Source: Naegleria gruberi (lineage: Eukaryota). From it: 64,000 bases of DNA. Positions 1 through 64,000 of the stretch are shown here, piece after piece. The stretch lies in NCBI GenBank assembly GCA_000004985.1, contig GG738910.1; one strand, 5' to 3'. Positions within the stretch are counted from its first letter, which is position 1, and each line of letters starts with the position of its first letter. The notes beneath the pieces were generated by a model, which did not search any database, was not told the DNA's origin, and saw only the letters and a list, made by a program, of their open reading frames with translations. The position numbers and the translations under genes were made by a program.

Positions 1-1
1 G

Positions 2-538
2 AAAACCTCCTCCAAAATATCCATCAAGGTTTCAGTCAATAGTGGAGACATTATTTGTGGGCTATTAGGATCTAATACTAGAATGAATTTCTCCATGATT
101 GGAAAAAATTATGACATGGCAATTAACATGCTACAAATGAATAACCATTACAAAACCAAGGTACTTATTGGTCAAAACACCTTACGTAAGGTGAGGGAGA
201 ACTTTATTTGCTACTTTGTAGACAGTTTGGAGACTGAAAAGATTTCAATGCCATGTTCAACATTTAAATGTACATCAAGTGGGGATTTATCAAAATATGA
301 TGAAGAGGATAATAATGGCATTTGTAATGTTTATGAATTGATTTGTCATAAGGACGAAGCGACAGAACTCCACAAAAAGATTCAATCTGATTTATACCAA
401 ATCGAGTCTTTCTTAGCGAACCAACAGTATCACTATCTGTACGACAAGTGCCTCTGCGTACTATCCTTAGAAGATCTTCAGAGTGTTGAATATTTAAAAT
501 CCAAATATAAAGCCGAATTGAATCGACAGATCCTTTAA
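2..538 (+). CDS. 3' partial CDS: C-terminal part of a class III adenylyl/guanylyl cyclase catalytic-domain protein; the gene continues upstream of the window
   Basis: Frame 2 is open from the window edge to TAA at 536-538. The translation ...KVSVNSGDIICGLLGSNTRMNFSMIGKNYDMAINMLQ... fits the class III nucleotidyl-cyclase signature (h-H/N-S-G-x-V/I-x-A/C-G-V/L-V/L-G-x5-Y/F-x-V/L/M-F/I-G-D/K-T/N-V-N/D-x-A-x-R/N-M). The ORF-track entry 83..538 is the same frame. Confidence 0.5.
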   Translation, partial: KTSSKISIKVSVNSGDIICGLLGSNTRMNFSMIGKNYDMAINMLQMNNHYKTKVLIGQNTLRKVRENFICYFVDSLETEKISMPCSTFKCTSSGDLSKYDEEDNNGICNVYELICHKDEATELHKKIQSDLYQIESFLANQQYHYLYDKCLCVLSLEDLQSVEYLKSKYKAELNRQIL

Positions 539-955
539 CTGTGGATTCAAAATTTCCTCAAAAAGACAATTTTCATTCTTGCTCCTTTAAATAATAGTAG
601 TATTAGTTGTTCCTTAGTTCTGACATTGTGTGAATCAAAGCCGCTTAGTTCTTCCAAACAATTCAATGAGAGTTGATTAGCATCAAACCGGTTCGGGCTA
701 TTAAGGAACCATTTTGTGAAAAAGGATCTGTGAGCAATAAATTCAATATCAAAAATAGAGTGGTGCATCCAGAAAAGTCTAGTCCTTAGTTCTTCAGTTC
801 TACTCCTCCTCACTCGTTAACACCTCAAGAGTTTAAGCCAAATCGAAGCACTCTAAAAAACATTAAGAAAAAAACATTAACACAAAAATATTAAGCAGGT
901 GCACACAAAGTACTTTTTTAACGGTTAAGGGTAACTCTCCTCTTTATAAGAATAA

Positions 956-1981
956 TTGAATAAGAGAAACATGGGATCAGCACCATCAACAACATTTATT
1001 TCCTCATTTGCTGGTAATTCACTAGTGATGGATAAACAATCCATGATGGTGAGACAATTACTATTGGGTAACGATTCTAAGAAAGGTGATGTAGATGTTT
1101 CAAACCGATCGAAGACTTACTCCTTACCTAGTCATCATTCGAGTAGTGGAAGCAGTATTACACATGCCTCCAAGAGTCATGAATCTTCTCCAGTTGAGCT
1201 TTGTGAACATCATGCACCATTGCGATCAATCTCACCTACAAGAAGAAGAGCAAGTGAAAATGGTTCAATAGGAAGCAGTATTAGCTCTCTGAGTGACTCT
1301 ATGGATATAAGTAAGGGAAGAGTCAAATCAATTCAATCGAATGGTGTATTGCACTCTTATGAGTTTTGGAGTAATGAATCAATAGATTTTGAAAATTGCA
1401 GACAAGAAACTGAAATGCAAAACATCCAGATGGAAATCAAAATGAAATCTCCAAAGCATTCAGAAAAGCATGATTCAGATTCTCTTCATCACAACCCAGA
1501 ACATAAGAAAAAGAAGAAGTACAATGGATGGGTTGAAGAACCTCTCAGTCAATCGATGCATCATTCACCATCCCACCATCACTCAACTCATCACTCCAAC
1601 AATCATCATTCCACAAACCACCATCACTCAACTCACCACCATCACGCCAGCAGACATGAACATCATCATTCAAATCATTCAGCTCACTCAACTACCACCT
1701 CCAAACCAAGTTCTGTTCTTTCTCCTATTACAACTCGTCATTCTCATGATTCAAGCATTCTTGCAACTAATTCCAAACTAAGTCCACTGCATCACGAAGC
1801 ACCTAATTTCAACAGTGCAATCCAACAACCATCTGTCCAACACAATGCTTTCAATCTTCCTCTCATTCCTTTCCATTTAAATTTATCAGCTTCTTGGGAT
1901 CGTCAAAAAGCCATCGAGTTATATGAAAAATCAATGAAACAACATCATGATTCTAAATCAACTCACGAATTTGGCTCATAG
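956..1981 (+). CDS. Hypothetical Ser/His-rich low-complexity protein. The real start is probably the second ATG at 971, giving MGSAPSTT, an N-myristoylation consensus
   Basis: Continuous 341-aa ORF with biased but coding-like composition. It contains a His-rich run (HHSTHHSNNHHSTNHHHSTHHHH) and is a paralogue of the ORF at 5145 (MGSNTSTT). Confidence 0.5.
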   Translation: MNKRNMGSAPSTTFISSFAGNSLVMDKQSMMVRQLLLGNDSKKGDVDVSNRSKTYSLPSHHSSSGSSITHASKSHESSPVELCEHHAPLRSISPTRRRASENGSIGSSISSLSDSMDISKGRVKSIQSNGVLHSYEFWSNESIDFENCRQETEMQNIQMEIKMKSPKHSEKHDSDSLHHNPEHKKKKKYNGWVEEPLSQSMHHSPSHHHSTHHSNNHHSTNHHHSTHHHHASRHEHHHSNHSAHSTTTSKPSSVLSPITTRHSHDSSILATNSKLSPLHHEAPNFNSAIQQPSVQHNAFNLPLIPFHLNLSASWDRQKAIELYEKSMKQHHDSKSTHEFGS

Positions 1982-2035
1982 GATTGGACCGAAAATGTTG
2001 CTCTTTGTCATCAATAAAGGTCTAATAAAGAAAAA

Positions 2036-3697
2036 ATGGCGAGACTTTCATGTATTAAAGGTTTATTTAAAATATATATTGCTGTCTTTGCTATTGTTTT
2101 ATTAATTCTAGTGATTATCAACATTCAACGACATGAATCTGTTTTCAAGAAATCATCAACCTTTGAATCTATTCGAAACAAAATTTCGAATATAAATTCG
2201 GATGTATTAACAGATGAAAAAACAAACGAACAACAAAAAGATCAAGTACAAACAATAACTAAACCATCATCAAATTTAAATACAAATATTGCTAATCAAC
2301 AATTGCAAAACAAACAATCAGAAACTACAACACCTCTGATTTGTCTAAATTCCGACTCGAATAGATTGAAAACTAAACAAGAAGAATTATGTGATTCGGA
2401 ATATGGATGTGGAATGCTTCGTCAATGGAAACAAAATCAATTATTAATGTGTGAACGAAAGGAATCCCATCAAAAAACACAATTGACTTGTTATGAACAT
2501 AATAATTATCACTTGCCAACTGCCACCTTTCCACACACAATTTGTGATTCTGAAAATCTAGTCATGGATTTCTCAAAATTAGTAAGAGCACCATGTTTGA
2601 AATATAGACCTGGATATTTTTGTAAAAAGGAAACTTATTACAATTACAAATCTGGAGCATTGATTGGAAATTGTCATAGAACGAATGAATTTTCAAATTT
2701 GAATCATTTTGCAAATGATTTTGGAAAGGATATCTTTTCCAGTTTTATAACATTTGAAGAAAAACAAGTTGATTTGCAAAATGTGAAATTTTTTGATGGA
2801 ATTACTATTTTCGTATCGAGAGAACAAGATGAACATGTCAATATGTTTCATGCAATGAGTGATTTCTTTGCCACACATGTTGTCATTGAAATGTTTAAAC
2901 TGAACAGTTCAAATATTCAAATAGTCATTTTGGATGAGCATTTTGATGGACCTTTTGATTTCTTGTGGGATAAGGCACTTTCCTTCAAGAGACCAATGAA
3001 AAAGGCCTCTTCCTTTTCAAATGGAATGGTAAGATTTGAGAGGGCAATCTTTCAACATGCTGGCTATGCTACACATTTCCTCTCAAATTTGATGAATTTT
3101 AATGAGAATGATGCTACTATGTGTCACTCAAAAATTCCACTCGTTGCCAATTTTGCCAATAGAATTTTGAATGGTTTGGGTATCAAGAAGAGAGAAATCA
3201 ATAAGGGTGATGTGATTCGTGTCTTGTTCATCAGTCGAAGACCTTATGTGAAATTTGGAGTCGAGCACAATTTCATGTCTCGTCAAATTAGCAATGAAGA
3301 AGAGGTGTTGGATCGAATGAAGACTCACAGAGAATATGGCAAGAAATTCACAGTGGAAAGAGTTGATTTTGCACATTTGAAATTAGTTGAACAAATTCAA
3401 AAAGTTCACGATTCAGATTTCTTAATTGGATATCATGGAGCTGGATTGACTCACTCATTGTGGATGCCTGAGGAAACCTCTGCAGTTCTTGAAATTTGGA
3501 ATACAGTAACAACAAGAGGATGGAGATGCTTTGAACAATTCACATTTTGGAAGGGAAACGACTATACATTGTGGAGTAATTCAAATCCAAAGAATTTGAG
3601 AAAGGACAGTTTGGGAGATTACTTGACTGTGGATGTTGCGGACTTTTACAAAACATTTGATAGAATGGTTAACAAGTTGATTGACTCTAGGAATTAG
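2036..3697 (+). CDS. Type II membrane glycosyltransferase, family GT61 (DUF563), EOGT-like (EGF-domain O-GlcNAc transferase-like)
   Basis: 553-aa single-exon ORF. It has an N-terminal cytoplasmic stub plus hydrophobic signal anchor (IYIAVFAIVLLILVIINI). The C-terminal motif IGYHGAGLTHSLWMPEETSAVLEIW...RGWRCFEQFTFWKGNDYTLW matches the GT61/EOGT hallmark (HGAGLTH...V.E......RCY.....G..Y..W). ATG at 2036, TAG at 3695-3697. Confidence 0.8.
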   Translation: MARLSCIKGLFKIYIAVFAIVLLILVIINIQRHESVFKKSSTFESIRNKISNINSDVLTDEKTNEQQKDQVQTITKPSSNLNTNIANQQLQNKQSETTTPLICLNSDSNRLKTKQEELCDSEYGCGMLRQWKQNQLLMCERKESHQKTQLTCYEHNNYHLPTATFPHTICDSENLVMDFSKLVRAPCLKYRPGYFCKKETYYNYKSGALIGNCHRTNEFSNLNHFANDFGKDIFSSFITFEEKQVDLQNVKFFDGITIFVSREQDEHVNMFHAMSDFFATHVVIEMFKLNSSNIQIVILDEHFDGPFDFLWDKALSFKRPMKKASSFSNGMVRFERAIFQHAGYATHFLSNLMNFNENDATMCHSKIPLVANFANRILNGLGIKKREINKGDVIRVLFISRRPYVKFGVEHNFMSRQISNEEEVLDRMKTHREYGKKFTVERVDFAHLKLVEQIQKVHDSDFLIGYHGAGLTHSLWMPEETSAVLEIWNTVTTRGWRCFEQFTFWKGNDYTLWSNSNPKNLRKDSLGDYLTVDVADFYKTFDRMVNKLIDSRN

Positions 3698-3774
3698 AAA
3701 AATAAGATGATTTAATAGTAAATTAAGGATTTTATTTAATTGATGTACAAAAGGAGACGAAATTAATTTAAGTT

Positions 3775-4473
3775 TCAAATTTTCACCTTTTTTAAAGTTT
3801 CGACTGGTGAATGATTTGGAATAACTTTTCTCTTCTTTGAATTGGAACAATTTGAGTGGACGTATAATTGCAGAGAAGGTGAAAACTCTGCCTCACTCAA
3901 AACCCAATTCATTCTCTGAGAATCGTATGATTTATCCAAATCTTCTTCACAGATTGGACACACTGACTGATCTGTATTGGCAATGATTGTTTTGAGAGAG
4001 GAGTTTTTGTTTTGAGAGAGTTCAGCAACACTTTCCTTCCTTTGAACCTTGAAGAAATCAAAAGCAGAAACGACACTCTGTTTATTATTCGAATCTTGTT
4101 TTAAAACTGATGAATCAGTTTGATTGAACAACAAGAAACTTGGACTTTGAACAGGAACAACATTTCCCTGCAGCCAATCGTCTTCACTGCCAAACCAACT
4201 TCTCGATTGAATGATTTTAATTGGCTTTTGAATGTTTCGTTTCTTTCTGTGTCCGTTATTTACATTATTGTTTGATTTTCTATTGTTATTCTTGGAAGAC
4301 GAGTACATTGCCTGTCTATTATTCGAAGGTGTATTGTTATTCGACACAATGGAAGAGGGAGCAATGGGAAAGGAATTTTTGTTTGATGACTTGTTGGTTA
4401 ATTGCTTGAGAATGTAATTTAGAAATTGCGGAGTAGTAGCAGGTTGATTGTTAGAATGGCTTGGTTTCATCAT
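3775..4473 (-). CDS. Hypothetical Asn/Ser-rich protein, with a possible C-terminal Cys/His cluster (CPIC...HSNC)
   Basis: 232-aa ORF on the minus strand. It is low-complexity with no recognizable domain. It is convergent with the GT61 gene, with the 3' ends about 80 bp apart. Confidence 0.35.
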   Translation of the reverse strand: MMKPSHSNNQPATTPQFLNYILKQLTNKSSNKNSFPIAPSSIVSNNNTPSNNRQAMYSSSKNNNRKSNNNVNNGHRKKRNIQKPIKIIQSRSWFGSEDDWLQGNVVPVQSPSFLLFNQTDSSVLKQDSNNKQSVVSAFDFFKVQRKESVAELSQNKNSSLKTIIANTDQSVCPICEEDLDKSYDSQRMNWVLSEAEFSPSLQLYVHSNCSNSKKRKVIPNHSPVETLKKVKI

Positions 4474-5144
4474 TTTAGATTAAATGTTGGCGATAGTGTA
4501 GTATTATTATGTTGTTGGAAAAAAACGTTATTTATTAGATAAATCCACAGTAGTGATATGTTGTGGTATTTTTTTTGAAATTATTAATAGATTAAATCCG
4601 TTACAGGAAACTTTTACAATTTTTTTCAATTATCCTTAAAATATCTTGCACCAAGATCATGAATGGATTGAAGATTTTCATTTGTGTCTTTTAAATATTT
4701 GGTACAAAGAAACAGGATACTATATTCTTGCCTTTTTAAAACCTTGATGTAGTTTAAACCCAAAATCATTGTGGAATTATGTGCAGGATTACATAAGATA
4801 GATCCTCATCTCTCAAAGACGATTCTTCAATTTATGAAAGTTCATATTCCTTTTGTCCATTTTCTGGTCATTCTCTCTTGTCCAGTATTCAACAATATAA
4901 TACATTCAAGAGAGATGGTATTGAAAGTTGTAGAACGATCTTCCTTAAAAGCCAATACCACAATCCTTAATTGGTGAGCACTCTCGCAATAAGTAAATGA
5001 TTCTCTGAGGAAGAATATTAATTAATTTGGCCCTATAACCCCACAACTGGAATCGGCCCTTTGCTTTCCACAACGACCCTGTTATAACATCTCCAAAAAA
5101 AGATCTCGATTGTTGCTGCTCATTCTTTCACATTCCTATGTAAA

Positions 5145-5978
5145 ATGGGCTCAAATACATCAACAACTATTATTGAACAACAACAAGCAGGTGAGGAAGA
5201 AAGATCTTTGACCAAGTCAAGATCTATGAGGCAGCCCTCCCTTAAGAGATCATCAAGTAATACAGCTTCCGATGATGAGAAGAGTCCAATAGAAGAAATT
5301 TTGATGGAAAACCAACCATCAATTATTGGATTTGTTGGAAATTTGATGGGAATTAAGCAATCACATCATCATAAAGCCATTCGAGTTGTGGATATGGAAC
5401 AAGCACACAAAATTTCTGAATCTTCGATATTATCATCACCCTTAAAGAGTGGTAATACAAATGGTGGTGAAGAAGCTTTCCAACCAATCTATTCATCAAA
5501 AACTGCCTTTACAAGACCTAGAGCCAAATCATTTGGTCCTTCATTGAAGAATAGTCTCTCATCAAATAATTCAGTGAATTCTTCAATTTCCAATAGTATC
5601 CTTACCAGAAATCAGGTGCATCTCAATTCTTCATACGACGGCTGGAATAGAGATGCTATCTGTTGGGAGGAATTTAAGAGAAAAAGTATAGAACGTGAAA
5701 ATAAGAGAAAGAAGGTTAAGGATGTATCAGCATCATGGTCACCTTCACCTTCCAGTCAATCACCAAATGGAAAACAACCACAAGCAACAAATAACGTGTC
5801 AATAAGTGTGAGCTTATCAACTCAATCTTCACCACGAGGCAAAGGTAACAACAGAAGATATGGAATTATACTTGCACCAATCACAAACCGTGTTGGTATG
5901 GAAGTTGAACGAACAGGAATAGGAAACTTTTTGAAGAACCTTGAACAACCCTCACTGTTATCCCAATCAATCAAATAG
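5145..5978 (+). CDS. Hypothetical Ser-rich protein with an N-myristoylation consensus (MGSNTSTT); paralogue of the 956..1981 gene
   Basis: 277-aa ORF. Its N-terminus MGSNTSTT matches MGSAPSTT in the other gene. The composition is Ser/Asn-rich. Confidence 0.5.
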   Translation: MGSNTSTTIIEQQQAGEEERSLTKSRSMRQPSLKRSSSNTASDDEKSPIEEILMENQPSIIGFVGNLMGIKQSHHHKAIRVVDMEQAHKISESSILSSPLKSGNTNGGEEAFQPIYSSKTAFTRPRAKSFGPSLKNSLSSNNSVNSSISNSILTRNQVHLNSSYDGWNRDAICWEEFKRKSIERENKRKKVKDVSASWSPSPSSQSPNGKQPQATNNVSISVSLSTQSSPRGKGNNRRYGIILAPITNRVGMEVERTGIGNFLKNLEQPSLLSQSIK

Positions 5979-6252
5979 AATAGAATCTCTTTGAATTGGA
6001 GAGGAAATGATAGTAGAGCTCGCAAATTGTGATGCGAATCATATAGACTAAAAAAGAACTAATAAGCACTGAGGAAAATCTCTTCCTTAATATGGACCTT
6101 ATGAAGTTTTAGGACAAAACCAAAGGCCAAAGATAATACACTGATAAATTAGATATGTTTGTGCTTGATACTAATTTTACAGGTCCCTTATCTGTGAGAT
6201 GTGAATCAAACTAGGCAAACTCAAAACATGTTTATTTACAGGCAGTTTATTT

Positions 6253-8367
6253 TTAAACACTTGAGGAGGTTGAAGGAGAACTCACTTTCAATTGATCTTG
6301 TAATTTGGCTTGTAACTTTTTCCTGTTTTCAGCATTCTTTCTTTTGGATCTTAGTAACAGGACTGTTGTAAAGATTACAATAATCAAAATAATTAAAAGA
6401 ATGACCACCACACCAACAACACCCACAGTGATACCAATTGTTACTGCTGACTGATCAGAAGAGGTATATGTTGAGGTTTGTACCTTATTTTCACTCAGTG
6501 TCTTCTTAACAGACATGTCAATGACTCCAAATGAAGTAAGGTGACTCGTTTCACATTTGACTGATATTACAACTTGGAAATTGGTGTTATCTATTGTCTT
6601 GTTCAAGAAGGAGAGAATAGTAGTTTTCAACCCTGAAGATTCCCAAGTGTTTTTCAAAGTATTGTAATAGGCACAGGAATAATTCAAGTGCTCAGATTTA
6701 CCAATTGAAACATTGAAGAAAGCTAATGAAATTGGATCTTGTAAACCCTTGATTGCAATTTCTTGAGCCGATTGTCTGTCATAGAGTGAAATGGACATAA
6801 CTGTACTCTTCAATTTGTCACTATTCGAAAATAAAACTGGAGCAGAATTAGTGCTTGGATCGTAAATGGACGAAACTAACACAATCTCGCTTACATTATT
6901 AATTTGATCACTCATTGTCGCTGGAAATTCAAAACTAGTCTTGAAACCGTCAAAGGAAACTGATTTGGAATCAAGTTCTGTAACATCCTTCACAACTGTC
7001 AACTTTTCAACATAACCGTTTACCAAAGAAGTGTTCAAACATGTAGAATTTGCAGCCACAATCTTTCCATAACAATACTTGTATTCACAATATTGTCCAA
7101 AGTAATTTTCTTGGCATTCAACAACAGGTTCTTCCTCATTCATCCAATAATCTCCAATGTCAGTTTCTCTCCAGTCTGGTATTGTGAGATTAAGTGGTTT
7201 TGTGACGCATAATGTACCATTAGAATTAATGGAATAATTTGTTGAATTACACGAATATTCCATCATTAGAATTCTTTGATTATTGGTATCGGTTACTGTT
7301 ATGGCCATAGAGGAAACTCCTGGTTTAGACAGAATGTTGATAGACACACTTTCAGGACCTGACATGATTGTAGTTCCAGATACGGTTTGAATAATACCAG
7401 TACGCAAATCAATTCTTCTCAATCTGTGATTCCAACTGTCGGCAATGTACAAATCATTTTGTAATCCCAAGAATAAATCTCGAGGACTGTTAATCATGGC
7501 AGAAGTTGCTGCCGAACCGTCACCTGCAATACCTCCATTTCCTGTTCCACATATGGTTGAGATTATTCCAGTGGCAGCTGTTATTTTTCTGATTCTGTTG
7601 TTTTGAGTATCAGCAATATAAATGTCACCATTAGACATGATAGCAACAGCTTGAGGACCATTCAACTTGGCAGATGTTGACAATACGTTATCTGTAAATC
7701 CTGATGAACCTGCTGTTCCAGCAATTGTTGTAATAATACCAGTAAATATATCAAGTTTTCTGACAATATGGTTAAGAGTGTCTGAAATGTACAAATATTT
7801 CTGTGTTGTGGTATCGAATGTAACTCCTCTTGGACCATTAAGCATGGCTTGAGTAGCTATTTTACCATCGCCTGAAAACCCAGCTGTCAAGTTGCCAGCA
7901 ACAATAACGAGCTGACCTGTCATTAAATTTAACTTTCGAATAATATTATTACCACTCTCAGCAATGTATAACGCATTCTCTGTAGTACTCATGGTAATCT
8001 GTCTAGGTTCATTGAGTTTCGAATATCTTGCTTTGAACTTTCCACCAACGAGTGGTGATTCAGCAAAACCTTTCTCACCAGTTCCACATAAAGTCAGTAA
8101 ACTGCCATTCGAATGAATAAACTTCAATTGATGATTGCCAGTATCAGCAATCAACACTCTTGAATAATTAGAAACCCTTACTCCAGCTGGCCAAACTAGA
8201 GCATAGTTATTGCCAGCATCAGCAATAGTTTTATAACTTGTGGCCGTTGGCGTTAATTGACCATTGACATGTTGTTGATCTAGCTGTGTCAGTTGACTAA
8301 AGAGCAGAGTTGTTATGATCGTTATTATTAAATGTAGAATAGTCATAGATGAAACTGTTTGCTGCAT
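6253..8367 (-). CDS. Secreted type I membrane protein with about 6 NHL repeats (beta-propeller), a juxtamembrane GPS-like motif, one TM helix and a short basic tail ending in SSV
   Basis: 704-aa single-exon ORF. It has a signal peptide (MQQTVSSMTILHLIITIITTLLF). Repeated NHL signatures are present (YIADTGNHQLKF, YIAESGNNIIRKL, YISDTLNHIVRKL, IYIADTQNNRIRKI, LYIADSWNHRLRRI). The motif KCETSHLTSFGV lies about 35 aa before the TM (ITVGVVGVVVILLIILIIVIFTTVLLL), followed by an RSKRKN tail. Confidence 0.8.
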   Translation of the reverse strand: MQQTVSSMTILHLIITIITTLLFSQLTQLDQQHVNGQLTPTATSYKTIADAGNNYALVWPAGVRVSNYSRVLIADTGNHQLKFIHSNGSLLTLCGTGEKGFAESPLVGGKFKARYSKLNEPRQITMSTTENALYIAESGNNIIRKLNLMTGQLVIVAGNLTAGFSGDGKIATQAMLNGPRGVTFDTTTQKYLYISDTLNHIVRKLDIFTGIITTIAGTAGSSGFTDNVLSTSAKLNGPQAVAIMSNGDIYIADTQNNRIRKITAATGIISTICGTGNGGIAGDGSAATSAMINSPRDLFLGLQNDLYIADSWNHRLRRIDLRTGIIQTVSGTTIMSGPESVSINILSKPGVSSMAITVTDTNNQRILMMEYSCNSTNYSINSNGTLCVTKPLNLTIPDWRETDIGDYWMNEEEPVVECQENYFGQYCEYKYCYGKIVAANSTCLNTSLVNGYVEKLTVVKDVTELDSKSVSFDGFKTSFEFPATMSDQINNVSEIVLVSSIYDPSTNSAPVLFSNSDKLKSTVMSISLYDRQSAQEIAIKGLQDPISLAFFNVSIGKSEHLNYSCAYYNTLKNTWESSGLKTTILSFLNKTIDNTNFQVVISVKCETSHLTSFGVIDMSVKKTLSENKVQTSTYTSSDQSAVTIGITVGVVGVVVILLIILIIVIFTTVLLLRSKRKNAENRKKLQAKLQDQLKVSSPSTSSSV
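6523..6558 (-). other. GPS-like (GAIN-domain cleavage-site-like) motif C-x3-HLT-x-F-G-V in the 6253..8367 protein
   Basis: The translated sequence VKCETSHLTSFGVID matches the HL|T/S-x-F core of GPCR-proteolysis-site motifs and lies just outside the TM helix. Confidence 0.4.
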
Positions 8368-9633
8368 GTTGTACAGATGTGTGTTGTTTCTTTTTAGTTT
8401 TTGGGAATAAATCTTGTGCTGATTTAACCACCATTGGATTTACCATTGTTTCGTAAAAGGAATACACAAGCAATAGATTTTTCTGTTATCCAATAGTTCA
8501 GGAACTCTGTTTCTTAATCGGATAACATTCGGTTAAAAGACCAAATCGACAAGGACATGATGGGTACTAGAATAAAATTCTTTCATTGGCCAAGTGTGCC
8601 TCTAAAAAACCAAGTAGCCTTTCAAATGTATAACCTCACCTTGATTAAGATTTCGCACGCGGTGGACTCTAGACACAGCAGATGCTTGATGGAGGAGATT
8701 TGCCTTCTTATTTGTGTAATTGATTTTTGATGTTGAAATGACGAGATGGATATTAATACAGATCAAGCATTCCAATTTGGTCCTAAATAATGAATATTAT
8801 TTGAATGAAGAAATTGATGGTTATGGAATGTTATTTGGCTAAAGGCTTTTTGATATCATCAGGGTTGTGTACCTGTCTGTATTGCTGAAATTATCCATCG
8901 ATTGTAAATAAATACTGATGTTGGTGAGGAGAAGGAATTGTGGAGGTTGTAATACATCTTCTTATTGTTCTCCGAGGAAGAGTTTGATGTTATCAGAACA
9001 TGAAGGAACAGTTGTTGGGAATTTTTAATTTTTTAATTAAAAAATACAACAATTTCCTTCAGATCCTTGTTGTGTAGAGAAGAATGAAGATTTTAGTTGG
9101 TGATGAGGAATTTATTAAATAATAATTTTGTGATTTCTAATCTATGAATCTGTGAGCATCAAGCTATGATGTAAATGTTGATTTTCTTGGTTACATCATA
9201 AGAGCGTGAAAAAGCGAATCGGAACAACATTATAGGATAATCCAATCACGTGCATTGGTTGTTAAATGGTTAGAGTAGATATTAGGAAGAACAATTACAA
9301 CTTGTATGCTAAAGGAACAATTTATCTTTTGCAACTTTGTTCAGGGCATTTGTAGGCCTTTATGTGGACTGAAAAAAGACAATTGAGTCAGTTTACAAAA
9401 CAATCTAAAGCATTAATGACCTGAAATCAAGTCATTAGGCGGAGTTTTTTTTGACATGTGTACCTTAATCTCCGAATTTTAAGGAAGGAAAGAGGAAGTA
9501 CCACCAAATTGATCCACAATAGGGTTTGTAAAACAAACTTTTTAACAGTCTCATTCATTGTGTGGGTTTTTGAAACGATACTTTGACAATCTTTGAAAGG
9601 CCTACTTCAAGATGTTTGTGAAAAAAATTGAAA

Positions 9634-12452
9634 ATGCTGAACCGAGTCTTTCAAACTGGTGTCCTGTTGGTACTCACTCTTACTGTTTTAGTTTTGATTA
9701 TTGACAATCAACTCTGTGTAAATGCAACATTTAAACCATTGTACAAGATGAGTACTGTTGTGGGTGGTGGATTTGATGATGGTCAAGATGCTAAACAAGT
9801 TTGCCTTGCTCCAACCAAAGTCAAGTTTGATAGAAAGAGTGAGAATATTTATATTTCAGGTGAGTTTTTATTCTAAACATGCTTCAAGATTATATGATTA
9901 GATAGAATCAATAATAGAATCAGAAAGTTGGATGTGATGAGTGGAAAGATCAGCACTATTGTTGGAAATGAATTTATTGGATTTTCAGGAGATGGTCAAG
10001 CAGCAACTCTTGCTCATATCAATAATCCAGGAAAGGTTGAGGTCTCTTCAAATAATGATATTTACTTTGCTGTAAGTTCTCTTTGTTCTGTTTCTAATAC
10101 ACTCATTTCAAAAAGGACACTAACAATCACAGAATTAGAAAGGTATTTGCCAATGGAACGATTTTAACCATTGCTGGTTGTGGAGAATTTGGTTTTGATC
10201 TGGAAGAGAAATCTCCAGTTCCTGCTCTAGAAGCCAAAATCAATTATCCTAAAGCAGTTCTTCTCTCTTCTGATGAAAAGATATTGTACATTACAGATAC
10301 AGCTTCTCACATGATCAAAGCTCTTTCATTCGAAACTGGTTTAGTTTCCATTATTGCTGGCTCTTTATACCGTGATAGTTCTCAAAACTCAACGATTGTT
10401 CAAGGACCAATCAGTTTGGCTTTGAGCCCTCTGACTAGTGAGGTTTATTTTGTAGATGATGATGGTATTAAAAAGATTACTAATGAAGGAAAGATCGAAA
10501 TGATAACAAGAAATTCTAAATTTGGTGGAGATGGAGGTCTAGCAATCAATGCTGGAGTTTCAGCTGTTGATATTGAGTTTTTGGGCACTAGTAATACATT
10601 GTTAATTGCTGATTACGGCAATAATCGAATTAGAATTATTGGTACCAATGGCTTTATTGAAACCTATGCTGGTAATGGTAATGTGACTTCAAGTATTGAT
10701 GGCGAAAGAGCTTTAGATTCTCCACTGACGGCTTTTGGAGTTTCCACATCTAATGAGGGTGAAGTTTATTTTGCTGATTATGCCAGAGTTTCAGTTGTCA
10801 CCATTAATGGCTTAATCAAACACGTGGCTGGTAATGGGAAATTGCAATATTTGGGAGATGGTAATTTAGCAACCCAAAGTCAATTATTCAAGCCAAGAGG
10901 TGTTGCTGTTTCCACAAGTGGAGAGCTATTTATCAGCGATTCTGCTCAAGATACTATTCGAAAAGTTTCTACTGAAGGTGTAATTAATACCATTGCCGGT
11001 GGAACTTTTCCATTGGGAGGTTATATTCAAGATGGTGTTGACCCATTGAATACATTCCTTAATAATCCAAGCGCTCTAGAATTTTCATCAAGTTCAGGAG
11101 AATTGTTTCTTTCAGATTCTCACAATTTTAGAGTGAGAAAGATTTCAAAGGAAAATATCATTTCTACAATCGCTAACCATACCTCAATCACCAGACCACA
11201 CGGCATTGCTCTTTATAATGACTTGGTTTATGTGGCTGATTCTCAATCCAATAGAGTGATACGAGTTGATAAGAATGATGGCTCTGTAACTCTGATAGCA
11301 GGAAATGGAACTGCTGGTTATTCAGGAGATGGAAGTTTGGCTACTCAAGCTCAATTATTCAATGTTTCTGGAGTTACTGTTCTTCCTAATGGTGAAGTTT
11401 TGATTGCAGACACCAACAATCATAGAATTCGTAAGGTCAACTTGGAGGGTATTATTCAAACAATTGCTGGTACAGGAATTCCCGGATTTAATGGTGATAA
11501 TATCCTCGCCACTAGTGCTCAATTGAATTCTCCAACTGACATCGAAGTTTCTCCAGTTTCAGGTGAAATTATTATTGTTGATTCGAATAATCATCGTATC
11601 AGAAAGATTGATTCCTTTGGTAATATTTCTACAATTGCAGGAACAGGTATTGCATCATTGAGCTCACATGGTAAACTTTCCATCTATGGAAGTCTTAACA
11701 CTCCAACTACGCTTTCAATTTCTGCTTTCAGTGGTCATGTCTACATTGCAGATTACGAAAATAGAAGAATTAGAAAATTGGAACAATTTACTATTGAAAA
11801 ATACAATCTTCCAGTTCAAGATGATGGTGAATTGAGAACCGAAACTATCCAAGATTCTACAAATCTTAAAACAATTAATTATGATAATATTCAAATTGAA
11901 CCTCCAAAGGAAAGTTTAAAGAATTCAGAGCTGAGTCTTGCCACTTCAGTTTACCAAGTCGACAGAAATGGAAAATTAACATCTTTTGAAAAGTCTATTA
12001 AGAGTGGAATTGTCACTGTTGCAATTTTGGATTCTGATTGTAATGTTATAGAAAATCCATTTACTTCTCCTCTCACAATTACATTCACTGAACTTGATTT
12101 CAATTCTACATCAAACTATTCCTGTATTTCGTACAATCAAGAATCCAAAGAATGGAAGAATGATGGCTCTGTCAATGAAATTTTATCTCTTAATTCAAAA
12201 TTAACAATTTCATGCAAATTTAGCAAACTTTCATCATTTGCAATAATGGAATCAAGTGGAGGACCTAGTCCAATAATAACTGCAACCTCTTCAAATACTA
12301 ATACTTTCAGGGACGCTGGCTTGGGAACTGATGCTATTGTTGCCATTGTTGTTTCCACTGTTGGTGGTGTAGCTTTGGTTGGAATTATTATGGCTGTAAT
12401 TGTTGGAATATTGTTTATTATGAAGAGAAAGCAAAATCTTTCCAAAATTTGA
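9634..12452 (+). CDS. Secreted type I membrane protein with 9-10 NHL repeats, a juxtamembrane Cys motif and one TM. There are 3 exons, and frame discrepancies at about 10199-10201 and 10258-10262
   Basis: Exon 1 is 9634..9859 (signal peptide MLNRVFQTGVLLVLTLTVLVLI), followed by a 42-nt intron at 9860..9901 (GTGAGT...TTAG). Exon 2 is 9902..10071, followed by a 44-nt intron at 10072..10115 (GTAAGT...AAAG). Exon 3 runs from 10116 to TGA at 12450-12452. Splicing restores ...NIYISDRINNRIRKLDVMSGK... and ...NNDIYFADTNNHRIRKVFANG... Between 10199 and 10262 the conserved NHL reading (DLEEKSPVPALEAKINYPKAV) sits in the +1 frame relative to both flanks. Confidence 0.7.
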
Positions 12453-12539
12453 AATATTTAATTAAAATTTTCCTTTAGTGTGTTTGTCTAATTGTTTTTT
12501 GAATTCAATGTGGGCAAAAACTTCATAAAAAAATATTCA

Positions 12540-12975
12540 ACATTCTGCTACTAAAGTAGGACATGATGATTTTCGGAGTGGTTTTGCATCATGAAAGCAC
12601 CAAACTTTCACATCATCATCTCAACATGATCTATATAGTAGTAATAATAGTAATTTTTATTGGTGGATTATCATCATGAAATTGGAATTTATTTTTCATC
12701 ATGGAAAATCACAAGTTGGTACATCATCATCGGATCACTCACCAACCATCATCAATGTTATTTGCCATCAATATAATAATAGTATTTGTGGAATTTAATT
12801 TTTAGTAATATAATTTTGGTGAAATGTCAAAATTTTCACTAAATTCATCATCACTGCTGGATCTACTGAACAAGTTGGAAAACTGTCAATGTAGTATTGT
12901 TCGGAATGATCAATAGTAGGTAAGAGAATTTGGGCAAGTTATGATAGGGATAGGTACATGTGAATTTTGAAAAAA
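12540..12975 (+). repeat. Dispersed repeat family R, short (B-type) sub-family; truncated copy about 90 bp downstream of the stop of the 9634..12452 gene
   Basis: About 97% identical to the reverse complement of 37611..38183 and 45932..46507 over about 430 bp, and diverges after 12975. Confidence 0.7.
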
Positions 12976-14149
12976 GAGCAACAAATATTCTAACTGTTAA
13001 CTAACATAATCACCTTAGCCAGTTCATCAACATTACATTCACTGCATCCACTCAACTTTGCATCTAGCATTAGTCATTTTACAAGTATTAAACAGGCCTC
13101 TCAAACTCAGCAACATTCCACTAGTCAATTTAAACAATTATATGAAACAAATCCTGTCTTGAATGATTCTAATCTACAACTAGAAGAATCAACAACTCTA
13201 ACCAATCCTCCTTCATTCTCTCTGCCTCCAAAGATTAGTAAGAATTCGTTTTCGAGAAAAACAATTTCAACTTCATAATTGAGTCTGGATTCTCTTGGTC
13301 CAGAAAAAAGAAAGAGGAAGAAGAGAAGCAATTTAATGTGGAAGTGGAATAACTCTGTGATTTTTCAACAGAGTGGAACATTAAAGGAAGGTCTGTGATT
13401 TTTCAACAGAGAGGTTTCTTTTTGGAAATACATTGAGCATTCCTTTAAGTGTCAGTTTTCAAGGGAAAAGGAGAACTTGTCCAGTAGATCCAGAATTTAT
13501 TACTAATGACTTGTTGGTTGGCCCTGTATTTTAGTCAATTAAGAACCCAAGGCAACCATTGAAAATTGATATTTAGTATTGATTGTATGGATGGTTTGAT
13601 GATTTGTTTGGATATGATTTCCTTAACTGTAAGAATGTTCAATTCCACATCCGTCCGCAGTGCTAGCAACATTGCTTTGGTTGTATAAAACGACCCTTCT
13701 GGAATATTATTAAGGTTGCAATTATTAATATACTAAGGTGGGGTATTGTTAATCCTAGTTGAACCGTTGATGATTGTTTTGGAAGTCAGGTTATCAAACC
13801 AAATGACACTCTATTTAAGACATGATCGTTGAGCTTCAAGTTTGTGTTTTGGCCTTTGCTAATATTAATAACACTTATTGAAACATGTTGTGGACGCTGT
13901 TTGTTGCGTGGTTTTGACTATTAAAAAAGATCTAAAACAATACAAAAACAGCTTTTCCTTTTTTAAGTATTTTACTGTGGAGAAGCCATCACCAACAATA
14001 CTGGTGGTGGTGGTGCACCACCTGCATTGTTTGTGGCATCTTGCTTGTAATATAGTGTTGGACAACTGTCCGCTATTCATCTCAACAGTGCCTTAAATCA
14101 CACACTTAATACTTGGTACCAATAATTTCAAACAATAAAAATTCTTCGT

Positions 14150-17100
14150 GTGATGATGACGGTGACGGTACTGAGAGGAGTTAAGGGTGCAATCAATACT
14201 AACAGCGCAATATGGCACCACCCATGGAAATATTTAAAAATCATATTGCTTTGTATTTATTGGGTAGTAATTTTAAATAGTAATCATCATGTACAATGTA
14301 CAGCAACATACAAATCGAAGGTAATTGTGGGAATGACATCATTGAGTCCTTTGAACAATGTGTCAATCTCAAGTAATTATGTGATTCCCGGAAATATTTA
14401 TTTAGATAGTACTGCTGGAGTAATGTACACGACCGAAGATGCAAAAATTAGAAAGATTACTCTTTCATCGGGTATTATTTCAACACTTGTAGGTTTTCTA
14501 GAAGTTTTTAATGGTTGTTAATTTATGTGTAAAAAACAAAAGGTTGGAAGTGGTAGATTTGGAACAACATATACAACTGATCCTACGACGACTCAAATGC
14601 ATATGCCAAAAAGCTTAACACTATGGAAAACACACTTAATTTGGATTGATGGATATGTGAGAATTAGAAAATTGGATTCATCCACTAATCAAGTTTCGGT
14701 AATTTTTGGTGCAGGAAATGGAAACTCTGACAATACTGTTACAAATCCTCTCTTGGTTCGATGTGGTTCTTCTTTGTCAATAACTGTAGATCCTTCAGAT
14801 AATATTTATTTTGCAGATTTTGGTAAGTATTAATTCTTTGAAGTTACTTGACATTGGAAAAGATAATGTGATGGTAAGAAAAATTGACGGGACTACCAAT
14901 GTAGCTAGTGTTTACAATTATTACCCTAGTGGTTTATTGGGTTATCCAGTTCAAATCAAATATTGTAATGGAGGCCTTTATGTATATGTAAATGATAACG
15001 TTAATTTCTATATTCAAAAATTGACGGAAAGTGATGGAACTGTTTATGCAAGCGTAGAGGTTGGAGGTGGTTCATCAAAAAGTACAGGTATTTCTGGAAC
15101 TTCCTATCAAATGGATGCCACTAACTATGTTACCAAGATGGACTGTTACAATAATGAGCTTTATTGGAATGCGTACGATTATAGCATTAGAAAACTAACA
15201 ACTGGTGGAATTGTGGAACAGGTTTTGGGAAATGGATATAGAGGTGAGTCAGAAGATGGAACCATTACATCATCTTCAATAATTGGTTACATTGAATACT
15301 TAACTATTGATCAGGCGAATGGTGATCTTTACTTTGCTGAAAATAATTACAACATTAGAAAACTTGTTGGAACTACTTTGTCTTCATTTTTGCATTATAG
15401 AAATGTATTGAATGAAGGAAATCCAAAAACTCTTCCATTAGTTACAAAGGCAATTGCTTTATACAGTGATGGAATTTATTTGGCTGAACCAAACAGTATT
15501 AAGTTTTACAATTTAACAAGTTCAACAATTAAGCATTTTGCGGGATATTTTTATCTTCCATATAACAACAAAGCCCCAATAGGATCTTTAAATATTGGAG
15601 GTTCTTATGTGACTGCTAGATATTCTAGCATTCTATCTATGACATGCACTCCAACAGGAGATATCTATTTGAGTGAGTATTATATGAATTTTCATTCAAA
15701 ATTGATTTAATAGTTGATAATCATTATCCTGGATTTTTTATCAAATTACTGTCAAAGAGCACGGGTTTAGTTACAATAGTAGCTGGCACAGCTTCTGCAT
15801 TAGAGTGTGTTAATGGAAATACTCCAACTGCTTGTGCTATTACTGTAAGTATTTTTCTCTCATTTATTGTTTCCAATTTTATTCTAGAATGCCAAAAATA
15901 TACAATATTACAATGGTGAGGTCTATTTTGCAACAGATATCTACATTTACAAAATCAGCTCATCAACTGGAAAGATTGAGATTGTTTTAGGAGGCGGTAC
16001 TTTCACTTCTGATGGTGCATCTTCATCAGCAAATATTGCAACGCTTGGTACGTTAATTGTCATTCTCTTTCATTTAATTCTTTTATAGGTGCTTTTACGA
16101 TACGACCATCAGATGGAAAGATATATTACTTTCAACAAATCGGTTTTACGTTTTATCTCAAAGTTTTCTCTACTTCAACAGTTACAACACTTTTTACTGT
16201 AAGTGTTGATTGAACTATTTAATCTAACTTAATTAAGACCTCTTCTGTTCCTCTTGTCCCATTCAGTCTTTATGTAAACGACAACGGTTATGTGTACTAC
16301 ACTGATAGTATGACTAATACTGTTAAACTTTTCACACCTACAACAGCTAATGCTAACACTGGTACACTTACGTCATATGCTGGTAATAGTTTTGGAACAT
16401 ATAATGATGGAGAAACTCTGGCTAATACCAAGTTCACTACACTTGTAGGTTTGACTTTTTCCAACGATAACAACTTGATGTTTGTTGCAGACGATAAACT
16501 CAGAATAATTTACAAGGAGTGTGATGCAAATTATGGTGGAGATTATTGTAATCTACCCTATTGTTACTCGATTAGATCTGATGACTCCACTGTTTGTAAT
16601 TCTAATGGAAATTGTACAGATGTTAACAATTGTTTGTGTTCAAATGGTTTCTCAGGTGCTAATTGTTCTTCTTGGACTTGTAATGGATATTCAAATTCTC
16701 TTACAACTGGCTGTTCTTATCATGGTACTTGTACATCATATAACACTTGTAATTGCTCATCTAATTATTATGGATCTAATTGCTCAATTACAACATGTAA
16801 TGATATTTATTCTAATTCAAGTGAAGTTTGTTTAGGAAGAGGTATATGTGCTCAAGTAGACGATTGCCATTGTGAATTTGGTTTTACAGGCAATAATTGC
16901 CAAAATTACAACTGCTCTGGAATTGCTTTTGACAATTCCAGTGTCTGCTCTTCCAGAGGATTGTGTTTATCTCCAAATAATTGTTCTTGTCAAAGTGGGT
17001 TTTTTGGAAATGAGTGTCAACACTATAATTGTTATGGAATTCTCGCTAATTCGTCTCAAGTTTGTTCCTCAAGTGGTGTATGTTCATCTCCAAATAATTG

Positions 17101-20100
17101 CACCTGTAATGATGGTTACACTGGTGATGAATGTCACTTGACTTCCTGTTATGGCGTTTCTTCCAATAATTCAAAGGTTTGTTCAGGTCATGGAGGTTGC
17201 AGCTTTTATAATAATTGTATCTGTGAAAGTGGATATTTTGGAAATGATTGCTTCTTCTATAATTGTTTTGGTATTCTGAATACCAATAGTTCAGTATGTT
17301 CTGGAAATGGTAACTGTACAATGCATGATACATGTGAGTGCAAAGAGAGTTTCACTGGATTAAGTTGTAATGTTACAATACCACAAAATAGTCCAATTAT
17401 TAGTAATATTTCTTTTGGTAACATTACTTTTAATAATACTTCTATGAATGAAACATCTTACTTTAACGAAACTCTCATGAGCAACATATCAATGACTAAT
17501 GGCAGTTCAAATTATATTTCTTTGAGTAATAATACTGTAAATACCACTTCCTTAAATGATACAGAGTACTTTAATGAAACCAAAATGAACCCTAGCAACA
17601 TATCAATAACCAACAGTAGTTTAAACTATACTTCTTTAAATGATACTGCAAATTTCAATGAAACCAAAATGAACAATGACTCTTCTCATAACTCAACTTC
17701 TAACACTAATGAAACGGATGTAAATTCTCCCCTCCTTCAACAAAATACATCCACTATCAACAATACCATTCTTAACAATAACGTCTCTGCTGAGTCCTCC
17801 CAAATTTATTTACTGGTTTCGTGTTTTGGTATTCTGAATACCAATAGTTCTGTCTGCTCAGGAAATGGTAATTGTTCAATGAATGATACATGTGAGTGCA
17901 AAGAGAGTTTCACTGGATTAAGTTGTAATGTTACAATACCACAAAATAGTCCAATTATTAGTAATATTTCTTTTGGTAACATTACTTTTAATAATACTTC
18001 TATGAATGAAACATCTTACTTTAACGAAACTATAATGAGCAACATATCAATGACTAATGGCAGTTCAAATTATACTTCCGAAAACTCAACTTTCACCGTT
18101 AACGAAACAGATGTAAATTCGTCTCCACAAAATACGTCAACAATCATCAACAACACCAACCCAACAACTTCTAACACATCTTCTGTTATGCAAAACAGCA
18201 CATGCTATGGAACCAATTCTACTCTGGTCTGTAGTGGAAATGGAAAATGTTTAACTAACCAACAGTGCTCTTGTGACTATGGATACGCAGGTGATGTATG
18301 TGAATTGAATACGTGTTTTGGAATTCCTTCTTCTGATAGAGTATGTAATGGAAGAGGTGTTTGTTCAAATATCAATACTTGTGAATGTTTTTCTAGAATT
18401 GGAGTCAAGATTATGGGAGATGAATGTGAAACTTTGCTTTGCAGAGGAGTTTATAATGGTGTGGGGTATTTCTTTTCAGATATAGACTCAAGAGTTTGTT
18501 CAAACCATGGAAAGTGCTTTATTGATTTAAATAATTCTTCAGGCTGTTTTTGTGATTATGGTTATTATGGAGATTCGTGCAATAAGTATGATTGTTTCTC
18601 GGAGTCAAGCACTAGTGAAAATGTTTGCTCTGGACATGGAACATGTGAAAGTCCTGATACTTGTCAATGCTTAAATGATGACACAAATGGACATTTTGCA
18701 GGACCAAACTGTAATACATGTCATTCGGCATTTTCTGGATCATCTTGTAAAGACAAGACATGTACTGCTTCAACATGTTTGAATGGAGGTTCATGTGGAA
18801 ATGAAAACCAGTGTGTTTGTACCAGTAATTTTACAGGACTGATTTGTGAGGATTGTAAATTAGACCATTATGGGTTAAATTGTAATGTCTATTGTAATTA
18901 TGAAACTACGTGTAATGGACATGGATTTTGTGATATGTTGAATGGAACCTGTTTATGCTTTTCAAGCAGAGAAAATGGATATTGGAATGGAACAAGTTGT
19001 AATTCATGCCTTGTAGACTATTATGGCAGTGATTGTTTAACTCGTTTTGATTCCTTCAATTCAACTTATTCTTCAGCATTATTTGGACAAATTTCAAAAT
19101 ATTTTGATGGAATATCATTCAAGTTATTTGGGCCTTCTTATTCACATAACAGCATTTCATGTTCCAAATTAATTCACCCCAATGATTTTTCACTATTTGG
19201 TGTAGAACCAAAATGTTATTGGACAGATAAATTGAATGGTGTATTCAAAATAGAATTTGATAATGATTTTACATTTGACATCACTAAGGTATTGAGTATC
19301 CGATTGAATACAAATGTATTCTCCAATACCTTGATTGATTATGGGTACATTAGAATGTATTTGATTCTGTCTGACAATATTCAAGCACCAACAGCAAATA
19401 TCAAAACCTCAAAAAAACTTTATTCCACGTCTGAGAATATTTATCTTAGTGCTAGTAACAGTTTTTCAGGAGATAAGAAAGGATTAGAATATTATTGGAG
19501 TATTAATGGACAAAATGTACCAATGAATGTTTTACAATCAACAATGTCAACAAAGGATCAAATTCTAAAAATTGAAAAAGATCAATTAACCAGTGGAACT
19601 TTCGTTATTTCATTATTTGTCAAAAGCCAAGTAAGCAAATTGTCGAGCTCAACTGAGTCAATCACTATTCAAGTTCAAGATGTTGAATTTCCCTCTGTTG
19701 TAATTTTAAATAAGGAAATTTCAGTGAAATCAATAGACAAATATATAACAATCAAAAAGACAACCTCTATTCCAATATCTTTGAAAGAAAAGGAAATGAA
19801 AATAGAATGGCAACAAATAGAAGGACCAACATCCATCAAATTCAAAAAAGACTCTTACAATAATTTAGTTATTGAACAATTATCAATTGGAAAATGGAAA
19901 TATGTTTTCAAAGTTTCAATATTTGTTGTTGAAAATCCAACATTAACCTCTAACGACTTCGTTGTAATCAATGCAGATCAACCAAAACTTTCACTATCAT
20001 TATCATTGAAACAATCAACAAGAATATCTAATTCTATTCAGGTGAATTTTCAAGATCCTGAAAACAATTTAGATGAATACGAGCGTTGGAAGTGGACATG

Positions 20101-22405
20101 TATTGATGTTGCCACGGTTGGATATTGTGGTGATACAATTTATCAAAATCTTGCTTTGAATTCAAAGAATCGCTCCACAATTATTAATCTTTCACAACAA
20201 GATTTTCCATCCTATGTCATGAGCCCAACACTTACATTGTTCATTATGAAGGGAGATAGAAGCGTTTATAGCTCGTTAAATTTAAATATTCAACATTCAC
20301 CTCCAATAATCAGTGTTATTAGTATTTCACCAAATTTGAGAAATATTGTAACCAATGATGATAAAATATCAATTGAAATGAAACATCAAGATCAAGATCC
20401 CTCCAATTCATCACTCGTAATTAAAACTCAATGGAAAATTGATAACTTTTTGGTATCTGAAAGTAATACCAAAAAAGTGAATGGAAATGAATTTGAAACA
20501 ACTAGCTCCACAATCACAACACCTTTTAAGCATCTTAAGAGTTTAAATAAGAATAAGTATAGCTCGTTAGTTATTGACTCAAAAGAACTAGAAGAAGGAA
20601 CTGATCATTCAATTGAGGTCAAAGTTTCCTTTGTGGATAGTTATACCAATCAAGAAATGGCCGCCACTTCAAATGTGAACAGTTTCACAAAAGCCTTACC
20701 TCCAAGAAAGTGTCCATGTACCATTTCACCAACAACTGGTGTTTCAATGAAGACTGATTTTACATTCAGTTGTGATAATTGTCAGAATGAAGATAATACA
20801 ATTGAAATCAAACAAGGATACATTGATCAAGAAACTGGAATTAAGGTTTATTTACCATTGTCATTGGATGGTTCCGTTAACATTCCATCTTCCTCTTCTG
20901 CTACATCTTCTACCAAAAGAAGATTGGATGATCATTCTGTTCAATTATTTGTTGAACTGGGTGACAAATCAACAGGAGAATCCAGAGTAATGTATTCGAA
21001 TATCACTGTACTACCTCCAAGCCCACCACATCCAACTTTATCTGAAATTTTAAATCTTGTTTCAAATCAAACAAGTAAGATCATGTCTACTTCAATTCAA
21101 GATGGTAATACAGCAGTTAGTATTGCAGATACTCTTACTTGTATTGTGTCAACAAGTCAATTATTACAAACACTACCAAGTACTGATAAGGAAACAAGTA
21201 CTGTCACTCAAGTTCAATCTAAATTATTAGATACATTATCTAGTTCATTGCAAACAACTGGATCTGATAGTGTTTCAAGTTCCACAACGTCAATGGCCGT
21301 TCTAGCACTGCATTCCGTTGTGAAGAACGAACAAGTAATTGAAAAACCAGTTATTCAAAAATCAATTACCATTCTAAATAATGTTATTCAATTGACACTT
21401 AAAAGTAAGGTTGATATTTTCACACAAACATCAAAACCGCTATTAGCAATTGTTGGAAAGTTAAGTGACCAAGTTGCTAAATTTACCCACTTGAAAGAGG
21501 AATTTATAAGATACGAGGAAATAGCATCAACGGCTGAGATGATAACCCTGTCCTATGTTTCTGTTCAACCAGTGAGTGGTGATCCAGCAGCAATTCATGA
21601 GAGTGTTGTTAATGCCAAGGCTGACAAAATGTACTTGACTGATTTTTCAAATGTAATTATATCATCAGCGCCAACAAGCAATTCTAAAAAGAGAGTGAAT
21701 ATTTATCAATCTTTTGTGAATATTCCACCAATGAAAGTTACAGAAAGTAATGAATTTGCAGAATTGACCTATTCCTACATTGTTAAAGAGCATGTTCCAT
21801 CGATTTATCAAAAAATTTTACAACAAGAATCAAATAACTCTACCAATGGAACAAGGTTTGATGTAATTTCATCTGTGAGTGCTTCATTAGCAATTTCATC
21901 TCCTCATGCTCACATGATTGAATTTTCTCAAAATTTGACAATTTATATTCATGTCAATGATGAAGATTTCTCCACAGCGTCATTGACAGAATATGCATGT
22001 GTATTAGTCAATTCAAATTTGGAAAGCGATTTTGAAAATTGTACCATTTCAGGACGTGACAAGGCAACTGAGTCAATTGCTTGTAATTGTCGATTCATTG
22101 ATCTACATGTTTCTAATGTAATAATTCTCAAAAACAATAAGCAAAAAATAGTACTACAGAACAAACAAGAAGAAGGTCTAGATGATGATGTGTTGGTGAT
22201 TATAATTGTTGCAATTGTTTCATGTGTTGGATTGTCTATTCTGTCAATTTCAATGGTAATGGGAATTTTTGCTTGTTATATGAAGAAGAAATCTAAAAAG
22301 ATTTATCCTTACGAAAGAAAGGAATTAATTTCACACAATATTGAACAACCTACCAAACCTTATGATAATTCATTGATTTCAACATCTTCCATTTCTTTAC
22401 TTTAG
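14150..22405 (+). CDS. Giant (about 2,500 aa) secreted type I membrane protein with 7 exons. Domain order: degenerate NHL-like beta-propeller, tenascin-type EGF array, N/S/T-rich glycosylated spacer, further EGF and laminin-type EGF, PKD/REJ-like region, conserved CxC-ISP module, GPS-like motif, TM, cytoplasmic tail
   Basis: Exons by frame-consistent GT-AG splicing: 14150..14488, 14543..14822, 14863..15672, 15714..15844, 15888..16047, 16089..16198 and 16238..22405. The introns are 54, 40, 41, 43, 41 and 39 nt. The final exon is the 2,037-aa ORF, containing about 20 C-x-x-G-x-C EGF repeats, the motif KCPCTISPTTGVSMKTDFTFSCDNCQN, and a TM (VLVIIIVAIVSCVGLSILSISMVMGIFACYM). The start at 14150 is the first ATG of the first coding exon, but an upstream exon cannot be excluded. 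Confidence 0.72.
17269..17515 (+). repeat. Intragenic segmental duplication, copy 1 (encodes EGF plus N-glycosylation-rich spacer: CFGILNTNSSVCSGNGNC...NETSYFNET)
   Basis: About 250 nt nearly identical to 17823..18070, about 550 bp downstream in the same exon. Confidence 0.7.
17823..18070 (+). repeat. Intragenic segmental duplication, copy 2
   Basis: Near-identical to 17269..17515 at the nucleotide level, with T/S and H/N substitutions in the encoded EGF. Confidence 0.7.
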
Positions 22406-22664
22406 ATTATTCCAATCATCAAGATGTATGTAACATTGCAAATTAATAAAAACAAAATTGAGAACAAGTAATTATACTAATGGATACTAAAGCTCAGGGA
22501 CTGTTTCACCTTTAAGGTGATTCAGTCTTGAGACCTGCATTAATGGATATAAATCTTTATTAGCAGGTCCCGAGAATAATAAATATGGCTCTTATAAAAA
22601 AACTTATGTTGTGTCTATTAATAATTATCGCACGATGAGCTGTGCCAATTTTATTCCTTTCCAT

Positions 22665-23400
22665 TAATAGGATATTTCTCAAGATTTCAAAATCTCGAAT
22701 ACACCATAAAACAGCAAACAATGAATAGAGTACCGACTATGTATTGCTTACATCCTACCTATATACTTTTCATCATAGGAGACAATGTAGGTGATGTGAA
22801 ATTTAATTAAAATCAGAAATATCAAAATCTTCATGATTTCAACGAAACACGACGAAATAATTGGCACGGTACATCTACAATAGTACTAATAAAAGTTTAT
22901 TAATGTTTCAAGATGATTGACTGTGTACTTTTGGCATGAATCATGATTGGTGACCATGAATAACCCGAAGTTGACAAAAACACAAAATGATGAAAATTGA
23001 AAGTTTTCCAAATTATCATGTGAATCTGGCAGTGATGATGATTTTAGTGAAAATATTGAATTTCACTAAAATATTACTATTATCAGATTTATTTCCACAA
23101 ATATTACTATTATAATGATGATAAATAACAATGATGATGGTTGGTAGTTGTTCCGATGATCATGTACCAACTTGGATTTTTCCAAATAATAAAATTATGA
23201 AGGAAAAATAAAATTATTTCCAAATCATGATGAAAGATTAAATTCCAAAAATTACTATTAATACTATTATTTAAATCATGATGAGATGATGTGGTGAAAT
23301 TCTTGGAGTTAATAGATGTGAAACTACTCCAAAAATCAATAGAGTTGTGATGTACCTGATCAACATATTTTTAAAAAAAATAGAGACAGTTGACAAAACA
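22665..23400 (-). repeat. Dispersed repeat family R, long (A-type) sub-family; inverted copy between the 14150..22405 and 23745..37050 genes
   Basis: Reverse complement of the 53690..54580-type sequence. For example, 22665-22700 is the reverse complement of gctgttttatggtgtattcgagattttgaaatcttgagaaatatcc, and 23050-23330 is the reverse complement of the ttggagtgatttcacatctattaactccaagaatttcaccacatcatctcatcatgattt segment. Confidence 0.7.
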
Positions 23401-23744
23401 AAAAAACAACAACAAGCTCATCACCACCTGCTAAATAATTATTTATGATGAAGACCTCCATTTGCTTCCCATTACTACATTCAAACCACAACATGGCTGT
23501 ACATTATAGTAAAGGTTCATGTTCAACTACTACTTTGTTGCTAGAAGAACAAGATGTGGCTGAAGGTGTTGAACGCCTGTCTCCTCTTGTTCTAAACCTT
23601 CGGCTCGACTTCATGCCACCAGTGTTGATTAATAACATTTACTGTCCAAATATAAAGTGGTGTACTTTGTCAGGAGCGTATGGACTGAAAAGGAAATGCA
23701 GAATCGAGATAATGTTTATATTATATAAACTGAACCTTAAAAAA

Positions 23745-26700
23745 ATGGCCACGTTCATTCAAGAAAAACAAATGGCTGTTTCTAAGGGTGCACAAAAATC
23801 ATCAATAATTTCAACCATGATGATGATAATTTTTGTATGCCTATTATTTCTCGCTAACTCGATAAGGGGAATTGACTTTGAGGTTGCGCCTTATTACAAA
23901 GTAACAACTTTATTGAGAGAAGCCGATAAAGTTGAGTGTGTTCGTTTTGGTCCGAAGGGTATATATTATTCCAAGCCATACCAAATAGTTTTATACTCTT
24001 TGGACAGTTCTTCAATGTATGTAACTCAAGGAGCTGGCAATTTTGGCACTGGAGAAAGAGGCGACACTAATGGTGCTAGATACTGGCGTGATATTACAGG
24101 AACATATTCATTAAAATCCAAGATTGATTACCCTTACAAGTTTGCCTTCCATGCTGGAAGATCCAAAACTTACTTTGCACTGGCTAATCATCAAGTAAAG
24201 CTAGACACTGACGATGTTATTTCTCCATTCATTGGTAAACCAAATGTAACAGGTAATGCGGAAGGAGATCCTACTTCTGAGTGTCTGTTGAATGATCCTC
24301 AAGGAGTTGACGTTTCATTTGATGGTGATTTTGTGTATGTGGCTGATACTGGTAACAATCTTATCAAGTATACTTCATACAAAGATGGTGTATTCGTCAT
24401 TAGTAATCTTGCTGGTACTGGTAACACAACAAGTTTAGTTGACGGTGTCAATGCTTTACAGGTTGACCTTAATAGACCTGTTTCTGTAAGGTTTTCCAAA
24501 AAAACAGGTGAGATTTATATTGCAGAAAAGGGAAATCATGTTATTAGAAAAGTTAGAAAAGACAATATTGCTTCTGTAGCGGTTGGTTCAATTGGTATCT
24601 CAGGTTATAACGGAGATTTTAAGAGTTCTTTGGATTCATTTTTGAGTGAACCAAGTGATATTGCGATTTCCACTAGTGGTGTTATATATATTGCTGATTC
24701 TGGTAATAATCGAGTCAGAAAAGTTTATCAAAATGGTATGTTGGTTTTCCTCTATTCAGTTTTTACCTTGGGAATGATATATAGGAACAATAACAACTGT
24801 ATGCGGAAATGGAATGAACATGTATGGAGGCGATTCACTTGATTCTAGAAGAACAGCAATAGGAGGTGTAAATTCTGTTGATGTTAATGAAAATGGAGAA
24901 TTAGTTATTTCTCACATGAATTATATTCGTAAATTGACTCCTATTTGTTATAATGGTTATGTATTCAATTCTGAAACTCATTTGTGTAATCCGTATTTCC
25001 AGTGTTTTGGAAAGAAACATACTGAACCATATGTGTGCTCTGGAAGAGGATCTTGTATTAACCATAATTGTATTTGCAAAGAAGGATTTGAAGGAGAAAA
25101 ATGTGAAACTATATCAAAGGTTTTCAATGTGAAACGATTGTTGGTTTCTGGAGAAGTAACAAATCTACCACCATCAATTTTAGCAGCAAATATGAAACAT
25201 CTTCAAGTGAGCAATACTGGCGACATGATTGTCCTTACACAAGATGGAATCCTTGGAAGACTTGTTGGAAACTCACTGGTTAAAGTTTCTCAATCTAGTC
25301 TGGCATTGTTCTACCTGGAAGAAGATGGTTCAATACTTACAACATCTACTACTTCAATTATCAAGATTGGTATTGATGGAGCTATATTATCTCTTGTAAA
25401 AACAACTAATTTCTATGATGTAGATGGCGTCTCACCAACAAATATTAATATTGGCGCATTTAGTTGTATTACACAAGATCAAGTTTCAAAAGTCTACTAT
25501 GTTACAGAATATTACTCAAATGTTTTTGCAAAAGTTGAAAATGGGAAGTTAGCTTTACTGATTAGTAATACAAAAGGATTTGCAGATGGCTTAAAAAATG
25601 TTGCCAGATCTACCTCTCCTAAATTTGTTTATGCATATGGAGGCACAGTCATATTTTCAGATTATAACAGAATAAGAATGTGGAAAGATTACACAACCAC
25701 AACAATTGCAGGTAATGGTATCGAAGGATACAACGGAAATAATGTACCAAAATTGGCCTGTTCTTTTGGTGAAATTGTTGGGTTTCATGTAGTTAGAAAA
25801 TCAGCAACAGTGTTTTGGATTTACGTTTCTGACAGTTATTCTAGAACAATCAGATTAATCAAAACCAATGAAAATAATGTAACTATAATTGCTGGATCCC
25901 CTGGGACCGGCAAATACATGAATTTTGAGGATAACCCCAAGAAGGCCATTTTTTCATTACCTATTGGTTTATCGATGGTCAATGACACTTTATATTTCAT
26001 TGACCAAGGAAGTAGTAGAATTATGAGTCTTTCACCTGATGGTACTAAACTGACAACCATTGCAGGCGGAAGAGGTGTTTTAAACGTTGGAGAAAATCTA
26101 GACCAACGGTTTTCTTATTTTGGTCCATCCCCTACAGGAATTTATCTTAAAGAATCACCAACAAGGGAATTATTAATTAGTGATAGTAATATTGGCAGAA
26201 TAAGAAAAAGCATTTTTGAAAACAATCTTTGGGGTAATGTGACTACACTTGCTGGTACTTCAACCAGTGAATTGCCAGTTGATAAAGGAATGGATGGTGA
26301 CTGTTTAACTTGCGCCTTCCTAAGACCTTCAAAAATACGATTCGGGGGAAATGAAACTCTACTTGTATCAGAATCGATTAATACTGTCAAACTTATCAAT
26401 GTTGGGCAGGGATCAGTTAGAACACTTGTTGGAACTCCTTACACTAATCCTCTACAAAATCCATCTCTTGTAACTGTCAATACGTCAGCAATAGGATTCC
26501 AGATAGATGGGTTACGGGATGCTATTCTTGTTGGAGATGAACTGGTTTTTGCTGAAAAATCCAGAATTCTTAAGGTCAATTCACAAGGTTTAATAGAAAT
26601 TGTTGCTGGTGATGGAAATGGTTATTCATGTAATTTTGGTAATTACATGTCGGCCAAAATGGCAAAGTTTGGCAATAATGCTGTGGGAACAAAATTGGTA

Positions 26701-29700
26701 ACCTCTCTCGATTATTACGATGGAGAGATTTATATTTTAGAAGAATACGCTCTCAGAAAAGTTAATTCCAAAGGAATAATGATACCAATAATTAGTGGGC
26801 AAGGAACAACGTCTTGGTCGAATGGAGTTAGAAAATTGCCATTACAAGATGCATCAATTCCTGCATGTAGTTTTATGAAAGTTGTTAATGAAAATGAGAT
26901 TTATATTCTCAGTACTGCAGGACAGTTGTATATTGTAAGAAATGGAACTGTTGAGAGACCTATTATAACTAAAGATTTATCTTTTATGGGCCCAGTATAT
27001 TCCCAATTCTATAGCACAAGCGATGGAGAATTTTACATGTTGACTGCAAATACGGTTGAATTAGGTAAAATGAGTTGTCCTTCATTTTCCAAACAAAATG
27101 AAAATGATACATGTGAAAATATGATAACTTGTTTTGGTTTAAAGTCAACAGATCAAAATGTTTGTTCAACGAATGGTAAATGTTCAGCTTTGGATACATG
27201 TATCTGTAATTTTGGTTGGAGTGGTGTTAAATGTAATGAATCAACTGCTCAATTGGTGATTCAAAGCCTGAACCCAAACAGAGTTACCACTGATGATGGA
27301 CTTGATATTGGTTTCAAAACCTCCTCTTCTCCATTGACAAATTTAAAAGTTGATACAAAAACAGGAATTGTTTATTTGCTTTCTGGAGGAAAAACCATTT
27401 CTCTCAACGGCAAAACAAATGATTGGGTTAGATCCAGTGATACAACATCAAAATCTATGATTATTTCTAAAACAACAGGTTACTTCTATTTTTTAAGAGA
27501 ATCTTGCATCTACCAAAGGGGAGCAACTCCTTATCCATATTATTATTCTGGAAATTGCTACACTAAGGGTTCAGTTCTTGGAACTATTTCAACCGCATCA
27601 TATAACAACTTGGAAGATGGTGACTCTGGGGAGGATGGTAGTTTGTATATAGTTGATAGTGGAAATCACGTTGTAAGATTAATATCAGAAGGAGTAATGT
27701 CAACCTTTTGTGGTAGTTTTGGTGTTTCTGGTTTATTTATCAACTCTAATTCCTCAACCAAAACTTTTTTGAAATCACCAAGGGCCATCAAAGTCACCTC
27801 AAACGGGGTTTACATTGCTGATAGTGGAAATTACAGAATTCTTTTTATTGATAAATCTGGACATGTCCAAAAAATTGCAGGGTCATCAAATGGTACATCA
27901 AATGGGGATGGAAAAGCAACTCTGACAAATATTTTCCCTTCTAATTCATTGGATTATTCAGAGAGTCGCCAAGAACTGTACTTTATAGATAATAATAGAG
28001 ATGAGATGAATTCAGGGAGTGTAAAAGTAAGAAAGATTACCAAAGATGGATATGTTGAAACGTTGTTTGGTTATTACGAGAGGGATCCATATTCAAACTT
28101 AACAGTTCCAATGACCATCACACTGGAAAAGGATACCAGTTTCTATGCAGCAAATTCTTTGGCTGTTTCAGGTGATTACTTGTATTTAACATTTGATTCT
28201 GTGAAATTGATTGCAAAAGTTTCACTTTCCACAAATACCTTGTATGTGGTTTCCAAAATAGGTTCAGTCCTGAATGGTGATGGCTTTCATGTCGGTTTTA
28301 CCACCTTCCAACACCCAAGTGCACCATATTTCCATAGTATTACTCGTACTTTGTATTGGGTTGAAATGTCCTCAATAAGAATGATGAGAGATAACAAAGT
28401 TTACACCGTGGTTGGCCTTAATTCAAACATTCCTTCCTTTGGAAAGATGAAACCATTGTGGAAAGATATTTCTCCAAAAGGAATTGCACTTTCATCAACT
28501 GGAGAGTTATATTTTTCTGATGGACAGCATGTCATTTATAAGATTCTAAATTCAAGATCTGATATTGAAATTGTTTGGGGAAAGAAAGGTGTTTATGGAA
28601 GTGCTGACACTCTTCTAGAAAATCCAACTGCTATTTTTATTAATTCCAAAGATGAACTGTATATTGCTGATTCATACAGAATAATCAAGTTTGACATCAC
28701 CTCCAAGAAAATTACTAAAATAGTGAGTAAGAGTGATGTATATTTTGGTATATGTTCATCAGTGATAGAACTTTCAACAGGAGAAATAGTCTATGTGGAT
28801 TCTTATTTTAAAAAAGTTAGAATGATTCTCAACAATGGTACAAATATTATAATCGCTGGTGGTGGTTTAAAAACAGGTGTTTCGAATGGTGATCTTGCAA
28901 CAAAACTACTTTTCACCACTCCTGTTTCAGTTCAAGAAATCAACACAGGAGTATTACTTTTGCTGGAGCAAAACTCTTTGATCAAGATGACTTGGTCTCC
29001 ATCTAGAAATGGTTATATTTGTTCAATAATTGCTGGAAAGGGCTTATATAGTATGACTGCCTCAGGAAATGGTGGTCTTGCGATAAATGCTGTTATCTAT
29101 AATTTTGCTATGAGTTACAATACATTTACGAAAGAGGTTTATCTTCTTGACAATGTTGAGTCAAGAATTATCACTCCGTACTGTCCAGAAGGGTTCACTT
29201 TTAATATTTCAAATGAGACATGTCAGCCAGTTGATATGTGTTTTGGTTTTAATTCAAATGACAACAGAGCGTGTTCTGGAAGAGGTGAGTGCGTTGGTCT
29301 TGATGCATGTAATTGTTTTGGAGGTTACAGTGGAATCAAGTGTGAAATAATGTGTCACAAAACATGTGAAGGAACTGTTGTGGACGCATCATTCATGTTA
29401 ACGGAATTCTCAACTGATTTTAGCAAACCTGGCAATTTGGTGGTAGATTCTGAGTACATTTATGTTTCTGATTCTGAAGACAATGTAGTTAAACGTTTTG
29501 ATAAGGGTGGATATTCTTCAATTTATTGTGGAATTGAAGGACAAAGTGGCAACCAAGGAAATGGTTTACCAGGAACTGAAGCCACACTAAATTCACCTCT
29601 AGGTTTAAGTGTATACAATAATGAACTATTTATTGCTGATTTTAACAATAGTGTCATCAGAAAGGTTGACGCTTTTGGGTTTGTTGATGTTGCATTCAAT

Positions 29701-32700
29701 ACAACAGAAAAACCTCTCAACATTATTGCCAGGGGCGAAAACGTATTTTACTATACAGATTCCACTTCATTGTACATGATTAACCAATCAGTTATTAGTA
29801 CCATTGCAACAGGATTTGATAGTCCTTATGGATTGTTCTATTATTCAAATACGTCCAACATGGAGGAAAGTTTACTAGTTGCAGATACCAATAATAACTC
29901 AATCAAGAAGGTATCTCTCTCTGATAGACAAGTTACCATAATTCTTTCTAATTTGAATTCTCCTAAAGGACTATTCATTGATTCTTTTGGTGATCTTTAT
30001 ATTGCTGACAGTGGATCAAACCAAATTTTAAAGTATTCAGGAGGTGTTTTGAAGGTAATTGCAGGAACATCCAATTCCTCAATGAATGGTACAGATGGTG
30101 CAATCAATTCACTTCAAGCAATTCTGCACTCTCCTAGTGATCTTATTGTAACAGATGAAGGAATTATTTATTTCACCGATTCACAAGGATATGCCGTGAA
30201 AACTCTCACTCCTGTTTGTGATAAAATTTCCATGTATGATCCAATTTTAAGAAAGTGTTTCCGACCTCTACTTTGTTTCAATTTTGGTATTGATGATAAG
30301 AGAGCTTGTAGCTCTAATGGTCAATGTGTTGCAGAGAATACCTGTAATTGTAATGATAATTGGGGAGGGGATGATTGTTCCATTCCATCATGTTTCAACA
30401 TTTCTGCTTCAAGTACCACTACGGTTTGTTCTGGACATGGTTTGTGTATTGATCATAATACTTGTCGATGTGATACTGGTTGGTCTGGTGCTGACTGTTC
30501 AATTGCATCATGTTATGGTATCAAGGGTGATAACAGTTCAGTATGTTACGGAAATGGCCAGTGTGTCGGTTTTAATCAATGTTCTTGTAATAATGGATGG
30601 TCTGATTTCGATTGTTTGACACCTTCGTGCTTTGGCTTGACCTATGATTTGGATTCTTCATGTTCTGGAAATGGCAAATGTATTTCTAATGATACTTGTG
30701 AATGTTATTTAGGTTATCAAGGTCCTGATTGCTCTACAGTGTCAGTCGATCCATTCCAAGTATACAATCCAGTACTAACTGTTAAGACTATTGGTTCTTT
30801 GAACAAACCAAAAGGAGTTACAGTATCTTCGAGTGGTGATATTTATTTCAGCGATACTAGCAACAATAAGTTGAAGAAGATATTACAATCTGATTGGTCT
30901 GTATCTCTTATTGCTGGAACTGGTACTGGTTCGTTTTCAGGTGATGGATCTTCACCAACAGCAGCCACTATTAATAATCCTATTGGTTTGGATATTACAG
31001 AAAACGGAGAAGTTTATTTTGCTGATTCAAATAACAATAGAGTTAGAAAATGTAGTTATGATGGTAAATTAATCTCGACAGTGGTCCAAGTTACATCTCC
31101 TCAACAAGTCAAAATTGACGAATACAATAATCGATTGTGGATTGTTGCTTCTGGAGGAGTTTACATGTATGATTTGAATATTGCAAATATGACCCTTGTA
31201 TACAGTAATGATCTCAATACTCCATTCGGAATTGATATTGGATATCAAGGTAAAATAGTGTACATTACAGACAAATCAAATCATGTTATTAGAAAGCTCG
31301 CAAAAAGAGGTAATTCATATGTTCAATCTATTTATTTTGGAAGTAAGGGAGTAACTGGAACCTACTCATCAACATCTAATATGAATAACCCAATGGGTAT
31401 ATCAGTAACTAATGGTAATAGTATTATATTTTCTGATTCCTCTAATCATGTAATTAAACTGATTTCTCATGGAGTTAACAAGACAACATCAGTTATTGTT
31501 GGTACTGGATCTTCATCAGGTTATTCAGCAACAGAAACTAAACCTCTTTCCATGGCTCTAAATACTCCCGGTGATGTATTTGTGAATGAGAAAGGAATTT
31601 ATATTGCTGATACCAATGACAACGCCATTAGAATTATTAAGATTTCATGTCCATACACTAACTATGTTTTCAATTATTATACTTCCAAGTGTGAATTTGA
31701 TACCAGAATTTCTTGTAATAAGATTTCATTTTCTTCACCAAATGTTTGTAATGGTAAAGGTGTTTGTTATGGAGTTGATAAATGCAACTGTACAAGTGGG
31801 TGGAATGGTACTTTTTGTGAAATACCTATTTGTTTTGGAGTGTCCAATCCAAAACTAGCTTGTAGTTCAAATGGTCAATGTATTTCTAACAATACTTGTT
31901 CCTGTAATGATGGTTGGTTTGGATCTATTTGTCAAAATCCATCTTGTTTTGGAATTTCATATAATGATTCAAATACCTGTTCTGGAAATGGTCAATGTAT
32001 TGCAAATAATACTTGCTCGTGTGATAATTTTTACGAAGGCAAAAATTGTTCTCTTCCAAAATGTTTTGGTATTAATTCAGACAGCTCATTGGTTTGTAGT
32101 GGAAATGGTTTATGCGTTAGCCCAGATACATGTAATTGTACTAGCGGTTATTTTGGAAATGATTGTTTTTACACAAATTGTTTTGGAATATTGTCAGGAG
32201 AAACTACTGTATGTTCCTCAAAAGGAAACTGTACTGCTCCAAATACTTGTTTTTGTGAAAAAGGGTATTATGGGAATCAGTGTCAAAACTTTACTTGTTT
32301 TGGAATTGACTCATTCAGCCCCAATGCTTGCTCATCTCGTGGAAGTTGTATTGACATCGATAAATGTAAATGTGGAGATGATTTTTATGGTTCTAATTGC
32401 ACAGGGTTTGATTGCTTTGGTTATCCATCAACTAATCCAAATACTTGTTCTGGTAAGGGTGATTGTTTAAATCCAAACACTTGTATCTGTAATGATGGTT
32501 ATGCAGGTGAAAGGTGTGAAATTGCTCGTTGTTTTGGAGTTTATGGAAATGAATCAAACGTATGTGATTCACATGGTGAGTGTGTATCCTTAGATAACTG
32601 TACATGTACATCACTTCATCATTATGGAGATAATTGCGATAGATTTGATTGTTTTGGAATTGAGAGTAGCAATTCAAGTGTTTGCTCTTCCCATGGAAAT

Positions 32701-35700
32701 TGTACTTTCCTTGATATTTGTAATTGTTCGAAAGGTTACGAAGGTTTATCATGTTCTGAATTCAATTGTTTTGGAAAAAAGCCAATCGCTTCTGATATTT
32801 GTTCTGGAAATGGCATTTGTACTGGTCCAAATATATGTAATTGCAAAGATGGGTATTTTGGAGATGATTGTCAGATAACCAATTGTTATGGAATTCATAG
32901 TAATGAGTCTAGTGTATGTTCATCAAATGGTAGATGTATTTCTTTAGATTCTTGCTCTTGCTCTTTTGGATATTATGGAGAGATGTGTCAAGAATATGAT
33001 TGTTTTGGAATGAAACACTCAAATACAAGTGTTTGTTCACAACATGGAACATGTCATTCTCCAAATAATTGCACTTGTAATGATGGATATCATGGTGCAG
33101 ACTGTGATAGATTCAATTGTTTTGGAGTTTCTTCTTTCAATAGTTCAGTATGTTCATCAAGAGGTTACTGCAAATTACCAAATGTCTGTTCTTGCACTGG
33201 AACTTTTTATGGTGAAAATTGTGAACAATATGACTGTTTTGGAATCAATTATCAAAACTCAAATGTTTGTTCCTCACACGGTAAATGTATTGGGGCTGAT
33301 GCTTGTCAGTGTTATGATGGATATATATCTAGTAATTGTTCTGTTCCTCTTTGCTTTGGTATTTCAGCTCTTAACTCGTCAGTTTGTAGAGGACATGGTT
33401 ATTGTACTTCACCTAATAAGTGTGACTGCATTTCGAATCAAGATACAAAGTTTGATGGACAGGAATGTCAAAATCATTTCTGTAAGGAATACGATGGAAC
33501 CTTAATAAGGTTTAACAATAATTCAGTTTGTAGTGGTTCTGGAGTTTGTAAGTTAAATCGAGTCATGAAGAGAAGCGAATGTGTATGTAGTGAAAATTAT
33601 GGAGGAGAGTCTTGTGAAATGCCAAAATGTTTCGGTATTTTACAAAATGAGACAAGTGCTTGTAACAACAATGGATTTTGTTCAAGTGTAGATACTTGTG
33701 AATGTCATCATAATGATTTTTTTGGATATTGGAAGGGTTCTAATTGTACACAATGCCAAGTTCCATATTCTGGATCCAAATGTAATGTTATTAAGGAGTG
33801 CAATGCTTCTGTCTGTCATAACAATGGTATTTGTGACGAGTACATGACTTGCATTTGTAATTCTAATCAAACACATGGTTTCTGGAATGCAGAATTTTGT
33901 AACGTTTGTCAAGAAGGTTATTATGGAAAGGAGTGTTCCACGCAAATGCTTGGCCCTCTTAAATTAAGTGGAGAGGCATCATCCATGACATTCAAGATGA
34001 ATGCTCCAATTTCATTTTCAAAGACAAGTGTTAACTGTACAAGATTTTTGAGGGAAGATTCTTATGAAACTGTTGGAGGATTGCAATCTATTTGTTCTTG
34101 GAATAATAGTATGATGAAAGTGACATTTGGTGCTTCATTTGATGTTAAATCAGGTAGAATTATTTATTTGAATAGATTGGTCTTTGATGAGAGCGGATAT
34201 GATTACGAACCGATCAAATTGGAATATCCAGATACACCAATCCTTCCTACTGCCATTGTCGAATCAAACAAATTAGTTGGATCTTGCGACAGTATTATAA
34301 TTGATGGAAGTAAGAGTTACTCTCCTGATTCTAAACCTCTTTCATTTTCTTGGAAAGTTGTTAATTCTCCAAATATTAATAGTTTGCAACACATTGTACA
34401 ATCACAAACAAGATCTATTCTTTCCATTGATAGTAGCAATTGCTCTACAGGTGTTCACATTTTCGAGCTGATTGTAAAGAGTTCTATATTAGAATTACAA
34501 AGTATTCCACTAACAATTTCCATCACTAAGGCAGAAATTCCTCTACCAACTATTTCCATAGATGCACAAGCCTCCCCTCTCACAACTTCAAAGTTACCAT
34601 ACAAGATAATGAAAAGTACTGTTTTGCCTGATTGTGCTCAATCTTTGAGTATGATATATAATTGGAAGCTGGTGAGCGGTAGAAACGATATTGTTTTTGA
34701 GATGGATCAATTTAATAATTTAGTAATTATCAATTACTTCCTGGAAGATTCAAGTTATGAATTTGAATGTAGTGTATTTGTGGAAGGACATGCAGAAAAT
34801 ATTATTACTTCAAAAGTTTCCTTTAGTACCAAGATTAGTCCTTTATCTTCTGAAATCAGACTTGTTGAATTATCAACCAATTATACTATTATTCAATTAT
34901 TGTTCAGGGATCCAGAAATTGTTAATGAAGAGGTTAATGTTGAATGGGAGTGTATTGATTTGGACACCAAACTGAATTGTTCATCGTCACTTCTTTCCCA
35001 TCTTTCAACTTTACCTCTTAACTCTGAATTTTTAATATCTGGAAGTTTGTTATCAAATTACAACAACATATCCTTGAAATCTACTATCAAGAAGGGAAAG
35101 AGAATTTCCAATAGTGAACTCGTAGTAACCATTCCTCAAAAAACACTCCCTCCAATTATTTCACCTGTTTATCTGTCGCCAAGTAATTTAGCTCTAGGAT
35201 CGAGTATTAATCTTCAATTTGGTGTAACTATCGATGGAAGTGATGACATTAGTTCAGCTATTAGTAGAAAATGGACTCTCAACAATGTTGTTATTGAAAA
35301 ATCAGATAGTATGAGACTGGATCCATCTGAATCCAACTCCTTAATATTAGCAACTAATTCTTTTACAGAAGGGGCCACATACAAGATTGATTTCAAAGTG
35401 ACTGACCAAAGAAATAATCAATTTTCAATCTATTCCTATTCTTTTTCAATCAAGATTTCTCCAAAGTGTACATGTACAATTAGTCCATCATCTGGTTATG
35501 CTCTCCAAACTCTTTTTACATTTGCATGTACTGATTGTAAAAATAATCAAGGACCTTTATCGTTCGAATATGGCTTCATAGATAGTCGTTACCAAACTAG
35601 AGTAACCTTATCAAAGAGTTCTAAATATTCGGCCGTTCTCCCATCCTCTTATCAAGGAAATACATTGAATCTGTATGCTGTTGTTAGTGACTCTGTAAGT

Positions 35701-37050
35701 CAATCATCAAGTTATTTGAGTGCAGAAGTTCTTGTACCTGTCATTGGTTCACTAGCTGAAGCAAAGAAGAAACAACTTCAATGGAAAACAACAGGTTCCT
35801 CACTCAAAGATGGTGATTATATGAAGAGTGTGTATAGCAATGATGTTATGACAAGTACTTTCACAAAGATGATTGCCTCTTTACTATCAGCAAGATCTGT
35901 TTGTAACGGAAAAGGAGTTCTAAATAATGGAAAATGTCAATGTGATAATGGGTATTCTTCATTTGATTGTAGATATACCACTTCTGATTATGTATCCATT
36001 CAAGAGAGTGTATTTGATTTATCTAACGATTTTAAAGAAACATTTGGTGTTTATCTAGATTCCAAAGATATTCTAAGCGAAAAGTTTGTTGCCAATATTA
36101 TTTTCGGACTTGAAACTTTGACAAATCGTTTTGATTTCTTGAATGAGACATCTTTTGACATTATCTTATCAATTGTTGATCATTTATTGGAAGAACACGA
36201 AAAGTATTCATCAGTTCAAACATCCAATGGTGTAGATACGCTCTTACTCGATATTTTGGATCATTTATATTCTTTTACAGAATATTATGAGATTAAGGAA
36301 CAATTAATGAGCAAATTAATTGAAATTTCCCAAAGACTCTCTTCACTTGAATCAAGAAAAATATTGGTCGGCCAACCTCCTTTAATTCTTTCCAATCAAT
36401 TACAAACTTCAATTACCAACAAACATTTTAGAGAGGAATATTCAGGACTAGTAATTAGATATAATAATTATTCTACTATACTACCAGAGTCTTTCTCAAA
36501 GCATCTATCCAATCAGCCAAAGAGAGTACCAGTTACTTACAGTTGGTTTGCTCTTAAAGATCTTTCACAATTCATATTACCAGGAAATGCATCAAGAATT
36601 ATCTCAAAATATGTTGTGAAATTCACATTGGAAAAGGTTAAATATTTGGAATTATTGAAAGAACCTGTGAAATTTGAAATACCACTCATTGAACCAATAG
36701 ACATGAATTCTAATAAGTATTCCTGTATTGACTTTTCCAACATGACAATGCCAGTGGAAAGTGAGTGCCAATTTAAAGTGGAAAATGGAATAGCCTCTTG
36801 TTCTTGCTTAAACTACTCAAGTACCGTTGGAATAACATTCTTTGAACGCAGTCGAAGAGCTCCATCAATTCTTGCAGTTAAAACTGCACCACTTTGGGAA
36901 TTATTCTCTCTACTCACAATTCCATTTGCAATAATTTTGGTTGGTTGTGCATTCACAATTAAAACGATTTTTAACAGAAAAATCAGCCTTGACAATAATC
37001 AATTCGAATTGAGAAACGTGGACAGCATGATTGTGACGGAATCAGCTTAA
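23745..37050 (+). CDS. Giant (about 4,400 aa) secreted type I membrane protein. Domain order: NHL beta-propeller(s), interspersed single EGFs, array of more than 25 tenascin-type EGF repeats, laminin-type EGF, PKD/REJ-like region, CxC-ISP module, GPS-like motif, TM, 26-aa tail
   Basis: Exon 1 is 23745..24735, starting MATFIQEKQMAVSKGAQKSSIISTMMMIIFVCLLFLANSIRG with a signal peptide and NHL motifs (IYIAEKGNHVIRKV, IYIADSGNNRVRKV). A 49-nt intron at 24736..24784 (GTATGT...ATAG, phase 1) follows. Exon 2 is 24785..37050, the 4,078-aa ORF. The EGF array spans about 31650-33950. Other landmarks are the KCTCTISPSSGYALQTLFTFACTDCKN motif, ASCSCLNYSSTVGITF juxtamembrane, and TM LFSLLTIPFAIILVGCAFTI. 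The 5' end (gaaccttaaaaaaatg) is shared with the 46962 gene. Confidence 0.8.
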
Positions 37051-37610
37051 TAAATATTACTGTATTCTCAAACATTCGAAATGTTCAAAAATAAGGGGTG
37101 TATTCCAACAGTGTGACGTAGTGGATTTCCAGACCTCTTTTTCAGGGTAGTTCAACTCCAGCTATTTTGATATGAGCTGATGAAATACCTTCTATCTCAA
37201 TTAATTTGTCAGATATTGAAGTAATAAATTGTACAGAGAGAGAATATATCACTGGGAATCTATCTTCTTCTAATGAATGTTTCTCATCCCTTATTCGTTG
37301 AATATAATAGTAAAGTATCACAAATATTAAAGAACAATAGTGAAAATTACAGGAAAAGATAATTATCTGGTGGATGAATGACATGCTATTCGTGATGTTT
37401 CAGTGAGAAGACAATATCCACATCATGAGAAAAACAATAAAAACATGAAAATATCAGATATCCATGAATTTCACAAACTATGCTATAAGACTCGAAATTA
37501 TACATTTAATAACATAATAAACATTATGAATTGTTGTTTTATTGTTGTTTGATTTGTAATTGGGCTATGAAACTCTGGTAACATCAAATATCAGAACTTG
37601 GTAAATTGAC

Positions 37611-38183
37611 AACATGAAAATCTGATAATAAATATGATGTTTATTATCTATTTAAATAGTAGTACTAAAAGACATGATTCAAGTTGGTGAAGTACATGCT
37701 GAGTTATGGTCCATGTACTTTTTCAAAATTCACATGTACCTATCCCTATCATAAATTGCCCAAAATTGATAAGAGAAAGTTCTCCTACCTACTATTGACC
37801 ATTCCGAACAATACTATATTGACAGTTTTCCAACTTGTTCAGTAGATCCATCAGTGATGATGAATTTAGTGAAAATTTTGACATTTCACCAAAATTATAT
37901 TACTAAAAATTAATTTCCACAAATACTATTATTATATTGATGGCAAATAACATTGATGATGATTGGTGAATGATCCGATGATGATGTACCAACTTGTGAT
38001 TTTCCATGATGAAAAATAAATTCCAATTTCATGATGATAATCCACCAATAAAAATTACTATTATTACTACTATATAGATCATGTTGAGATGATGATGTGA
38101 AAGTTTGGTTGTTTCATGATGTAAAACCACTCCGAAAATCATCAATGTTAAATATTTTTTAAACTTGGTTTTTGAGTAGAATG
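37611..38183 (-). repeat. Dispersed repeat family R, B-type; about 70 bp downstream of the 3' end of the minus-strand 38254..43920 gene
   Basis: Near-identical to 45932..46507, and the reverse complement of 12540..12975. Confidence 0.75.
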
Positions 38184-38253
38184 TTGAATATTTTTTTATG
38201 AAGTTTGTTGTGAGCGAGGTATGTTGTAGATTGCTGAAAAGAACAAGAGCCAT

Positions 38254-41200
38254 TTAAACAGACTTCATTTCAACTCCTTGTTTTGAGGAATTTGTAGTTT
38301 CTGGTTTCATTCTCTTAACAACACAATAACCAAAAATTCCCAATACAATAAAGGCAATAATGATAAAGCAAATAATCAAAAAAGCCCACAAAATCCAGAA
38401 TAACTCAGAGATTCCCTTTGGAGTTTCAGGATTAACTTGTTTTTCAATTGGAACAGATGATAAAATACCAACTCTAACATTTTCTGAACATTCACATTGG
38501 CCAGAATTAGAATTGAAGGAGAATTTACATGAAGAAGCATCAATGACTTGACCATTTGTAACTTGAATGCACGAATAAGTTGCCTTATCATTAAAAGTTT
38601 GTGTAAGTGGCAAGGAATGAGTTATTGGAGAGGAATAGTTTGTAATAGATGTTGAGAATTTAATTTCAGATAAATCAGAGACAATAGTATTAGTTGTACC
38701 TTCTTGTTGAGGAGTTACATATTGAGAAACATCCTTAATAATCATCCAAATGTAATTGACTGGCTTTCTGAGAGAGACACTTTGTAACCTTTGAGAAACA
38801 GTTGAAGGAAGAGTTAATGAAGTTTGACTTTCTGTCAAAACTTGTGAATCAAAAGTATTCTTAAATTGCTTGTTGAATTGATGAACTGCAAAATTAGGTT
38901 CAAACTTGAAAGATGATTGACCAACAAGAACCTTTCTTGAAAGTAATGAAACCACCATGTGACAACTTTCCATCAATTCTGAATAGTCATACGAAGGCAA
39001 AGTCTTTAAATAAGAATGCATGGAATTGAGGGACGAAAGCAACAACCTTTCAACACCAACTTCAAATTGGAATAATGGAGTGTTTTCAGCATCATTCAAG
39101 GTTGACTTGATAATATTCATACTCATGTTATAGACATTAGCAGAAACGTAACTCTTCAACATAGATTCAATACCGAACATAATGTTAGTAAAAAACCTTC
39201 CAGTTATCTTTTCTCCATTTTCATTCTTGACTTGTTGGGAAGAAAAGAAAGCAGTAGCCAAATCTTGAGTAATTTCATTCAAAATTTCATAATCTTCCTT
39301 TGTCATTCTACAGTCAAATGTTGTGTAATCAGCCTCACAAACACATTTTCCATTAACCAATGAACCATGTCCAGAACAATCTTTCTTTACACTTCTTGAT
39401 TTAGGGGCGAGAGAATCTGTCATTCTCTTGAGGACTCTTGAAATGATTGCAGAATTGAAAACAGATCTAGCATAATCACCAGTTGGTAATAATAAGGTGA
39501 TGGCGTTCCATTTTGTCATGTACTCCTTGATATCCTTTACCTTTGATACATATGGAGCTGTAATTTGAACTGATTTCTTGGAAAGAGTTGTTGCAGATGT
39601 TTCAGTATCAATAACCTTAACATACAGTTCAAGATTATTACCAGAATTTGGAGTTGGAAGTTTTTGGTACAATTCTTCATCCTTTGATAAGGTAATTAAA
39701 GCACCTGAGAAATCATCAATAAAACCATATTCGAAAGCATAAGTCTTCTTATCATTTTGACAATTTTCACAATTGAAAGTAAAGATTGTGGTCAAAGCAA
39801 TACCAGAAGTTGGACTAATGGCACAACTACATGCTTTTGGAGGTCTGTTAACAGAGAAGGAATAAGAATATGATGTCTTTTGATTATTTCTCTTATCCAA
39901 GATAGTTAATGAAATGGTATTAGAACTACCTTCATCCAAATATTGAGTATCCAAAATTAGAGAATTTGACAATGATGAACTGATACTCATTGGTGATGTT
40001 AATATAGCATCAATAGCCTTGTCATTCAATAACCATGTTCTTGAGATGAATTGATCTATATTTAAATCACCATTAATAGTGACAACCAATTGAATATTGA
40101 CATAATCTCCCTTATTAACCTTTGAAGAAGATACTTGAACAACGGAGATCAAAGGTGGCATGATTAAATGTTCTGCTTGTTGTGGAAAATTCAAATCAAC
40201 TGATGATTGAACAAATCTACTTCCCTTTCGAATAGTGAGGCTAATTCTAACATTTTCTGCTGAACCAAACATTGACTTTTCAATCTTGTATTGTTCAAGA
40301 AAACCTTGAGACAAGTAATTAACAACATCAACTGGACAAACAGTATTAGTAACAGTGTCCACACATGTCCAAGAATAAGTTGGTTGAACATTTTCAGATT
40401 CTGGATCAGTGAAATCAATTCCAATGGTACTGTATTGAGGAGTAGAATCTAAAACATACATGTTCATTGAGAGTGCTTGAGCTACAGTGTCGATAGTGAC
40501 AAGAGCTGTTGAAAATTTGTTAACATTAGAAGTATCGAAAGCAGAGACTTTGAAAACATATTGTCTTGTTTCAATGGTATTGAAATTGGTAATCTTTAAA
40601 TTCTTGAATGAATCAACTGTGAATTCTACTTGAGGACCACTGATTTGTGTCCATGTGTAATCAATATTTGCAGCAGATTCCATGCATATTGGAATGGACA
40701 GCTTCTTCTTGAATGAAATTGGAACGTCACTAGTCTTGACAGTAACTGAACTACTTTTATATAAGCCATCAATGGAAACAACTGGAACAGCATAGGTAAG
40801 TTTGGTGAAACTGAATTGAATCTTATCAACCAATGAATAAACTTGACTAGTTACAGCCAATTCAAATTGATGAACACCAGCATTCATACCAGAATAGCTA
40901 ATATTCAATTTACTTGGGGAAGCAAGAGTAGAATCCAATAACTTTTGAAGTTCTACCTTATTTGGTGATGACAATACAGTCCATTTGAAATTCAATGTCT
41001 TTCTATCAGGGGAATAACTTTCAGAAGCATCAATTAAAACATCTTCACAACTTCCATAAGTGTCCTTAGCTCCAGATATTGTGGCAATCGGACTCTTTGG
41101 TGATAAAGCACCTTGGACAGTAAATGCCAAATATTGAGCATTGACATTATTTGATTCAAAGTATAAATTATTCAAAGAGATACTATCACCTGCCTTCAAT

Positions 41201-43920
41201 TTGTAGTCCGTGTTAAGTTCAATTGAGAATTCAAACGTTTCCTTGTTAGACCAGTAACATTTTGGATTAGTTCCAAGAAGATCAATACTCTTCAACAACT
41301 TGTTACAATCAAGAATCATACTATTAGTATATAAAGAAGAATAAGATGCAGGTGCAATAACCTTAAATGTCAAACCAGTCAAATCATCCATAAAAAGAAC
41401 TGGTCCAATAATCTTTGTTGAACACAATTCACCATAAACTCCATCTGCACAGGTAGAACAAGATTCACCCTTCCAGAAACCTTTCTTGTTATCTGCATAA
41501 CAAGTACATTGTTCAAGCTCATTACAATAACCATTTCCACTACAAGTAGTTGAGGCATTACATTTAACCAAACTATTACACATAGCTCCTAAATAAGGAG
41601 AAACACATGCTGAACAATCTGCACCAGTCCAATAACCTTTGCCAGCTATGTTATCACAGACACAAATATTCAAATCTGTACATTGACCATGTCCAGAACA
41701 AACAGATGAAGCATTGGAAGAAATGCCACCACAAGTGAATTGAGCACAATGACTTCCGTAATATCCAGATTGACAAGAACAATGATCGAAAAAATCACAT
41801 CTACCTTTTCCATAACATGCTGACGCATTTGTTGAGGCAGTTCCATAACAATCAAATTGACTACAATCATATCCAGTAGTATCCATCTAAACAGGAGCAA
41901 TTATTTGGGGAGATGCAACCACCATGTCCATAACATGCTGAACCACTTGTTGAGGCAGTTCCATAACAATCAAATTGACTACAATCATTCCCGTAGTATC
42001 CATCTAAACAAGAACAATTATTTGGTGAGATGCAACCACCATGTCCAGAACATGCTGATGCATTTGTGGAGGCAGTTTCGTAACAATCAAATTGACTACA
42101 ATCATTTCCGTAGTATCCATCTAAACAAGAACAATTATTTGGTGAGATGCAACCACCATGTCCAGAACATGCTGATGCATTTGTGGAGGCAGTTTCGTAA
42201 CAATCAAATTCACTACAATCATTTCCATAATATCCAGCTAAGCATGAACAGTTATTTGGTGAGACACAACGACCATAACTAGAACAAACTGAACCACTTG
42301 TTGAGGCAGCTCCAAAACAATCAAACTCAGCACAGTCATTTCCGTAATGTTCGTTAGAGCATGAGCAATTATTTGGTGAGATGCAATCACCATGTCCAAA
42401 ACAAACTGAACCACTTGTTGAGGCAGTTCCAAAACAATCAAACTCAGCACATTCATTTCCATAGTATCCAGAGGTGCATGAACAATTATTTGGTGCAATA
42501 CAATAGCCATTTCCAGAGCAAGCTGATGAATTACTTGGTGAAATATCAAAACATTTGAAAGAACTGCAATCTGATCCACTATATCCAGCTAAGCATGAGC
42601 AGTTATTTGGTGAGAGACAGGTTCCATGAACAGAACATGCTGATGCACTTTTTGAGGCAGTTCCAAAACAATCAAATTGGCTACAATCATTTCCATAGTA
42701 ATCGTTTGAGCATGAGCAATTATTTGGTGAGAGACATATTCCTTGAGAAGAACAAACTGATGAAGAAGTAAATAATGTACCAAAACATTCGTATTCACTA
42801 CAATTACTACCATAGTATCCATAGGTGCATGAACAATTATTTGGAGCAATGCAACTACCATGACCAGAACAAACTGATGCATTACCTGGAGCAATGTCAT
42901 AACATTTGAATAAACTACAATCAGCACCACTGTATCCAGATAAACAGGAGCAATTGTTTGGAGCAACACAACTTCCATGTCCTGAGCAAACGTTGTGGTC
43001 AGTATTCAAAATATCACTACAATTAAAAAGTTGACAATCTGCACCAAAGTAATTTGTTTCACATTTACAAGTATCTATGGCTGTACATGTTCCGTGGCCT
43101 GAGCAAACAGTTGAGTTGTCACCTGAAATTCCATTACATGTTGGATATTGACAAGTGTTTGGAGCAACACATGTGGTATATTGAGGACATGCTTTTGGAT
43201 GTGTGGCCACAATACCATTACACTTTGGAGTTTGACAATTTGAACCACCCCAAAGTACACCATAATCTGTCAAGCTGCCAGGAGGAAAAAAAGTATCCTT
43301 TCCAAACCCATGGAAAGGAAAAGTTAAACAAGCACCTTTAGTATTGTTAGCGAAATAATCAGACACTTGAAGTACTAACCTTCTAAAGAATAAAGAACCA
43401 TGTTCCCATCAACTTGGAGAACAAATTTGAAAGGTGGAGACTGACTAGCACACTCACCAGTTTTCATGGCTTCCCTGTGTTGATTCAAATCTGCCTTTTC
43501 CGTGTTACCGTCGTACAATTTAAGAGAACCAGTTTGTGTTAACACTAACTTATAACCATCAGTTGCTGGGCCGAAAGTAGAACTATACCGAGTCATTGTT
43601 CTGAGACCTATCTGAATGAGACTACCATCATCGTTCAAGATTAAAGTCAACTTTCCATCAGCAGATGTTAATGCTTTAGTTGCATAGAGAATTGGTGATT
43701 GTTCAGTGAGGCCTGTTTTTTCTGAAAGATCAACACAGAGGCAGCTGTTTTCACCATAGCAAATATTCCCTCCACAAGTCGAATTGTCTGTTCCAGGAAT
43801 TCCATTACAAGTATATGAAGTAACCTCACTGATTATGAAAAGCAAAAGGATTACCAACACCGACACGAACAGTTTCATGTTGTGGATTTTTTTTAAAGTC
43901 GAATTTTCAAATTGAATCAA
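38254..43920 (-). CDS. Large (about 1,870 aa) secreted type I membrane protein. Domain order: signal peptide, bulb-type (GNA-like, beta-prism II) lectin domain, about 19 tenascin-type EGF repeats, laminin-type EGF, PKD/REJ-like region, CxC-ISP module, GPS-like motif, TM, tail ending in KSV. It has one intron and one apparent +1 frameshift
   Basis: Exon 1 is 43920..43380 (MKLFVSVLVILLLFIISEV signal peptide). The lectin signatures are GKLTLILNDDGSLIQ, YKLVLTQTGSLKLYD and FKFVLQVDGNMVLYS (QxDxNxVxY type). A 44-nt intron at 43379..43336 (GTTAGT...AAAG, phase 1) joins ...LYSLE-G-ACLTFPFHGFGKD in frame. The EGF array is then continuous to 41867. At about 41884-41890 (tactacTggatatgattgt) one extra base breaks the repeat consensus ...CSCLDGYYG(N/Y)DCSQFDC..., and the downstream 1210-aa ORF (41886..38254) continues the same array in the other frame. 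Further landmarks are the ACSCAISPTSGIALTTIFTFNCENCQN motif, GQCECSENVRVGIL juxtamembrane, and TM at about 38330-38400. Confidence 0.72.
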
Positions 43921-44394
43921 AACACTGCTTAACTTTGTCCAAAGTTTTTCCTTATTGAAAGAGAAGGTCCTATTCCAATCAAGGAAGAATTAATAATACT
44001 ACATTTAAGGACTGCATCATTTCGCACATTCTGCTTGCGTATATCCCCCAATTTGTTGTTAATAAGGGTTTATTATAATTCAAGTTCTGATCCGCTGCTT
44101 TTATTAGTAACGTAGAGCTAAATGAAGACCTTAAGTAAAGAACTACAAATCGTCCACTCTATAGAAAACTATTTTTCAGTGCAGATTTGTAGCGCACCAG
44201 CTGATGTGATATGCCTTAAACAACGACCTTATGGACGAGCTTGTCAGCCCTAGTTCAGTATACTAGTACCTCTGTTTGGAAAGGTTTTTGCTAACACCAC
44301 AAATTAGCAGCCTATCAAACTTTACCGTGGCTGTGCTGAGCCAACGTTAAATATTTTTTAAATTTATTGCCAAGAAATCGATTGAGTTTGTCGA

Positions 44395-45890
44395 CTGTGC
44401 AAATAACTTAGAAAAATATTTCAAAAATATTGGATCAACATCAGCTGTTGATTCTTGGAGTGATTTCACATCTATTAACTCCAAGAATTTCACCACATCA
44501 TCTCATCATGATTTAAATAATAGTATTAATAGTAATTTTTGGAATTTAATTCTTCATCATGATTTGGAAATAATTTTATTATTTGGATAAATTCAAGTTG
44601 GTACATGATCATCGGAACAACTACCAACCATCATCATTGTTATTTATCATCATTATAATAGTAATGTTTGTGGAAATAAATCTGATAATAGTAATATTTT
44701 AGTGAAATTTAATATGTTCACTAAAATCAGCATCACTGCCAGATTCACATGATAATTTGGAAAACTTTTAATCTAGTATTGTTCAGAATGGTCAATTTCA
44801 TCAGGTAAAATCACTTCCGAACATTTTCCTATTGGTTATTATGATGTCAAAATGTAAATGGACTATATCTCAACATGTACTTCACCAACTTGGAAAATGT
44901 CTTTTAGTACTACTATTTAAATACATAATAAACAATATATTTATTATCAGTTTTTCATCATTTTTTGTTTTTGTCAACTTCGGAATATCTGTGGAAATGT
45001 TTTTCCCGTATTTTTGCAATGCTCCTTACAAAAAAGGAAATATTAAATTTAATACTTAGTGAAATAAAAATATTATTTATTATTCTTGTTCTAATTGATG
45101 TTTTCTACAATATTCTGTTTTATTGAATATCAGTTATTTGTATTAACCAAGAAAACATGCTCGTCTTACTACCACATATGAAAATTTTGAAATCACTTTT
45201 CTCGATAAGTAAAGAGCCAAATCCGTAACAAACTTGATATTATGATTGTTAACATAATTAATAATGACCATACGGTATGTTTCTCTAACATCCAGTGTTG
45301 TTATTGAGATATGCTTTGTTGAAGTTGAGTGAATTTGCTTAAGTAAATTACTTGGCGCATCCAATTACCCCTACAGGTAAATCAGCTTTGGGAGCATTCC
45401 ATGTTTTTTGGGAGCATCACAAAAATGCGCCACAGATATTCATGATAACAAATCATGATTCATGCCAAAAGTACAAAGTCAATCATCTTGAAACATTAAT
45501 AAACTTTTATTAGTACTATTGTAGATGTACCGTGCCAATTATTTCGTCTTGTTTCGTTGAAATCATGAAGATTTTGATATTTCTGCTTTTAATTAAATTT
45601 CACATCACCTACACCATATTTGATGATGTAAACTAGTCTAGTTGCATCTAAATAATCCATTGTTGCTTCTCTAATCATGCTTTATTGTTATTCAGTGTAT
45701 TCAGGATTTAGAAATCTTGCGAATTATCCTGAGGTTATTCTTCATATAAATATGATTCCTCATATCATGATATGAGGAGGTATTGATATCATGATTGTTT
45801 GGAAGTGTTGTACAAATTTTGGACATTTTCTGAATCGAAATCAGGTAGAAAGAGTCAAATCTTTAACACCATATAAAATATAACTGTTTT
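44395..45890 (+). repeat. Dispersed repeat family R, A-type; copy interrupted by a nested insertion (44989..45435). It lies about 470 bp upstream of the 5' end of the minus-strand 38254..43920 gene
   Basis: Collinear with 53690..54745 and 56213..57285 except for the 447-bp insertion. It contains a perfect 20-bp palindrome cctcatatcatgatatgagg at 45758..45777. Confidence 0.75.
44989..45435. mobile_element. MITE-like non-autonomous insertion nested in repeat copy R (A-type), with imperfect terminal inverted repeats and a 4-bp ATAT target-site duplication
   Basis: The uninterrupted copies read ggaatattcatgataac. Here the sequence reads ggaATAT[ctgtggaaatgtttttcccgtatttttgcaatgctcc ... gggagcatcacaaaaatgcgccacag]ATATtcatgataac. 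The termini CTGTGG...CCACAG are inverted, with an internal matching atttttgYRatgctcc. There is no coding capacity, and the element is about 447 bp. Confidence 0.45.
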
Positions 45891-45931
45891 TAATTGAAGT
45901 AAGCTAAATGATAGAGATTGTTGCCCGACAA

Positions 45932-46507
45932 CATGATGAAAATCTGATAATAAATATGATGTTTATTATCTATTTAAATAGTAGTACTAAAAGACATGAT
46001 TCAAGTTGGTGAAGTACATGTTGAGTTATGGTCCATGTACTTTTTCAAAATTCACATGTACCTATCCCTATCATAACTTGACCAAAATTGATAAGAGAAA
46101 GTTCTCCTACCTACTATTGACCATTCCGAACAATACTATATTGACAGTTTTCCAACTTGTTCAGTAGATCCAGCAGTGATGATGAATTTAGTGAAAATTT
46201 TGACATTTCACCAAAATTTAGTACTAACAATTAACTAAAAATTAATTTCCACAAATACTATTATTATATTGATGGCAAATAACATTGATGATGATTGGTG
46301 AATGATCCGATGATGATGTACCAACTTGTGATTTTCCATCATGAAAAATAAATTCCAATTTCATGATGATAATCCACCAATAAAAATTACTATTATTACT
46401 ACTATATAGATCATGTTGAGATGATGATGTGAAAGTTTGGTTGTTTCATGATGTAAAACCACTCCGAAAATCATCAATGTTAAATATTTTTTAAACTTGG
46501 TTTTTGT
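45932..46507 (-). repeat. Dispersed repeat family R, B-type; inverted relative to the adjacent A-type copy at 44395..45890, and about 450 bp upstream of the 46962 gene
   Basis: Near-identical to 37611..38183. Confidence 0.75.
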
Positions 46508-46961
46508 TGGGACCCACTTTTAGAGCTGAGAGAACTCTTTTGAGGCTTGGAGTAACACTGCAGAGATACGACCTGAATTACACACAAATCAAACAGAACT
46601 TTATCACTATTAAAATAACACCATTCTTTTGAAGTTGATTATAAACAAATAAATCTACAATACTCAATTAGTCATCCTATTTTCTTTTTAAAAATACGGA
46701 CAGTGCAAATTGAGGTTTTTTTAGGACCGTAGTATCATATTACAAATAAGCACCTTATTAATATTATGCATATGTAAGGATTTATTTTGGTTGAAGATTT
46801 AACATAACATTTCTTGAACTCTCAAAAGTGCTTTTTAGGCAAAATTAGGGGAATGTCATTGTGCGAACACATCAGAGAAGACGCACAATTAAGCAGTGCT
46901 TTAGATACAGGTAGTATACTAAAGTTATAGGTAGAAGCAAGGTATTGTTACTCACTCAAAG

Positions 46962-49900
46962 ATGAACCTTAAAAAAATGAAAACATTTCTTGTTTGCTGC
47001 TTGATTTTAATAATCATTTGCACTGTCTCATCNNNNNNNNNNNNNNNNNNNNNNNNNNNNNNNNNNNNNNNNNNNNNNNNNNNNNNNNNNNNNNNNNNNN
47101 NNNNNNNNNNNNNNNNNNNNNNNNNNNNNNNNNNNNNNNNNNNNNNNNNNNNNNNNNNNNNNNNNNNNNNNNNNNNNNNNNNNNNNNNNNNNNNNNNNNN
47201 NNNNNNNNNNNNNNNNNNNNNNNNNNNNNNNNNNNNNNNNNNNNNNNNNNNNNNNNNNNNNNNNNNNNNNNNNNNNNNNNNNNNNNNNNNNNNNNNNNNN
47301 NNNNNNNNNNNNNNNNNNNNNNNNNNNNNNNNNNNNNNNNNNNNNNNNNNNNNNNNNNNNNNNNNNNNNNNNNNNNNNNNNNNNNNNNNNNNNNNNNNNN
47401 NNNNNNNNNNNNNNNNNNNNNNNNNNNNNNNNNNNNNNNNNNNNNNNNNNNNNNNNNNNNNNNNNNNNNNNNNNNNNNNNNNNNNNNNNNNNNNNNNNNN
47501 NNNNNNNNNNNNNNNNNNNNNNNNNNNNNNNNNNNNNNNNNNNNNNNNNNNNNNNNNNNNNNNNNNNNNNNNNNNNNNNNNNNNNNNNNNNNNNNNNNNN
47601 NNNNNNNNNNNNNNNNNNNNNNNNNNNNNNNNNNNNNNNNNNNNNNNNNNNNNNNNNNNNNNNNNNNNNNNNNNNNNNNNNNNNNNNNNNNNNNNNNNNN
47701 NNNNNNNNNNNNNNNNNNNNNNNNNNNNNNNNNNNNNNNNNNNNNNNNNNNNNNNNNNNNNNNNNNNNNNNNNNNNNNNNNNNNNNNNNNNNNNNNNNNN
47801 NNNNNNNNNNNNNNNNNNNNNNNNNNNNNNNNNNNNNNNNNNNNNNNNNNNNNNNNNNNNNNNNNNNNNNNNNNNNNNNNNNNNNNNNNNNNNNNNNNNN
47901 NNNNNNNNNNNNNNNNNNNNNNNNNNNNNNNNNNNNNNNNNNNNNNNNNNNNNNNNNNNNNNNNNNNNNNNNNNNNNNNNNNNNNNNNNNNNNNNNNNNN
48001 NNNNNNNNNNNNNNNNNNNNNNNNNNNNNNNNNNNNNNNNNNNNNNNNNNNNNNNNNNNNNNNNNNNNNNNNNNNNNNNNNNNNNNNNNNNNNNNNNNNN
48101 NNNNNNNNNNNNNNNNNNNNNNNNNNNNNNNNNNNNNNNNNNNNNNNNNNNNNNNNNNNNNNNNNNNNNNNNNNNNNNNNNNNNNNNNNNNNNNNNNNNN
48201 NNNNNNNNNNNNNNNNNNNNNNNNNNNNNNNNNNNNNNNNNNNNNNNNNNNNNNNNNNNNNNNNNNNNNNNNNNNNNNNNNNNNTAACTCTAAGTACAAT
48301 GGTGATTATCAATATGCAACAAATGCCAATTTGAATTATCCATTGGGTGTTTTGATTACACCTAATGGAGAAATGATCATTTCAGAAACATACGGTAACA
48401 GGATTCGCAGAGTATTAACAAATGGAACTATCATTCCACTGGCAGGGAGTGGAAGTTCAAATGATTGTGCAGGTATTACAGCATCTAACACTCCATTGGT
48501 AAGTCCAAAAGGAACTTATTTTAGTGCGAATGGAGATATTTATGTAGCTGAAACTCAAGGTCATAGGATTAGTAGAATTTCAAAGAATGGAATGATTGAC
48601 TCTATTGCTGGTACAGGTAAATTTGGTTTTAATGGAGATAATTTATTTGCTACAGATACACAATTATCAAATCCTTTTGCAGTTGCCTTTGATCTAGAAA
48701 CCCAATTGATTGTCTCAGATTCTGGTAATCATGTCATTCGTAAAATTCTTAGAAATGGAACAATGGTCATTATTGCTGGAACTGGACAATCAGGATATAA
48801 TGGAGATGGAATTGATGCTAAGATTGCAAAATTAAATAATCCATCAGGTATTGTTGTGGATTCTAAAACTGGTGAGCTTTTTATTGCTGACACTGCTAAT
48901 AATAGAATTAGAAAGATTTTAACAAACGGTACTATAATAACTATTGCTGGAACAGGTGAAACAGGATATAATGGAGATGGAATTGATGCAACAAGCGCTC
49001 AAATAAGAGGCGTGTATGGTATTGCCCTTGATGTTAATTCTGAGCTCTACATTGCTGATGCTAATAATTATAGGATTAGAAAGATTTTATCAAATGGAAC
49101 AATTATAACTATTGCTGGAAATGGAGGCTATGGTTTCATTGATAATGTTCTTGCAACAAATGCCAAACTTGCTTTCGTTAATGGAATTGCTGTAGATACG
49201 AACGGTGAAGTTTATATTACTGAGTCTGAGAATGGATTTTCAAATCATCGAATTCGTAAAATATTGACAAATGGAACCATTATAACATTTTCAGGAACTG
49301 GTTCAAGAGGTTATTATGGTGATAATGTGGAAGCAGCTGATGCCAAATTCTATACTCCTTATTTCGTTTCTGTTCGCCAAACAACAGGTGAGGTGCTTAT
49401 TTCAGATACTGGAAATAATTTCTTGAGATTGGTTTCAACAACTCGTCTATGCAATGGAACTCTAGCAAGTGATCCTATGGTTTGTAGTGGGCACGGAATA
49501 TGTTATTTAACAGATGTTTGCACTTGTAACCCTGGCTATATTGGTTCATTATGTGATGTTGTGGCATGTAATGGTTTCAATTCGAGTGATCCTAGAGCTT
49601 GTAATGGACATGGTATTTGTGAAGGACCAAACATTTGTAATTGCACTACAGGTTATGTTGGTTCATTTTGTGATGTTTCTTTGTGTTATGGTTTCAATTC
49701 GAGTGATTCAAGAGTTTGTAATGGACATGGTATTTGTGAAGGACCAGATATTTGTAATTGCAGCACAGGTTATATTGGCCCACTATGTGATGATGTGGCA
49801 TGTGATGGTTTCAATTCAAGTGATTCAAGAGCTTGTAATGGACATGGTATCTGTGAAGGACCAAACATTTGTAATTGCAGCACAGGTTATATTGGTTCAT

Positions 49901-52900
49901 TTTGTGATGTTGTGGCATGTGATGGTTTTAAAATAAGTGATCCTAGAGCTTGTAATAGACATGGTATTTGTGAAGGCCCAAACATTTGTAATTGCACTAC
50001 AGGTTATGTTGGTTCATTTTGTGATGTTTCTTTGTGTTATGGTTTCAATTCGAGTGATCCTAGAGTTTGTAATGGACATGGTATTTGTGAAGGACCAGAT
50101 GTTTGCAATTGTACCACAGGTTATGTTGGTTCATTTTGTGATGTTGTGGCATGTGATGGTTTCAATTCAAGTGATTCAAGAGCTTGTAATAGACATGGTA
50201 TTTGTGAAGGCCCAAACATTTGTAATTGCACTACAGGTTATGTTGGTTCATTTTGTGATGTTTCTTTGTGTTATGGTTTCAATTCAAGTGATCCTAGAGT
50301 TTGTAATAGACATGGTATCTGTGAAGGCCCAAACATTTGTAATTGCACTACAGGTTATGTTGGTTCATTTTGTGATGTTTCTTTGTGTTATGGTTTCAAT
50401 TCGAGTGATCCTAGAGCTTGTAATGGACATGGTATTTGTGAAGGACCAGATGTTTGCAATTGTACCACAGGTTATGTTGGTTCATTTTGTGATGTTTCTT
50501 TGTGTAATGGTTTCAATTCGAGTGATCCTAGAGTTTGTAATGGACATGGTATCTGTGAAGGCCCAAACATTTGTAATTGCAGCACAGGTTATATTGGCCC
50601 ACTTTGTGACGNNNNNNNNNNNNNNNNNNNNNNNNNNNNNNNNNNNNNNNNNNNNNNNNNNNNNNNNNNNNNNNNNNNNNNNNNNNNNNNNNNNNNNNNN
50701 NNNNNNNNNNNNNNNNNNNNNNNNNNNNNNNNNNNNNNNNNNNNNNNNNNNNNNNNNNNNNNNNNNNNNNNNNNNNNNNNNNNNNNNNNNNNNNNNNNNN
50801 NNNNNNNNNNNNNNNNNNNNNNNNNNNNNNNNNNNNNNNNNNNNNNNNNNNNNNNNNNNNNNNNNNNNNNNNNNNNNNNNNNNNNNNNNNNNNNNNNNNN
50901 NNNNNNNNNNNNNNNNNNNNNNNNNNNNNNNNNNNNNNNNNNNNNNNNNNNNNNNNNNNNNNNNNNNNNNNNNNNNNNNNNNNNNNNNNNNNNNNNNNNN
51001 NNNNNNNNNNNNNNNNNNNNNNNNNNNNNNNNNNNNNNNNNNNNNNNNNNNNNNNNNNNNNNNNNNNNNNNNNNNNNNNNNNNNNNNNNNNNNNNNNNNN
51101 NNNNNNNNNNNNNNNNNNNNNNNNNNNNNNNNNNNNNNNNNNNNNNNNNNNNNNNNNACCAAAATTCAAATGTTTCGACTCTAGTTACCATTCAAACAAG
51201 CTCTGAACAATTATATGCAAACCTTTTTATTGATACTATTTCCAGTAAGAAGGTAACACTTGTGGTTGCAAATCAAGATTTAGAACAAAGTAATGAAGCG
51301 GAAACTTGGAGTTACGTTTGTCAAGATGAAAATTTTACTAATTGTGGTCAGACAATTGCCAATATTCTCTCGAATTATGCTTCTATCAAATCTAAAACTT
51401 TGGAATTATCAGCAGATAATTTCCCATCCATTGATTCCACATATTCAATTACTTTAAACATTGTAAAGGGAGTAAGAAGTTTTTCATCTTTAATTTCCTT
51501 GAAATTTCCAAAAGAAAACCAAAAACTTCCTCCAATAGTTAACTTATTGAATGTTATTCCAAATAGAAACAGATTAAGCAAATCTGAATTTTTGAATTTA
51601 CAAATTTCTGTCACTAACAGTGATGGATTGGATGTCAAAAATTTAAAAAGAGAATGGAAATTGAATGGACAATCAATTGATGATAACTATTTAACCAAGA
51701 TGAGTACAGCATTATCAGATTCTAACAATATCGTTTTAAGTATCACCTATTTAGATGAAGGTTCATCTAACGTATTGACATGTCAAGTCACAGATTTGGA
51801 TAGTCAATTGTCAAGCACTTTTAGTTACTCATTTTCAATTATTACATCACCTAAACCATGTCCATGTTCAGTTTCACCATCTACAGGATATGCGTTAGAA
51901 ACAGAATTTACCTTCTCATGCACAAACTGCCAAAATAAGGACAATACTCTAGCATTTAGTCTATCATTTGTAGATGATAAATCTGGAGCTCTTATTCCAC
52001 TTGTAATTGAAGGTGGAAACACATTTACCACAAAGCTTCCATATCCAATTTCCAATCCATTAATGTTTGACATTACAATTGTTGACATAGAGACACTTGC
52101 ATCAGTTCAAAACTATCAAAACATTCAGATGATTTTACCAAAAGCAAGTTCTGTTCGTGAAGTCAAAACAAAAGTTGCCAAGTGGAATACTTTCCAAACT
52201 TCACTTCAACAAAATGATTTGAGAAGAATGATTTTCTCATCTGCAATTATTTCTAGAACCTCTGAGGCAATGATTTCAGCAATCAGTGGAAGAAGATCTA
52301 TTTGTTTGAACGGCGGAGTTTATAATTCTCAATTAAGAAAATGTATTTGTGTGAATGGATACAAAAAGAAAGATTGCAGCCTTAATGAAGAAGATTTCAC
52401 ATTGTTAACTGAATTTAAAGGTGAATTATTTAATAACTTTTTATTTGCATTCAAAAACAGACAAGAACAAATGTCTGAAATGTATATCATCTATCAATTA
52501 TATGGCTTGGATTCACTTTTATCAAATTATGATGAATTGAATGCTGAGATGTTTGCAAATGGAGTCCAATTCTTCAAGGATTTAATATCTTCCGCTGTTA
52601 GTGTTTCTAATTTACATCTAAGACCTGGAATTGACAAATTAACTCAAAATATTATCAACTCACTTTACAGATATTTGATTTATAATGGATGTATTGAAAA
52701 GGAATGTTTGAGAGATCATGTTATTGAAATGATAAGCATGTTGAAAGAAATTTCACAACTATTACTCAGATCCAAACTTGTAGGAGAAAGTGATCTGAAA
52801 TTAGACACTGATTTTATGGTGTTATTGACAAATAAGAACTATAGATACCATTTCAATAGTTTGAAAGTTCAAAATTTAACTTTACCTACCAATGATGAAG

Positions 52901-53529
52901 GAATTTCTTCAATTAATAACAGAATGCTATTGTCTTTCATTTCAACTAGTTCACATAATTTGGCCAACAAAATTGAGTCAACAATTGAAGTTTATGAGAA
53001 GGTAGAAAATAATAGAAAAGAGACTCAAACAATCACCAAGGATTATTCTATTACTTCAAATGTTATAAGTTTTTCCTTTTTAAGAGACCTCCAAATGAAT
53101 CAATCCATTTCCTTCTCCTTCCCTAGAAATGATCAATTTTCCGCAAGAAGCGAGCAATCATTCGAATATTCATGTATTGTAATTTGGAATATCACTCAAG
53201 TTAGACCAGAAAATGAAAATAATAATTGTAAAATAGTTGTCAACCAAGAAACAATTATTTGTCAATGTCCATATCAAAACCAAACTCAAGTAGGTGTTTT
53301 GAGAACAGCCATTTCGAGACGTGTTTCAGTTGAACAAGTAGCTCAACCTTCAGATTCAAGTAATTTACTCTATCTATTATTTTTACTCTTTTTAGTATTG
53401 TTTATTATTTTAATTGTAATAATAATTGGAATTGTTATTGTATGTCTGGTTAAAAGAAGGAGAAATGGTGGTAGTAAAAAGTCAGCAGCACATGTTGAAA
53501 TGGAGACTGTTAAAACTTCGACAGTTTAG
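46962..53529 (+). CDS. Large secreted type I membrane protein interrupted by two assembly gaps. Domain order: signal peptide, [gap], about 8 NHL repeats, at least 9 near-identical 40-aa EGF repeats, [gap], PKD/REJ-like region, CxC-ISP module, GPS-like motif, TM, tail ending in STV
   Basis: ATG at 46962 (or 46977) opens MNLKKMKTFLVCCLILIIICTVS, which then runs into the N-gap. The frame reopens at 48285 (...NGDYQYATNANLNYPLGVLITPNGEMIISETYGNRIRRV...) and is continuous, through the second gap as X, to TAG at 53527-53529. Landmarks are the PCPCSVSPSTGYALETEFTFSCTNCQN motif, IICQCPYQNQTQVGVL juxtamembrane, and TM LLYLLFLLFLVLFIILIVIIIGIVIVCLV. Exon structure inside the gaps is unknown. Confidence 0.68.
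47033..48284. other. Assembly gap (1,252 N) inside the 46962..53529 gene
   Basis: Run of N. Confidence 1.
49555..50611 (+). repeat. Coding tandem repeat, period 120 bp (40 aa: CDV(V/S)(A/L)C(D/Y/N)GFNSSD(S/P)R(A/V)CN(G/R)HGICEGP(N/D)(I/V)CNC(T/S)TGY(V/I)G(S/P)(F/L)). There are about 9 near-identical copies, running into the gap at 50612
   Basis: Successive 120-nt units differ at only a few positions. The array is truncated by the N-gap, so the copy number is unknown. Confidence 0.8.
50612..51157. other. Assembly gap (546 N) at the end of the 120-bp EGF tandem array
   Basis: Run of N immediately after repeat unit 9. Confidence 1.
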
Positions 53530-53689
53530 CCTGAATCACTAACCCATATCAAATGGGACCGGTCCGGATTCTTGGATTTTTTCAAGAATGCGTTCAAACA
53601 CGCTTCAATAAACTTTTTTTTATTAAAGATTCTTGGCGTGAAACCTAGTTCGAAATAAACCCATTTTAAAAATTATTCAATATTTTGTG

Positions 53690-54745
53690 AAGAACTTGGA
53701 AAAATATTTCAAAAATATTGGATCAACATCAGCCGTTGATTCTTGGAGTGATTTCACATCTATTAACTCCAAGAATTTCACCACATCATCTCATCATGAT
53801 TTAAATAATAGTATTAATAGTAATTTTTGGAATTTAATCTTTCATCATGATTTGGAAATAATTTTATTATTTGGAAAAATTCAAGTTGGTACATGATCAT
53901 CGGAACAACTACCAACCATCATCATTGTTATTTATCATCATTATAATAGTAATATTTGTGGAAATAAATCTGATAATAGTAATATTTTAGCGAAATTCAA
54001 TATTTTCACTAAAATCATCATCACTGCCAGATTCACATGATAATTTGGAAAACTTTCAATCTAGTATTGTTCAGAATGGTCAATTTCATCAGGTAAAATC
54101 ACTTCCGAACATTTTCCTATTGGTTATTATGATGTTAGGTATGTGTATATTTTCAAAATGTAAATGGACTATATCTCAACATGTACTTCATCAACTTGGA
54201 AAATGTCTTTCATCACTACTATTCAAATACATAATAAACAATATATTTATTATCAGCTTTTCATCATTTTGTGTTTTTGTCAGCTTCGGAATATTCATGA
54301 TAACAAATCATGATTCATGCCAAAAGTACACAGCCAATCATCTTGAAACATTAATAAACTTTTATTAGTACTATTGTCGATGTACCGTGCCAATTATTTC
54401 GTCGTGCTTCGTTGAAATCATGAAGATTTTGATATTTCTGTTTTAATTAAATTTCACATCACCTACATTGTCTCCTATGATGAAATGTATATAGGGAGGA
54501 TGTAAGCAATACATAGTCGGTACTCTATTCATTGTTTGCTGTTTTATGGTGTATTCGAGATTTTGAAATCTTGAGAAATATCCAGAGGTCATTCACCAAA
54601 TAATTATAATTTCTCTATAAATGAAATGAGGAGGGATTCATGCTATGATTATTTAGAAGAGCCACATAGAGTTTGGATACTATCTGAACTGAAATGAGGT
54701 AGAAAGAGTACAATCTTCAAATGTATTATAATATGTCCTCTCAAT
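53690..54745 (+). repeat. Dispersed repeat family R, A-type, about 1.05 kb; about 160 bp downstream of the stop of the 46962..53529 gene
   Basis: Collinear with 56213..57285 and with 44395..45890 minus the insertion. Its first about 575 bp are homologous (about 75%) to the B-type copies. Confidence 0.75.
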
Positions 54746-55299
54746 ATTGGATTTCGAAAATGGTAAGGCAATCCTAAAGTCATCTTTCAAACACAATACA
54801 GTAGCACATGATAATATTTCTACTTTGTTTATTGGTACAAATTGGAATGACTTTTATTGCCGCTTGTTTTTTGGTTTGCTTACCTTGAGAAGCCACCATG
54901 AAGAGAGTTCTCCCTTTGCTTCCTTCCACTACATCATCTAGATAAGTACCTGATACATTAAAGTGAAGTTAATGTACAAGAACTAAGAAGTACTTCAATC
55001 TATGATTGTTATCAAAATCCTAACTATTCGGTGAGAGATAAAACCTAATTAATAGCGATGCAATAGACAACCGGTTAAAGATGAATCTCTTTCCCATTAA
55101 ATCAATGATTCATAAATAAGGGACTTGTGATTGCTGTATACTATGCATCTTCCTGATAATGTAATTGACCTCGTTTAGTGTAATTCACTGAGATATTCTA
55201 AAAAAGGTGGAGATAATTATTATTTCCTCAAGCACTCCTTGTTCCTTTGCTCTTCAAATACTAGTTAATTAGTGTTGTAGATTAAACAGCTCAAAAAGA

Positions 55300-55833
55300 A
55301 TGCTTCCAAACAATTTAACCAACCAGCAGACACTATTATTCTTGTTGCATCTGATGCTACAGAACTCTAATAATGAAGTGAATCATGATGATTCGTTCCT
55401 TCCGGGCTGGGAAAAAGATGATAATAATTGTTGTCCAGTGAATCAATCAGCACTATCCAATGATAATACTTACACTAATAATACAAATAATATTGTGTTT
55501 GGGAAGGAAGAACCCAAATTACAACCATCCAAGATAATTAAGAGGAATAATAACTCCAATATTACTAATAACAAGCAGCATTCAATGAGAACGCGCCCTA
55601 AGGTTATCAACCCCTCTACTGTAAATACTTCTCCGAGCATTAGCAATAATACTACATTCTTCATCATATCGACCATTGAATCTATTAAGGAAGAAGAAGA
55701 ATTGAAGAAAACTCTTCCTAAACGACCAAGAGGAAGACCTCGTAAGAATAGTTTCGAATCAATGTCCAATTCTTCTTCTTCATCTTCAAATTGTTGCTCT
55801 TCTTCCAGCAGTAAACGAATCAAAAGGGAGTAA
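55300..55833 (+). CDS. Hypothetical small Asn/Ser-rich protein with an AT-hook-like motif (KRPRGRPRKN); it possibly continues into the 55836..56087 ORF
   Basis: 177-aa ORF. Its PRGRPRK core is typical of AT-hook DNA-binding motifs, and the remainder is low-complexity. The adjacent ORF in another frame could be a second exon, but no convincing splice pair was found. Confidence 0.4.
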   Translation: MLPNNLTNQQTLLFLLHLMLQNSNNEVNHDDSFLPGWEKDDNNCCPVNQSALSNDNTYTNNTNNIVFGKEEPKLQPSKIIKRNNNSNITNNKQHSMRTRPKVINPSTVNTSPSISNNTTFFIISTIESIKEEEELKKTLPKRPRGRPRKNSFESMSNSSSSSSNCCSSSSSKRIKRE

Positions 55834-56212
55834 CAATGAAGAATTATCATTCATTTACAAGCTGTTGTGAATACTACAGTACTGAGAATGAAGATAGAAA
55901 TCTTGATCCAAACATTCATCAACATCAACAAAATCATCATCAAGCATTTCATCCTCATGACCTTGGATGGATCAACAATACTGAATTTTTGATTTGTCTC
56001 ATGGTTATAGATGGGAAAATGTCAAAGTTTCCTTCATCAATTATTGGCTTAATTTCTCAAATTAAATCAACCAATTATTTACTATAGTATTAACAATAAC
56101 TATTGTTATATACGAAATAAACCCGTATAAATTATTCAGTAATATTCGGTCGCATCATTCTCCATGCAAAAAATATCTTTGGACACACCGATTCTTGTTT
56201 GTGGAAGAAATC

Positions 56213-57285
56213 AAATAACTTAGAAAAATATTTCAAAAATATTGGAACAACATCAGGTACATCACGACTCTGTTGATTCTTGGAGTGATTTCACATCTAT
56301 TAGCTCCAAGAATTTCACCACATCATCTCATCATGATTTAAATAATAGTATTAATAGTAATTTTTGGAATTTAATCCTTCATCATGATTTGGAAATAATT
56401 TTATTATTTGGAAAAATTCAAGTTGGTACATGATCATCGGAACAACTACCAACCATCATCATTGTTATTTATCATCATTATAATAGTAATATTTGTGGAA
56501 ATAAATCCGATAATAGTAATATTTTAGTGAAATTTAATATGTTCACTAAAATCATCATCACTGCCAGATTCACATGATAATTTGGAAAACTTTCAATCTA
56601 GTATTGTTCAGCATGGTCGATTCCATCAGGTAAAATAACTTCCGAGCATTTCCCTATGGAAATCATGATGATAGATTCATGTATATTTTCAACATGTACA
56701 TGGACTATATCTCAACATGTACTTCACCAACTTGGAAAATGTCTTTCATCACTACTATTCAAATACATAATAAACAATATATTTATTATCAGTTTTTCAT
56801 CATTTTGTGTTTTTGTCAACTTCGGGTTATTCATGGTCACCAATCATGATTCATGCCAAAAGTACACAGCCAATCATCTTGAAACATTAATAAACTTTTA
56901 TTAGTACTATTGTAGATGTACCATATCAATTATTTCGTCTTTTTTCGTTGAAATCATGAAGATTTTGATTTTTCTGTTTAATTAAATTTCACATCACCTA
57001 CACCATATTTTGTTGATGTAAACTAGACTAATTACATGTAAATAATCCATTGTTGATTCTCTAATCATGTTTTATTGTGTTTTTTTTTGTGTATTTAGGA
57101 TTTTGAAATCTTGCACAGTATTCTGCGGTTATTCTTCATATAAATATGATTCCTCACTTCATGATATGAGGAGGGATAGATAGCATGATTGTTTGGAAGT
57201 GTTGTACAAATTTTGGACACTCCCTGAATTGAAATCAGGAAGAAAGAGTCAAATCTTTAACACCATATACAATATGACTTTTGAC
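56213..57285 (+). repeat. Dispersed repeat family R, A-type; the most telomere-proximal copy
   Basis: Collinear with 53690..54745 and 44395..45890. It contains an imperfect version of the 20-bp palindrome (cctcacttcatgatatgagg). Confidence 0.75.
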
Positions 57286-58759
57286 GATGGTTTTGATCTT
57301 GTTGTTCATACCTCAAACATTGGAAAAGGAGAATGATAAACACCTTTTCTAAACATATTCTATATTTATTGAAGTTATGACCATAAGAATAAATTTCGCA
57401 TTACCAAACCATGCGAATTTATTTAGTATGAAATTTATTTTGCATAAATTTTATTCGAATATAATTGCCTGGAACAGGATGGTGATGTTATAGAGCTGAA
57501 ATTGGGAAAGGAATTGATTAATGATAATTATTCAAACATTAATGCTGGACCAATGATTCAAAATTCGAATGGACTTTGGGAATTGTTGCTTCAACATGGT
57601 TTTGAATTGAAGGAAACCAGAAATTACAATTATCCAGATGAAACCTTGAATTTCTTAAAATTAGAAAGATGTTGTTGATGATTTTCAACGTTAGGGATGA
57701 ACCAAACACTTGGAAACTAGTTTGATTTGATATTCCCCATGCAACATGTTGTGGCACAATGTTTGAGGTCCGTTGGTGTTAATAAGGCGATGGTCTATAA
57801 GGCGAAATACCATTGTTTATAGACCTTGATAAAATTTGATTTGTGTCAGCATGCCAAAACGAGACCATTATTGAAAATTCAAAACGCAAGTGCTATTTTG
57901 CAAGCACAATTAGTCTACTGTAGTAGATTTACAGCAATTATAATATAGTAATGTAACTCACCAAATAGAGCACCAACAAAGCAACGTGAAAAGTGGTGAA
58001 CACTAGGTGTTTGGTTCAATGTTCAGAAGGTAATATTGATTGTTTTTTATCCATCCTCAATCACTCCTCAACAAACCAATTCATTCCCGTTAGCATGGAT
58101 ATATAAAAAGTTATTAAGGCGAAAATAAGGTCTAAATTTAGGTATATTATCGAATTCAAAACTATTTTGTTGCACTATACTAAAAGAAACACTGCAGGGT
58201 TTGGTTAGGATTCAGAGTTGATTTATTTGGGTTATTTAAGAGATTACTTAGTGAAGATTCATATAATTGATTATATTTCTTATCATCTATAAATGATGTA
58301 ATTTTGATGGTTTCATTTCTTATATTGATAGATATTTAAAGGTCAGGTCAGAACTAACTTTTGAAATATGGACTTTAAGAATTCAAATGTTTGGGACGTG
58401 AATCTACTCATTAGATTGTGTTGGTATTGCTAATAAAGGAACATTTCATTGATTTATTGATCATAACGGTCAAATTGAGTTGAATGGAAGTGAATCAAAT
58501 GTTGATTGATCGTGGATGGGTAGTTTCGCCACGAAGTGGTGCAACTACCAACCTTTGTAGATTGAATCAGGTTGATTTGAATGCAATATGAATAAGTAAC
58601 ATTATCAAGAGTGATTATTCACCAATTCAATGATCAATATTCATTATTCGGTTTGATTTCAATCAATAGCTTGATCAACAAGCTTTGAATTAATATTCCA
58701 GTAATTAACGGCAGTCTATTTTTAAATTTAATCAAAGACCATATATAGTAGCTTGACTT

Positions 58760-60870
58760 TTGTGATCTGGAAACTATCTAGATGTGTTCTATATTGAATA
58801 ATCTATTTGAAAATGAGAAGAATTAACTCTTCTATTGAGTTTTATTGGTATTGAATGGTATTACGGTTTATAATAATCTACACAGAAATCACTCTTGAAA
58901 TATAAACTGTACTACAATGTATGAGAAACATAATGGTGGTAGAATTAATCAATAACTCGTTGAAATGACTGAGATGGAATGTAAACTATGGTCTATTTGT
59001 CATGTAATGGTGACTAGACAGTGTCAATTTCATCAAATTATTTCAAACTGATTACAATCAATAAAAACCCGTTCCATACATCAAACATGTCATATAGAAT
59101 GAGTTCCAATATTTAATATTGTGAACTGACTCTGCTGGATACCATCTCTATAAATATAACAAGATGTAAAGTGTCAACATTCAATTACACATGCATGTAA
59201 CTATGGAGAATCATCATTATATCATCTAGATAGGAAGTATTTCAAGTTTCAGTGGAATTGACTGTCTAGATATTGAGATGTGTATACTAAGGTTGAAGAA
59301 CTGTCACCTTCACTGATTACTGACATGAATATGACAATTGAATATATTATTGCTGCATTAATAATTCATTGTTCAATTATTATGATATGATGGTAAAATT
59401 TAATTTTGGAATTAAGATACTTCCTTATTGATTACCTTAGAGGTTCCTTAGTTGACTTGAAGATATTGAGCCATGAATATGAAACTTTCTCAGATCGTTC
59501 TCCTCATGAAGAGAAGCGTATTCATATTAGATACTTGTATGATATTTTGTAAACTGACTGAGATGGTATATATTCTATATGTTGAAATGTGACAATTTGA
59601 CAGATTGTTATTATTATCATACTGAATTCAATTCTAACAGACTAAAATTGATACCATATATACAATAGTGTGATTAAACATATCTGGTAAACTTACATGA
59701 TGGTTGGATATACTTTCACTGAGATAGAGTGTACACTTGGATATAATCACTATTGACATTGAACATTAACTGACTCACTCATTGAAAGTAATACGAATTG
59801 TTTTCAAACTATATACAGTGTACTTAATTGATGTATACTCTATCTGGTATCAATTCTAGTTTGATTGTATGTATAATGAGCGAGTTGGAGCATAATCTAT
59901 GATATCATGTCAAAGTTCTATAGTATATTGATAGAGTTGACATCTCGACATCTACTGAACCAGTACTTATGAAATTGATATCATAGGCTAATTAGAGAGT
60001 CTACGTATCATGATATCAATTTCAGTGAAAATGGAGTTGTTTATGTACCTTTCAGATTTCCGTCCATTCTCTTGAAATATCACCATGTACTATCTACTGG
60101 ATGCATTTCTTGAAATAAAAATATATAACTTGATGAAAGTCCACTTTATTTGAGATGTAGAACACGATATTATCATTTATTTTGAGATTGGTAATTTTTC
60201 CTATAGTATCATCCTTATTATCTTAATTGACCTAAAGAGGTCAAGGAGAGATATCAAATCATAAAATAAATGATATTTTCGAGATGTACTATCGATTTCC
60301 AATCTATTGATATGTATTTTGTTGATTGAGGATTTGGTTCTCTATATTCAAGATTTCCTACTGCTCCTAAGTCAACCTTGATATTTCACCCTTTACCTTA
60401 CTGAAAGATAGAATATTCACCAAAATGTCTGAAATTTGAACCATATACAGTATTTGAGATGTTGAACATGATGGTAATGTTTCATAGAGTGGTCATTTTC
60501 CAGATTTTCATCCATGTACACAGTTCAACCATAAACTATCAACATTTACCTTTCCATGGTACCATTTCTGATTCTTATGATATGAAATTGAATTCTACAT
60601 CATTATAGATCATCTACATCATGTTGGTAAAGTTTCAATAGTGGTTCTTTTTCAAGATTTTATCCTTTTCATACCTAGTTGACCATGTGTGGTTGAGGGA
60701 AGAAATCTTTAAATATGAAAGTTAAAATAAATTTGATATTCGATGTTTACTCATCAAATGGAACATTTTCATATTAGGATTCAATATGTTTTGATGAGAA
60801 ACTCAAAAGTTATAGTTGACCTCTTGTACTTCACAACTTCCCTTTTCACTTCATACTGGGTTTGGTACCT
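58760..60870. repeat. Subtelomeric tandem duplication, copy 1 (about 2.1 kb unit with no ORFs, AT-rich, with internal degenerate 100-120 bp sub-repeats)
   Basis: Aligns with 61076..63395 at about 85-90% identity (for example 58761 tgtgatctggaaactatctagatgtgttctatattgaataatct versus 61079 tagtctggaaataggctagatgtgttccatattcaataatct). A roughly 200-bp spacer at 60871..61075 is not duplicated. Confidence 0.7.
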
Positions 60871-61075
60871 GTCATTATCTCTCTGGTTTGGGATCCGCAC
60901 ATGCTCAGATCTTATAGCTTATCAATGTGATGTATAATAGTCTGATCTACTTGTGGTAAAAACACGAAGGTGTAATATTCTATATTTATTGAGATAATCA
61001 ATAAAGTTTAGTATTTGTCAGAAAAACTTGCCCTCTCGCCAAGAATTCATTTTGCCATATTTGGGATCTGGACTT

Positions 61076-63395
61076 TTATAGTCTGGAAATAGGCTAGATG
61101 TGTTCCATATTCAATAATCTATATGAAAAAAAGAAGAAATAAAATTAACTCTTGAATTGAGTATGTAACGACTATTGATATTACTATATATGGTATTTGG
61201 ATAATAACTTTCACAGAAATCATTCATGAAACATAAATTGTACTAAAGTGTGTTAGAAACATAATGGTGGTAAACCTGATCAATAACTCGTCGAAATGAC
61301 TGAGATGGAATGTAAACTATGGTCCAAATGTCATGTATTTGTAACTAAACAGTGTCAACTCCGCCAAAGTGCTTTAAACTAGATTGATATCATCAAAAAC
61401 ACTTCTAGACATCACATATGCCATAAAGAATGAGTTTCAATATTTGATATTGTGAATAGACTCTGTTGGATACCATCCCTATAAATATAACGAGATGAAA
61501 AGTGTCAACATTCAATTTCACATACATGTTACTATGAAGAGTCATCATTATATCATCTAGATAGGTAATATTTCAAGTTTCAGTGGAATTGACAGTCTAC
61601 ATATTGAGATGTGTATACTAAGGTTGAAGAAGTGTCACCTTCACTGATTACTGACATGAATATAATAATTGAATATATGATTCTTGTATAATTAATTCAT
61701 TATTCAATGATTTTGATATGATGGTAAAATTTAATTTTGAAATTAAGATTCTTCCCTATTGATTACCTTATATGTTCCTTAGTTGACTTGAAGATATTGA
61801 GCCATGAATATGAAACTTTCTCAGATTGTTCTCCTCATCAAGAGGAGTGTATTCATATTTGATACTTGTATGATATTTTGTAAAATGAATGAGATGGAGT
61901 ATATTCTATTTGTTGAAATGTGACAATTTGACAGATTGTTATTATAATCATATTGAATTCAATTCTAACAGACTAAAATTGATACCATATGTATAATAAT
62001 GTGATTAAATGTATCTGGCAAAGTTACATGATGATTGGACGTACTTTCACTGATATGGAGTGTACACTTGGATAAAAGCACTATTGACATTGAACATTAA
62101 CTGACTGACTAATTGAAAGTAATACGAATTGTTTCCAAACTATATACAGTGTATTTAACGGATGTATACTCTATGTGGCATCAATTCTAGATTGATTGTA
62201 TGTATAATGAGCGAGTTGGAGCATAAGCTTTGATTTTATGTCAAAGTTCTATAGTAAAATGATAGAGTTGACAACTCGACATCTACTGAACCAATATTTA
62301 TGAAATTGATATCATATGCTAATTAGAGTGTCTAGATATCATGATACCAATTTCAGTGAAAATGGAGTTGTTTCTGTACATTTCAGATTTCATCCATTCT
62401 CTTGAAGTATCACCATGTACTATCTACTGAATGCATTTCTTGAAATGAAAATATATAATTTGAAGATAGTCCACTTTATATGAGATGTAGAACACGATAT
62501 TATCATTTATTTTGAGATTGGTAACTTTCCCTATAGTATCATCCTTAATTGTCTTAATTGACTAAAAAAGCTCAAGGAGAGATTTCAAAACATAAAATAA
62601 AATATATTTTCGAGATGTACTAATGATTTCCAATCGATTGATATGTATTTTGTAGATTGAGGATTTGGTTCTCTATATTCAAGATTTTCCTCCTGATCTT
62701 CCAAGACAACCTTGAAATTTCACCCTTTACCTTACTGAAAGATAGAATATTCTCTAAAATGTCTGAAAATTGAACCATATACATTATTTGAGATGTTAAA
62801 CATGGTGGTAAAGTTTCATAGAGTGGTCATTTTCCAGATTTTCATCCATGTTCACAGTTTACTAATTGGTATGATAGAGTTGAAATCATGAACATGAAAG
62901 TGAAAATAAACTTGATTTTCTATCTCTACACATCGAATGGAGCATTTTCATGTATATATTGTTGGTTGAAGTGATGTATTTGATAGAGTTGGTCTGACTT
63001 GTCTTTCTCTAAAGTCAACCATAAAATATCAACNNNNNNNNNNNNNNNNNNNNNNNNNNNNNNNNNNNNNNNNNNNNNNNNNNTTCTCATGGTACCATTT
63101 CTGATTATTAGGACATGAAATTGAATTCTATATCATTCTAGATCGTGTACATCACTTTGGTAAAGTTTCAATAGGTGGTCCTTTATCAAGATTTCCACCT
63201 TTTCATCATAGTTGACCATGTGTGGTTGAGGGAAGAAATCTTTAAATATGAAAGTTAAAATAAATTTGATATTCGATGTTTACTAAACAAATGGAACATT
63301 TTCATGTCTGGATTCAATATGTTTTGATGAGAAACTCAAAAGTTATAGTTGACCTCTTTTACCTCACATCTTCCCTTTTCACTTGATACTTTTAT
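61076..63395. repeat. Subtelomeric tandem duplication, copy 2; contains a 50-N gap at 63034..63083
   Basis: See copy 1. Similarity ends at about 63395, about 300 bp before the telomeric array. Confidence 0.7.
63034..63083. other. Assembly gap (50 N)
   Basis: Run of N. Confidence 1.
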
Positions 63396-63690
63396 ACCTA
63401 CCGACATGAAGTTTAGAAATTTCATATGAGAGTGATTATGAATGTTGTTAGTGAAGATATATACTATATAATCTCATTAAAGGATTTTGAAATTATCATT
63501 CTTCCTATGGTTTCATTTTATAATTTTTAATCTGACATTATTTACAAAGTTAATATTTTATAAATTGAAAAACTAAATATAATACATTGTTCTACTCATC
63601 ATTTACAATCGAATGATATAATATTCAATAATTTGGGCTAGGGTTTGAACTTTGAAACATTGGGTCTGGTATTTCAATTTTAGGTTCAAA

Positions 63691-64000
63691 GGTTTAGATT
63701 TTTAGGCTTGGGTTTTTAGGCTTGGGTTTGGGTTTGGGTTTGGGTTTGGGTTTGGGTTTGGGTTTGGGTTTGGGTTTGGGTTTGGGTTTGGGTTTGGGTT
63801 TGGGTTTGGGTTTGGGTTTGGGTTTGGGTTTGGGTTTGGGTTTGGGTTTGGGTTTGGGTTTGGGTTTGGGTTTGGGTTTGGGTTTGGGTTTGGGTTTGGG
63901 TTTGGGTTTGGGTTTGGGTTTGGGTTTGGGTTTGGGTTTGGGTTTGGGTTTGGGTTTGGGTTTGGGTTTGGGTTTGGGTTTGGGTTTGGGTTTGGGTTTG
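63691..64000 (+). repeat. Telomeric repeat array. Degenerate lead-in (TTTAGATTTTTAGGCTTGGGTTTTTAGGCTTGGG), then about 46 perfect TTTGGG units (63724..64000) running to the window end; the G-rich strand points 5'->3' outward
   Basis: Perfect hexamer periodicity to the last base. It is preceded by variant repeats and by non-coding subtelomeric tandem duplications. Confidence 0.75.

What the first reader, a model, noticed from the sequence alone, without database searches (positions are those of the whole stretch)
2036..3697. EOGT-like (GT61) glycosyltransferase gene sits beside genes whose EGF repeats carry the exact EOGT acceptor consensus
The 2036..3697 protein ends in the GT61/EOGT hallmark IGYHGAGLTHSLWMP...VLEIW...RCFEQ...YTLW and has a type II signal anchor, which is ER/Golgi-lumenal topology. 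Established knowledge: metazoan EOGT adds O-GlcNAc to Ser/Thr in the EGF-domain motif C5-x-x-G-x-(S/T)-G-x-x-C6. Seen in sequence: many EGF repeats of the neighbouring giant genes read CNDGYTGDEC, CEFGFTGNNC, CSNGFSGANC, CNFGWSGVKC, CFGGYSGIKC, CDTGWSGADC and similar, which fit that consensus exactly. Other repeats have V/I/F/Y at the S/T position instead, for example the homogenized CTTGYVGSFC array. Inference: an enzyme-substrate pair is encoded in one subtelomeric neighbourhood, and only some family members would be modifiable.
Basis: partly seen in the sequence, partly recalled or inferred. Interest (0 to 1): 0.75.

Follow-up and report, generated by a model that had tools for sequence, protein, structure and literature searches.

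The report
Naegleria GT61 glycosyltransferase, EGF link unproven
The gene is a real, probably active GT61-family sugar transferase of the amoeba Naegleria gruberi. Nothing in the sequence shows it is the animal-type EGF O-GlcNAc enzyme, or that it is paired with the EGF-repeat genes further along this chromosome end.

Summary
The ORF at 2036-3697 is an intact 553-aa type II membrane protein with a GT61 domain. All six UDP-contact residues of mouse EOGT are present.

The interpretation does not hold up:
- **Source.** The window is a Naegleria gruberi chromosome end. The gene is one of three N. gruberi paralogues in a heterolobosean clade.
- **The 'EOGT hallmark' is GT61-wide.** The motif and the UDP residues are equally present in a clade annotated as core beta-1,2-xylosyltransferase-like.
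- **Similarity.** That clade scores higher against the heterolobosean catalytic-lobe profile (142-176 bits) than mouse EOGT does (about 109 bits).
- **Tree.** Mouse EOGT joins the heterolobosean clade in 1 of 100 bootstraps.
- **Topology.** The protein has an N-terminal anchor and no KDEL-type tail, which is Golgi-like rather than EOGT-like.
- **Acceptor motif.** Only 8 of 41 C-x-x-G-x-x-G-x-x-C motifs carry S/T (19.5%), against a background S+T of 19.8% (p = 0.58). An unrelated O-fucose consensus matches at the same rate.
- **Distance.** The first consensus site lies 12.9 kb and four genes away.
- **Synteny.** Orthologues in N. fowleri, N. lovaniensis and Willaertia have no EGF arrays within 10 kb.

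Verdict: an ordinary member of a known enzyme family, with the enzyme-substrate cluster unsupported.

The parts
2036..3697 (+). Complete CDS of a 553-aa GT61 glycosyltransferase. It is the third N. gruberi paralogue; the public model NAEGRDRAFT_54891 covers only residues 362-553.
   Evidence: ORF; Pfam PF04577 at 3.9e-21; homologues align end to end; P0051 is 100% identical over 192 aa.
2063..2125 (+). N-terminal signal anchor (residues 10-30, LFKIYIAVFAIVLLILVIINI), giving type II topology.
   Evidence: Highest hydropathy window in the protein; AF2 models a helix over residues 3-40.
2144..2320 (+). Low-complexity, disordered stem (residues 37-95).
   Evidence: pLDDT below 50 over residues 37-95; not conserved among homologues.
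2378..2824 (+). N-terminal lobe with the Cys pattern G-x-L-x-x-W-x(6)-C139 ... L-T-C ... C-D-S-x-N-L-x-x-D-F ... G-A-L-x-G-x-C213. C139 and C213 align with mouse EOGT C135 and C187.
   Evidence: Alignments. The direct HMM score to mouse is not significant (4.7 bits); a transitive link runs through P0134.
2846..3484 (+). Pfam GT61 domain (residues 271-483). Together with N269, just upstream, it carries N269, H272, R401, R416, Q453 and H473, which align with mouse EOGT N245, H248, R372, R377, Q412 and H432.
   Evidence: residue roles from PMC13123520.
14150..22405 (+). Gene A: a type I membrane protein with NHL-like, EGF-array, REJ and TM regions. The main ORF is 16292-22405. Three consensus-matching sites lie at 16637-16666, 16871-16900 and 17105-17134. 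Not shown to be linked to the GT61 gene.
   Evidence: Pfam; motifs; TM segment; upstream ORFs.
23445..37050 (+). Gene B: a giant NHL-EGF-REJ protein (ORFs 23445-24842 and 24814-37050). Consensus-matching sites lie at 27205-27234, 29314-29343 and 30469-30498, that is 3 of 15 motifs.
   Evidence: Pfam; motifs.
38254..43920 (-). Gene C: signal peptide, EGF array, PKD/REJ and TM, split over three ORFs. Consensus-matching sites lie at 42566-42595 and 42917-42946, that is 2 of 9 motifs. It contains a 117/351-bp tandem EGF array at 41797-42991.
46962..53529 (+). Gene D: signal peptide, NHL, EGF array, REJ and TM, broken by two assembly gaps. All 10 motifs have V or I at the acceptor position. The homogenised array lies at 49537-50609.
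63722..64000 (+). Telomeric repeat (TTGGGT)x46.5 at the end of the window.
   Evidence: sequence shown.

Best explanation
The gene at 2036-3697 encodes an intact and probably catalytically active GT61 (GT-B fold) glycosyltransferase of Naegleria gruberi.

**Shown**
- It is anchored by one N-terminal transmembrane helix, with a disordered stem and a lumenal catalytic domain.
- It keeps the Asn-Arg-Arg constellation and the His that bind UDP, and probably act on the acceptor, in mouse EOGT and POMGNT2.
- It is one of three N. gruberi paralogues inside a well-supported heterolobosean clade.
- That clade belongs to a protist-wide GT61 assemblage. It is separate from the metazoan EOGT lineage and from the clade annotated as core beta-1,2-xylosyltransferase-like.

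**Inferred**
- It uses a UDP-sugar in the Golgi/ER lumen to glycosylate secretory-pathway glycoproteins.
- Its position at the centromere-proximal edge of a roughly 47-kb subtelomeric cluster of NHL/EGF/REJ surface-protein genes is incidental. It looks like a lineage-specific paralogue that landed in a duplication-prone chromosome end, not an enzyme-substrate gene cluster.

**Unresolved**
- Donor sugar and acceptor are not determined by sequence. My estimates are about 0.25-0.3 for O-glycosylation of Cys-rich or EGF domains (EOGT-like), about 0.2 for pentosylation of N-glycans (XylT-like), and the remainder for another acceptor.
For: - **Family and fold.** Pfam GT61 hit. AF2 model with pLDDT 80 and pTM 0.77. 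Foldseek matches POMGNT2 at E = 6.6e-15 with probability 1.0.
- **Catalytic residues.** N269, H272, R401, R416, Q453 and H473 align with the validated UDP-contact residues of mouse EOGT (PMC13123520).
- **Topology.** Anchor at residues 10-30; the protein ends ...KLIDSRN.
- **Organism and paralogues.** Naegleria and Willaertia homologues are 44-50% identical. N. gruberi P0051 is 100% identical.
- **Tree.** Heterolobosean clade 95% bootstrap. XylT-like clade 99% and excludes the window protein. Mouse EOGT is sister to the heteroloboseans in 1 of 100 replicates.
- **Incidental neighbourhood.**
  - S/T at the acceptor position is 8 of 41, equal to background (p = 0.58), and lower than at other variable positions.
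  - The unrelated O-fucose consensus matches 9 of 51 repeats.
  - The first site is 12.9 kb away.
  - No EGF arrays lie within 10 kb of the orthologues in N. fowleri, N. lovaniensis and W. magna, or of the P0009 contig.
Against: - The best solved-structure sequence match is EOGT (2e-31 with the family profile) rather than POMGNT2 (2e-7).
- The N-lobe Cys pattern resembles EOGT's and is absent from the XylT-like clade.
- Automatic pipelines (UniRef, JGI/KEGG) label relatives as EOGT.
- EGF-bearing type I membrane proteins with eight consensus-matching sites do exist 10-40 kb away. They would pass the enzyme's compartment, so a substrate relationship cannot be excluded.
- The tree is neighbour-joining and unrooted, contains a single verified EOGT sequence, and has no verified plant GT61.
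- The neighbourhoods of the two other N. gruberi paralogues could not be retrieved.
Confidence: 0.6

Rival explanations
1. One reading: the protein is a true EOGT-type enzyme. It adds O-GlcNAc to Ser/Thr in C5-x-x-G-[FYW]-[ST]-G-x-x-C6 of the EGF repeats in the neighbouring giant genes. Enzyme and substrates form one functional subtelomeric neighbourhood.
For: - EOGT is the closest solved-structure sequence hit.
- All six UDP-contact residues are conserved.
- The N-lobe Cys pattern, including equivalents of C135 and C187, is shared with EOGT and not with the XylT-like clade.
- Eight consensus-matching sites sit in three type I membrane proteins of the same 64 kb.
Against: - The conserved residues and the motif are GT61-wide.
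- The catalytic lobe is closer to the XylT-like clade.
- There is no bootstrap support for sisterhood with EOGT.
- The protein has a type II anchor and no KDEL/HDEL, unlike soluble ER-resident EOGT (PMC13123520).
- The motif is at background frequency.
- The nearest site is 12.9 kb and four genes away.
- Linkage is not conserved in three relatives.
- A review notes that related protist and plant sequences have distinct activities (PMC8724618).
Confidence: 0.15
2. The protein is a Golgi glycan-modifying GT61. One example is a core beta-1,2-xylosyl- or arabinosyl-transferase acting on N-glycans, as proposed for GT61 genes of many microalgae and shown in plants and Chlamydomonas.
For: - Type II anchor plus stem is the classical Golgi glycosyltransferase layout.
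- Catalytic-lobe similarity to the XylT-like clade exceeds that to EOGT.
- Close relatives come from algae or protists: Amorphochlora, Gloeochaete, Gefionella and Leptophrys.
- Putative GT61 core XylTs are reported as widespread in microalgae (PMC12507850).
Against: - The window protein lies outside the 99%-supported XylT-like clade.
- That clade lacks the N-lobe Cys pattern of the window family.
- The full-text searches found no report of xylosylated N-glycans or UDP-xylose synthesis in Naegleria.
- The identity of the XylT-like clade rests on pipeline names only.
Confidence: 0.2
3. The subtelomeric copy is a decaying or non-functional duplicate of the two other N. gruberi GT61 genes.
For: - The location is subtelomeric.
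- The duplication is lineage-specific.
- The old public gene model is only a 192-aa fragment.
Against: - The reading frame is uninterrupted over 553 aa with full-length alignment to homologues.
- All catalytic residues are intact.
- The AF2 model is confident.
Confidence: 0.04

Closest known systems
[quoted passage not shown]
   Same: - Same family and GT-B fold.
- Identical residues at N245, H248, R372, R377, Q412 and H432.
- Cys equivalents of C135 and C187, and a similar N-lobe Cys pattern.
- It is the best PDB sequence hit.
   Different: - Only 26% identity over 255 aa, 71 bits.
- The N-lobe match is not significant directly.
- Not sister in the bootstrap tree.
- A type II membrane anchor replaces the signal peptide plus C-terminal HDEL/KDEL.
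- The N263 sequon is not aligned or conserved.
- Activity is untested.
Core beta-1,2-xylosyltransferase-like GT61 clade (e.g. Lingula XP_023931081 'beta-(1,2)-xylosyltransferase-like'; a JGI protein named 'glycoprotein 2-beta-D-xylosyltransferase')
   Same: - The same N-R-R, H, Q and H residues, and the HGAGLTH motif.
- Higher similarity in the catalytic lobe: 105 bits and 26% identity over 319 aa, or 142-176 bits against the family profile.
- Type II Golgi-type layout (established knowledge for plant XylT).
   Different: - The window protein is excluded from this clade at 99% bootstrap.
- The clade lacks the upstream N-lobe Cys motif.
POMGNT2 (GT61; structures 7e9j, 6xi2, 8kb7)
   Same: Same overall fold by Foldseek (E = 6.6e-15, TM about 0.45-0.5) and the same N-R-R constellation (PMC13123520).
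   Different: - Much weaker sequence similarity: 33 bits, C-terminal roughly 100 residues only.
- Lacks the Q412 and H432 equivalents (PMC13123520).
- Carries an extra fibronectin-type domain (established knowledge).
N. gruberi paralogues and heterolobosean orthologues (P0003, P0005; N. fowleri FDP41_012806, N. lovaniensis C9374_005587, Willaertia ABK040_000119)
   Same: 44-50% identity over almost the full length; same architecture and Cys pattern.
   Different: - The window copy is subtelomeric.
- The orthologues sit among unrelated housekeeping or signalling genes with no EGF arrays.

Membership tests
CAZy/Pfam GT61 glycosyltransferases | Significant match to the GT61 domain model | tested here: met
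   PF04577 at 3.9e-21 and 76.2 bits, against a cutoff of 27.
CAZy/Pfam GT61 glycosyltransferases | GT-B fold resembling solved GT61 structures | tested here: met
   AF2 model with pLDDT 80. Foldseek top 16 hits are all POMGNT2, with E down to 6.6e-15.
CAZy/Pfam GT61 glycosyltransferases | N-R-R constellation plus the catalytic-site His (PMC13123520) | tested here: met
   N269, R401, R416 and H272 align with mouse N245, R372, R377 and H248.
Metazoan EOGT | Uridine-contacting Q412 and H432, which separate EOGT from POMGNT2 | tested here: met
   Q453 and H473 are conserved. They are also conserved in the XylT-like clade, so this feature is not diagnostic for EOGT.
Metazoan EOGT | Phylogenetic grouping with metazoan EOGT to the exclusion of other GT61 subfamilies | tested here: not met
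   Mouse EOGT is sister to the heterolobosean clade in 1 of 100 NJ bootstraps. No sequence more than 32% identical to mouse EOGT is among the 150 best representatives, while at least 36 XylT-like ones are. Caveat: NJ method, one EOGT reference, unrooted.
Metazoan EOGT | Soluble ER-lumenal protein: cleavable signal peptide plus C-terminal KDEL/HDEL-type retention signal | tested here: not met
   Uncleaved-type anchor at residues 10-30 followed by a long stem; the C-terminus is ...KLIDSRN. The mouse features are from PMC13123520.
Metazoan EOGT | N-lobe with the C135-C187 disulfide and W207 | tested here: inconclusive
   C139 and C213 align with C135 and C187, and the surrounding Cys pattern is similar. 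W207 aligns with Phe. The sub-HMM score to mouse is 4.7 bits, E = 0.35.
Metazoan EOGT | Transfers GlcNAc from UDP-GlcNAc to Ser/Thr of folded EGF domains | not testable with these tools
   Needs an enzyme assay or glycoproteomics.
Core beta-1,2-xylosyltransferase-like GT61 | Membership of the XylT-like clade | tested here: not met
   The clade is recovered in 99 of 100 bootstraps without the window protein.
Core beta-1,2-xylosyltransferase-like GT61 | Xylose transfer to the core beta-mannose of N-glycans | not testable with these tools
   The full-text searches found no report of xylosylated Naegleria N-glycans or of UDP-xylose synthesis in Naegleria.
Enzyme-substrate gene cluster | Physical adjacency of enzyme and substrate genes | tested here: not met
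   Four genes intervene: 3775-4473, 5145-5978, 6253-8367 and 9628-12452. The first consensus site is at 16637, which is 12.9 kb from the stop codon.
Enzyme-substrate gene cluster | Linkage conserved in related genomes | tested here: not met
   No EGF arrays within 10 kb either side in N. fowleri, N. lovaniensis, W. magna or the P0009 contig.
Enzyme-substrate gene cluster | Acceptor motif enriched above composition in the putative substrates | tested here: not met
   8 of 41 (19.5%) against 19.8% S+T, p = 0.58. Positions 2, 3 and 8 carry 32-41% S/T. The O-fucose consensus control matches 9 of 51.

The most novel reading that the evidence does not exclude
The heterolobosean GT61 clade, including this gene, is a genuine EOGT-type enzyme that puts O-GlcNAc (or another single sugar) on EGF repeats of Naegleria NHL-EGF-REJ surface proteins. 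Extracellular EGF O-glycosylation of this type would then predate animals by a long way. It would not have arisen with the metazoan EGF expansion, as proposed in PMC13123520. The differing S/T, V/I and Y residues at the acceptor position would make paralogous surface proteins differentially modifiable.
Probability: 0.15. Interest if true: 0.65.

Novelty: new member of a known kind. Interest (0 to 1): 0.25.

Why it matters
EOGT-type extracellular O-GlcNAc is currently treated as an animal invention tied to Notch-type EGF proteins. A functional protist counterpart would move its origin deep into eukaryote history. Naegleria would then be a simple system for studying EGF glycosylation.

The evidence here does not get that far. 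It shows a well-preserved GT61 enzyme of unknown specificity. It also shows that 'EOGT' names in UniRef and KEGG-derived annotation are applied to GT61 proteins of quite different clades. One example is a Lingula protein that RefSeq calls beta-1,2-xylosyltransferase-like.

The practical value is modest: a corrected full-length gene model for a truncated N. gruberi entry, and a clearly defined biochemical test.

Tried and rejected
- **Protein searches.** Two further word-indexed searches, one with the family alignment and one with mouse EOGT and POMGNT2 fragments added, did not retrieve any metazoan EOGT, POMGNT2 or plant GT61. No verified plant reference could go into the tree.
- **Supplement alignment.** The EOGT alignment in the supplement of PMC13123520 is machine-read and visibly corrupted when compared with the PDB-derived mouse sequence. 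I did not use it for phylogeny.
- **Printed sequences.** Looking for printed GT61 sequences in papers or supplements gave nothing.
- **AlphaFold database.** The Foldseek PDB copy predates the EOGT entry, so only POMGNT2 was matched.
- **NCBIfam.** It has no relevant model.
- **Contig look-ups.** These failed for the window protein, P0003, P0005 and P0051. The neighbourhoods of the other two N. gruberi paralogues are therefore unknown.
- **Literature.** Searches for EOGT in Naegleria, and for Naegleria N-glycan xylose or UDP-xylose, found nothing relevant.
- **Rejected: the six UDP-contact residues prove EOGT identity.** They are equally conserved in the XylT-like clade.
- **Rejected: the UniRef 'EOGT' name as evidence.** The same name is given to a protein that RefSeq calls xylosyltransferase-like.
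Full report
**1. What is at 2036-3697**

The + strand carries an uninterrupted 553-codon ORF from ATG to stop. It matches Pfam Glyco_transf_61 (PF04577) at 3.9e-21 and 76 bits, against a cutoff of 27.

The strongest hydrophobic segment is residues 10-30, LFKIYIAVFAIVLLILVIINI. AlphaFold2, run with an 11-sequence alignment, models it as one long helix. Residues 37-95 follow as a disordered stem with pLDDT below 50. The rest is a confident two-lobe domain (mean pLDDT 80, pTM 0.77).

Foldseek against the PDB returns only POMGNT2 chains as significant hits, which is the other solved GT61. E-values go down to 6.6e-15 with probability 1.0. The protein ends ...KLIDSRN, with no KDEL/HDEL-type signal.

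The descriptive part of the finding about the enzyme is therefore correct.

**2. Source organism and paralogy**

The nearest proteins come from Naegleria lovaniensis, N. fowleri, N. gruberi (two proteins) and Willaertia magna. They are 44-50% identical over 82-98% of the length.

A 192-aa N. gruberi entry (NAEGRDRAFT_54891, P0051) is 100% identical to residues 362-553 with no mismatch. The window is therefore N. gruberi, and the public model is a truncated version of this gene.

N. gruberi has three paralogues: this gene, P0003 and P0005. In the tree they group together, with the W. magna and N. fowleri/N. lovaniensis proteins forming the neighbouring branch.

The window ends in (TTGGGT)x46.5 with 100% unit identity at 63722-64000. 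It is a chromosome end, and the gene lies about 60 kb from the telomere.

**3. Is it EOGT-like in a specific sense?**

*Evidence in favour*
- By sequence, the closest solved structure is mouse EOGT (9wjk). The single-sequence E-value is 7e-12, and the heterolobosean family profile gives 2e-31. POMGNT2 reaches only 2e-7.
- The EOGT structure paper (PMC13123520) defines six UDP-contacting residues: N245, H248, R372, R377, Q412 and H432. Most were validated by mutagenesis.
- In the HMMER alignments these correspond to identical residues in the window protein: N269, H272, R401, R416, Q453 and H473.
- Mouse C135, mutated in Adams-Oliver syndrome and disulfide-bonded to C187, aligns with the invariant C139. 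C187 aligns with C213.
- A Cys pattern is shared by the window family, by a loose set of divergent unnamed sequences and by mouse EOGT. It reads ...G-x-L-x-x-W-x(6)-C ... S/T-L-x-C ... C-x-A/S-x-N-L-x-x-D-F....

*Why these features do not discriminate*
- The exhaustive representative search found 7148 relatives. Its 150 best all score at least 167 bits against the family profile. Mouse EOGT scores 112 bits against the same profile.
- No listed sequence is more than 32% identical to mouse EOGT in the catalytic region. No metazoan EOGT orthologue is therefore among the top 150.
- At least 36 of the top 150 form one clade. Its named members are Lingula 'beta-(1,2)-xylosyltransferase-like' (RefSeq), a Littorina protein and a JGI 'glycoprotein 2-beta-D-xylosyltransferase'.
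- These proteins carry the same N, H, R, R, Q and H residues and a VGMHGAGLTHTLFLP motif. The 'EOGT hallmark' is a GT61 hallmark.
- Over the same catalytic-lobe columns (window residues 264-516), a sub-profile of the heterolobosean family gives:

| Target | Bits |
|---|---|
| XylT-like clade | 142-176 (median 153) |
| Mouse EOGT | 108-110 |
| POMGNT2 | 37 |

- Like-for-like BLASTP gives 105 bits (26% identity over 319 aa, 8% gaps) to the Lingula protein. It gives 71 bits (26% over 255 aa, 13% gaps) to mouse EOGT residues 116-473, rebuilt from PDB alignments.
- The N-lobe resemblance to mouse EOGT is not significant on its own (4.7 bits, E = 0.35). It rests on pattern plus a transitive link: P0134 matches the window-family N-lobe at 39 bits, and it aligns to mouse EOGT from residue 151 onward at 1.6e-28.

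*Tree.* I built a neighbour-joining tree with 100 bootstraps (119 sequences, 320 profile-aligned columns).

| Grouping | Bootstraps of 100 |
|---|---|
| Heterolobosean clade | 95 |
| XylT-like clade (without the window protein or mouse EOGT) | 99 |
| Mouse EOGT inside or with the XylT-like clade | 0 |
| Mouse EOGT sister to the heteroloboseans | 1 |

Mouse EOGT attaches instead to long-branched unnamed sequences (P0111, P0103, P0134).

Orthology with EOGT is not shown either.

*Limits of the tree.* It is a distance method. It is unrooted. It contains one verified EOGT sequence and no verified plant enzyme.

*Other points*
- Automatic names are not evidence. [quoted passage not shown] It gives the same name to the Lingula protein that RefSeq calls xylosyltransferase-like.
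- Topology differs from EOGT. Mouse EOGT is a soluble ER protein with a signal sequence and C-terminal HDEL (PMC13123520). The window protein has the anchor-stem-catalytic layout typical of Golgi transferases.
- GT61 genes of microalgae are generally interpreted as putative core xylosyltransferases. That function is confirmed only in Chlamydomonas (PMC12507850).

**4. The putative substrates**

From 6.2 to 53.5 kb the window holds a family of type I membrane proteins built from NHL repeats, EGF arrays, REJ/PKD modules and one C-terminal TM helix.

| Gene | Coordinates | Content |
|---|---|---|
| NHL-TM | 6253-8367 (-) | NHL repeats, TM |
| NHL-TM | 9628-12452 (+) | NHL repeats, TM |
| A | about 14150-22405 (+) | NHL-like, EGF array, REJ, TM |
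| B | 23445-37050 (+) | NHL, EGF array, REJ |
| C | 38254-43920 (-) | Signal peptide, EGF array, PKD/REJ, TM |
| D | 46962-53529 (+) | Signal peptide, NHL, EGF array, REJ, TM |

Genes B and C are split over overlapping ORFs. Gene D is interrupted by N runs at 47033-48284 and 50612-51157.

A six-frame scan finds 41 C-x-x-G-x-x-G-x-x-C motifs, all inside genes A-D. None has the alternative three-residue spacing.

Eight motifs have Ser or Thr at the acceptor position and an aromatic residue before it. They therefore match the published consensus C5-x-x-G-(Y/F/L)-(T/S)-G-x2-3-C6 (PMC5388531).

**5. Is that more than chance?** It is not.
- S+T makes up 19.8% of these proteins and 17.7% of the EGF segments. 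8 of 41 is 19.5%, with binomial p = 0.58.
- After collapsing identical copies the count is 8 of 34.
- The acceptor position is mostly hydrophobic or aromatic: Y 11, V 6, F 5 and I 4. It has fewer S/T than variable positions 2, 3 and 8, which carry 32-41%.
- As a control I counted an unrelated metazoan EGF consensus, the O-fucose site C2-x-x-x-x-(S/T)-C3. It matches 9 of 51 repeats (18%), again at background.
- For comparison, 9-11 of 36 repeats of mouse NOTCH1 and 15 of 36 of Drosophila Notch carry the O-GlcNAc consensus. Only a subset of those is actually modified (PMC5388531).

**6. Is the enzyme 'beside' them?**

Four genes lie between the GT61 stop (3697) and gene A: 3775-4473(-), 5145-5978(+), 6253-8367(-) and 9628-12452(+). 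The first consensus-matching site is at 16637, which is 12.9 kb away. The gene sits at the inner edge of the family cluster, not inside it.

Around the orthologues I found no EGF-domain genes and no C-x-x-G-x-x-G-x-x-C arrays within 10 kb either side. This holds for N. fowleri, N. lovaniensis and W. magna, and for a more distant homologue on a 29-kb contig. The neighbours are RhoGAP, Ras, Ap4A phosphorylase, a kinase, a ZIP transporter and similar genes.

Contigs for the other two N. gruberi paralogues could not be retrieved.

**7. Most likely explanation**

The gene encodes an active, lumenally oriented, UDP-sugar-dependent GT61 transferase of a heterolobosean clade. Intact frame, intact N-R-R/H site and topology are shown. 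Activity and compartment are inferred.

Its donor and acceptor cannot be read from sequence. I put EOGT-like glycosylation of Cys-rich domains at about 0.25-0.3. I put XylT-like pentosylation of N-glycans at about 0.2. The rest goes to other acceptors.

Its proximity to EGF-array genes is best explained by both being residents of a duplication-prone chromosome end.

The EGF proteins would pass through the enzyme's compartment, so a substrate relationship remains possible. Nothing in motif frequency, spacing or synteny argues for it.

**8. Novelty and score**

This is a new, full-length member of a known enzyme family. Relatives are already auto-annotated, unreliably, as EOGT. The proposed enzyme-substrate cluster is not supported. 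Interest is low to moderate (0.25).

The most novel reading still open is a pre-metazoan EOGT-type system on Naegleria EGF proteins. I give it about 0.15. It would deserve about 0.65 if an enzyme assay or glycoproteomics confirmed it.

Noticed in passing
window 63722-64000: A perfect (TTGGGT)x46.5 telomeric array ends the window. Degenerate TTTTTAGGCTTGGG-like units precede it. The window is a chromosome end of N. gruberi.
   Followed up: partly
window 47033-48284, 50612-51157, 63034-63083: Runs of N (assembly gaps of 1252, 546 and 50 bp). They create spurious long 'ORFs' on both strands (46962-48334, 49937-51191). They also cut the N-terminal part and the EGF array of gene D, so repeat counts there are lower bounds.
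   Followed up: yes
window 41797-42991 (-) and 49537-50609 (+): Two EGF arrays in different genes are tandem DNA repeats of 117 bp (one EGF) nested in 351-bp (three-EGF) super-units. Unit identity is 75-91%, which suggests recent homogenisation or expansion.
   Followed up: partly
window 2036-3697 vs NAEGRDRAFT_54891: The public N. gruberi model for this gene (192 aa) covers only the last third of the 553-aa ORF. The full-length gene appears to be unannotated.
   Followed up: yes
window 23445-24842 / 24814-37050; 43920-43375 / 43366-41867 / 41886-38254: Giant surface-protein genes are split into overlapping or abutting ORFs in different frames. This implies short introns, frameshifts or sequence errors. 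True gene models are longer than the listed ORFs.
   Followed up: no
genes A-D, window 16292-53529: The metazoan O-fucose consensus C2-x-x-x-x-(S/T)-C3 matches 9 of 51 EGF repeats. That is also the background S/T rate. I used it as a control for the O-GlcNAc consensus.
   Followed up: yes
window 956-1981 (+): A 341-aa ORF with an extreme His/Ser/Asn-rich low-complexity stretch (HHSTHHSNNHHSTNHHHSTHHHH...) and no Pfam match.
   Followed up: no
P0086/P0162 (Lingula anatina): [quoted passage not shown] The UniRef EOGT label is applied across GT61 subfamilies and is not diagnostic.
   Followed up: partly
L005 20846-21749 (N. lovaniensis): An NHL-repeat gene (weak Pfam hit) lies about 9 kb from the N. 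lovaniensis GT61 orthologue, but no EGF motifs are present in that locus.
   Followed up: partly

Follow-up and report, generated by a model that had tools for sequence, protein, structure and literature searches.

Six large genes lie together at a scaffold end of Naegleria gruberi, and the question raised by this locus is what kind of surface molecule they encode, and whether a position near the chromosome end marks them as a variant or allorecognition family. Analysis of the window, i.e. the whole 64,000-nucleotide stretch of DNA, indicates that the six (g1 to g6) are probably intact-looking, anciently diverged type I surface glycoproteins with a polycystin-1/REJ-like ectodomain, from a family expanded in Naegleria and its relatives.

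Chromosomal setting

The window closes in a (TTTGGG)n telomere whose G-rich strand runs 5' to 3' outward to the window end, and the locus corresponds to the subtelomere at the right-hand end of one chromosome of Naegleria gruberi. Both the chromosome-end position and the shared dispersed repeat of the original prediction were borne out, the latter being a real element of approximately 1 kb present in eight copies. The six genes were likewise recovered where they had been placed (Table 1), except that g5 starts at 43878 rather than 43920. The GC content of the host genome is approximately 33%.

Table 1. Coordinates of genes, protein features and repeats in the window
Feature	Position	Strand	Details
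g1	6253..8367	-	Single exon, 704 aa; exact match to NCBI EFC38228 / NAEGRDRAFT_53244
g1 GPS motif	6517..6681	-	YSC..W..(22)..KCETSHL/TSFGVID
g2	9634..12452	+	910 aa, 3 exons; introns 9860-9901 (42 nt) and 10072-10115 (44 nt)
Dispersed repeat, partial, subfamily B	12564..12914	+	112 bp downstream of g2 stop codon
g3	~14153..22405	+	~2.6 kaa; several short introns within first 2 kb
g3 REJ	19787-21112		Pfam 56.7 bits (cutoff 25)
g3 degenerate 4-Cys GPS	21992-22135	+
g3 TM	22190-22252	+	Followed by 50-aa tail
Dispersed repeat	22680..23360	-	g3/g4 interval
g4	23745..37050	+	4418 aa; 49-nt intron 24736-24784; annotated P0027
g4 REJ, best stretch	35017-35718		Pfam 96.2 bits (cutoff 25)
g4 4-Cys GPS-like motif	36718-36846	+
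g4 TM	36910-36972	+	Followed by 25-aa tail
Dispersed repeat, subfamily B	37614..38144	-	Between convergent g4 and g5; 110 bp downstream of g5 stop codon
g5	38254..43878	-	1835 aa as annotated, P0001 / EFC38229
g5 TM	38332-38394	-	Followed by 25-aa tail
g5 GAIN (predicted)	~38449-39300	-
g5 GPS-like motif	38452-38577	-
g5 REJ	39511-40410	-	Pfam 78.2 bits (cutoff 25)
g5 PKD	40492-40665	-	K319L-like, above Pfam gathering threshold
g5 annotated 'intron'	41820..41892	-	73 nt; bridges +1 base frameshift within 117-nt EGF unit
Dispersed repeat pair, inverted orientation	44400..46476		Separates divergent 5' ends of g5 and g6
First of inverted pair	44400-45888	+	Carries 450-bp insertion
Second of inverted pair	45928-46476	-
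g6	46962..53529	+	At least 2.1 kaa; annotated partial protein P0028
g6 assembly gaps (N)	47033-48284 and 50612-51157
g6 REJ	51301-52221	+	Pfam 75.1 bits (cutoff 25)
g6 4-Cys GPS-like motif	53167-53310	+
g6 TM	53389-53451	+
Dispersed repeat	53690..54720	+	160 bp downstream of g6 stop codon
Dispersed repeat, full unit	56215..57260	+	~1.05 kb
Subtelomeric tandem duplication	58870..63387	+	Unit ~2.3-2.5 kb, 83-93% identity; 50-N gap inside
Telomere	63722-64000	+	46.5 perfect TTTGGG copies

Domain architecture of the six proteins

As expected from the original prediction, a hydrophobic N-terminal signal is present in each of the six proteins, together with a single transmembrane (TM) segment near the C-terminus and a short tail (8-50 aa), and their densities of NxS/T sequons (1.2-3.6 per 100 aa) and cysteine contents (up to 6.4%) are as expected for ectodomains. 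Pfam recovered, above gathering thresholds, NHL in g1, g2, g4 and g6, EGF_2 / EGF_Teneurin in g3-g6, REJ (PF02010) in g3-g6 (56.7-96.2 bits against a cutoff of 25) and PKD in g5, with GPS below threshold and B_lectin unmatched. The common architecture proposed for all six holds for g3-g6 and fails for g1 and g2, which comprise NHL repeats, a short GAIN-B/GPS module and a TM segment, with neither an EGF array nor PKD/REJ found by Pfam. Read from the sequences, the order of ectodomain modules in g3-g6 matches that in the sea-urchin REJ proteins and in polycystin-1. The outermost part is a putative ligand-binding head, which comprises one to approximately five NHL beta-propellers except in g5, where it is a bulb-lectin-like module; a long rigid EGF stalk, a beta-rich PKD/REJ segment, one EGF, GAIN, TM and a tail of approximately 25-50 residues follow inward in that order. 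The earlier structural reading, i.e. large type I surface proteins with NHL/lectin-like heads, EGF stalks, PKD/REJ and a juxtamembrane GPS module of predicted GAIN fold, is upheld.

The longest protein, g4, carries behind its signal peptide at least 22 NHL-type blades, arranged in approximately 4-5 propeller modules with EGFs between, followed by an array of 16 EGF units, a PKD match below threshold, REJ, one EGF, GAIN, a GPS-like motif, TM and tail. The order in g6, which is incomplete because of two assembly gaps, is signal peptide, at least seven NHL blades, at least 10 EGF units, REJ, EGF, GAIN, GPS-like motif, TM and a 25-aa tail. The head of g3 has no Pfam match; a local NHL-blade HMM alone, at weak E-values, indicated a degenerate NHL-like propeller of at least seven weak blades. 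There follow at least 12 EGF units, the EGF families being found by Pfam, and a helical and beta GAIN-like region between REJ and GPS. The internal repeat homogenization originally proposed is partial and was seen in g5 and g6, in their 117-nt (39-aa) EGF units.

In g5 the order is signal peptide, a weakly supported bulb-lectin-like head, approximately 15 EGF units, PKD, REJ, EGF, GAIN, GPS-like motif, TM and tail. The assignment of this head to B_lectin is tentative. Pfam gave no match even at E<=10; phmmer against solved structures returned weak matches to garlic and snowdrop lectins and pyocin L (E 5e-4 to 0.2), and there is one clear QxDxNxVxY motif (LQVDGNMVLY), where a bulb-type lectin has three such subdomains. 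Unit-by-unit comparison placed the +1 frameshift of the EGF array at …GGATACTAC-T-GGATATGAT…, and the EGF unit produced in P0001 across the annotated 'intron' is aberrant. Given this frameshift, g5 may be a pseudogene or mis-sequenced.

The masking of that frameshift by an annotated intron, the repeats and gaps around the genes and the loss of catalytic GPS residues in five of the six proteins are what would be expected if some or all of the genes were decaying subtelomeric copies, i.e. non-functional relics kept by chance in a repeat-rich end. However, uninterrupted ORFs of 704 to 4078 codons at approximately 33% GC are very unlikely without selection, intron positions restore a perfect NHL consensus, cysteines and domain boundaries are kept across paralogues at approximately 25-30% identity, and a second assembly carries g1 almost unchanged. 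Decay is a very unlikely reading.

The two smallest proteins appear to be minimal versions of this plan, in which one or two propellers are combined with the beta half of GAIN and a single TM segment. Behind its signal peptide, g1 has one NHL propeller of approximately six blades (Pfam NHL 72.7 bits, TEN_NHL 73.3 bits), joined by a Cys-rich linker to a short GAIN-B/GPS module that is followed by TM and a tail of 38 aa. In g2 the signal peptide precedes approximately 12 NHL blades forming two propellers; the GAIN-B/GPS-like module, TM and a tail of 9 aa come next.

The juxtamembrane GPS/GAIN module

A four-cysteine GPS-type motif is invariant across g3-g6 and their paralogues, and the GPS assignment is based on this motif, profile comparison and predicted fold. 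The module is predicted to have a GAIN fold, from a model built on a nine-sequence alignment, and it adjoins the first TM segment, as in the PKD1/REJ family. The GPS sites grade from the canonical C-x-C-x-H-[LT]-T-x-F, seen in multi-TM relatives that give significant Pfam GPS matches, through K/R/Q-L-T to the degenerate sites of single-pass N. gruberi proteins. The catalytic His or H-L-T is missing from five of the six, namely g2 (KLS, within the GPS-like site KLSSFAI), g3, g4, g5 and g6. Only g1 retains, by sequence, the canonical H-L-T cleavage triad (SHL/TSFGV), with its second Cys pair (C2/C4) lost together, and it alone gave a sub-threshold Pfam GPS match (17.6 bits, E 0.0057, cutoff 22.5). 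When g1/g2 were compared with the GAIN alignment by hhalign, the GPS motifs fell in register (probability 89.5%, E 2e-6); the predicted structure model of g1 was poor (pLDDT 41), so that GAIN-B in g1 and g2 is drawn solely from motif and profile evidence. Beyond the membrane, a cytoplasmic tail motif, [VI]-E-[LM]-x-x-[VF], is conserved.

Family size, spread and divergence

At least 20 diverged paralogues were found on at least 14 N. gruberi scaffolds. An exhaustive HMM search gave 727 matches at E<=1e-3, of which 35 reached E<=1e-30, the best being N. gruberi paralogues together with proteins of N. lovaniensis and Willaertia magna. The family, made up of type I surface glycoproteins, has expanded in Naegleria and related organisms. 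In Percolomonas and in metagenomes there are multi-TM relatives that retain a canonical GPS; they have the same REJ-EGF-GAIN cassette and 7-8 TM helices.

The original prediction likened the locus to polymorphic cell-recognition or allorecognition loci or to variant surface-protein families. On this reading, which can be widened to mating recognition, the subtelomeric position would diversify the heads, and alleles or paralogues would tell self from non-self or mates. The cluster is indeed subtelomeric and flanked by dispersed and tandem repeats, its heads differ among paralogues (in NHL blade number, and in the lectin-like module of g5), EGF copy number varies with partly homogenised units, and contig ends are 2-32 kb away from two N. 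lovaniensis relatives. A role in gamete recognition has been proposed for the lectin domains of SpREJ1-3. Sea-urchin REJ lectin domains have been reported under positive selection (PMC1934368). However, identity within the cluster is 25-32% over the conserved C-terminal part, and the nearest paralogues of g3 (49%) and g6 (55%) are on other scaffolds, which argues against a recently diversifying variant-antigen array. Such a family consists of many recently duplicated, recombining copies, whereas the closest pairs here are 25-55% identical, and neither near-identical copies nor gene-conversion tracts were found among cluster members. Further, the g1 protein of a second public N. gruberi-like assembly is 99.7% identical to that of the window (2/704 residues differ), two other family members are 97.6-97.9% identical in this single assembly comparison, and a Willaertia homologue is neighboured by housekeeping genes. 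The variant or allorecognition reading is, on this evidence, quite unlikely, and the cluster appears, from sequence divergence, to be an old assembly of different subfamilies rather than a recent tandem burst.

Proposed function

The architecture suggests that these anciently diverged glycoproteins would be surface receptors of the amoeba for adhesion or recognition, with the substrate, bacterial prey glycans or other cells as candidate ligands. In the five proteins that have lost the catalytic His, GAIN would form a permanent cap close to the membrane that bears force, and not a switch that works by self-cleavage, while g1, judging from its H-L-T, may autoproteolyse into a non-covalent heterodimer. 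As the tails are short, signalling would need partner proteins or the conserved tail motif.

In a different reading, the proteins would be subunits with a regulatory or sensory role in an ion-channel or G-protein pathway, comparable to polycystin-1 with PKD2 or to SpREJ1 in the acrosome reaction. Ligand or shear force on the long ectodomain would be relayed by GAIN to a partner, either a channel or a 7TM protein, and adhesion would be secondary. The REJ-EGF-GAIN cassette shared with the multi-TM, canonical-GPS relatives is consistent with such a role, as are the GPS-bearing 7TM-RGS receptors of Naegleria (P0012, P0015; PMC9283941) and the finding that, in sperm, antibodies against SpREJ1, which has one TM, increase intracellular calcium and induce the acrosome reaction (PMC1934368). 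Nevertheless, the loss of the catalytic His in five of six makes exposure of a tethered agonist by cleavage unlikely, and PLAT, coiled coil and channel domain are absent from these proteins with tails of 8-50 aa; a subunit role seems unlikely.

A more speculative and very unlikely extension is that REJ-EGF-GAIN is an ancient pre-animal mechano-adhesive module, of which the single-pass, non-cleaving branch of Naegleria was recruited to subtelomeres for self/non-self or mate recognition, each head reading a different surface ligand. If true, this would be a protist parallel to the REJ-based recognition of gametes in sea urchins; to our knowledge, a Naegleria sexual cycle has never been observed.

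Comparison with known systems

The order PKD repeat, REJ, GAIN/GPS and membrane is shared with polycystin-1 (PKD1) and PKD1-like proteins, and the REJ domain by which Gunaratne et al. define the PKD1/REJ family is present in g3-g6 and absent from g1 and g2. Unlike polycystin-1, the window proteins have a single TM in place of the 11-TM region with its TRP-like last six helices, and no PLAT/LH2 or C-terminal coiled coil; Pfam gave no PLAT or PKD_channel matches in the six, and one hydrophobic segment follows the GPS. Adhesion GPCR (class B2) identity is ruled out by the single TM, instead of 7TM, after GAIN in all six, and identity to the GAIN domains of CELSR1, BAI3, GPR110, GPR126 and latrophilin is 9-14%, with H-L-T kept in g1 only.

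The NHL and EGF repeats resemble those of teneurins, matching TEN_NHL, EGF_TEN and EGF_Teneurin in Pfam. Teneurins have type II orientation, a YD shell and a C-terminus resembling a toxin, whereas the window proteins are type I, with REJ/GAIN in place of these parts. Teneurin identity is ruled out by the N-terminal signal peptide and C-terminal TM, and there were no RHS/YD or Tox-GHH Pfam matches.

Within the same genus, the Naegleria 7TM-RGS proteins (Nf 7TM RGS1-4) have GPS/EGF/lectin ectodomains (PMC9283941) and share with the window proteins, as do P0012, P0013 and P0015, an EGF-rich ectodomain and a GPS motif adjoining the membrane. They differ in having a canonical C-x-C-x-H-T-T GPS, seven TM helices, a cytoplasmic RGS box and no REJ, where the window genes have one TM, no RGS and, in g3-g6, REJ.

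The closest likeness in module order for g3-g6 is to sea-urchin SpREJ1, SpREJ8 and SpREJ9, single-pass proteins that combine REJ and GPS with lectin and EGF modules (PMC1934368; PMC2120838). These are likewise large type I glycoproteins with N-terminal carbohydrate-binding/EGF modules, REJ, a juxtamembrane GPS, one TM and a short tail, and the novelty originally claimed for single-pass PKD/REJ and GPS fused to NHL propellers does not hold for the scaffold. Unlike them, the window proteins have heads of NHL beta-propellers or a bulb-lectin-like module instead of C-type lectins, an array of 10-24 EGF units instead of one, an extra EGF between REJ and GAIN, loss of the catalytic His in five of six and, in g1 and g2, no REJ, and their host is a heterolobosean amoeba rather than an animal. 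In the literature searched, only the NHL-propeller head, the catalytic-His loss and the heterolobosean expansion were undescribed. The scaffold itself is not a new kind of molecule; what is new is the NHL head and the discoban host.

Gene models and domain architecture

All six surface-protein genes of the original prediction (g1-g6) were recovered in place, and each product carries the expected hydrophobic N-terminal signal and one C-terminal transmembrane (TM) helix, followed by a tail of 8-50 residues. The GC content of the window is ~33%, with ORFs that are long and uninterrupted in the standard code. The single-exon g1 matches NCBI EFC38228 / NAEGRDRAFT_53244 exactly and has a 99.7% identical counterpart in a second assembly, while g2 requires two GT-AG introns of 42 and 44 nt, removal of which regains a perfect NHL consensus (…IYISD/RINNRIRKL… and …DIYFA/DTNNHRIRKV…; / marks the junction). 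Several short introns fall within the first 2 kb of g3, g4 requires one of 49 nt and then equals the annotated protein P0027, and g5 equals the annotated P0001 (EFC38229), starting at 43878. Introns of 42-49 nt sit in NHL- or lectin-coding parts, where their excision gives back perfect repeat consensus. Two assembly gaps fall inside g6, leaving its NHL head and EGF array incomplete. Across the six proteins, NxS/T sequons number 1.2-3.6 per 100 aa and cysteine reaches 6.4%, both fitting ectodomains.

A Pfam search of the six proteins recovered NHL/TEN_NHL over threshold in g1, g2, g4 and g6, the EGF_2, EGF_TEN and EGF_Teneurin models in g3-g6, REJ at 56.7-96.2 bits (cutoff 25) in g3-g6, and a K319L-like PKD domain over threshold in g5 and under it in g4. 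Home-made HMMs counted ~6 NHL blades in g1, ~12 in g2, at least 22 in g4 and at least 7 in g6, and ~15 EGF units in g5, ~24 in g4, at least 12 in g3 and at least 10 in g6; they also found at least 7 weak NHL-like blades, undetected by Pfam, in the head of g3. As g1 and g2 have neither an EGF array nor a REJ domain, the single architecture predicted for all six genes holds for four of them, g3-g6. The predicted B_lectin gave no Pfam match to the g5 head even at E<=10. Against solved structures this head matched garlic and snowdrop lectins and pyocin L weakly (E from 5e-4), and it contains one LQVDGNMVLY motif, so that it is best described from its sequence as lectin-like, not as a proven lectin.

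The internal repeat homogenization that had been proposed was borne out, with 117-nt EGF units partly homogenised within genes (unit matches of 78% in g5 and of 86-91% in g6, plus a single g3 repeat pair at 96%). One g5 unit contains an extra T that shifts the frame, reading GGATACTAC-T-GGATATGAT versus GGATACTACGGAAATGAT in neighbouring units. The public model bypasses this T by a 73-nt GT..AG 'intron', yielding a malformed EGF unit; the extra T may stem from a sequencing error, mark an allele or be a pseudogenising mutation.

Positions of the features described in the window
Feature	Position (strand)	Detail
Centromere-side neighbour genes, both ordinary	2036-3697 (+) and 3775-4473 (-)	GT61-family glycosyltransferase (Pfam, 76 bits), named first of the pair; protein with weak Pcf11-like zinc-finger and Clp1-interaction matches, named second
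g1	6253-8367 (-)	704 aa
g2	9634-12452 (+)	
g3	~14153-22405 (+)	
g4	23745-37050 (+)	
g5	38254-43878 (-)	
g6	46962-53529 (+)	
Very short GT-AG introns	9860-9901, 10072-10115, 24736-24784, 43336-43379	
ORF within g5	38254-41886 (-)	99% identity to an N. gruberi 'predicted protein' on a 243,952-bp scaffold
g5 EGF unit with extra T	41820-41892 (-)	
g4 tail with motif	36973-37050	QFELRNV
g5 tail with motif	38254-38331	GVEMKSV
g6 tail with motif	53452-53529	HVEMETV
Dispersed repeat	12564-12914, 22680-23360, 37614-38144, 44400-45888, 45928-46476, 53690-54720, 56215-57260	
Small ORF	55300-55835 (+)	177 aa
Tandem duplication	58870-63387	unit ~2.3-2.5 kb, 83-93% identity
Telomere repeat	63722-64000	46.5 perfect TTTGGG units
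Assembly gaps (N runs)	47033-48284, 50612-51157, 63034-63083	first two within g6

The juxtamembrane module

In an alignment of g3-g6 with their N. gruberi paralogues, four cysteines with GPS-type spacing were invariant, and a hydrophobic strand separates them from the TM helix. For the final 441 residues of g5, AlphaFold (pLDDT 75.3, pTM 0.64) placed five to six helices before a beta sandwich and the TM helix, which identifies the juxtamembrane module, at the level of a predicted structure, as a GAIN domain. In g1 and g2 just ~170-230 residues separate the last NHL blade from the GPS, and profile comparison matched them to the beta half of GAIN (89.5% probability, E 2e-6) with the GPS motifs in register. 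The g1 C-terminal module modelled from a two-sequence alignment was unusable (pLDDT 41), and the g1/g2 profile matched only NHL proteins among solved structures, with no GPS or GAIN entry, because the query took in the last blade.

The catalytic triad is kept only in g1 (…KCETSHL/TSFGV…), which lacks the C2/C4 disulfide, both cysteines having gone as a pair. The site reads KLS in g2 and is degenerate at the catalytic positions in g3-g6. Since the catalytic histidine is missing from five of the six GAIN domains, these should stay uncleaved, while g1 may, judging from its intact site, be cleaved.

Relatives of the family

The REJ-to-TM region, run as a profile in an exhaustive search, returned 727 proteins at E<=1e-3, of which 35 reached E<=1e-30. 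The best matches were N. gruberi 'predicted proteins' from 14 or more scaffolds and proteins of N. lovaniensis and Willaertia magna, all with a single C-terminal TM. Weaker matches came from metagenomes, read-archive assemblies and Percolomonas cosmopolitus (proteins P0022, P0049, P0051, P0053, P0054, P0059 and P0065); these share the REJ-EGF-GPS cassette, but their GPS is significant in Pfam, their cleavage site is canonical (C-x-C-x-H-[LT]-T-x-F), and they have 7-8 TM helices that matched no Pfam 7TM or channel model. Apparently they form a hitherto undescribed class of receptors that bear REJ and resemble adhesion GPCRs. The head of P0049 is an RCC1 propeller instead of NHL. Across the family the GPS site grades from canonical through K/R/Q-L-T-N-V-F to degenerate, and this series points to the single-pass Naegleria branch as derived, with cleavage competence mostly lost. 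Naegleria also has EGF-GPS-7TM-RGS receptors (P0012, P0015), a type described for N. fowleri (PMC9283941).

A tail motif, [VI]-E-[LM]-x-x-[VF], lies in the last ~12 residues of g4, g5 and g6 and is common to many N. gruberi paralogues, the N. lovaniensis protein P0043 and the metagenomic P0061 and P0064, making it a candidate trafficking or adaptor site.

Chromosomal setting and age of the cluster

The placement of the cluster near a chromosome end was confirmed: the window terminates in telomere repeats whose G-rich strand runs 5' to 3' to its end, preceded ~330 bp inside by a tandem duplication, and together these mark a true chromosome end, with the outer edge of the cluster ~10 kb from the telomere. 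No description of a Naegleria telomere repeat was found among the papers listed in the literature search on Naegleria telomeres and subtelomeres. The dispersed repeat reported between the genes is also real, comprising eight intergenic, AT-rich copies of a ~1.05-kb unit in two subfamilies, without a long ORF. Scanning the window against Rfam and for tRNA genes gave zero matches, so the repeat is not recognisable as an RNA-derived element; either a 3'-flank element or a non-autonomous transposon would fit. In four cases (g2, g5, g6 and an AT-hook ORF) a copy starts 110-380 bp 3' of the stop codon in gene-sense orientation. The AT-hook match of the latter, a small ORF between two repeat copies, is marginal (E 0.0046), and its low-complexity sequence is rich in Asn and Ser.

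Over the conserved C-terminal part, identity is 25-32% among g4, g5 and g6 and 24-25% between g1 and g2, while g3 is tied to the other members through alignment only. The nearest relatives of g3 (P0173/P0174, 49%) and g6 (P0002, 55%) lie on other scaffolds. Low identities within the cluster and closer relatives elsewhere indicate old subfamilies brought together, and a recent tandem expansion was rejected on the same comparison. The genes could conceivably form a variant-antigen or allorecognition locus, as originally suggested, but only their subtelomeric position and the varied heads of the paralogues favour this, and the deep divergence speaks against a rapidly turning-over family. Outside the window, the positions of three relatives, too few to establish a subtelomeric bias, were as follows: N. 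lovaniensis P0010 (NHL-EGF-TM) ~2-6 kb from the end of contig PYSW02000046.1, which bears no telomere repeat there, N. lovaniensis P0043 (NHL-EGF-REJ-TM) ~32 kb from the end of contig PYSW02000025.1, and a Willaertia relative that is internal and adjoins MCM2. Three 120-aa genes, ~1.5 kb apart, follow P0043.

Proposed function and comparison with known systems

The six products belong to the secretory pathway and have type I topology, a propeller or a lectin-like module as head and a GAIN domain next to the membrane; the full-size ectodomains add long EGF stalks and a PKD/REJ segment. They would act as adhesion or recognition receptors on the amoeba surface, with the EGF array as rigid spacer above a force-bearing base of PKD/REJ and GAIN, the latter uncleaved in five proteins and possibly cleaved in g1; with tails this short, signals would have to pass through partners. 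With N. lovaniensis relatives included, Naegleria has ~20 or more such giant surface proteins, which may mediate substrate adhesion or recognise prey.

The interest of the family lies mainly in GAIN/REJ receptor evolution and Naegleria cell-surface biology. A complete polycystin-1/REJ-type ectodomain (PKD, REJ, GAIN) is present in Discoba, far from animals, with single-pass and multi-pass versions side by side, which is useful for tracing the origin of GAIN-containing receptors such as adhesion GPCRs and polycystins and for asking whether GAIN was first a structural cap or a self-cleaving switch. One family offers a natural GAIN series, from canonical H-L-T to fully degenerate.

GAIN domains outside animals have been reported in Tetrahymena and Dictyostelium (PMC3321182). 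The literature searched contained no paper linking Naegleria with a REJ domain or a GAIN domain, and none among the papers listed linked it with polycystin or PKD1. The domain combination had been thought new, but single-TM sea-urchin REJ proteins already place REJ and GPS on a single-pass scaffold: a single TM is predicted for each of SpREJ1, 8 and 9, C-type lectin modules accompany one EGF and a REJ domain in SpREJ1, and a GPS is reported to be among the frequent domains of SpREJ proteins (PMC1934368; PMC2120838). Undescribed in the literature searched are NHL-propeller heads on a REJ/GAIN scaffold, an extra EGF between REJ and GAIN, widespread catalytic-site loss and expansion in Heterolobosea; no new molecular principle is revealed. 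The six proteins differ from polycystin-1 proper in lacking PLAT and 11 TM helices, from adhesion GPCRs in lacking 7TM, and from teneurins in their type I orientation and absence of a YD shell. Among described architectures, that of SpREJ1, 8 and 9 comes closest, and this real, uncharacterised family is best filed with the REJ/GAIN surface receptors.

What the first reader, a model, noticed from the sequence alone, without database searches (positions are those of the whole stretch)
6523..6558. GPS/GAIN-like juxtamembrane motif in all six receptors; only the shortest keeps a canonical HL-T-x-F cleavage core
Each protein has a C-x-C motif about 25-40 aa outside the TM followed by a hydrophobic -V-G-(I/V)-L stretch. 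In the giant genes this is ASCSCLNYSSTVGITF at about 36781-36850, GQCECSENVRVGIL at about 38461-38510 (minus strand), IICQCPYQNQTQVGVL at about 53251-53310, and IACNCRFIDLHVSNV at about 22071-22127. In the 704-aa gene it reads KCETSHLTSFGV, matching the autoproteolytic HL|T/S-x-F core of adhesion-GPCR/polycystin GPS motifs. The larger paralogues have NY-S, NV-R or QN-Q at the cleavage position, which predicts they are non-cleavable. Together with PKD/REJ-like segments upstream (motifs such as GSCEDVLIDASESYSPDRKTLNFKWTV and GSCDSIIIDGSKSYSPDSKPLSFSWKVV) this suggests a polycystin-1/suREJ-like ectodomain on a single-pass protein.
Basis: partly seen in the sequence, partly recalled or inferred. 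Interest (0 to 1): 0.6.

Follow-up and report, generated by a model that had tools for sequence, protein, structure and literature searches.

The report
GAIN/GPS stalk domains in Naegleria receptors
Six neighbouring surface-protein genes of the amoeba Naegleria gruberi carry, next to the membrane, the self-cleaving "GAIN/GPS" module known from animal adhesion receptors and polycystin-1, but only one copy keeps an intact cleavage site. This extends a known domain to a distant eukaryote and is not a new kind of system.

Summary
The motif KCETSHLTSFGV is at window 6523-6558 (minus strand), 33 residues before the only TM helix of a 704-aa protein. That protein is identical to Naegleria gruberi XP_002670972, annotated "predicted protein".

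- **Small proteins.** The two small NHL-propeller proteins (704 and 722 aa) have only a subdomain-B-sized region. It aligns with the giants' subdomain B (hhalign P 4.5e-4; 0 of 300 shuffles reach the score). It hits Pfam GPS just below threshold (21.1 and 17.5 bits against 22.5). Both proteins keep C1 and C3 and lose C2 and C4, which are the two partners of one known GPS disulfide.

The GAIN fold of the 704-aa protein itself could not be shown, because its model failed (pLDDT 40). Its cleavage is plausible but unproven.

It is a new member of a known kind.

The parts
6253..8367 (-). g704: 704-aa type-I single-pass protein, identical to N. gruberi XP_002670972 / NAEGRDRAFT_53244 / D2VYE8. Order: signal-like N-terminus, NHL beta-propeller, Cys-rich linker, GAIN-B/GPS-like region, TM, 32-aa tail.
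   Evidence: ORF and translation. Pfam NHL and TEN_NHL hits. Identity to P0012.
6514..6978 (-). g704 aa 464-618: region the size of GAIN subdomain B. There is no helical subdomain A upstream.
   Evidence: hhalign against eight giant subdomain-B sequences: score 29.7, P 4.5e-4, 105 columns, 0 of 300 column shuffles reach it. The AF2 model failed (pLDDT 40), so the fold itself is unverified.
6520..6678 (-). g704 aa 564-616: match to the GPS motif. C1 is in NYSC at 562-565, then W-x3-G, C3 is at 605, then HL|T-S-F-G-V-I.
   Evidence: Pfam PF01825 covers profile positions 2-45 of 45. Score is 17.6 bits in the whole protein and 21.1 bits (E 4.7e-4) in the isolated piece; the cutoff is 22.5. Shuffled and reversed controls give no hit, and changing HLTSF to AAASA removes the hit.
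6535..6543 (-). g704 H609-L610-T611: predicted autoproteolytic triad, with the scissile bond between L610 and T611.
   Evidence: Read directly from the sequence. The equivalent CL1 mutations H836S, L837A and T838G abolish cleavage (PMC3321182).
6352..6438 (-). g704 transmembrane helix (aa 644-672), 33 aa after T611.
   Evidence: Hydropathy scan and coordinates.
10284..12452 (+). g722: NHL-propeller single-pass protein. It is the C-terminal part of NAEGRDRAFT_59588 / D2VYE9, whose public model is 872 aa.
12120..12245 (+). g722 aa 613-654: GPS-like motif with C1 and C3 only and a K-L|S-S-F-A-I core (12225-12239).
   Evidence: Pfam GPS 17.5 bits, E 6e-3, profile positions 2-44 of 45. Alignment with g704. 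BAI3 has R-L|S at this site.
38455..39246 (-). g1210 aa 881-1144: full GAIN domain with helical subdomain A and beta-sandwich subdomain B. It has four GPS cysteines and no H-L-T triad (C-E-C-S-E-N-V-R-V-G-I-L).
39511..40410 (-). g1210 REJ module, upstream of the GAIN domain.
   Evidence: Pfam PF02010 E 6.6e-22, 78.2 bits. K319L-like PKD domain 31.3 bits.
36061..36843 (+). g4078 aa 3750-4010: GAIN domain homologous to that of g1210. Cys block at 36715-36840. Part of NAEGRDRAFT_53247 / D2VYF1.
   Evidence: 26-28% identity, colinear alignment with g1210. Profile hit P0002 E 9e-92. REJ E 2.2e-27 at 35017-35718.
52486..53307 (+). g1732 aa 1386-1659: GAIN domain. Cys block at 53164-53301. Part of NAEGRDRAFT_74100 / D2VYF3.
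   Evidence: Alignments. P0003 E 8.7e-88. REJ E 5.8e-21 at 51301-52221.
21416..22132 (+). g2037 aa 1709-1947: probable divergent GAIN domain. Cys block at 21989-22129.
   Evidence: Four Cys at 14/14/2 spacing. A core-giant HMM gives only 10.8 bits, rank 3 of 3004 sequences including 3000 shuffles. REJ E 2.1e-15 upstream at 19787-21112.

Best explanation
**Setting.** The window is a subtelomeric piece of the Naegleria gruberi genome. It holds a tandem cluster of six paralogous type-I, single-pass surface proteins. Their membrane-proximal module is a GAIN domain, the fold that contains the GPS autoproteolysis motif of adhesion GPCRs and polycystin-1.

**Giant proteins.** The four giants are built from NHL propellers, EGF arrays and PKD/REJ modules. 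In them the module is a complete GAIN domain, with helical subdomain A and beta-sandwich subdomain B, placed directly after the REJ module. This is the REJ-GAIN-TM order of polycystin-1 and sea-urchin REJ proteins. They keep all four GPS cysteines, which form the C1-C3 and C2-C4 disulfides in known structures. They have lost the His-Leu-Thr/Ser triad. I infer that here the GAIN domain is a non-cleaving, disulfide-stapled stalk.

**Small proteins.** In the two small NHL-propeller proteins the module is reduced to subdomain B. The C2-C4 cysteine pair has been lost as a pair. The last strand keeps the cleavage core: HL|T-S-F-G-V-I in g704 and K-L|S-S-F-A-I in g722.

**Inferred mechanism for g704.** This has not been shown experimentally.
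1. In the ER, H609 deprotonates T611.
2. T611 attacks the L610 carbonyl in an N-to-O acyl shift, and the resulting ester is hydrolysed.
3. This yields an N-terminal fragment of about 610 aa. It stays bound non-covalently to a 94-aa C-terminal fragment made of the last beta-strand, a linker, the TM helix and a short tail.
4. Pulling on the propeller could then shed the ectodomain.
For: **Organism and gene identity.**

**Giants.**
- REJ (PF02010) is above threshold in all four, E 2e-15 to 2e-27.
- The g1210 model has pLDDT 78.8, with 4 helices and about 13 strands.
- Foldseek top hits are BAI3, CD97 and GPR110 GAIN domains, E 6e-11 to 2e-6.
- Cysteine spacing is 14-18 / 11-14 / 2, against 19 / 12 / 2 in CL1 with C801-C832 and C820-C834 disulfides.
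- Willaertia magna and N. fowleri relatives show the same C...C...CxC plus strand plus TM pattern.

**Small proteins.**
- Pfam GPS scores 21.1 and 17.5 bits over the full profile length, and controls are clean.
- hhalign to the giants' subdomain B gives P 4.5e-4, and 0 of 300 shuffles reach the score.
- C1 and C3 are kept while C2 and C4 are both lost. This is the loss expected for one whole disulfide.
- The extended cleavage pattern occurs only at these two sites in the window.
- The L-[ST]-S-F-[GA]-[VI] strand is conserved between two proteins that are only 26% identical.

**Triad function.**
Against: - The AF2 model of the g704 region failed (pLDDT 40) and found no fold match.
- The Pfam GPS scores are below the gathering cutoff, and they depend on the HLTSF core.
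- A giants-only HMM does not detect the small proteins above shuffles, and a first hhalign run with shallow alignments found nothing.
- An exhaustive profile search of 1.84 billion proteins found only heterolobosean-type relatives. It found no animal GAIN protein, so the link to canonical GAIN domains is structural, not sequence-based.
- In latrophilin, deleting subdomain A abolishes cleavage, and the two disulfides hold the scissile turn in place. g704 lacks subdomain A and one disulfide, so it may not cleave.
- Only one giant was modelled. The evidence for g2037 is weak.
- Disulfide geometry in the model could not be inspected.
Confidence: 0.78

Rival explanations
1. The giants have true GAIN domains, but the juxtamembrane region of g704 and g722 is an unrelated beta-sandwich such as an Ig-like domain. 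On this view HLTSF / KLSSF is a chance or convergent resemblance and no autoproteolysis occurs.
For: - The g704 AF2 model failed.
- Pfam GPS is below the cutoff and the hit vanishes when five residues are changed.
- A giants-only HMM finds nothing.
- phmmer against PDB gives only weak Ig V-set 'Y-x-C' matches, E 0.3-5.
- The pentamer HL[ST]xF occurs 8 times in six frames by chance.
Against: - Two paralogues independently hit the same Pfam family over its full length, at the same distance from the TM.
- hhalign to the giants' subdomain B is far above all 300 shuffles.
- The conserved W-x3-G and the paired loss of C2 and C4 fit GPS topology.
- The genes sit in a cluster of GAIN-bearing paralogues.
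- The Ig matches are not significant.
Confidence: 0.12
2. All six proteins have GAIN-type domains but none cleaves. On this view g704's HL|T is a relic in a truncated domain that has only subdomain B and one disulfide, and that can no longer strain the scissile bond. The domain would serve only as a rigid stalk.
For: - Deleting subdomain A in CL1 abolishes cleavage.
- Both disulfides are described as holding the turn in place.
- BAI3, with R-L|S, is uncleaved in HEK293 and insect cells (PMC3321182).
- No homologue outside N. gruberi shows conservation of the triad.
Against: - The full H-L-T-x-F-G-V-I core is kept, and a second N. gruberi isolate sequence (P0005) keeps it too.
- The L-[ST]-x-F-[GA]-[VI] strand is conserved between g704 and g722 at 26% overall identity.
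- From my own knowledge, not tested here: some animal GAIN domains with a reduced subdomain A, such as ADGRG1 and ADGRG3, still cleave.
Confidence: 0.4

Closest known systems
Polycystin-1 / PKDREJ / sea-urchin suREJ proteins (REJ module followed by GAIN/GPS)
   Same: - REJ module (Pfam PF02010) directly followed by a GAIN domain and then the first TM helix.
- PKD-type Ig domains and EGF modules lie upstream.
- suREJ1 is described as having a single TM segment. This is from my own knowledge (Moy et al. 1996) and was not checked here.
   Different: - No PLAT/LH2 domain, no 11-TM or TRP-like channel part, and only a 20-70 aa tail.
- The giants lack the HL|T triad that polycystin-1 uses.
- NHL propellers are not part of polycystin ectodomains.
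- The organism is a heterolobosean amoeba.
Adhesion-GPCR GAIN domains, especially the uncleaved BAI3/ADGRB3 domain (PDB 4DLO)
   Same: - Subdomains A and B are both present, with four GPS cysteines.
- The domain lies immediately before the membrane.
- g722's K-L|S resembles BAI3's R-L|S.
   Different: - No 7TM domain, so there is no tethered-agonist target.
- Sequence identity is about 10-12%, and Pfam GPS does not detect the giants.
- The small proteins lack subdomain A and the C2-C4 disulfide.
ZU5 / Nup98-type autoproteolytic beta-sandwiches (ZU5 superfamily)
   Different: These domains are cytoplasmic or nuclear. They have no helical subdomain A and no GPS cysteines, and their scores are much lower than those of GAIN domains.
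Protist GAIN domains reported by Arac et al. 2012 (Dictyostelium discoideum, Tetrahymena thermophila)
   Same: GAIN/GPS domains outside animals, identified by structure-guided searches.
   Different: Those organisms belong to Amoebozoa and Ciliophora. No report for Naegleria or other Discoba turned up in the searchable library.

Membership tests
GAIN domain (adhesion-GPCR / PKD1 type) | Fold: alpha-helical subdomain A followed by a twisted beta-sandwich subdomain B whose last five strands form the GPS | tested here: met
   [not shown]
GAIN domain (adhesion-GPCR / PKD1 type) | The same fold in the small proteins g704 and g722 | tested here: inconclusive
   AF2 failed (pLDDT 40) and Foldseek found nothing. 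Indirect support: hhalign to the giants' subdomain B at P 4.5e-4, with 0 of 300 shuffles reaching the score. No helical subdomain A is present in the sequence.
GAIN domain (adhesion-GPCR / PKD1 type) | GPS motif recognised by Pfam PF01825 at its gathering score (22.5 bits) | tested here: not met
   g704 scores 21.1 bits (E 4.7e-4) and g722 scores 17.5 bits (E 6e-3), both just below the cutoff but over the full profile length. The giants give no hit at E up to 10.
GAIN domain (adhesion-GPCR / PKD1 type) | Four conserved cysteines able to form C1-C3 and C2-C4 disulfides | tested here: met
   The giants have four Cys at spacing 14-18 / 11-14 / 2, against 19 / 12 / 2 in CL1. The small proteins keep only C1 and C3, having lost one complete pair. 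Actual disulfide formation is not testable here.
GAIN domain (adhesion-GPCR / PKD1 type) | Catalytic His-Leu-Thr/Ser/Cys triad at the turn before the last strand | tested here: met
   Met only in g704 (H609-L610-T611). g722 has K-L-S. The giants have E-N-V, Y-S-S, Q-N-Q or D-L-H type residues, so it is not met there.
GAIN domain (adhesion-GPCR / PKD1 type) | Position immediately N-terminal to the first transmembrane helix | tested here: met
   The Cys block lies 25-40 aa before the single TM in all six proteins.
GAIN domain (adhesion-GPCR / PKD1 type) | Demonstrated cis-autoproteolysis | not testable with these tools
   Requires protein expression, or proteomics looking for a fragment that begins TSFGVIDM.
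Polycystin-1 / PKDREJ family | REJ module (PF02010) | tested here: met
   g2037 E 2.1e-15, g1210 E 6.6e-22, g1732 E 5.8e-21, g4078 E 2.2e-27. Absent from g704 and g722.
Polycystin-1 / PKDREJ family | PLAT/LH2 domain and a multi-pass (11-TM or TRP-like channel) C-terminal part | tested here: not met
   There is one hydrophobic segment and a short tail. Pfam finds no PLAT or PKD_channel domain.
Adhesion GPCR | Secretin-like 7TM domain after the GAIN domain | tested here: not met
   Single TM only, and no 7tm_2 Pfam hit.
Teneurin | Type-II orientation, with a YD-shell / Tox-GHH C-terminal region after the EGF and NHL modules | tested here: not met
   Only the EGF_TEN and TEN_NHL sub-domain models hit. 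The TM is C-terminal (type I), and no YD or RHS hits are found.

The most novel reading that the evidence does not exclude
g704 (NAEGRDRAFT_53244) may be a naturally minimised GAIN domain that has only subdomain B and a single disulfide and that still cleaves itself, on a single-pass NHL-propeller protein of a discobid amoeba. If so, GAIN autoproteolysis was already present near the root of eukaryotes. It would also be separable both from subdomain A and from any 7TM or 11TM signalling partner, and would act as a force-releasable ectodomain latch. Within one gene cluster, the paralogues would then have taken two alternative routes: keep the second disulfide and lose the triad, or keep the triad and lose the disulfide.
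Probability: 0.3. Interest if true: 0.7.

Novelty: new member of a known kind. Interest (0 to 1): 0.45.

Why it matters
GAIN/GPS is the hallmark module of adhesion GPCRs and polycystin-1, and it is a locus of human disease mutations. Published surveys place its origin before animals on the basis of Dictyostelium and Tetrahymena.

A structurally convincing REJ-GAIN-TM cassette in Naegleria (Discoba) widens that distribution. It supports either a very ancient eukaryotic origin or horizontal spread of the polycystin-type ectodomain.

The cluster also offers a natural experiment: paralogues with four cysteines and no triad sit next to paralogues with two cysteines and an intact triad. This could show what a GAIN domain minimally needs in order to cleave, and what an uncleaved GAIN domain does in a protein that has no GPCR or channel part.

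All of these genes are currently annotated only as "predicted protein".

Tried and rejected
- **Word-index homologue searches.** The g704 C-terminus gave no hits, not even to itself. The 11-sequence alignment returned only one fragment. These were limits of the index, not evidence of absence.
- **Exact-sequence contig look-up of g704.** It found nothing, although the identical protein P0012 exists.
- **PDB sequence searches with profiles or GPS pieces.** They found nothing relevant. The weak Ig V-set 'YxC' matches (E 0.3-5) were considered as an alternative fold and rejected as insignificant.
- **First hhalign run (2 small against 4 giants).** No match. A giants-only HMM also failed to score the small proteins above shuffles. 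Only the deeper 8-giant alignment gave a calibrated signal.
- **AF2 of the g704 region.** It failed, and the fold search on that model was meaningless.
- **afdb50 fold library.** Not available, so the public AlphaFold model of D2VYE8 could not be consulted.
- **Teneurin membership.** Considered because of the TEN_NHL and EGF_TEN hits. Rejected on topology and the lack of a YD shell.
- **SEA-type autoproteolysis.** Considered, but no Pfam support was found.
Full report
**What is there.** The ORF 6253-8367 on the minus strand encodes 704 aa. The protein has a signal-like N-terminus, NHL repeats (Pfam NHL E 1.3e-20, TEN_NHL E 2.3e-20) and a Cys-rich linker. It then has the region in question, one hydrophobic helix (aa 644-672) and a 32-aa tail.

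It is identical to Naegleria gruberi XP_002670972 / NAEGRDRAFT_53244 / D2VYE8, annotated "predicted protein". The neighbouring genes match the following, all from one 244-kb N. gruberi scaffold:
- g722 matches NAEGRDRAFT_59588.
- g4078 matches NAEGRDRAFT_53247.
- g1732 matches NAEGRDRAFT_74100.

The window therefore holds a tandem cluster of six single-pass proteins:
- g704 at 6253-8367(-)
- g722 at 10284-12452(+)
- g2037 at 16292-22405(+)
- g4078 at 24814-37050(+)
- g1210 at 38254-41886(-)
- g1732 at 48331-53529(+), interrupted by an N gap

**Check of the observation.** All quoted peptides exist at or within a few bases of the stated coordinates. Three details need correction.
1. C-x-C is present only in the four giants. 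g704 has C-E-T and g722 has C-K-F.
2. The sixth protein, g722, was not described. It carries SCKFSKLSSFAI at 12210-12245, a near-canonical K-L|S-x-F.
3. g2037 lacks the Gly of the V-G-(I/V)-L stretch.

The pentamer HL[ST]xF alone occurs 8 times in the six-frame translation, so by itself it is at chance level. The extended pattern [HKR]L[TSC]xF[AG][VILM] occurs only twice, at the juxtamembrane sites of g704 and g722.

**The giants have a real GAIN domain behind a real REJ module.** Pfam REJ (PF02010) is well above its cutoff in all four giants, with E from 2e-15 to 2e-27. g1210 also passes the K319L-like PKD model.

No sequence method linked the roughly 280 residues between REJ/EGF and the TM to known domains. 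Pfam gave nothing at E up to 10, and PDB profile searches gave nothing. An exhaustive HMM search of 1.84 billion proteins returned only ten relatives. Those with a source name are from N. gruberi or N. fowleri. The N. fowleri one is named "PKD/REJ-like domain-containing protein". One further relative comes from unnamed metagenome contigs. A Willaertia magna relative has the same C...C...CxC, strand and TM ending in an adjacent ORF.

With an 11-sequence alignment (A4), AlphaFold2 modelled the g1210 region at mean pLDDT 78.8 and pTM 0.69, with four helices followed by about 13 strands.
- Foldseek against PDB ranked the BAI3 GAIN+HormR structure 4dlo first (E 6.4e-11, TM 0.65 over 282 columns). 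CD97 and GPR110 GAIN domains followed, and then ZU5 domains.
- ZU5 as a second tier fits its published homology to GPS (PMC3482391).

g4078 and g1732 share this domain by plain homology, at 24-28% identity and colinear alignment. g2037 and its paralogue P0011 are much more divergent. A core-giant HMM scores them at only 11-12.5 bits, ranks 2-3 among 3000 shuffles. Its assignment therefore rests on that weak signal, the upstream REJ and the cysteine pattern.

**Cysteines and triad.** In latrophilin CL1 the GPS disulfides are C801-C832 and C820-C834, that is C1-C3 and C2-C4 (PMC3321182). The spacings there are 19, 12 and 2. The giants have four invariant cysteines with spacings of 14-18, 11-14 and 2, which is compatible.

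At the positions of the H-L-T triad they carry residues such as E-N-V in g1210, with no His, no Leu and no hydroxyl or thiol nucleophile in register. The CL1 mutations H836S, L837A and T838G each abolish cleavage. The prediction that the giants do not cleave is therefore well founded, although it remains an inference.

**The small proteins.** Scanned alone, the juxtamembrane pieces of g704 and g722 hit Pfam GPS as their best hit. The scores are 21.1 bits (E 4.7e-4) and 17.5 bits (E 6e-3), covering profile positions 2-45 of 45, against a cutoff of 22.5. Reversed and shuffled controls gave no GPS hit. Replacing HLTSF or KLSSF by alanines removed the hit, so most of the score sits in the core.

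Both proteins share N-Y-S-C (C1), an aromatic residue three positions on, W-x3-G at the place of the canonical W-x3-G-C, C3, and then the core. The residue at C2 is Leu or Ser and the residue at C4 is Thr or Phe. The two cysteines that pair with each other in known structures have therefore been lost together, while the C1-C3 pair is retained. That is what a GPS disulfide topology predicts. I regard it as the most telling sequence evidence.

Direct homology to the giants was at first undetectable. With eight giant sequences, hhalign aligned 105 columns (g704 aa 464-578) to the giants' subdomain B, with score 29.7 and P 4.5e-4. In 300 column shuffles the mean was 11.2 (SD 2.1) and the maximum 22.0.

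The AF2 model of the g704 region failed (pLDDT 40), and its fold search was empty. The fold of g704 is therefore inferred, not shown. There is no room for a helical subdomain A, because the region follows directly on the NHL propeller and a Cys-rich linker.

**How it most likely works.**
- *Shown:* a GAIN fold in a giant, REJ modules, the motif content and the topology.
- *Inferred for the giants:* they use an uncleaved, doubly disulfide-stapled GAIN domain as a membrane-proximal stalk. It supports adhesive ectodomains made of NHL propellers, long EGF arrays and PKD/REJ modules.
- *Inferred for g704:* it may undergo the standard cis-autoproteolysis. His609 acts as base, Thr611 attacks the Leu610 carbonyl and the ester is hydrolysed. 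The NHL-propeller fragment would remain held non-covalently by the last beta-strand (TSFGVIDM...) of a 94-aa membrane fragment, and could be shed under load.
- *Inferred for g722:* with K-L|S it resembles BAI3 (R-L|S), which is uncleaved in HEK293 and insect cells. Its status is open.

Two facts from the same paper argue for caution. Deleting subdomain A abolishes CL1 cleavage, and both disulfides are said to hold the scissile turn in place. I put the probability that g704 really cleaves at roughly 0.4-0.5. I put the probability that its region is a true GPS/GAIN-B homologue at about 0.8.

**Comparison with what is known.** The giants work like, and are built like, the ectodomain end of polycystin-1, PKDREJ and suREJ, with REJ then GAIN then TM. 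They are not members of that family in the strict sense, because they have no PLAT domain and no multi-pass or channel part. They are not adhesion GPCRs, because they have no 7TM domain. The TEN_NHL and EGF_TEN hits reflect shared sub-domains, not teneurin membership.

GAIN domains outside animals have been reported for Dictyostelium and Tetrahymena (PMC3321182). A 2025 survey accepts that GAIN predates Holozoa (PMC12716839). I found no paper in the searchable library linking GAIN, REJ or polycystin-type domains to Naegleria.

The finding is therefore a new member of a known kind. It carries one unusual variant, the two-cysteine form that has only subdomain B but an intact triad.

**Verdict.** The interest is moderate: a phylogenetic extension plus a natural paired experiment on what GAIN cleavage requires. 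The central biochemical claim, cleavage of the 6253-8367 product, remains untested.

Noticed in passing
window 63722-64000: A perfect (TTGGGT) x 46.5 array runs to the end of the window. It is a register shift of TTTGGG, the candidate N. gruberi telomere repeat reported by Fulneckova et al. 2013 (PMC3622300). The G-rich strand points toward the window end, so the receptor cluster lies within about 10-58 kb of a chromosome end, a subtelomeric surface-protein family.
   Followed up: partly
window 41797-42991 (-) and 49537-50609 (+): Tandem arrays with a 117-bp period (one 39-aa EGF unit), 9-10 copies at 77-86% identity, with a higher-order 351-bp period. The second array runs into the N gap at 50612-51157, so the EGF copy number of g1732 is not resolved in this assembly.
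   Followed up: no
C-termini of g704 (6253), g1210 (38254) and g1732 (53529), and relatives P0009, P0015, P0016: Most family members end in Val, often as S/T-x-V: SSSV, KSV, STV, KHV. This could be a PDZ-type or ER-export C-terminal signal. It is the only conserved feature of the short cytoplasmic tails.
   Followed up: no
window 47033-48284, 50612-51157, 63034-63083: Runs of N (assembly gaps). The long 'ORFs' listed at 46962-48334 on both strands are artefacts of translating N.
   Followed up: yes
window 23445-24842 (+) and 41867-43366 (-): ORFs encoding NHL repeats (23445-24842) and EGF repeats (41867-43366) lie directly upstream of g4078 and g1210 and overlap them by about 20-30 bases. They probably belong to the same genes, joined by a short intron or a frameshift. 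The public g4078 model is 4502 aa, and a 1913-aa paralogue of g1210 (P0015) lies on another scaffold.
   Followed up: partly
[not shown]
   Followed up: no
L001:12215-12796 (Willaertia magna JBEGDK010000068): The public gene model of the Willaertia REJ protein (P0001, 757 aa) stops before its GAIN C-terminus. The Cys block (LECVPV...NCSLVV...MCNCSSSVTTVVVV) and the TM lie in the next ORF in another frame, so the model is probably truncated by a missed intron or frameshift.
   Followed up: partly
window 2036-3697 (+): The ORF has a glycosyltransferase family 61 domain (Pfam E 3.9e-21) and lies next to the cluster of heavily N-glycosylation-sequon-rich surface proteins.
   Followed up: no

What the first reader, a model, noticed from the sequence alone, without database searches (positions are those of the whole stretch)
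12540..57285. One dispersed repeat family (two sub-types) occupies nearly every intergenic space between the receptor genes
Seven copies lie at 12540..12975(+), 22665..23400(-), 37611..38183(-), 44395..45890(+), 45932..46507(-), 53690..54745(+) and 56213..57285(+). The B-type (about 575 bp) corresponds to the first half of the A-type (about 1.05 kb), at about 75% identity between types and over 90% within types. Copies start 70-470 bp from gene ends, in both orientations. Two copies (44395 and 45932) form an inverted pair upstream of divergently transcribed genes. The repeats have no convincing coding capacity. They contain short iterated motifs (catcatga, aataatagtaat) and a perfect 20-bp palindrome (45758..45777). 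They could be non-autonomous elements that target this gene family, shared regulatory or terminator modules co-duplicated with the genes, or substrates for ectopic recombination that shuffles family members.
Basis: seen in the sequence. Interest (0 to 1): 0.6.

Follow-up and report, generated by a model that had tools for sequence, protein, structure and literature searches.

The report
Non-coding subtelomeric repeat family in Naegleria
Seven copies of a non-coding repeat of 0.5-1.1 kb really do sit between giant surface-receptor genes at a chromosome end of the amoeba Naegleria gruberi, but they look like an ordinary unclassified dispersed repeat whose copies have exchanged sequence, not a new kind of system.

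Summary
The window is the telomeric end of a Naegleria gruberi scaffold. It carries seven copies of one non-coding repeat family: four A-type (about 1.05 kb) and three B-type (about 0.6 kb). They occupy six of the seven spacers in an array of NHL/EGF/REJ receptor-like genes.

- **Younger than the genes.** Copies are 87-100% identical within a type, while the flanking genes are 25-28% identical in protein or not alignable, and the flanks outside the copies are unique. The copies therefore spread, or were homogenised, long after the genes duplicated. This rules out simple co-duplication.
- **Decaying like neutral DNA.** Individual copies are truncated, internally deleted, or interrupted by a nested MITE.
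- **Mosaic.** The A copies show conflicting groupings along their length, which indicates gene conversion between copies.
- **No class-defining features.** I found no terminal inverted repeats, target-site duplications, Helitron or LTR termini, tRNA-derived head, coding signal, Rfam match or conserved RNA fold.

Best reading: a lineage-specific, unclassified interspersed or subtelomeric repeat. It is probably a non-autonomous mobile element, it recombines ectopically, and it has no demonstrated function.

The key test, genome-wide distribution, could not be run with these tools. Interest is modest.

The parts
12518..12974 (+). B-type copy 'B12'. It is truncated at its 3' end, lacking the last ~110 nt of B. 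Its head lies 66 bp after the stop codon of the NHL gene ending at 12452.
   Evidence: 12518-12974 aligns to 38206-37719 at 90% identity. The 26-mer hits at 12712.
22669..23376 (-). A-type copy 'A22'. It has an internal ~200-nt deletion, a 3' truncation of ~137 nt, a 19-nt insertion and a rearranged head. It lies between the stop codon of gene 2 (22405) and the start of gene 3 (ORF start 23445; likely signal-peptide start ~23745).
37608..38206 (-). B-type copy 'B37', the longest B copy. Its head lies 48 bp after the stop codon (38254) of the minus-strand receptor gene. It sits between convergent genes.
   Evidence: It is 96% identical to B45, with 273 nt at 100% (D12).
37442..37555 (+). Degenerate inverted fragment (~66% identity) of the repeat's middle module, 53 bp from the tail of B37. 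It is probably the remnant of an older copy.
   Evidence: 37442-37555 aligns to 44849-44971, and inversely to 37609-37698., I1/I5.
44400..45888 (+). A-type copy 'A44'. It is full length but interrupted by a nested insertion. Its head lies ~480-520 bp upstream of the start of the minus-strand receptor gene (43920/43878), in divergent orientation.
44988..45436 (+). Nested MITE-like DNA transposon inside A44. Its termini are TCTGTGG...CCACAGA, with an inner inverted match. The target duplication is TA (or ATAT). The empty site GGAATATTCATG is preserved in A53; A56 and A22 read GGGTTATTCATG there.
   Evidence: TIR test z = 7.9, p < 0.002. No other copy in the window.
45927..46507 (-). B-type copy 'B45'. 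Its head is truncated by ~32 nt. It lies tail-to-tail with A44, 38 bp apart. Its head lies 455 bp upstream of the start codon (46962) of the next receptor gene, in divergent orientation.
   Evidence: I18.
53690..54748 (+). A-type copy 'A53', full length, tail haplotype 1. Its head lies 161 bp after the stop codon (53529) of the receptor gene.
56212..57282 (+). A-type copy 'A56', full length, tail haplotype 2. It lies 379 bp after the stop codon of a small non-family ORF (55300-55833) and is the copy nearest the telomere.
63722..64000 (+). Context: the telomere, (TTTGGG)n, written TTGGGT by the repeat finder. It runs 46.5 units at 100% purity. All seven copies lie 6.4-51.5 kb from it.
   Evidence: TTTGGG was proposed as the N. 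gruberi telomere repeat in PMC3622300.

Best explanation
The seven copies are a lineage-specific, non-coding interspersed repeat family with two subfamilies, A (~1.05 kb) and B (~0.6 kb, homologous to the first half of A).

The family entered, or was copied into, the spacers of a subtelomeric array of giant receptor-like genes well after those genes had duplicated and diverged. The copies are most likely non-autonomous mobile elements of a class that leaves no terminal inverted repeats and no target-site duplication. A close alternative is that they are subtelomeric blocks propagated by ectopic recombination.

Once in place the copies behave as neutral DNA:
- They are truncated, deleted and invaded by another transposon.
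- They exchange segments with one another by gene conversion, which keeps the 5' ~800 nt nearly identical and produces mosaics.

Their main consequence is passive. They supply 0.5-1 kb homology tracts in both orientations around the receptor genes.

**Shown here:**
- The copies are real and non-coding.
- They are younger than the gene duplications.
- They are discrete units in unrelated flanks.
- They are mosaic.
- They lack the hallmarks of the TE classes tested here and of structured RNA.

**Inferred:** mobility itself, the mechanism of spread, and restriction to subtelomeres or to this gene family.
For: **Identity of the region.** The window is N. gruberi, with exact matches to XP_002670972 and XP_002670940. 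It ends in the (TTTGGG)n telomere.

**The copies.**
- Seven copies are found by BLASTN, nhmmer and the 26-mer. There are none in the first 12.5 kb, which holds only one NHL-family gene (6253-8367).
- The repeats cover 5.5 kb of the 64-kb window. A preprint gives 0.28% classified TE content genome-wide. This density therefore cannot be typical of the genome; that step is my inference.

**Age relative to the genes.**
- The flanking genes carry NHL, teneurin-EGF, REJ and PKD domains.
- Their C-terminal 450 aa are 25-28% identical or give no hit.
- No coding DNA next to a copy aligns to coding DNA next to another copy, whereas the copies themselves are 87-100% identical.

**Discrete units in unrelated flanks.**
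- Sequences outside the copies are unique.
- Five copies from both subfamilies begin at the same CAAA(T)AACTT position, and the three full-length A copies end at the same ...AATATRWCY position.
- B37 and B45 share both ends.

**Decay.** A22 has an internal deletion and a truncation. B12 and B45 are truncated. A44 carries a nested MITE with a clean empty site in its sister copies.

**Mosaicism.**
- Of 37 informative sites among the four A copies, 32 group {A53, A22} against {A56, A44}. Of these, 27 lie in the last 250 nt, where the two haplotypes are 72% identical.
- Four sites within a 15-nt stretch, plus a 14-19-nt indel, group {A53, A44} against {A56, A22}.
- By my count, the chance that the four conflicting sites are adjacent in the site order is about 5e-4.

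**Non-coding.**
- The longest ORF is 107 aa and is not conserved between copies.
- Concatenated ORF translations found no protein homologue.
- Substitutions show no three-base periodicity.

**Not a structured RNA.** There are no Rfam hits, no tRNA, and alignment-fold z-scores mostly within +/-1.
Against: - No insertion signature was found. There is no TSD (all p > 0.1) and no TIR (z <= 1.3). Helitron, LTR and poly(A) termini are absent on reading the ends.
- Weak homology may continue 15-110 nt beyond the head in some A copies (A53 against A56 flanks z = 3.7). The 5' boundary of the A type is therefore not perfectly sharp, which fits duplication or conversion as well as transposition.
- No copy outside this one array could be examined. 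No copy was found in JGI metagenomes or IMG/VR.
- No autonomous partner or TE protein domain is present in the window.
- Three features leave room for a cis-acting function: the ~18-fold TCATGA enrichment; the conservation of blocks between A and B; and the recurring geometry, with heads 48-161 bp after three family stop codons and 370-520 bp upstream of three family start codons.
Confidence: 0.6

Rival explanations
1. The repeat is a family-specific cis-regulatory or UTR module, comparable to the conserved 'ups' flanks of Plasmodium var genes. Selection or conversion keeps it similar because it controls the receptor genes. The iterated TCATGA-type motifs would be transcription-factor sites, and the head would face the gene.
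For: - TCATGA occurs 5-7 times per A copy against 0.28 per kb in the background. Some sites are shared at homologous positions by A and B.
- The heads lie 48, 66 and 161 bp after the stop codons of three family genes, and 370-520 bp upstream of three family start codons in divergent orientation.
- Genes 4 and 5 have homologous C-terminal tails, each followed head-first by a copy (B37 and A53). That arrangement could be ancestral.
- A and B keep conserved blocks despite 25% divergence.
Against: - The same orientation of the unit is found both downstream of stop codons and upstream of start codons.
- One copy follows a non-family ORF. The two NHL genes at 6.2-12.4 kb have no copy between them.
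- Copies are truncated at different points, internally deleted (A22 lacks 200 nt) or split by a MITE. That is unexpected for a constrained module.
- The 370-520 bp directly upstream of each start codon is unique.
- Gene-1 orthologues in two related Naegleria-like contigs have no detectable copy within 0.4-1 kb downstream.
Confidence: 0.15
2. The copies are recombination cassettes. They would be maintained because they promote gene conversion, inversion or duplication that diversifies or switches the receptor genes, as the 70-bp repeats do for trypanosome VSG genes.
For: - The location is subtelomeric, 6-51 kb from the telomere.
- Copies flank most family genes in direct and inverted pairs.
- The copies themselves show conversion tracts and mosaicism.
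- B37 and B45, which are 96-100% identical and in direct orientation, bracket gene 4 plus A44.
- The only inverted gene of the array, gene 4, is bracketed by inverted copies.
- A 99%-identical environmental strain may carry a 13.4-kb structural difference in this array.
Against: - No gene-level exchange is visible. The coding regions next to the copies are unrelated at DNA level.
- The possible strain deletion has breakpoints at 12470 and 25826, outside the repeats. It rests on only 47 bp of one metagenomic contig.
- Recombination among dispersed repeats is an expected by-product and needs no selected function.
Confidence: 0.1
3. The copies are passive leftovers of the tandem segmental duplications that built the gene array. 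On this view the intergenic DNA was copied together with the genes.
For: - The copies lie only in the array's spacers.
- The A/B divergence of ~75% could date from an old duplication.
- Genes 4 and 5 share a homologous 3' coding tail followed by a copy in the same orientation.
Against: - Neutral spacers cannot stay 87-100% identical while the adjoining coding sequence has diverged to 25-28% protein identity or beyond alignment.
- The flanks on both sides of each copy are unique.
- Orientation and position relative to the genes differ between copies.
Confidence: 0.05
4. The copies are genes for a structured non-coding RNA or a small peptide.
For: Sequence blocks are conserved between A and B. 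Short ORFs of 35-107 aa are present.
Against: - No Rfam family matches and there is no tRNA-like head.
- Consensus folding energies are near zero, with z-scores mostly within +/-1. The best are -2 to -3 among 26 windows.
- The ORFs are not conserved between copies.
- There are no protein homologues and no codon periodicity.
Confidence: 0.03

Closest known systems
Unclassified interspersed repeats ('Unknown' RepeatModeler families) of Naegleria gruberi
   Same: Non-coding, multi-copy, 0.5-1 kb, lacking recognisable TE hallmarks. A published methylome study states that only a small fraction of N. gruberi repeats can be classified as known TEs, and that repeats are the main sites of 5mC and heterochromatin (PMC12344493).
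   Different: Whether this particular family is in those libraries, or among the 447 hypermethylated regions, could not be checked.
Subtelomeric patchwork repeats associated with contingency gene families (yeast X/Y' elements; conserved ups flanks of Plasmodium var genes; trypanosome VSG 70-bp repeats). This comparison rests on my own knowledge.
   Same: The repeats lie in the last ~50 kb before the telomere and are interleaved with a large, fast-diverging surface-protein gene family. The non-coding blocks are far more similar than the genes they flank, and there is evidence of gene conversion between blocks.
   Different: Position and orientation relative to the genes are not fixed. Sharing between chromosome ends is untested. 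No evidence exists of switching, silencing or gene-level conversion. The host is a free-living amoeboflagellate with no known antigenic variation.
Non-autonomous DNA transposons (MITEs) and Helitron-derived non-autonomous elements
   Same: Short, non-coding, in both orientations, gene-proximal in a compact genome, with subfamily and modular structure and iterated subterminal-type short motifs.
   Different: There are no TIRs and no TSDs, which a genuine MITE nested inside copy A44 does show. There is no 5'-TC/CTRR-3' terminus. The only palindrome lies 111 nt from the end and is not conserved between copies.

Membership tests
TIR DNA transposon / MITE | Terminal inverted repeats | tested here: not met
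   Local alignment of the first 80 nt against the reverse complement of the last 80 nt gives z <= 1.3 for A56, A44, A53, B37 and B45. The positive control, the nested insert, gives z = 7.9.
TIR DNA transposon / MITE | Target-site duplication abutting both ends | tested here: not met
   The best exact matches between 40-nt flanks are 3-7 nt, do not abut the ends, and have p = 0.1-1.0 against shuffles.
TIR DNA transposon / MITE | Short, non-coding, multi-copy | tested here: met
Helitron (non-autonomous) | 5'-TC and CTRR-3' termini, insertion between A and T, and a conserved hairpin 10-20 nt from the 3' end | tested here: not met
   The ends read CAAATAACTT... and ...AATATRACTKTT. The flanking bases differ between copies. 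The 20-bp palindrome lies 111 nt from the end and is perfect only in A44.
Solo LTR | TG...CA termini and a 4-6-bp TSD | tested here: not met
   The termini are as above and there is no TSD.
SINE / 5'-truncated non-LTR retrotransposon | A tRNA-, 7SL- or 5S-derived head, or a shared 3' end with a poly(A) or simple-repeat tail and TSDs | tested here: not met
   There are no tRNA genes and no Rfam hits. Read in reverse orientation, the copies do share one end and vary at the other. That shared end has no A-rich or simple-repeat tail, and no TSD.
Subtelomeric repeat block | Location in the subtelomere | tested here: met
   All copies lie 6.4-51.5 kb from the (TTTGGG)n at the end of the window.
Subtelomeric repeat block | Shared between several chromosome ends and rare in chromosome cores | not testable with these tools
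   The N. gruberi genome is not indexed. Pattern scans of metagenomes and IMG/VR were empty.
Subtelomeric repeat block | Sequence exchange (gene conversion) between copies | tested here: met
   Informative sites give incompatible partitions in clustered tracts, and there is a 72% versus 92-100% identity contrast along the element.
Segmental duplication remnant | Flanking sequence paralogous at comparable divergence | tested here: not met
   The flanks are unique. The neighbouring proteins are 25-28% identical or give no hit.
Structured non-coding RNA gene | A conserved secondary structure or a match to a known family | tested here: not met

The most novel reading that the evidence does not exclude
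The A/B repeats could be functional flanking cassettes of a contingency-type receptor gene family in a free-living amoeboflagellate. On this reading they would be conserved non-coding modules at chromosome ends that drive outward or antisense transcription. Alternatively, or in addition, they would provide the homology for gene conversion or inversion that switches or diversifies giant NHL-EGF-REJ surface receptors. That would be analogous to var ups elements or VSG 70-bp repeats, but outside parasitism.
Probability: 0.06. Interest if true: 0.75.

Novelty: new member of a known kind. Interest (0 to 1): 0.3.

Why it matters
If the family proves to be confined to subtelomeres or to this receptor family, it would mark Naegleria chromosome ends as recombination-prone compartments carrying fast-evolving surface receptors. 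That organisation is known mainly from parasites and yeasts. The family would also give a sequence handle for finding all such ends in fragmented assemblies.

If it is simply one of many unclassified repeats, its value is practical:
- It should be added to the repeat library.
- It explains part of the unusually long spacers in this array.
- It warns that assemblies and gene models here (gaps, possible strain-specific deletion) need long-read confirmation.

Tried and rejected
**Reaching other N. gruberi DNA**
- Exact-protein look-ups failed for two annotated N. gruberi proteins of the window (P0001 = XP_002670972, P0004 = XP_002670940) and one unannotated ORF. The NCBI assembly is not indexed.
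- Two conserved repeat patterns gave no hits in JGI metagenome contigs, and one gave none in IMG/VR.
- A protein search with concatenated repeat ORFs, meant to catch copies called as genes in any assembly, gave no hits.
- A concatenated search with gene-end peptides, meant to pull allelic contigs, was swamped by low-complexity words and returned one self hit.
- A search with the gene-1 protein gave one near-identical environmental contig that stops before the repeat, plus two contigs from other Naegleria-like species without the repeat.

**Classifications rejected**
- Structured RNA: Rfam, ARAGORN and alifold z-scores were all negative.
- Coding: ORFs, homology and codon periodicity were all negative.
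- TE class: TIR, TSD, Helitron, LTR and poly(A) signatures were all negative.

**Ideas dropped**
- B37 extending into a diverged A-like second half, as nhmmer and a permissive BLAST suggested. The extra similarity is an inverted degenerate fragment, not a collinear extension.
- 'The head always faces the nearest gene end' as a statistical claim. It depends on which start codon is assumed for gene 3.
- A RIP-like or methylation-driven mutation bias. The transition/transversion ratio is about 1 or lower.
- A foldback-element reading of the A44/B45 inverted pair. The arms are only ~75% identical, and there is no TSD.

Full report
**Where the window comes from.** Two ORFs of the window are exact matches to Naegleria gruberi predicted proteins XP_002670972 and XP_002670940, on a 243,952-bp scaffold. 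The window ends in 46.5 perfect units of TTGGGT, which is the same repeat as TTTGGG. TTTGGG was proposed as the N. gruberi telomere repeat by Fulneckova et al. 2013 (PMC3622300). The window is therefore the last 64 kb of a chromosome arm. It has three assembly gaps: 47033-48284, 50612-51157 and 63034-63083.

**Layout of the window.**
- The first ~6 kb hold ordinary genes, including a GT61 glycosyltransferase and a zinc-finger protein.
- From 6.2 to 53.5 kb lies an array of very large single-pass receptor-like genes built from NHL repeats, teneurin-type EGF repeats, REJ and PKD domains. One ORF is 4,078 aa.
- A small non-family ORF follows at 55300-55833.
- The remainder, up to the telomere, is non-coding subtelomeric DNA that includes a ~2.3-kb unit in two tandem copies.

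- B12: 12518-12974 (+)
- A22: 22669-23376 (-)
- B37: 37608-38206 (-)
- A44: 44400-45888 (+)
- B45: 45927-46507 (-)
- A53: 53690-54748 (+)
- A56: 56212-57282 (+)

B aligns to the first ~585 nt of A at 74-78% identity. The B copies are 90-96% identical to each other, with 273 nt at 100% between B37 and B45. The A copies are 87-94% identical overall. Six of the seven spacers of the array contain a copy, and the repeats make up roughly a quarter to two thirds of each of those spacers. The first 12.5 kb contain none.

The inverted pair, the palindrome at 45758-45777 and the iterated motifs are all present. TCATGA occurs about 5 per kb in A copies against 0.28 per kb elsewhere. The palindrome is perfect only in A44.

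- A44 is 1.5 kb long because a 447-449-bp element is inserted in it (44988-45436). The insert has termini TCTGTGG...CCACAGA, a significant inner inverted repeat (z = 7.9) and a TA (or ATAT) duplication. The uninterrupted site GGAATATTCATG is preserved in A53, and A56 and A22 read GGGTTATTCATG there. This is a textbook nested MITE. It also serves as an internal positive control for what a DNA-transposon insertion looks like in this genome.
- The A copies are mosaics. Their first ~800 alignment columns are 92-100% identical in all pairs. The last ~250 nt occur as two haplotypes only ~72% identical: {A53, A22} against {A56, A44}.
- A block of four informative sites within 15 nt, and a 14-19-nt indel near the head, instead group {A53, A44} against {A56, A22}. 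By my count, the chance that the four conflicting sites are adjacent among 37 ordered informative sites is about 5e-4. Copies have therefore exchanged segments.

**The copies are younger than the genes.** The coding DNA next to the copies does not align between genes. The C-terminal 450 residues of the neighbouring genes are 25-28% identical or give no BLASTP hit. The spacer DNA outside each copy is unique, even with a permissive search. The only flank similarity is the homologous C-terminal coding tail of genes 4 and 5. Neutral spacers cannot remain 87-100% identical while adjoining coding sequence has diverged that far. The copies must therefore have arrived or been homogenised recently, independently of the gene duplications. 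This excludes simple co-duplication for the within-type copies.

**The copies are discrete units that decay.**
- Five copies from both subfamilies begin at the same CAAA(T)AACTT position.
- The three full-length A copies end at the same ...AATATRWCY position, despite belonging to different tail haplotypes.
- B37 and B45 share both ends.
- Individual copies are damaged in different ways. A22 lacks ~200 internal nt (between short TTTCA direct repeats) and ~137 nt at its 3' end. B12 lacks its last ~110 nt, B45 lacks ~32 nt at its head, and A44 carries the MITE.
- A degenerate inverted fragment of the middle module lies beside B37, at 37442-37555.

This pattern is that of neutrally decaying dispersed repeats rather than of a constrained functional module.

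**What the copies are not.**

*Not coding:*
- The longest ORF is 107 aa and is not conserved between copies.
- The concatenated ORF translations have no homologue among 5.8 billion proteins.
- Substitutions between A and B, and among A copies, show no three-base periodicity.

*Not a known or detectable structured RNA:*
- There are no Rfam hits at gathering thresholds and no tRNA-like sequence.
- Sliding-window consensus folds on both strands have energies near zero, with z-scores mostly within +/-1.

*Not a member of any TE class tested here:*
- There are no TIRs (z <= 1.3) and no TSDs (p = 0.1-1.0).
- Helitron 5'-TC/CTRR-3' ends, LTR TG...CA ends, and A-rich or simple-repeat tails in either orientation are all absent.
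- The window encodes no transposase, integrase, reverse transcriptase or Rep-helicase.

*One caveat:* weak similarity continues 15-110 nt beyond the head in some A copies (A53 against A56 flanks, z = 3.7). The A-type 5' boundary is therefore not perfectly sharp.

**What could not be done.** The decisive test is the family's genome-wide copy number and distribution. Conserved repeat patterns found nothing in JGI metagenomes or IMG/VR.

The accessible related DNA gives little:
- An environmental contig from a strain 99% identical to the window (ENA ERZ929261) carries gene 1 but leaves the reference 18 bp after the stop codon. It then continues for 47 bp with sequence identical to 25826-25872, inside gene 3. 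This is either a 13.4-kb deletion variant or a chimeric contig. Its breakpoints are not in the repeats.
- Gene-1 orthologues on two contigs from other Naegleria-like organisms (69% nt identity) show no trace of the repeat in the 0.4-1 kb available downstream.

There is one indirect argument for local enrichment. The family covers 8.6% of this window, yet a preprint gives 0.28% classified TE content for N. gruberi, and a published methylome study notes that most N. gruberi repeats are unclassified (PMC12344493). The density seen here therefore cannot hold genome-wide. This last step is my inference.

**Interpretation.**

*Best supported (confidence ~0.6).* This is a lineage-specific, unclassified, non-coding interspersed repeat with two subfamilies. 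It spread into the spacers of this subtelomeric array after the genes had diverged. It is probably a non-autonomous mobile element of a class that leaves no TIR or TSD, or a block propagated by ectopic recombination. Its copies continue to exchange sequence by gene conversion while decaying. Mobility and the mode of spread are inferred, not shown.

*Functional alternatives, not excluded.*
- A family-specific regulatory module (~0.15). In its favour are the TCATGA motif arrays, the blocks conserved between A and B, and the recurrent spacing from stop and start codons. Against it are inconsistent placement, a copy beside a non-family gene, and the damaged copies.
- Recombination cassettes for receptor diversification (~0.1). 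In its favour are the subtelomeric setting, the pairs bracketing genes, and the demonstrated conversion between copies. Against it is the absence of any visible gene-level exchange.

**Comparison with known systems and verdict.** The closest known things are the unclassified repeats already reported in bulk for N. gruberi, and the subtelomeric patchwork repeats that accompany contingency gene families in yeasts and parasites. The family resembles the latter in location, in being far more conserved than the genes it flanks, and in recombining. It differs in having no fixed geometry relative to the genes and no evidence of a role.

I rate it a new member of a known kind, of modest interest (0.3). 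The most novel reading not excluded is functional flanking cassettes of a switching or diversifying receptor family in a free-living amoeba. I give that about 6% probability, and it would be of high interest if true.

Noticed in passing
window 63722-64000 (degenerate variants from ~63631): The window ends in 46.5 perfect units of TTGGGT, which is TTTGGG, G-rich strand 5'->3' toward the end. A few degenerate telomere-like units (TTAGGC/TTGGGC...) precede it. This matches the candidate N. gruberi telomere repeat reported in PMC3622300.
   Followed up: partly
window 58739-63390: A non-coding subtelomeric unit of ~2.3 kb occurs in two tandem copies (88-91% identical) directly inside the telomere. 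It has no ORF longer than 72 aa and no similarity to the A/B repeats.
   Followed up: partly
window 44988-45436: A MITE-like DNA transposon of 447-449 bp is nested in repeat copy A44. Its termini are TCTGTGG...CCACAGA, its inverted repeat is significant, and its target duplication is TA or ATAT. An intact empty site survives in the sister copies. It is single-copy in the window.
   Followed up: yes
L002 (ENA ERZ929261 contig k127_155570) 3400-3446, against window 12470 and 25826: A contig from an environmental strain 99% identical to the window joins the 3' UTR of gene 1 (18 bp after the stop codon) to the interior of gene 3, with 3 bp of microhomology. This is either a 13.4-kb deletion removing B12, gene 2 and A22, or an assembly chimera. 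Only 47 bp support it.
   Followed up: partly
window 41797-42991 (-) and 49537-50609 (+): Tandem arrays of a 117-bp unit (39 aa, one EGF-like repeat), about 9-10 units each at 77-91% identity, lie inside two different receptor genes. There is also a 351-bp (three-unit) super-period.
   Followed up: no
window 37442-37555: A degenerate (~66%) inverted fragment of the repeat's middle module sits 53 bp from the tail of B37. It suggests an older, eroded partner copy, arranged tail-to-tail like the A44/B45 pair.
   Followed up: partly
window 38254-38330 (-) and 53450-53529 (+): The receptor genes ending at 38254 and 53529 share a homologous cytoplasmic tail (...VEMKSV* and ...VEMETVKTSTV*), although the rest of their C-terminal halves are only ~25% identical. 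Each is followed head-first by a repeat copy.
   Followed up: partly
window 14150-16292: The 5' part of the receptor gene ending at 22405 is split into four ORFs in different frames: 14150-14521, 14525-14833, 14811-15710 and 16292 onward. This reflects either short introns or frameshifts in a decaying gene.
   Followed up: no
L003 (Logan SRR25266747) and L004 (ENA ERZ929261): Two further Naegleria-like organisms are present in public reads. They are 69% identical in nucleotides to gene 1 and 80% to each other. In L003 the gene-1 orthologue sits next to housekeeping genes (Myb, peptidase M24, PAP2) rather than in a receptor array. Neither contig shows the repeat.
   Followed up: partly
window 47033-48284, 50612-51157, 63034-63083: Three runs of N mark assembly gaps. 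Two lie inside the receptor gene at 46962-53529, so that gene model and the spurious all-frame 'ORFs' across the gaps are unreliable.
   Followed up: yes

What the first reader, a model, noticed from the sequence alone, without database searches (positions are those of the whole stretch)
41860..41900. Apparent +1 frameshift inside the EGF array of the lectin-headed gene
Reading the minus strand, the repeat consensus ...CSCLDGYY-G-(N/Y)-DCSQFDC... is broken by one extra base in tactacTggatatgattgt. The upstream ORF therefore ends in ...GYYWI*, and the downstream 1210-aa ORF begins in the next frame with TTGYDCSQFDC. No GT-AG intron of plausible size (39-54 nt here) can bridge it. The break is therefore either an assembly indel in a tac-tac-t slippage context, or a real inactivating mutation that makes this paralogue a recent pseudogene.
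Basis: seen in the sequence. Interest (0 to 1): 0.5.

Follow-up and report, generated by a model that had tools for sequence, protein, structure and literature searches.

The report
One-base frame break in Naegleria gene
A single extra base breaks the reading frame of a large surface-receptor gene of the amoeba Naegleria gruberi; the public annotation hides it behind an invented 73-base intron, and it is either a sequencing error or a very recent null mutation, which is ordinary either way.

Summary
On the minus strand, GGATACTACTGGATATGATTGT (41884..41863) has 22 bases where ten sister 117-nt EGF units have 21. The upstream frame stops at TGA 41869..41867 (…GYYWI*). The +1 frame then stays open for 1,210 codons.

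The window is the Naegleria gruberi NEG-M reference scaffold. The gene is NAEGRDRAFT_74099 (XP_002670973.1, 1,835 aa). That model matches the window translation in 647 + 1,187 residues. It differs only by splicing out 73 nt (41892..41820) across the break.

I judge this "intron" an annotation workaround:
- It is the shortest frame-restoring GT-AG.
- Its donor, GTTTAG, lacks the G+5/T+6 found in all nine real introns of the window (39-61 nt).
- Minus one base, it is 67/72 identical to coding segments of the two preceding units. Those segments carry the same ends and are kept as exon.
- Removing it deletes three cysteines.

There is no frameshift-stimulating RNA structure. Removing one base gives an intact 1,859-aa protein: signal peptide, lectin-like head, EGF array, REJ/PKD region and one transmembrane helix.

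No independent copy of the locus could be found. I therefore cannot separate a consensus error (about 50%) from a real, very recent null allele (about 40%). The finding is ordinary and of low interest.

The parts
38254..43878 (-). Whole gene NAEGRDRAFT_74099 (XP_002670973.1 / EFC38229.1 / UniProt D2VYF2), from ATG at 43878 to the stop at 38256..38254. With one base removed it encodes an 1,859-aa type-I membrane protein.
   Evidence: The database protein is identical to the window translation in 647 N-terminal and 1,187 C-terminal residues.
43380..43878 (-). Exon 1: signal peptide (MKLFVSVLVILLLFIISEVTS) and a GNA/bulb-lectin-like head containing QVDGNMVLY.
   Evidence: No Pfam hit. E 7e-11 to the N. 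gruberi 'B-lectin domain-containing protein' P0038. Weak hits to garlic agglutinin 1bwu/1kj1.
43336..43379 (-). Genuine 44-nt phase-1 intron: GTTAGT...CTAAC...AAAG.
   Evidence: P0001 reads ...YSLEGACLTF... across it.
41797..42991 (-). Tandem array of 117-nt (39-aa, 6-Cys) EGF units. The units starting at 42235, 42118 and 42001 are nearly identical at the DNA level.
   Evidence: Tandem repeat finder, in-register alignment, Pfam EGF_2 3.8e-55.
41863..41884 (-). The frame-break site GGATACTACTGGATATGATTGT: 22 nt where sister units have 21. On the simplest reading the extra base is the T at 41875.
41867..41869 (-). TGA that terminates the upstream frame (...GYYWI*).
41820..41892 (-). The 73-nt GT...AG segment that the reference gene model removes as an 'intron'. 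Here it is judged to be EGF coding sequence and an annotation workaround.
   Evidence: model replaces CLDGYYGYDCSQFDCYGTASTNASA with S. (shortest frame-restoring GT-AG). (67/72 identity to coding units with the same ends; GC 0.37 against 0.20-0.33 in real introns). (donor consensus).
38254..41866 (-). Downstream part of the CDS in the +1 frame: the last EGF units, a PKD-like domain, the REJ domain, a juxtamembrane EGF, a transmembrane helix (FWILWAFLIICFIIIAFIVLGIFGYCVV) and a short tail.

Best explanation
The deposited Naegleria gruberi NEG-M scaffold carries one spurious extra base inside the coding sequence of NAEGRDRAFT_74099. This gene is a signal-peptide / lectin-like head / EGF-array / PKD-REJ / single-TM surface protein.

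I think the most likely cause is a consensus (base-calling or assembly) error of the 2010 Sanger draft within a tandem array of near-identical 117-nt units. On this reading the real gene is intact and encodes about 1,859 aa, reading ...CLDGYYG(Y/N)DCSQFDC... through the site.

The JGI gene caller could not read through the break. It bridged the break with the shortest available GT-AG pair (73 nt), producing the deposited 1,835-aa model, which lacks 24 residues of two EGF domains.

- **Shown here:** the extra base, the identity of the locus, and the artefactual nature of the 73-nt intron.
- **Inferred, not shown:** that the base is an error rather than a real mutation.
For: - **Single lesion in an otherwise intact gene.** This is the only defect in 5.6 kb of CDS. 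Removing one base gives an uninterrupted 1,859-codon frame with complete domain architecture.
- **Family members are continuous.** Intact relatives of the same length and architecture exist, with single alignments spanning the junction: P0034 (1,853 aa, 90% coverage), P0013 (87%) and P0004 (86%).
- **The scaffold is draft quality here.** There are three N gaps in 64 kb. One gap (50612..51157) lies directly after the neighbouring gene's 117-nt EGF array. This shows the assembler struggled with this repeat type.
- **Sequence context.** The extra base is not in a homopolymer or microsatellite, where real indels concentrate. It sits beside one or two further base differences, in a block otherwise identical to the sister unit for the next 42 nt.
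- **The 73-nt intron is not credible**.
  - Its donor, GTTTAG, compares with 9/9 window introns that have G+5 and T+6.
  - It is 67/72 identical to two upstream coding segments that carry the same GTTTAG...TCAG ends and are retained as exon.
  - Removing it cuts the cysteine count in the affected segment from 14 to 11.
Against: - No reads, traces, second assembly, transcript or orthologue could be obtained. The error hypothesis is therefore untested.
- Sanger consensus at normal coverage is accurate. The site lies about 5 kb from the nearest gap, not at a contig end.
- The neighbouring substitution falls in a codon that varies among units anyway (A/S/N/S...). The "clustered differences" argument is therefore weak. 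At about 5-8% divergence between units, one extra difference within 6 nt is expected roughly one time in three.
- My rough estimates of erroneous versus real heterozygous coding frameshifts in such a genome are of the same order. They rest on remembered, unverified coverage and heterozygosity figures.
Confidence: 0.5

Rival explanations
1. The extra base is real. It is a very recent one-base insertion, most plausibly one allele of this heterozygous, long-cultured axenic strain, or newly fixed in it. The insertion truncates the protein after the 11th EGF unit. The product would be a secreted ~650-aa lectin-EGF fragment or, after nonsense-mediated decay, nothing. The 3.6-kb remainder would be untranslated but not yet decayed: a null allele or nascent pseudogene.
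For: - The sequence as deposited says so.
- The gene belongs to a very large, fast-evolving lineage-specific family. 23 of the best 120 hits are other N. gruberi EGF proteins, the nearest only 30-36% identical. No orthologue above 43% identity is found in N. fowleri or N. lovaniensis. Loss of one member should be tolerated.
- A prey- or surface-recognition receptor is plausibly dispensable in axenic culture (inference).
- Sanger consensus is usually right.
Against: - No second disabling lesion exists in 1,859 codons. I assume about 4-5% of substitutions create stops and an indel rate of about 10% of the substitution rate. Under these assumptions, neutral decay must be below roughly 0.4% divergence. 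The event would then be of polymorphism age, which is indistinguishable from an error.
- The insertion is not in a mutational hotspot context.
- The scaffold is draft quality around these arrays.
Confidence: 0.4
2. The reference annotation is right. The segment 41892..41820 is a real 73-nt spliceosomal intron, possibly a newly "intronised" piece of exon that rescues the frameshift. The protein would then be the deposited 1,835-aa form.
For: - GT...AG ends and the length (73 = 3n+1) restore the frame without stops.
- It is the model in GenBank, RefSeq and UniProt.
- 73 nt is within the annotated intron range for the species, whose mean is 203 bp (PMC8296547).
Against: - The donor, GTTTAG, has A+5/G+6. 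All nine junction-supported introns in the window have G+5/T+6 (GTRAGT, GTATGT, GTTAGT, GTAGGT) and are 39-61 nt long.
- There is no CTAAC-like branch site near the acceptor.
- GC is 0.37, against 0.20-0.33 in the real introns.
- After removal of one base, the segment is 67/72 identical to the homologous segments of the two preceding units. Those have the same GTTTAG...TCAG ends at 72 nt and are kept as coding in the same model.
- It encodes consensus EGF sequence, CLDGYYGYDCSQFDCYGTASTNA.
- Its removal deletes Cys5, Cys6 and the next Cys1, leaving a hybrid with an odd cysteine count.
Confidence: 0.05
3. Programmed +1 ribosomal frameshifting at AUA-UGA-U (antizyme- or Euplotes-like). This would give ...GYYWI-DCSQFDC... 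with unit spacing preserved.
For: The 0-frame stop lies immediately at the shift point. A +1 slip on the UGA would restore the exact 39-aa unit length.
Against: - Any one-base skip between the insertion and the stop preserves spacing, so this feature is not diagnostic.
- There is no stable downstream structure: -17 kcal/mol against a shuffle mean of -20.3, z = +1.0.
- The ten sister units and all family members read straight through.
- There are no orthologues in which to test conservation.
- To my knowledge, no such mechanism is known in Heterolobosea.
Confidence: 0.01

Closest known systems
Deposited gene model NAEGRDRAFT_74099 (XP_002670973.1, EFC38229.1, UniProt D2VYF2), Naegleria gruberi NEG-M
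   Same: It is the same locus. 647 N-terminal and 1,187 C-terminal residues are identical to the window translation, and the 44-nt first intron is the same.
   Different: The model removes 73 nt (41892..41820) as a second intron, replacing 25 EGF residues with one Ser. I read that segment as coding sequence containing one extra base.
Spurious short introns placed by ab initio or homology gene callers to bridge frameshifts in draft eukaryotic assemblies (a known annotation artefact)
   Same: - It is the shortest available GT-AG of length 3n+1 spanning the break.
- The splice signals are non-consensus.
- The 'intron' is homologous to exon sequence.
- The domain is damaged by its removal.
   Different: Nothing distinguishes this case from the artefact. 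Read evidence to prove it is not available here.
Recent unitary pseudogene or segregating loss-of-function allele in a lineage-specific multigene family
   Same: There is a single disabling frameshift in a member of a large, fast-evolving family.
   Different: There is no second lesion and no sign of relaxed constraint that could be measured. The lesion cannot be shown to exist in the organism.
Programmed +1 frameshift sites (antizyme UCC-UGA-U; Euplotes AAA-UAA/UAG)
   Same: A stop codon lies in the 0 frame at the point where a +1 shift is needed.
   Different: There is no stimulatory structure, no conservation, and the sister units are unshifted.
REJ-domain receptors (sea-urchin suREJ, polycystin-1 family) and teneurin/tenascin-type EGF arrays
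   Same: Pfam detects REJ (6.6e-22), a K319L-like PKD domain, and EGF_2 / EGF_TEN arrays in an extracellular region followed by a TM helix.
   Different: It has a single TM helix and a 20-aa tail, and no GPS, PLAT or 11-TM channel part was detected. Its head is lectin-like. This is a heterolobosean expansion, not an orthologue of the animal proteins.

Membership tests
Spliceosomal intron of N. gruberi (the 73-nt segment 41892..41820) | GT...AG termini, with removal restoring an open frame | tested here: met
   73 nt, GT/AG, no stop after removal. It is the shortest such candidate.
Spliceosomal intron of N. gruberi (the 73-nt segment 41892..41820) | Donor matching the local consensus GT[AGT][AGT]GT, with G+5 and T+6 | tested here: not met
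   The donor is GTTTAG. All 9 junction-supported introns in the window have G+5/T+6. The sample is small and comes from the window only.
Spliceosomal intron of N. gruberi (the 73-nt segment 41892..41820) | Non-coding sequence, not homologous to exon | tested here: not met
   The segment is 67/72 identical to the coding segments of the two preceding EGF units, which carry the same ends and are retained as exon. It translates to consensus EGF sequence.
Spliceosomal intron of N. gruberi (the 73-nt segment 41892..41820) | The spliced product keeps the domain structure | tested here: not met
   Removal deletes 3 cysteines (14 to 11 in the segment), leaving an odd number in a hybrid EGF.
Spliceosomal intron of N. 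gruberi (the 73-nt segment 41892..41820) | A spliced junction observed in transcripts | not testable with these tools
   No ESTs or RNA-seq are reachable. The protein and contig look-ups found nothing.
Programmed +1 ribosomal frameshift | A shift-prone site with a 0-frame stop or rare codon in the A site | tested here: inconclusive
   AUA-UGA-U is present. AUA/UAU re-pairing is not a known slippery combination; this last point is from my own knowledge.
Programmed +1 ribosomal frameshift | A stimulatory downstream RNA structure | tested here: not met
   MFE -17 kcal/mol, z = +1.0; 175 of 200 shuffles fold at least as well.
Programmed +1 ribosomal frameshift | Conservation of the shift in homologues | tested here: not met
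   Ten sister units and all family members are unshifted. No orthologue exists to test.
Decayed pseudogene | Multiple disabling lesions or loss of coding signal | tested here: not met
   There is only one lesion. 1,859 codons are otherwise open, with all domains detected.
Recent null allele (real one-base insertion) | The extra base is present in independent reads from the organism | not testable with these tools
   No independent N. gruberi data were found. Only one N. gruberi genome is public according to PMC9928731.
Consensus or assembly error | The extra base is absent from good-quality reads or from another assembly | not testable with these tools
   The same limitation applies. There is only circumstantial support, from gaps next to EGF arrays.
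Bulb-type (GNA-like) mannose-binding lectin domain (the 'lectin head') | Match to the B_lectin profile, or a QxDxNxVxY motif | tested here: inconclusive
   - No Pfam hit even at E<=10.
- One QVDGNMVLY motif is present.
- E 7e-11 to an N. gruberi protein named as B-lectin.
- E 5e-4 to garlic agglutinin chains.
REJ-domain receptor | A REJ domain above the Pfam gathering score | tested here: met
   PF02010: 78.2 bits against a cutoff of 25, E 6.6e-22.

The most novel reading that the evidence does not exclude
The extra base is real, and the cell partly rescues the gene by using the latent GTTTAG...CAG pair as a newborn 73-nt intron ("intronisation" of exon sequence after a frameshift), or by +1 ribosomal frameshifting at AUA-UGA. 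Either would be a caught-in-the-act example of a frame-rescue mechanism in a heterolobosean.
Probability: 0.04. Interest if true: 0.55.

Novelty: already known. Interest (0 to 1): 0.1.

Why it matters
It matters little biologically.

Its practical value is as a curation note. The public protein XP_002670973.1 / D2VYF2 very probably lacks 24 residues of two EGF domains, because a spurious intron was drawn over a one-base frame break. The locus should either be corrected to 1,859 aa or flagged as disrupted.

It also illustrates two wider points. Some annotated N. gruberi introns may be frameshift bridges: the mean annotated intron is 203 bp, against 39-61 nt for the well-supported ones in this window. 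And tandem EGF arrays are weak spots of this draft assembly.

Tried and rejected
**Searches for independent evidence (all negative)**
- Exact-protein look-ups for the 1,835-aa model, the 1,210-aa ORF and the 499-aa ORF, in assemblies and Logan contigs, found no encoding contig. Only the single RefSeq entry turned up.
- A degenerate DNA pattern for YGKGRCDFFDHCSCQ gave 0 matches in JGI metagenome contigs.
- A protein-guided locus search with the unique 412-aa region after the EGF array found 29 pattern matches, none of them a relative.
- A full-text search for the gene and protein accessions found 0 papers.
- The supplements of an N. gruberi proteomics paper held 0 occurrences.
- The 2010 genome paper is not held. 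Assembly coverage and heterozygosity figures are therefore from memory only.
- Homologue search: nothing above 43% identity apart from the gene's own model. No orthologue or strain comparison is possible.

**Explanations rejected**
- A short intron: none shorter than 73 nt restores the frame.
- The 73-nt intron.
- Programmed frameshifting.
- Two separate genes: the downstream ORF would start MDTTGYDC with no signal peptide ahead of an extracellular EGF/REJ region.
- Termination-reinitiation at the overlapping ATG (41886), for the same reason and because it would follow a 650-codon ORF.

**Arguments dropped**
- \"Clustered differences\" as evidence for a base-calling error turned out to be weak.
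- The low GC and all-frame ORFs at 46-48 kb are N-gap artefacts, not biology.
Full report
**1. The observation**

The frame break is real in the sequence, at the stated coordinates.
- The minus strand at 41900..41860 reads ...tgctcctgtttagatggatactacTggatatgattgtagtcaatttgattgt....
- The region belongs to a tandem array with a 117-nt period, i.e. 39 aa and six Cys per unit.
- Cutting the array in register and aligning the units shows ten sister units with 21 nt across GGA-TAY-TAY-GGN-NNN-GAT-TGT. The unit beginning at 41884 has 22 nt.
- The upstream frame (ORF 41867..43366) ends ...CSCLDGYYWI, with TGA at 41869..41867.
- The +1 frame (ORF 38254..41886) begins MDTTGYDCSQFDCYGTAS... and runs 1,210 codons.
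- The chance probability of such an open frame at this base composition is about 3e-42.
- The downstream ORF carries EGF, PKD-like and REJ domains.
- Deleting one base gives ...CLDGYYGYDCSQFDC... and a single 1,859-codon CDS.
- Which base is the extra one is ambiguous. The options are a T after TACTAC plus AAT>TAT, or GGN>TGG plus AAT>ATAT. In neither case is it in a homopolymer.

**2. What the locus is**

The window is the Naegleria gruberi NEG-M reference scaffold.
- A search with the repaired protein returned one near-identical entry. It is a 1,835-aa "predicted protein" of Naegleria gruberi on a 243,952-bp contig.
- Its accessions are EFC38229.1, XP_002670973.1, NAEGRDRAFT_74099 and UniProt D2VYF2, and it is the sole member of its cluster.
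- It is identical to the window translation over the first 647 and last 1,187 residues. It differs only in replacing CLDGYYGYDCSQFDCYGTASTNASA by a single S.
- The window's 33% GC agrees with the published figure for NEG-M (PMC8296547).

The gene has this structure:
- ATG at 43878;
- a signal peptide;
- a head with one QxDxNxVxY motif, which is weakly GNA-lectin-like. It has no Pfam hit, E 7e-11 to an N. gruberi protein named B-lectin, and E about 5e-4 to garlic agglutinin;
- a genuine 44-nt intron, 43379..43336;
- the EGF array, followed by PKD-like and REJ domains;
- one TM helix and a short tail.

The gene sits in a cluster of giant NHL/EGF/REJ genes. It has no close paralogue or orthologue. 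The next-best hits are 30-43% identical, and 23 of the best 120 are other N. gruberi proteins.

**3. The annotated 73-nt intron**

The deposited model bridges the break by removing 41892..41820 (73 nt, GT...AG). I enumerated every GT/GC-AG pair of length 3n+1 that spans the stop and leaves an open frame. This pair is the shortest, and nothing in the 39-54 nt range exists. Length is not a valid objection, because the mean annotated intron in this genome is 203 bp (PMC8296547).

Four other tests reject it:
- **(a) Donor.** Nine introns in the window are supported by ORF junctions. They are 39-61 nt long, with donors GTGAGT, GTAAGT, GTAGGT, GTAAGT, GTGAGT, GTAAGT, GTAAGT, GTATGT and GTTAGT. All have G+5/T+6. 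The candidate's donor is GTTTAG.
- **(b) Composition.** Its GC is 0.37, against 0.20-0.33 in the seven real introns measured.
- **(c) Homology to exon.** After removal of one base it is 67/72 identical to the homologous segments of the two preceding units. Those begin GTTTAG and end TCAG as well. They are 72 nt long and are kept as coding sequence in the very same model.
- **(d) Protein consequence.** Removal deletes Cys5 and Cys6 of one EGF and Cys1 of the next. This leaves 11 instead of 14 cysteines in that stretch.

I conclude that it is a gene-caller workaround and give a real intron (or "intronisation") about 5%.

**4. Other mechanisms considered**

- **Programmed +1 frameshifting.** A slip at AUA-UGA-U would preserve unit spacing, but so would any one-base skip at this point. 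The 105 nt from the site onward (41884..41780) fold no better than shuffles (z = +1.0). The sister units and all homologues are unshifted. I give it about 1%.
- **Two separate genes, or reinitiation at the overlapping ATG (41886).** This would yield an extracellular-type protein without a signal peptide. Rejected.

**5. Error or real mutation?**

This cannot be settled with the data reachable here.
- No independent copy of the locus was found in assemblies, Logan contigs or metagenomes, by exact protein, DNA pattern or protein-guided scan.
- Only one N. gruberi genome is public (PMC9928731).
- No paper or proteomics supplement mentions the gene.

Evidence that leans towards a consensus error:
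- It is the single lesion in 5.6 kb.
- The insertion is not in a hotspot context.
- The scaffold is draft quality, with three N gaps in the window. One gap (50612..51157) lies directly after the neighbouring gene's 117-nt EGF array.

Evidence that leans towards a real, very recent null allele:
- Sanger consensus is generally reliable, and the site lies about 5 kb inside its contig.
- The gene belongs to a large, fast-evolving, probably dispensable family.
- The adjacent substitution falls in a codon that varies among units anyway.

If the lesion is real, the absence of any second lesion bounds its age. I assume about 4-5% of substitutions create stops and an indel rate of about 10% of the substitution rate. 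That puts the age below roughly 0.4% neutral divergence, which is polymorphism age.

My order-of-magnitude estimates of erroneous versus real heterozygous coding frameshifts in such an assembly are similar. They use coverage and heterozygosity figures recalled from the 2010 genome paper, which I could not read.

I therefore give about 50% to error and about 40% to a real mutation.

**6. Comparison with the known, and verdict**

The locus is already in the public databases. The frame break is of a familiar kind: a one-base indel in a draft Sanger assembly, or a fresh loss-of-function allele, masked by a spurious intron.

Its either/or interpretation is essentially right. It needs correcting on the existence of the annotated 73-nt GT-AG, on the "slippage" context, and on how close a "paralogue" this is.

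Interest is low (0.1). The useful outcome is a curation note for XP_002670973.1 / D2VYF2, together with a simple read-level test that would settle the cause.

Noticed in passing
window 47033..48284, 50612..51157, 63034..63083: Runs of N (1,252, 546 and 50 bases), i.e. scaffold gaps. They explain the apparent GC of 0.16 at 46-48 kb. They also explain the ORFs 'open in every frame' at 46962..48334 and 50482..51191. The second gap directly follows a 117/351-nt EGF array, 49537..50609.
   Followed up: yes
window 6253..8367(-), 10284..12452(+), 16292..22405(+), 23445..37050(+), 48331..53529(+): The window is a cluster of very large genes combining NHL repeats, teneurin/tenascin-type EGF arrays and REJ domains. 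One is over 4,500 aa, joined across a 49-nt intron at 24736..24784. This looks like a lineage-specific expansion of surface receptors in Naegleria.
   Followed up: partly
window 14489..14542 (+): An in-frame TAA at 14519..14521 lies between two same-frame ORFs (14150..14521 and 14525..14833). It sits inside a plausible 54-nt GTAGGT...AAAAG intron, so it is probably not a second disrupted gene.
   Followed up: partly
window 9860..9901, 10072..10132, 14823..14862, 15673..15713, 16199..16237, 24736..24784, 43379..43336: The well-supported introns here are tiny (39-61 nt) with donors GTRAGT, GTATGT or GTTAGT (always G+5/T+6), and some have CTAAC near the 3' end. This contrasts with the published mean annotated intron length of 203 bp for the species. 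Some annotated introns may therefore be model artefacts.
   Followed up: partly
window 42235..41885 (-): Three consecutive EGF units (starting at 42235, 42118 and 42001) are nearly identical at the DNA level, while earlier units are about 75% alike. This suggests recent unit duplication or homogenisation at the 3' end of the array. The frame break lies in the next unit.
   Followed up: partly
window 43380..43878 (-): The N-terminal head has a single QVDGNMVLY (QxDxNxVxY) motif and weak similarity to GNA/garlic-type lectins and to lectin-like bacteriocins. It matches no Pfam family even at E<=10. It may be a divergent β-prism II lectin domain shared with at least one other N. gruberi EGF protein (P0038).
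   Followed up: partly

Follow-up and report, generated by a model that had tools for sequence, protein, structure and literature searches.

The window, by which we mean the whole 64-kb stretch of Naegleria gruberi DNA that was analysed, is the terminal 64 kb of its scaffold, with ~32% G+C and three N gaps. A pure (GGGTTT)n array at 63715-64000 closes the window, preceded by degenerate telomere-like units (63631 on), and TTTGGG has been put forward as the candidate telomere repeat of N. gruberi (PMC3622300). The region had been called a subtelomere in an earlier note on this DNA, and correctly so, the telomeric (GGGTTT)n array starting ~18 kb from the element described below. Just inside the telomere, at 58739-63390, a subtelomeric repeat of 2.33-2.53 kb occurs twice in tandem, the two units being 88-91% identical; a 50-N gap (63034-63083) lies within this tandem repeat region.

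Large intronless ORFs with EGF, NHL and REJ domains fill the window. Two of these large surface-protein genes contain 117-bp (39-aa) tandem repeats of EGF-like units, at 41686-43010 and 49351-50586, the latter array abutting an N run (50612-51157), so that its assembled length may not be the true one. Elsewhere, at 2036-3697 on the plus strand, lies an intact 553-aa glycosyltransferase-61 (GT61, EOGT-like) ORF, the best database matches of which are Naegleria and Willaertia paralogues at 44-50% identity. The neighbouring ORF (3775-4473, minus strand) matches an annotated N. gruberi predicted protein from end to end at 100% identity, whereas for the GT61 ORF the database contains no identical or near-identical protein. 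The GT61 gene therefore seems to be missing from the publicly annotated proteins of N. gruberi.

Among the large genes recurs an intergenic module, the left 550 bp of which is found by self-comparison in seven copies in the window: four that we designate A-D, and three more divergent ones at 12518-12974, 37608-38206 and 45927-46506. The seven copies are ~550-1100 bp each, with 74-98% identity. Several of them begin just past the stop codon of an EGF/NHL/REJ gene, oriented alike relative to it, and the module is probably a shared 3' flank that was duplicated along with these genes. Copy A is situated in the intergenic region upstream of an EGF/REJ gene (38254-43920, minus strand), at a distance of ~0.5-2 kb. 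The left half of this copy (44419-44964) and a divergent copy at 45930-46495 (74% identity) form an inverted pair, with the insertion and copy A's right half enclosed between them. The features of the insertion and of the corresponding empty sites are as follows.

44395-45900, plus strand: host repeat copy A of the intergenic module, which carries the insertion (from alignment and self-comparison)
44985-44988, no strand: left target copy, ATAT, equally readable as TA at 44986-44987
44989-45435, no strand: inserted element, 447 bp, 30% G+C, non-coding, with CTGTGG...CCACAG termini
44989-45039, plus strand: left terminal inverted repeat, made up of CTGTGG, a 12-nt surplus AAATGTTTTTCC and then the block complementary to the right end
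45387-45417, plus strand: two direct copies of TTTGGGAGCAT, at 45387-45397 and 45407-45417, 20 bp apart
45397-45435, minus strand: right terminal inverted repeat (from local alignment against shuffles)
45436-45439, no strand: right target copy, ATAT (from the sequence reading and the repeat-copy alignment)
54284-54299, plus strand: empty site in copy B, CTTCGGAATATTCATG; copy B spans 53683-54760
56820-56835, plus strand: empty site in copy C, CTTCGGGTTATTCATG; copy C spans 56220-57300
22955-22970, minus strand: empty site in inverted copy D, CTTCGGGTTATTCATG on the minus strand; copy D spans 22630-23420

The sequence at 44985-45439 reads ATAT-CTGTGG...CCACAG-ATAT, in a context of CTTCGGA on the left and TCATG on the right, and this agrees to the base with the 447-bp insertion and the borders that had been proposed for it. 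A MAFFT alignment of copies A-D places a single 451-column gap, with sharp edges, in B, C and D; the surplus in copy A is 451 bases, comprising the 447-bp element and the second ATAT. Copy B presents the site as CTTCGG-AATATT-CATG, with one ATAT at 54291-54294, while in copies C and D it is CTTCGG-GTTATT-CATG. The pre-insertion sequence given in the earlier note, ggaatattcatg, is therefore exact for copy B, but copies C and D differ from it; nor is the element absent from two copies only, as had been stated, since it is missing from three, namely B, C and the inverted copy D.

Hydrophobic ORFs span the empty sites in copy B (54045-54368, plus strand, 107 aa) and copy C (56656-56904, plus strand, 82 aa), and their counterpart in copy A enters the element and ends early. 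The single family match of these ORFs, to DUF6097, is weak and sub-threshold, and they are unlikely to be genuine genes. No credible gene is interrupted by the insertion. Between copies B and C there is a further ORF (55300-55833, plus strand, 177 aa), Asn/Ser-rich and with an AT-hook-like motif, KRPRGRPRK.

The duplication of the target is seen directly against the empty sites, and that part of the earlier claim of an ATAT target-site duplication stands. Its length is another matter. The target, GAATATTC, is an 8-bp palindrome with TA at its centre, and three symmetric readings fit the single copy: ATAT with CTGTGG ends, TA with TCTGTGG ends, or no duplication with ATCTGTGG ends. A single copy in a palindromic target does not discriminate between lengths of 4, 2 and 0 bp. 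We lean toward ATAT as a 4-bp duplication, a target pattern that would be Sola2-like; a 2-bp duplication of TA, as in Tc1/mariner elements, is a possible but less probable reading, and it is unlikely that something other than either of these took place.

The same four copies bear on the polarity of the event. The flanks of copy A are 96-97% identical to those of B and 92-98% identical to those of C. In the 180 bp to the right of the site there are four positions that unite A and B against C and D (AB|CD), all ≤16 bp from the junction, and one change private to A; farther to the right there are 28 positions of the AC|BD type. One might suppose that the 447 bp were ancestral and were precisely deleted or excised, between the two ATAT repeats, from the other copies, given that cut-and-paste elements can excise and that in a four-taxon comparison with no outgroup the root is not formally placeable. 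The succession of AB|CD and then AC|BD sites, with few A-private changes, nevertheless makes of copy A a mosaic nested within the family, allied to B at the site and to C farther along on the right, so that a history of loss would require two or more separate events of base-perfect loss (or conversion), and insertion is the simpler account. The empty sites, moreover, are without footprint, and even a segment of ancestral presence would still behave as a mobile element. We regard ancestral presence as very improbable. Insertion into copy A after the repeat family had diversified is thus the more parsimonious reading, the parsimony being that of four copies without an outgroup and not amounting to proof. 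The check for which the earlier note had called, of insertion as against deletion, accordingly comes out on the side of insertion: copy A is nested among B, C and D, with no long private branch.

The relatedness of the copies switches at alignment column ~1300 (copy A ~45615), A going with B on the left and with C on the right. It marks the breakpoint at which two sequence types were joined by recombination or gene conversion.

As to timing, the words "recent" and "dated", which had been applied to the insertion, go beyond the evidence: the event is bounded only as younger than the A/B split, at ~3-4% flank divergence, and the terminal inverted repeats (TIRs) have already diverged from each other.

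The ends of the element are inverted, as had been noted from the letters. The terminal 6 bp are perfectly so (CTGTGG/CCACAG), and beyond the 12-nt surplus on the left a further 33-34 nt align with the right end with three mismatches and two 3-nt gaps. In local alignment the two ends score 31, as compared with a mean of 12.7 and a maximum of 26 for shuffled sequences, none of 2000 of which reaches 31. The second common block, ATTTTTGYRATGCTCC (16 nt), occurs at two places in the 64 kb, with 0.01 expected, and these are the two element ends. In all, the TIRs extend over ~39-51 nt, left and right differing by the 12-nt indel and several mismatches, and the copy is hence not pristine. A single-strand DNA fold prediction pairs the two ends; the z-score for the whole element is only -1.9, as is to be expected where complementarity is limited to the ends.

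Within the ends lie shorter repeated motifs. Besides the two direct copies of TTTGGGAGCAT near the right end, there is one ATGCTCC motif in the left TIR, at 45019-45025, and GGGAGCAT is absent from the rest of the window. Three of the eight GGAGCAT heptamers of the window sit in the element ends, one left and two right, all of them facing inward. The TTTGGGAGCAT repeats are putative transposase-binding motifs.

These ends are also what must be weighed when other origins are considered. When the paired LTRs of a retrotransposon recombine, the solo LTR that stays behind is typically of such a size and has a 4-bp duplication; integrases, too, duplicate 4-6 bp of target and make insertions with short inverted termini. 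One base in from the termini, the element in fact reads TGTGG...CCACA, which resembles the TGTNR of Gypsy/Ginger ends (PMC2836005). This TG...CA is, however, not flush with the duplication, since the extra C and G belong to the insert and are missing from the empty sites; the inverted repeat of ~39-51 nt, with its subterminal motifs, goes far beyond usual LTR termini; and the window contains no related LTR, reverse transcriptase or integrase. A solo LTR is in our estimation decidedly unlikely. More improbable still is a one-off insertion unrelated to transposons, whether filler DNA from double-strand-break repair, a piece of organellar DNA or a misassembly in a Sanger scaffold with gaps. The segment is known as a single copy in the available data, and the scaffold does have N gaps at 47033-48284, 50612-51157 and 63034-63083; but filler or misassembly would not give matched inverted termini together with an exact target duplication in a palindrome, and the closest N gap is 1.6 kb from the element.

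The element has no evident coding capacity. Its longest ORF, of 73 aa from a TTG start, has no Pfam match above cutoff (the sole match, to Baculo_p74, is sub-cutoff) and no homologue in an index of 5.8 billion proteins. The lone match from an exhaustive phmmer search, to a 2733-aa protein, is made up of 17 weak repeat matches and is a summed-score artefact. The statement in the earlier note that there is no ORF is thus right in substance, the longest being one of 73 aa without credible homologue or Pfam family. Comparison of the element with Rfam, together with a tRNA scan, gave no RNA family and no tRNA-derived head.

Searches for relatives were made at several scales. Neither a search with the TIR block nor sensitive blastn finds a second copy or fragment of the element in the 64-kb window, and no ORF of the window contains a transposase domain. 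Viral, metagenome and prokaryote-genome contigs were scanned with the pattern CTGTGG-N(3-15)-ATTTTTGYRATGCTCC; the eight matches, about the number expected by chance, are in unrelated, mostly bacterial contigs, with similarity limited to the pattern itself. A literature search found no paper that describes the element or contains its TIR sequence.

How the element should be named depends on how strictly the term MITE is used. At 447 bp it falls under the size of about 800 bp taken as the MITE criterion, and it has the lack of coding capacity, the TIRs and the target duplication relative to an empty site that are features of MITEs. In the strict sense, a MITE is a member of a multicopy family with an autonomous partner that shares its TIRs, and the present element is known here from one copy. 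The label "MITE" accordingly goes beyond the evidence, and of the MITE-like insertion that had been proposed, what holds is a TIR-bounded, non-coding element with a target duplication.

Several known transposon families may be compared with it. The Sola2 elements of Dictyostelium fasciculatum and Polysphondylium pallidum make a 4-bp, AT-rich AWWT duplication, with ATAT listed for P. pallidum (PMC3627910). If the duplication of the present element is read as ATAT, which the palindrome allows along with TA, it fits AWWT; the TIRs are short and imperfect, and the host is likewise an AT-rich amoeboid protist; the published Sola2 TIRs are, on the other hand, 12-21 bp long, as opposed to ~39-51 nt with an indel here. 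By this analogy, Sola2 would be the best match in the literature for the 4-bp reading.

For the 2-bp reading, the comparison is with the Stowaway-like MITEs of the Tc1/mariner group, which are also small and non-coding with TIRs, and TA-TCTGTGG...CCACAGA-TA is a valid reading of the element. The terminal bases of Tc1/mariner elements are usually of the CAG/YAGT type, which those of the element are not, and there is no mariner-like transposase in the window. The repeated motifs within the element ends recall the IR/DR-type ends of Tc1 elements.

Other families were considered and set aside. Ginger2/TDD elements make a 4-bp duplication in an RTATAY target and have TIRs of 50-180 bp with flush TGTNR termini (PMC2836005). 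The likeness lies in a 4-bp duplication within an AT-rich palindrome and in TGTNR-like bases near the ends, but the target of the element is AATATT rather than RTATAY, and its TGTGG begins one base inside the CTGTGG terminus. Of the PHIS elements, ISL2EU duplicates AT within A|AT|T and has TIRs that start with GG, and Spy makes no duplication at an AAATTT target (PMC4482050). The first does not fit a palindrome centred on TA, in which an AT duplication would need asymmetric ends, or TIRs that begin with CT or TC; the second does not fit a target of GAATATTC. Helitrons run 5'-TC...CTRR-3', carry a 3' hairpin, lack TIRs and insert between A and T. They do not match: the element has long TIRs, and the only reading of it without a duplication that starts with TC ends in ...GATA. 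Naegleria carries Fanzors, and a Fanzor/IS607-related element was considered as well; there is no evidence of one at the element.

Taken together, these observations lead us to view the 447-bp segment as a non-autonomous class II (cut-and-paste, TIR) DNA transposon of N. gruberi, a reading to which we give a probability of roughly 80%. What supports it is the exactness of the insertion, as judged from three paralogous sites that are empty, together with the inverted termini, the target duplication and the lack of coding capacity; the points against it are the single copy in the window, the lack of a transposase there, the unequal TIRs, terminal bases that depart from the textbook ends of Tc1/mariner (CAG..), Ginger (TGTNR) and ISL2EU (GG), and the reported scarcity of transposable elements in N. 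gruberi. The segment is a clean yet ordinary DNA-transposon footprint.

Mechanistically, a transposase encoded elsewhere in the genome would bind the inverted ends, probably at the subterminal motifs that contain GGAGCAT, of which the left end has one and the right end two. The element would then be excised, and a symmetric staggered cut would be made in the palindromic target GAAT|ATTC of copy A. Gap repair would double the staggered bases, giving ATAT if the stagger was of 4 nt and the element begins with CTGTGG, or TA if it was of 2 nt and the element begins with TCTGTGG. We infer all three of the central components of this scheme, namely a DDE-type transposase acting in trans, the role of GGAGCAT and the length of the stagger.

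The N. gruberi genome is reported to be very poor in transposable elements, those that are classified making up 0.28% of it (preprint 10.64898/2026.06.24.734286), and the family of the element, if one exists, is therefore probably small. A more far-reaching proposal would make this insertion the first representative to come to light of an uncatalogued, recently active family of Heterolobosea DNA transposons, for example Sola2-like with ATAT duplications, with a live transposase and a preference for subtelomeric surface-protein arrays; such a proposal is, in our judgement, rather improbable.

The relevance of the element is mainly for the annotation of the Naegleria genome and for research on protist transposons, as a single insertion of textbook appearance. 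We know of no good transformation vectors for Naegleria, and it is our own suggestion that the element ends, together with a partner transposase, might seed a genetic tool for this genus. Should the family prove to be multicopy and polymorphic, cut-and-paste transposition would still be occurring in the transposon-poor genome of N. gruberi, and the element would serve as an insertion marker with which to type strains and to follow the reshuffling of subtelomeric EGF/NHL/REJ arrays.
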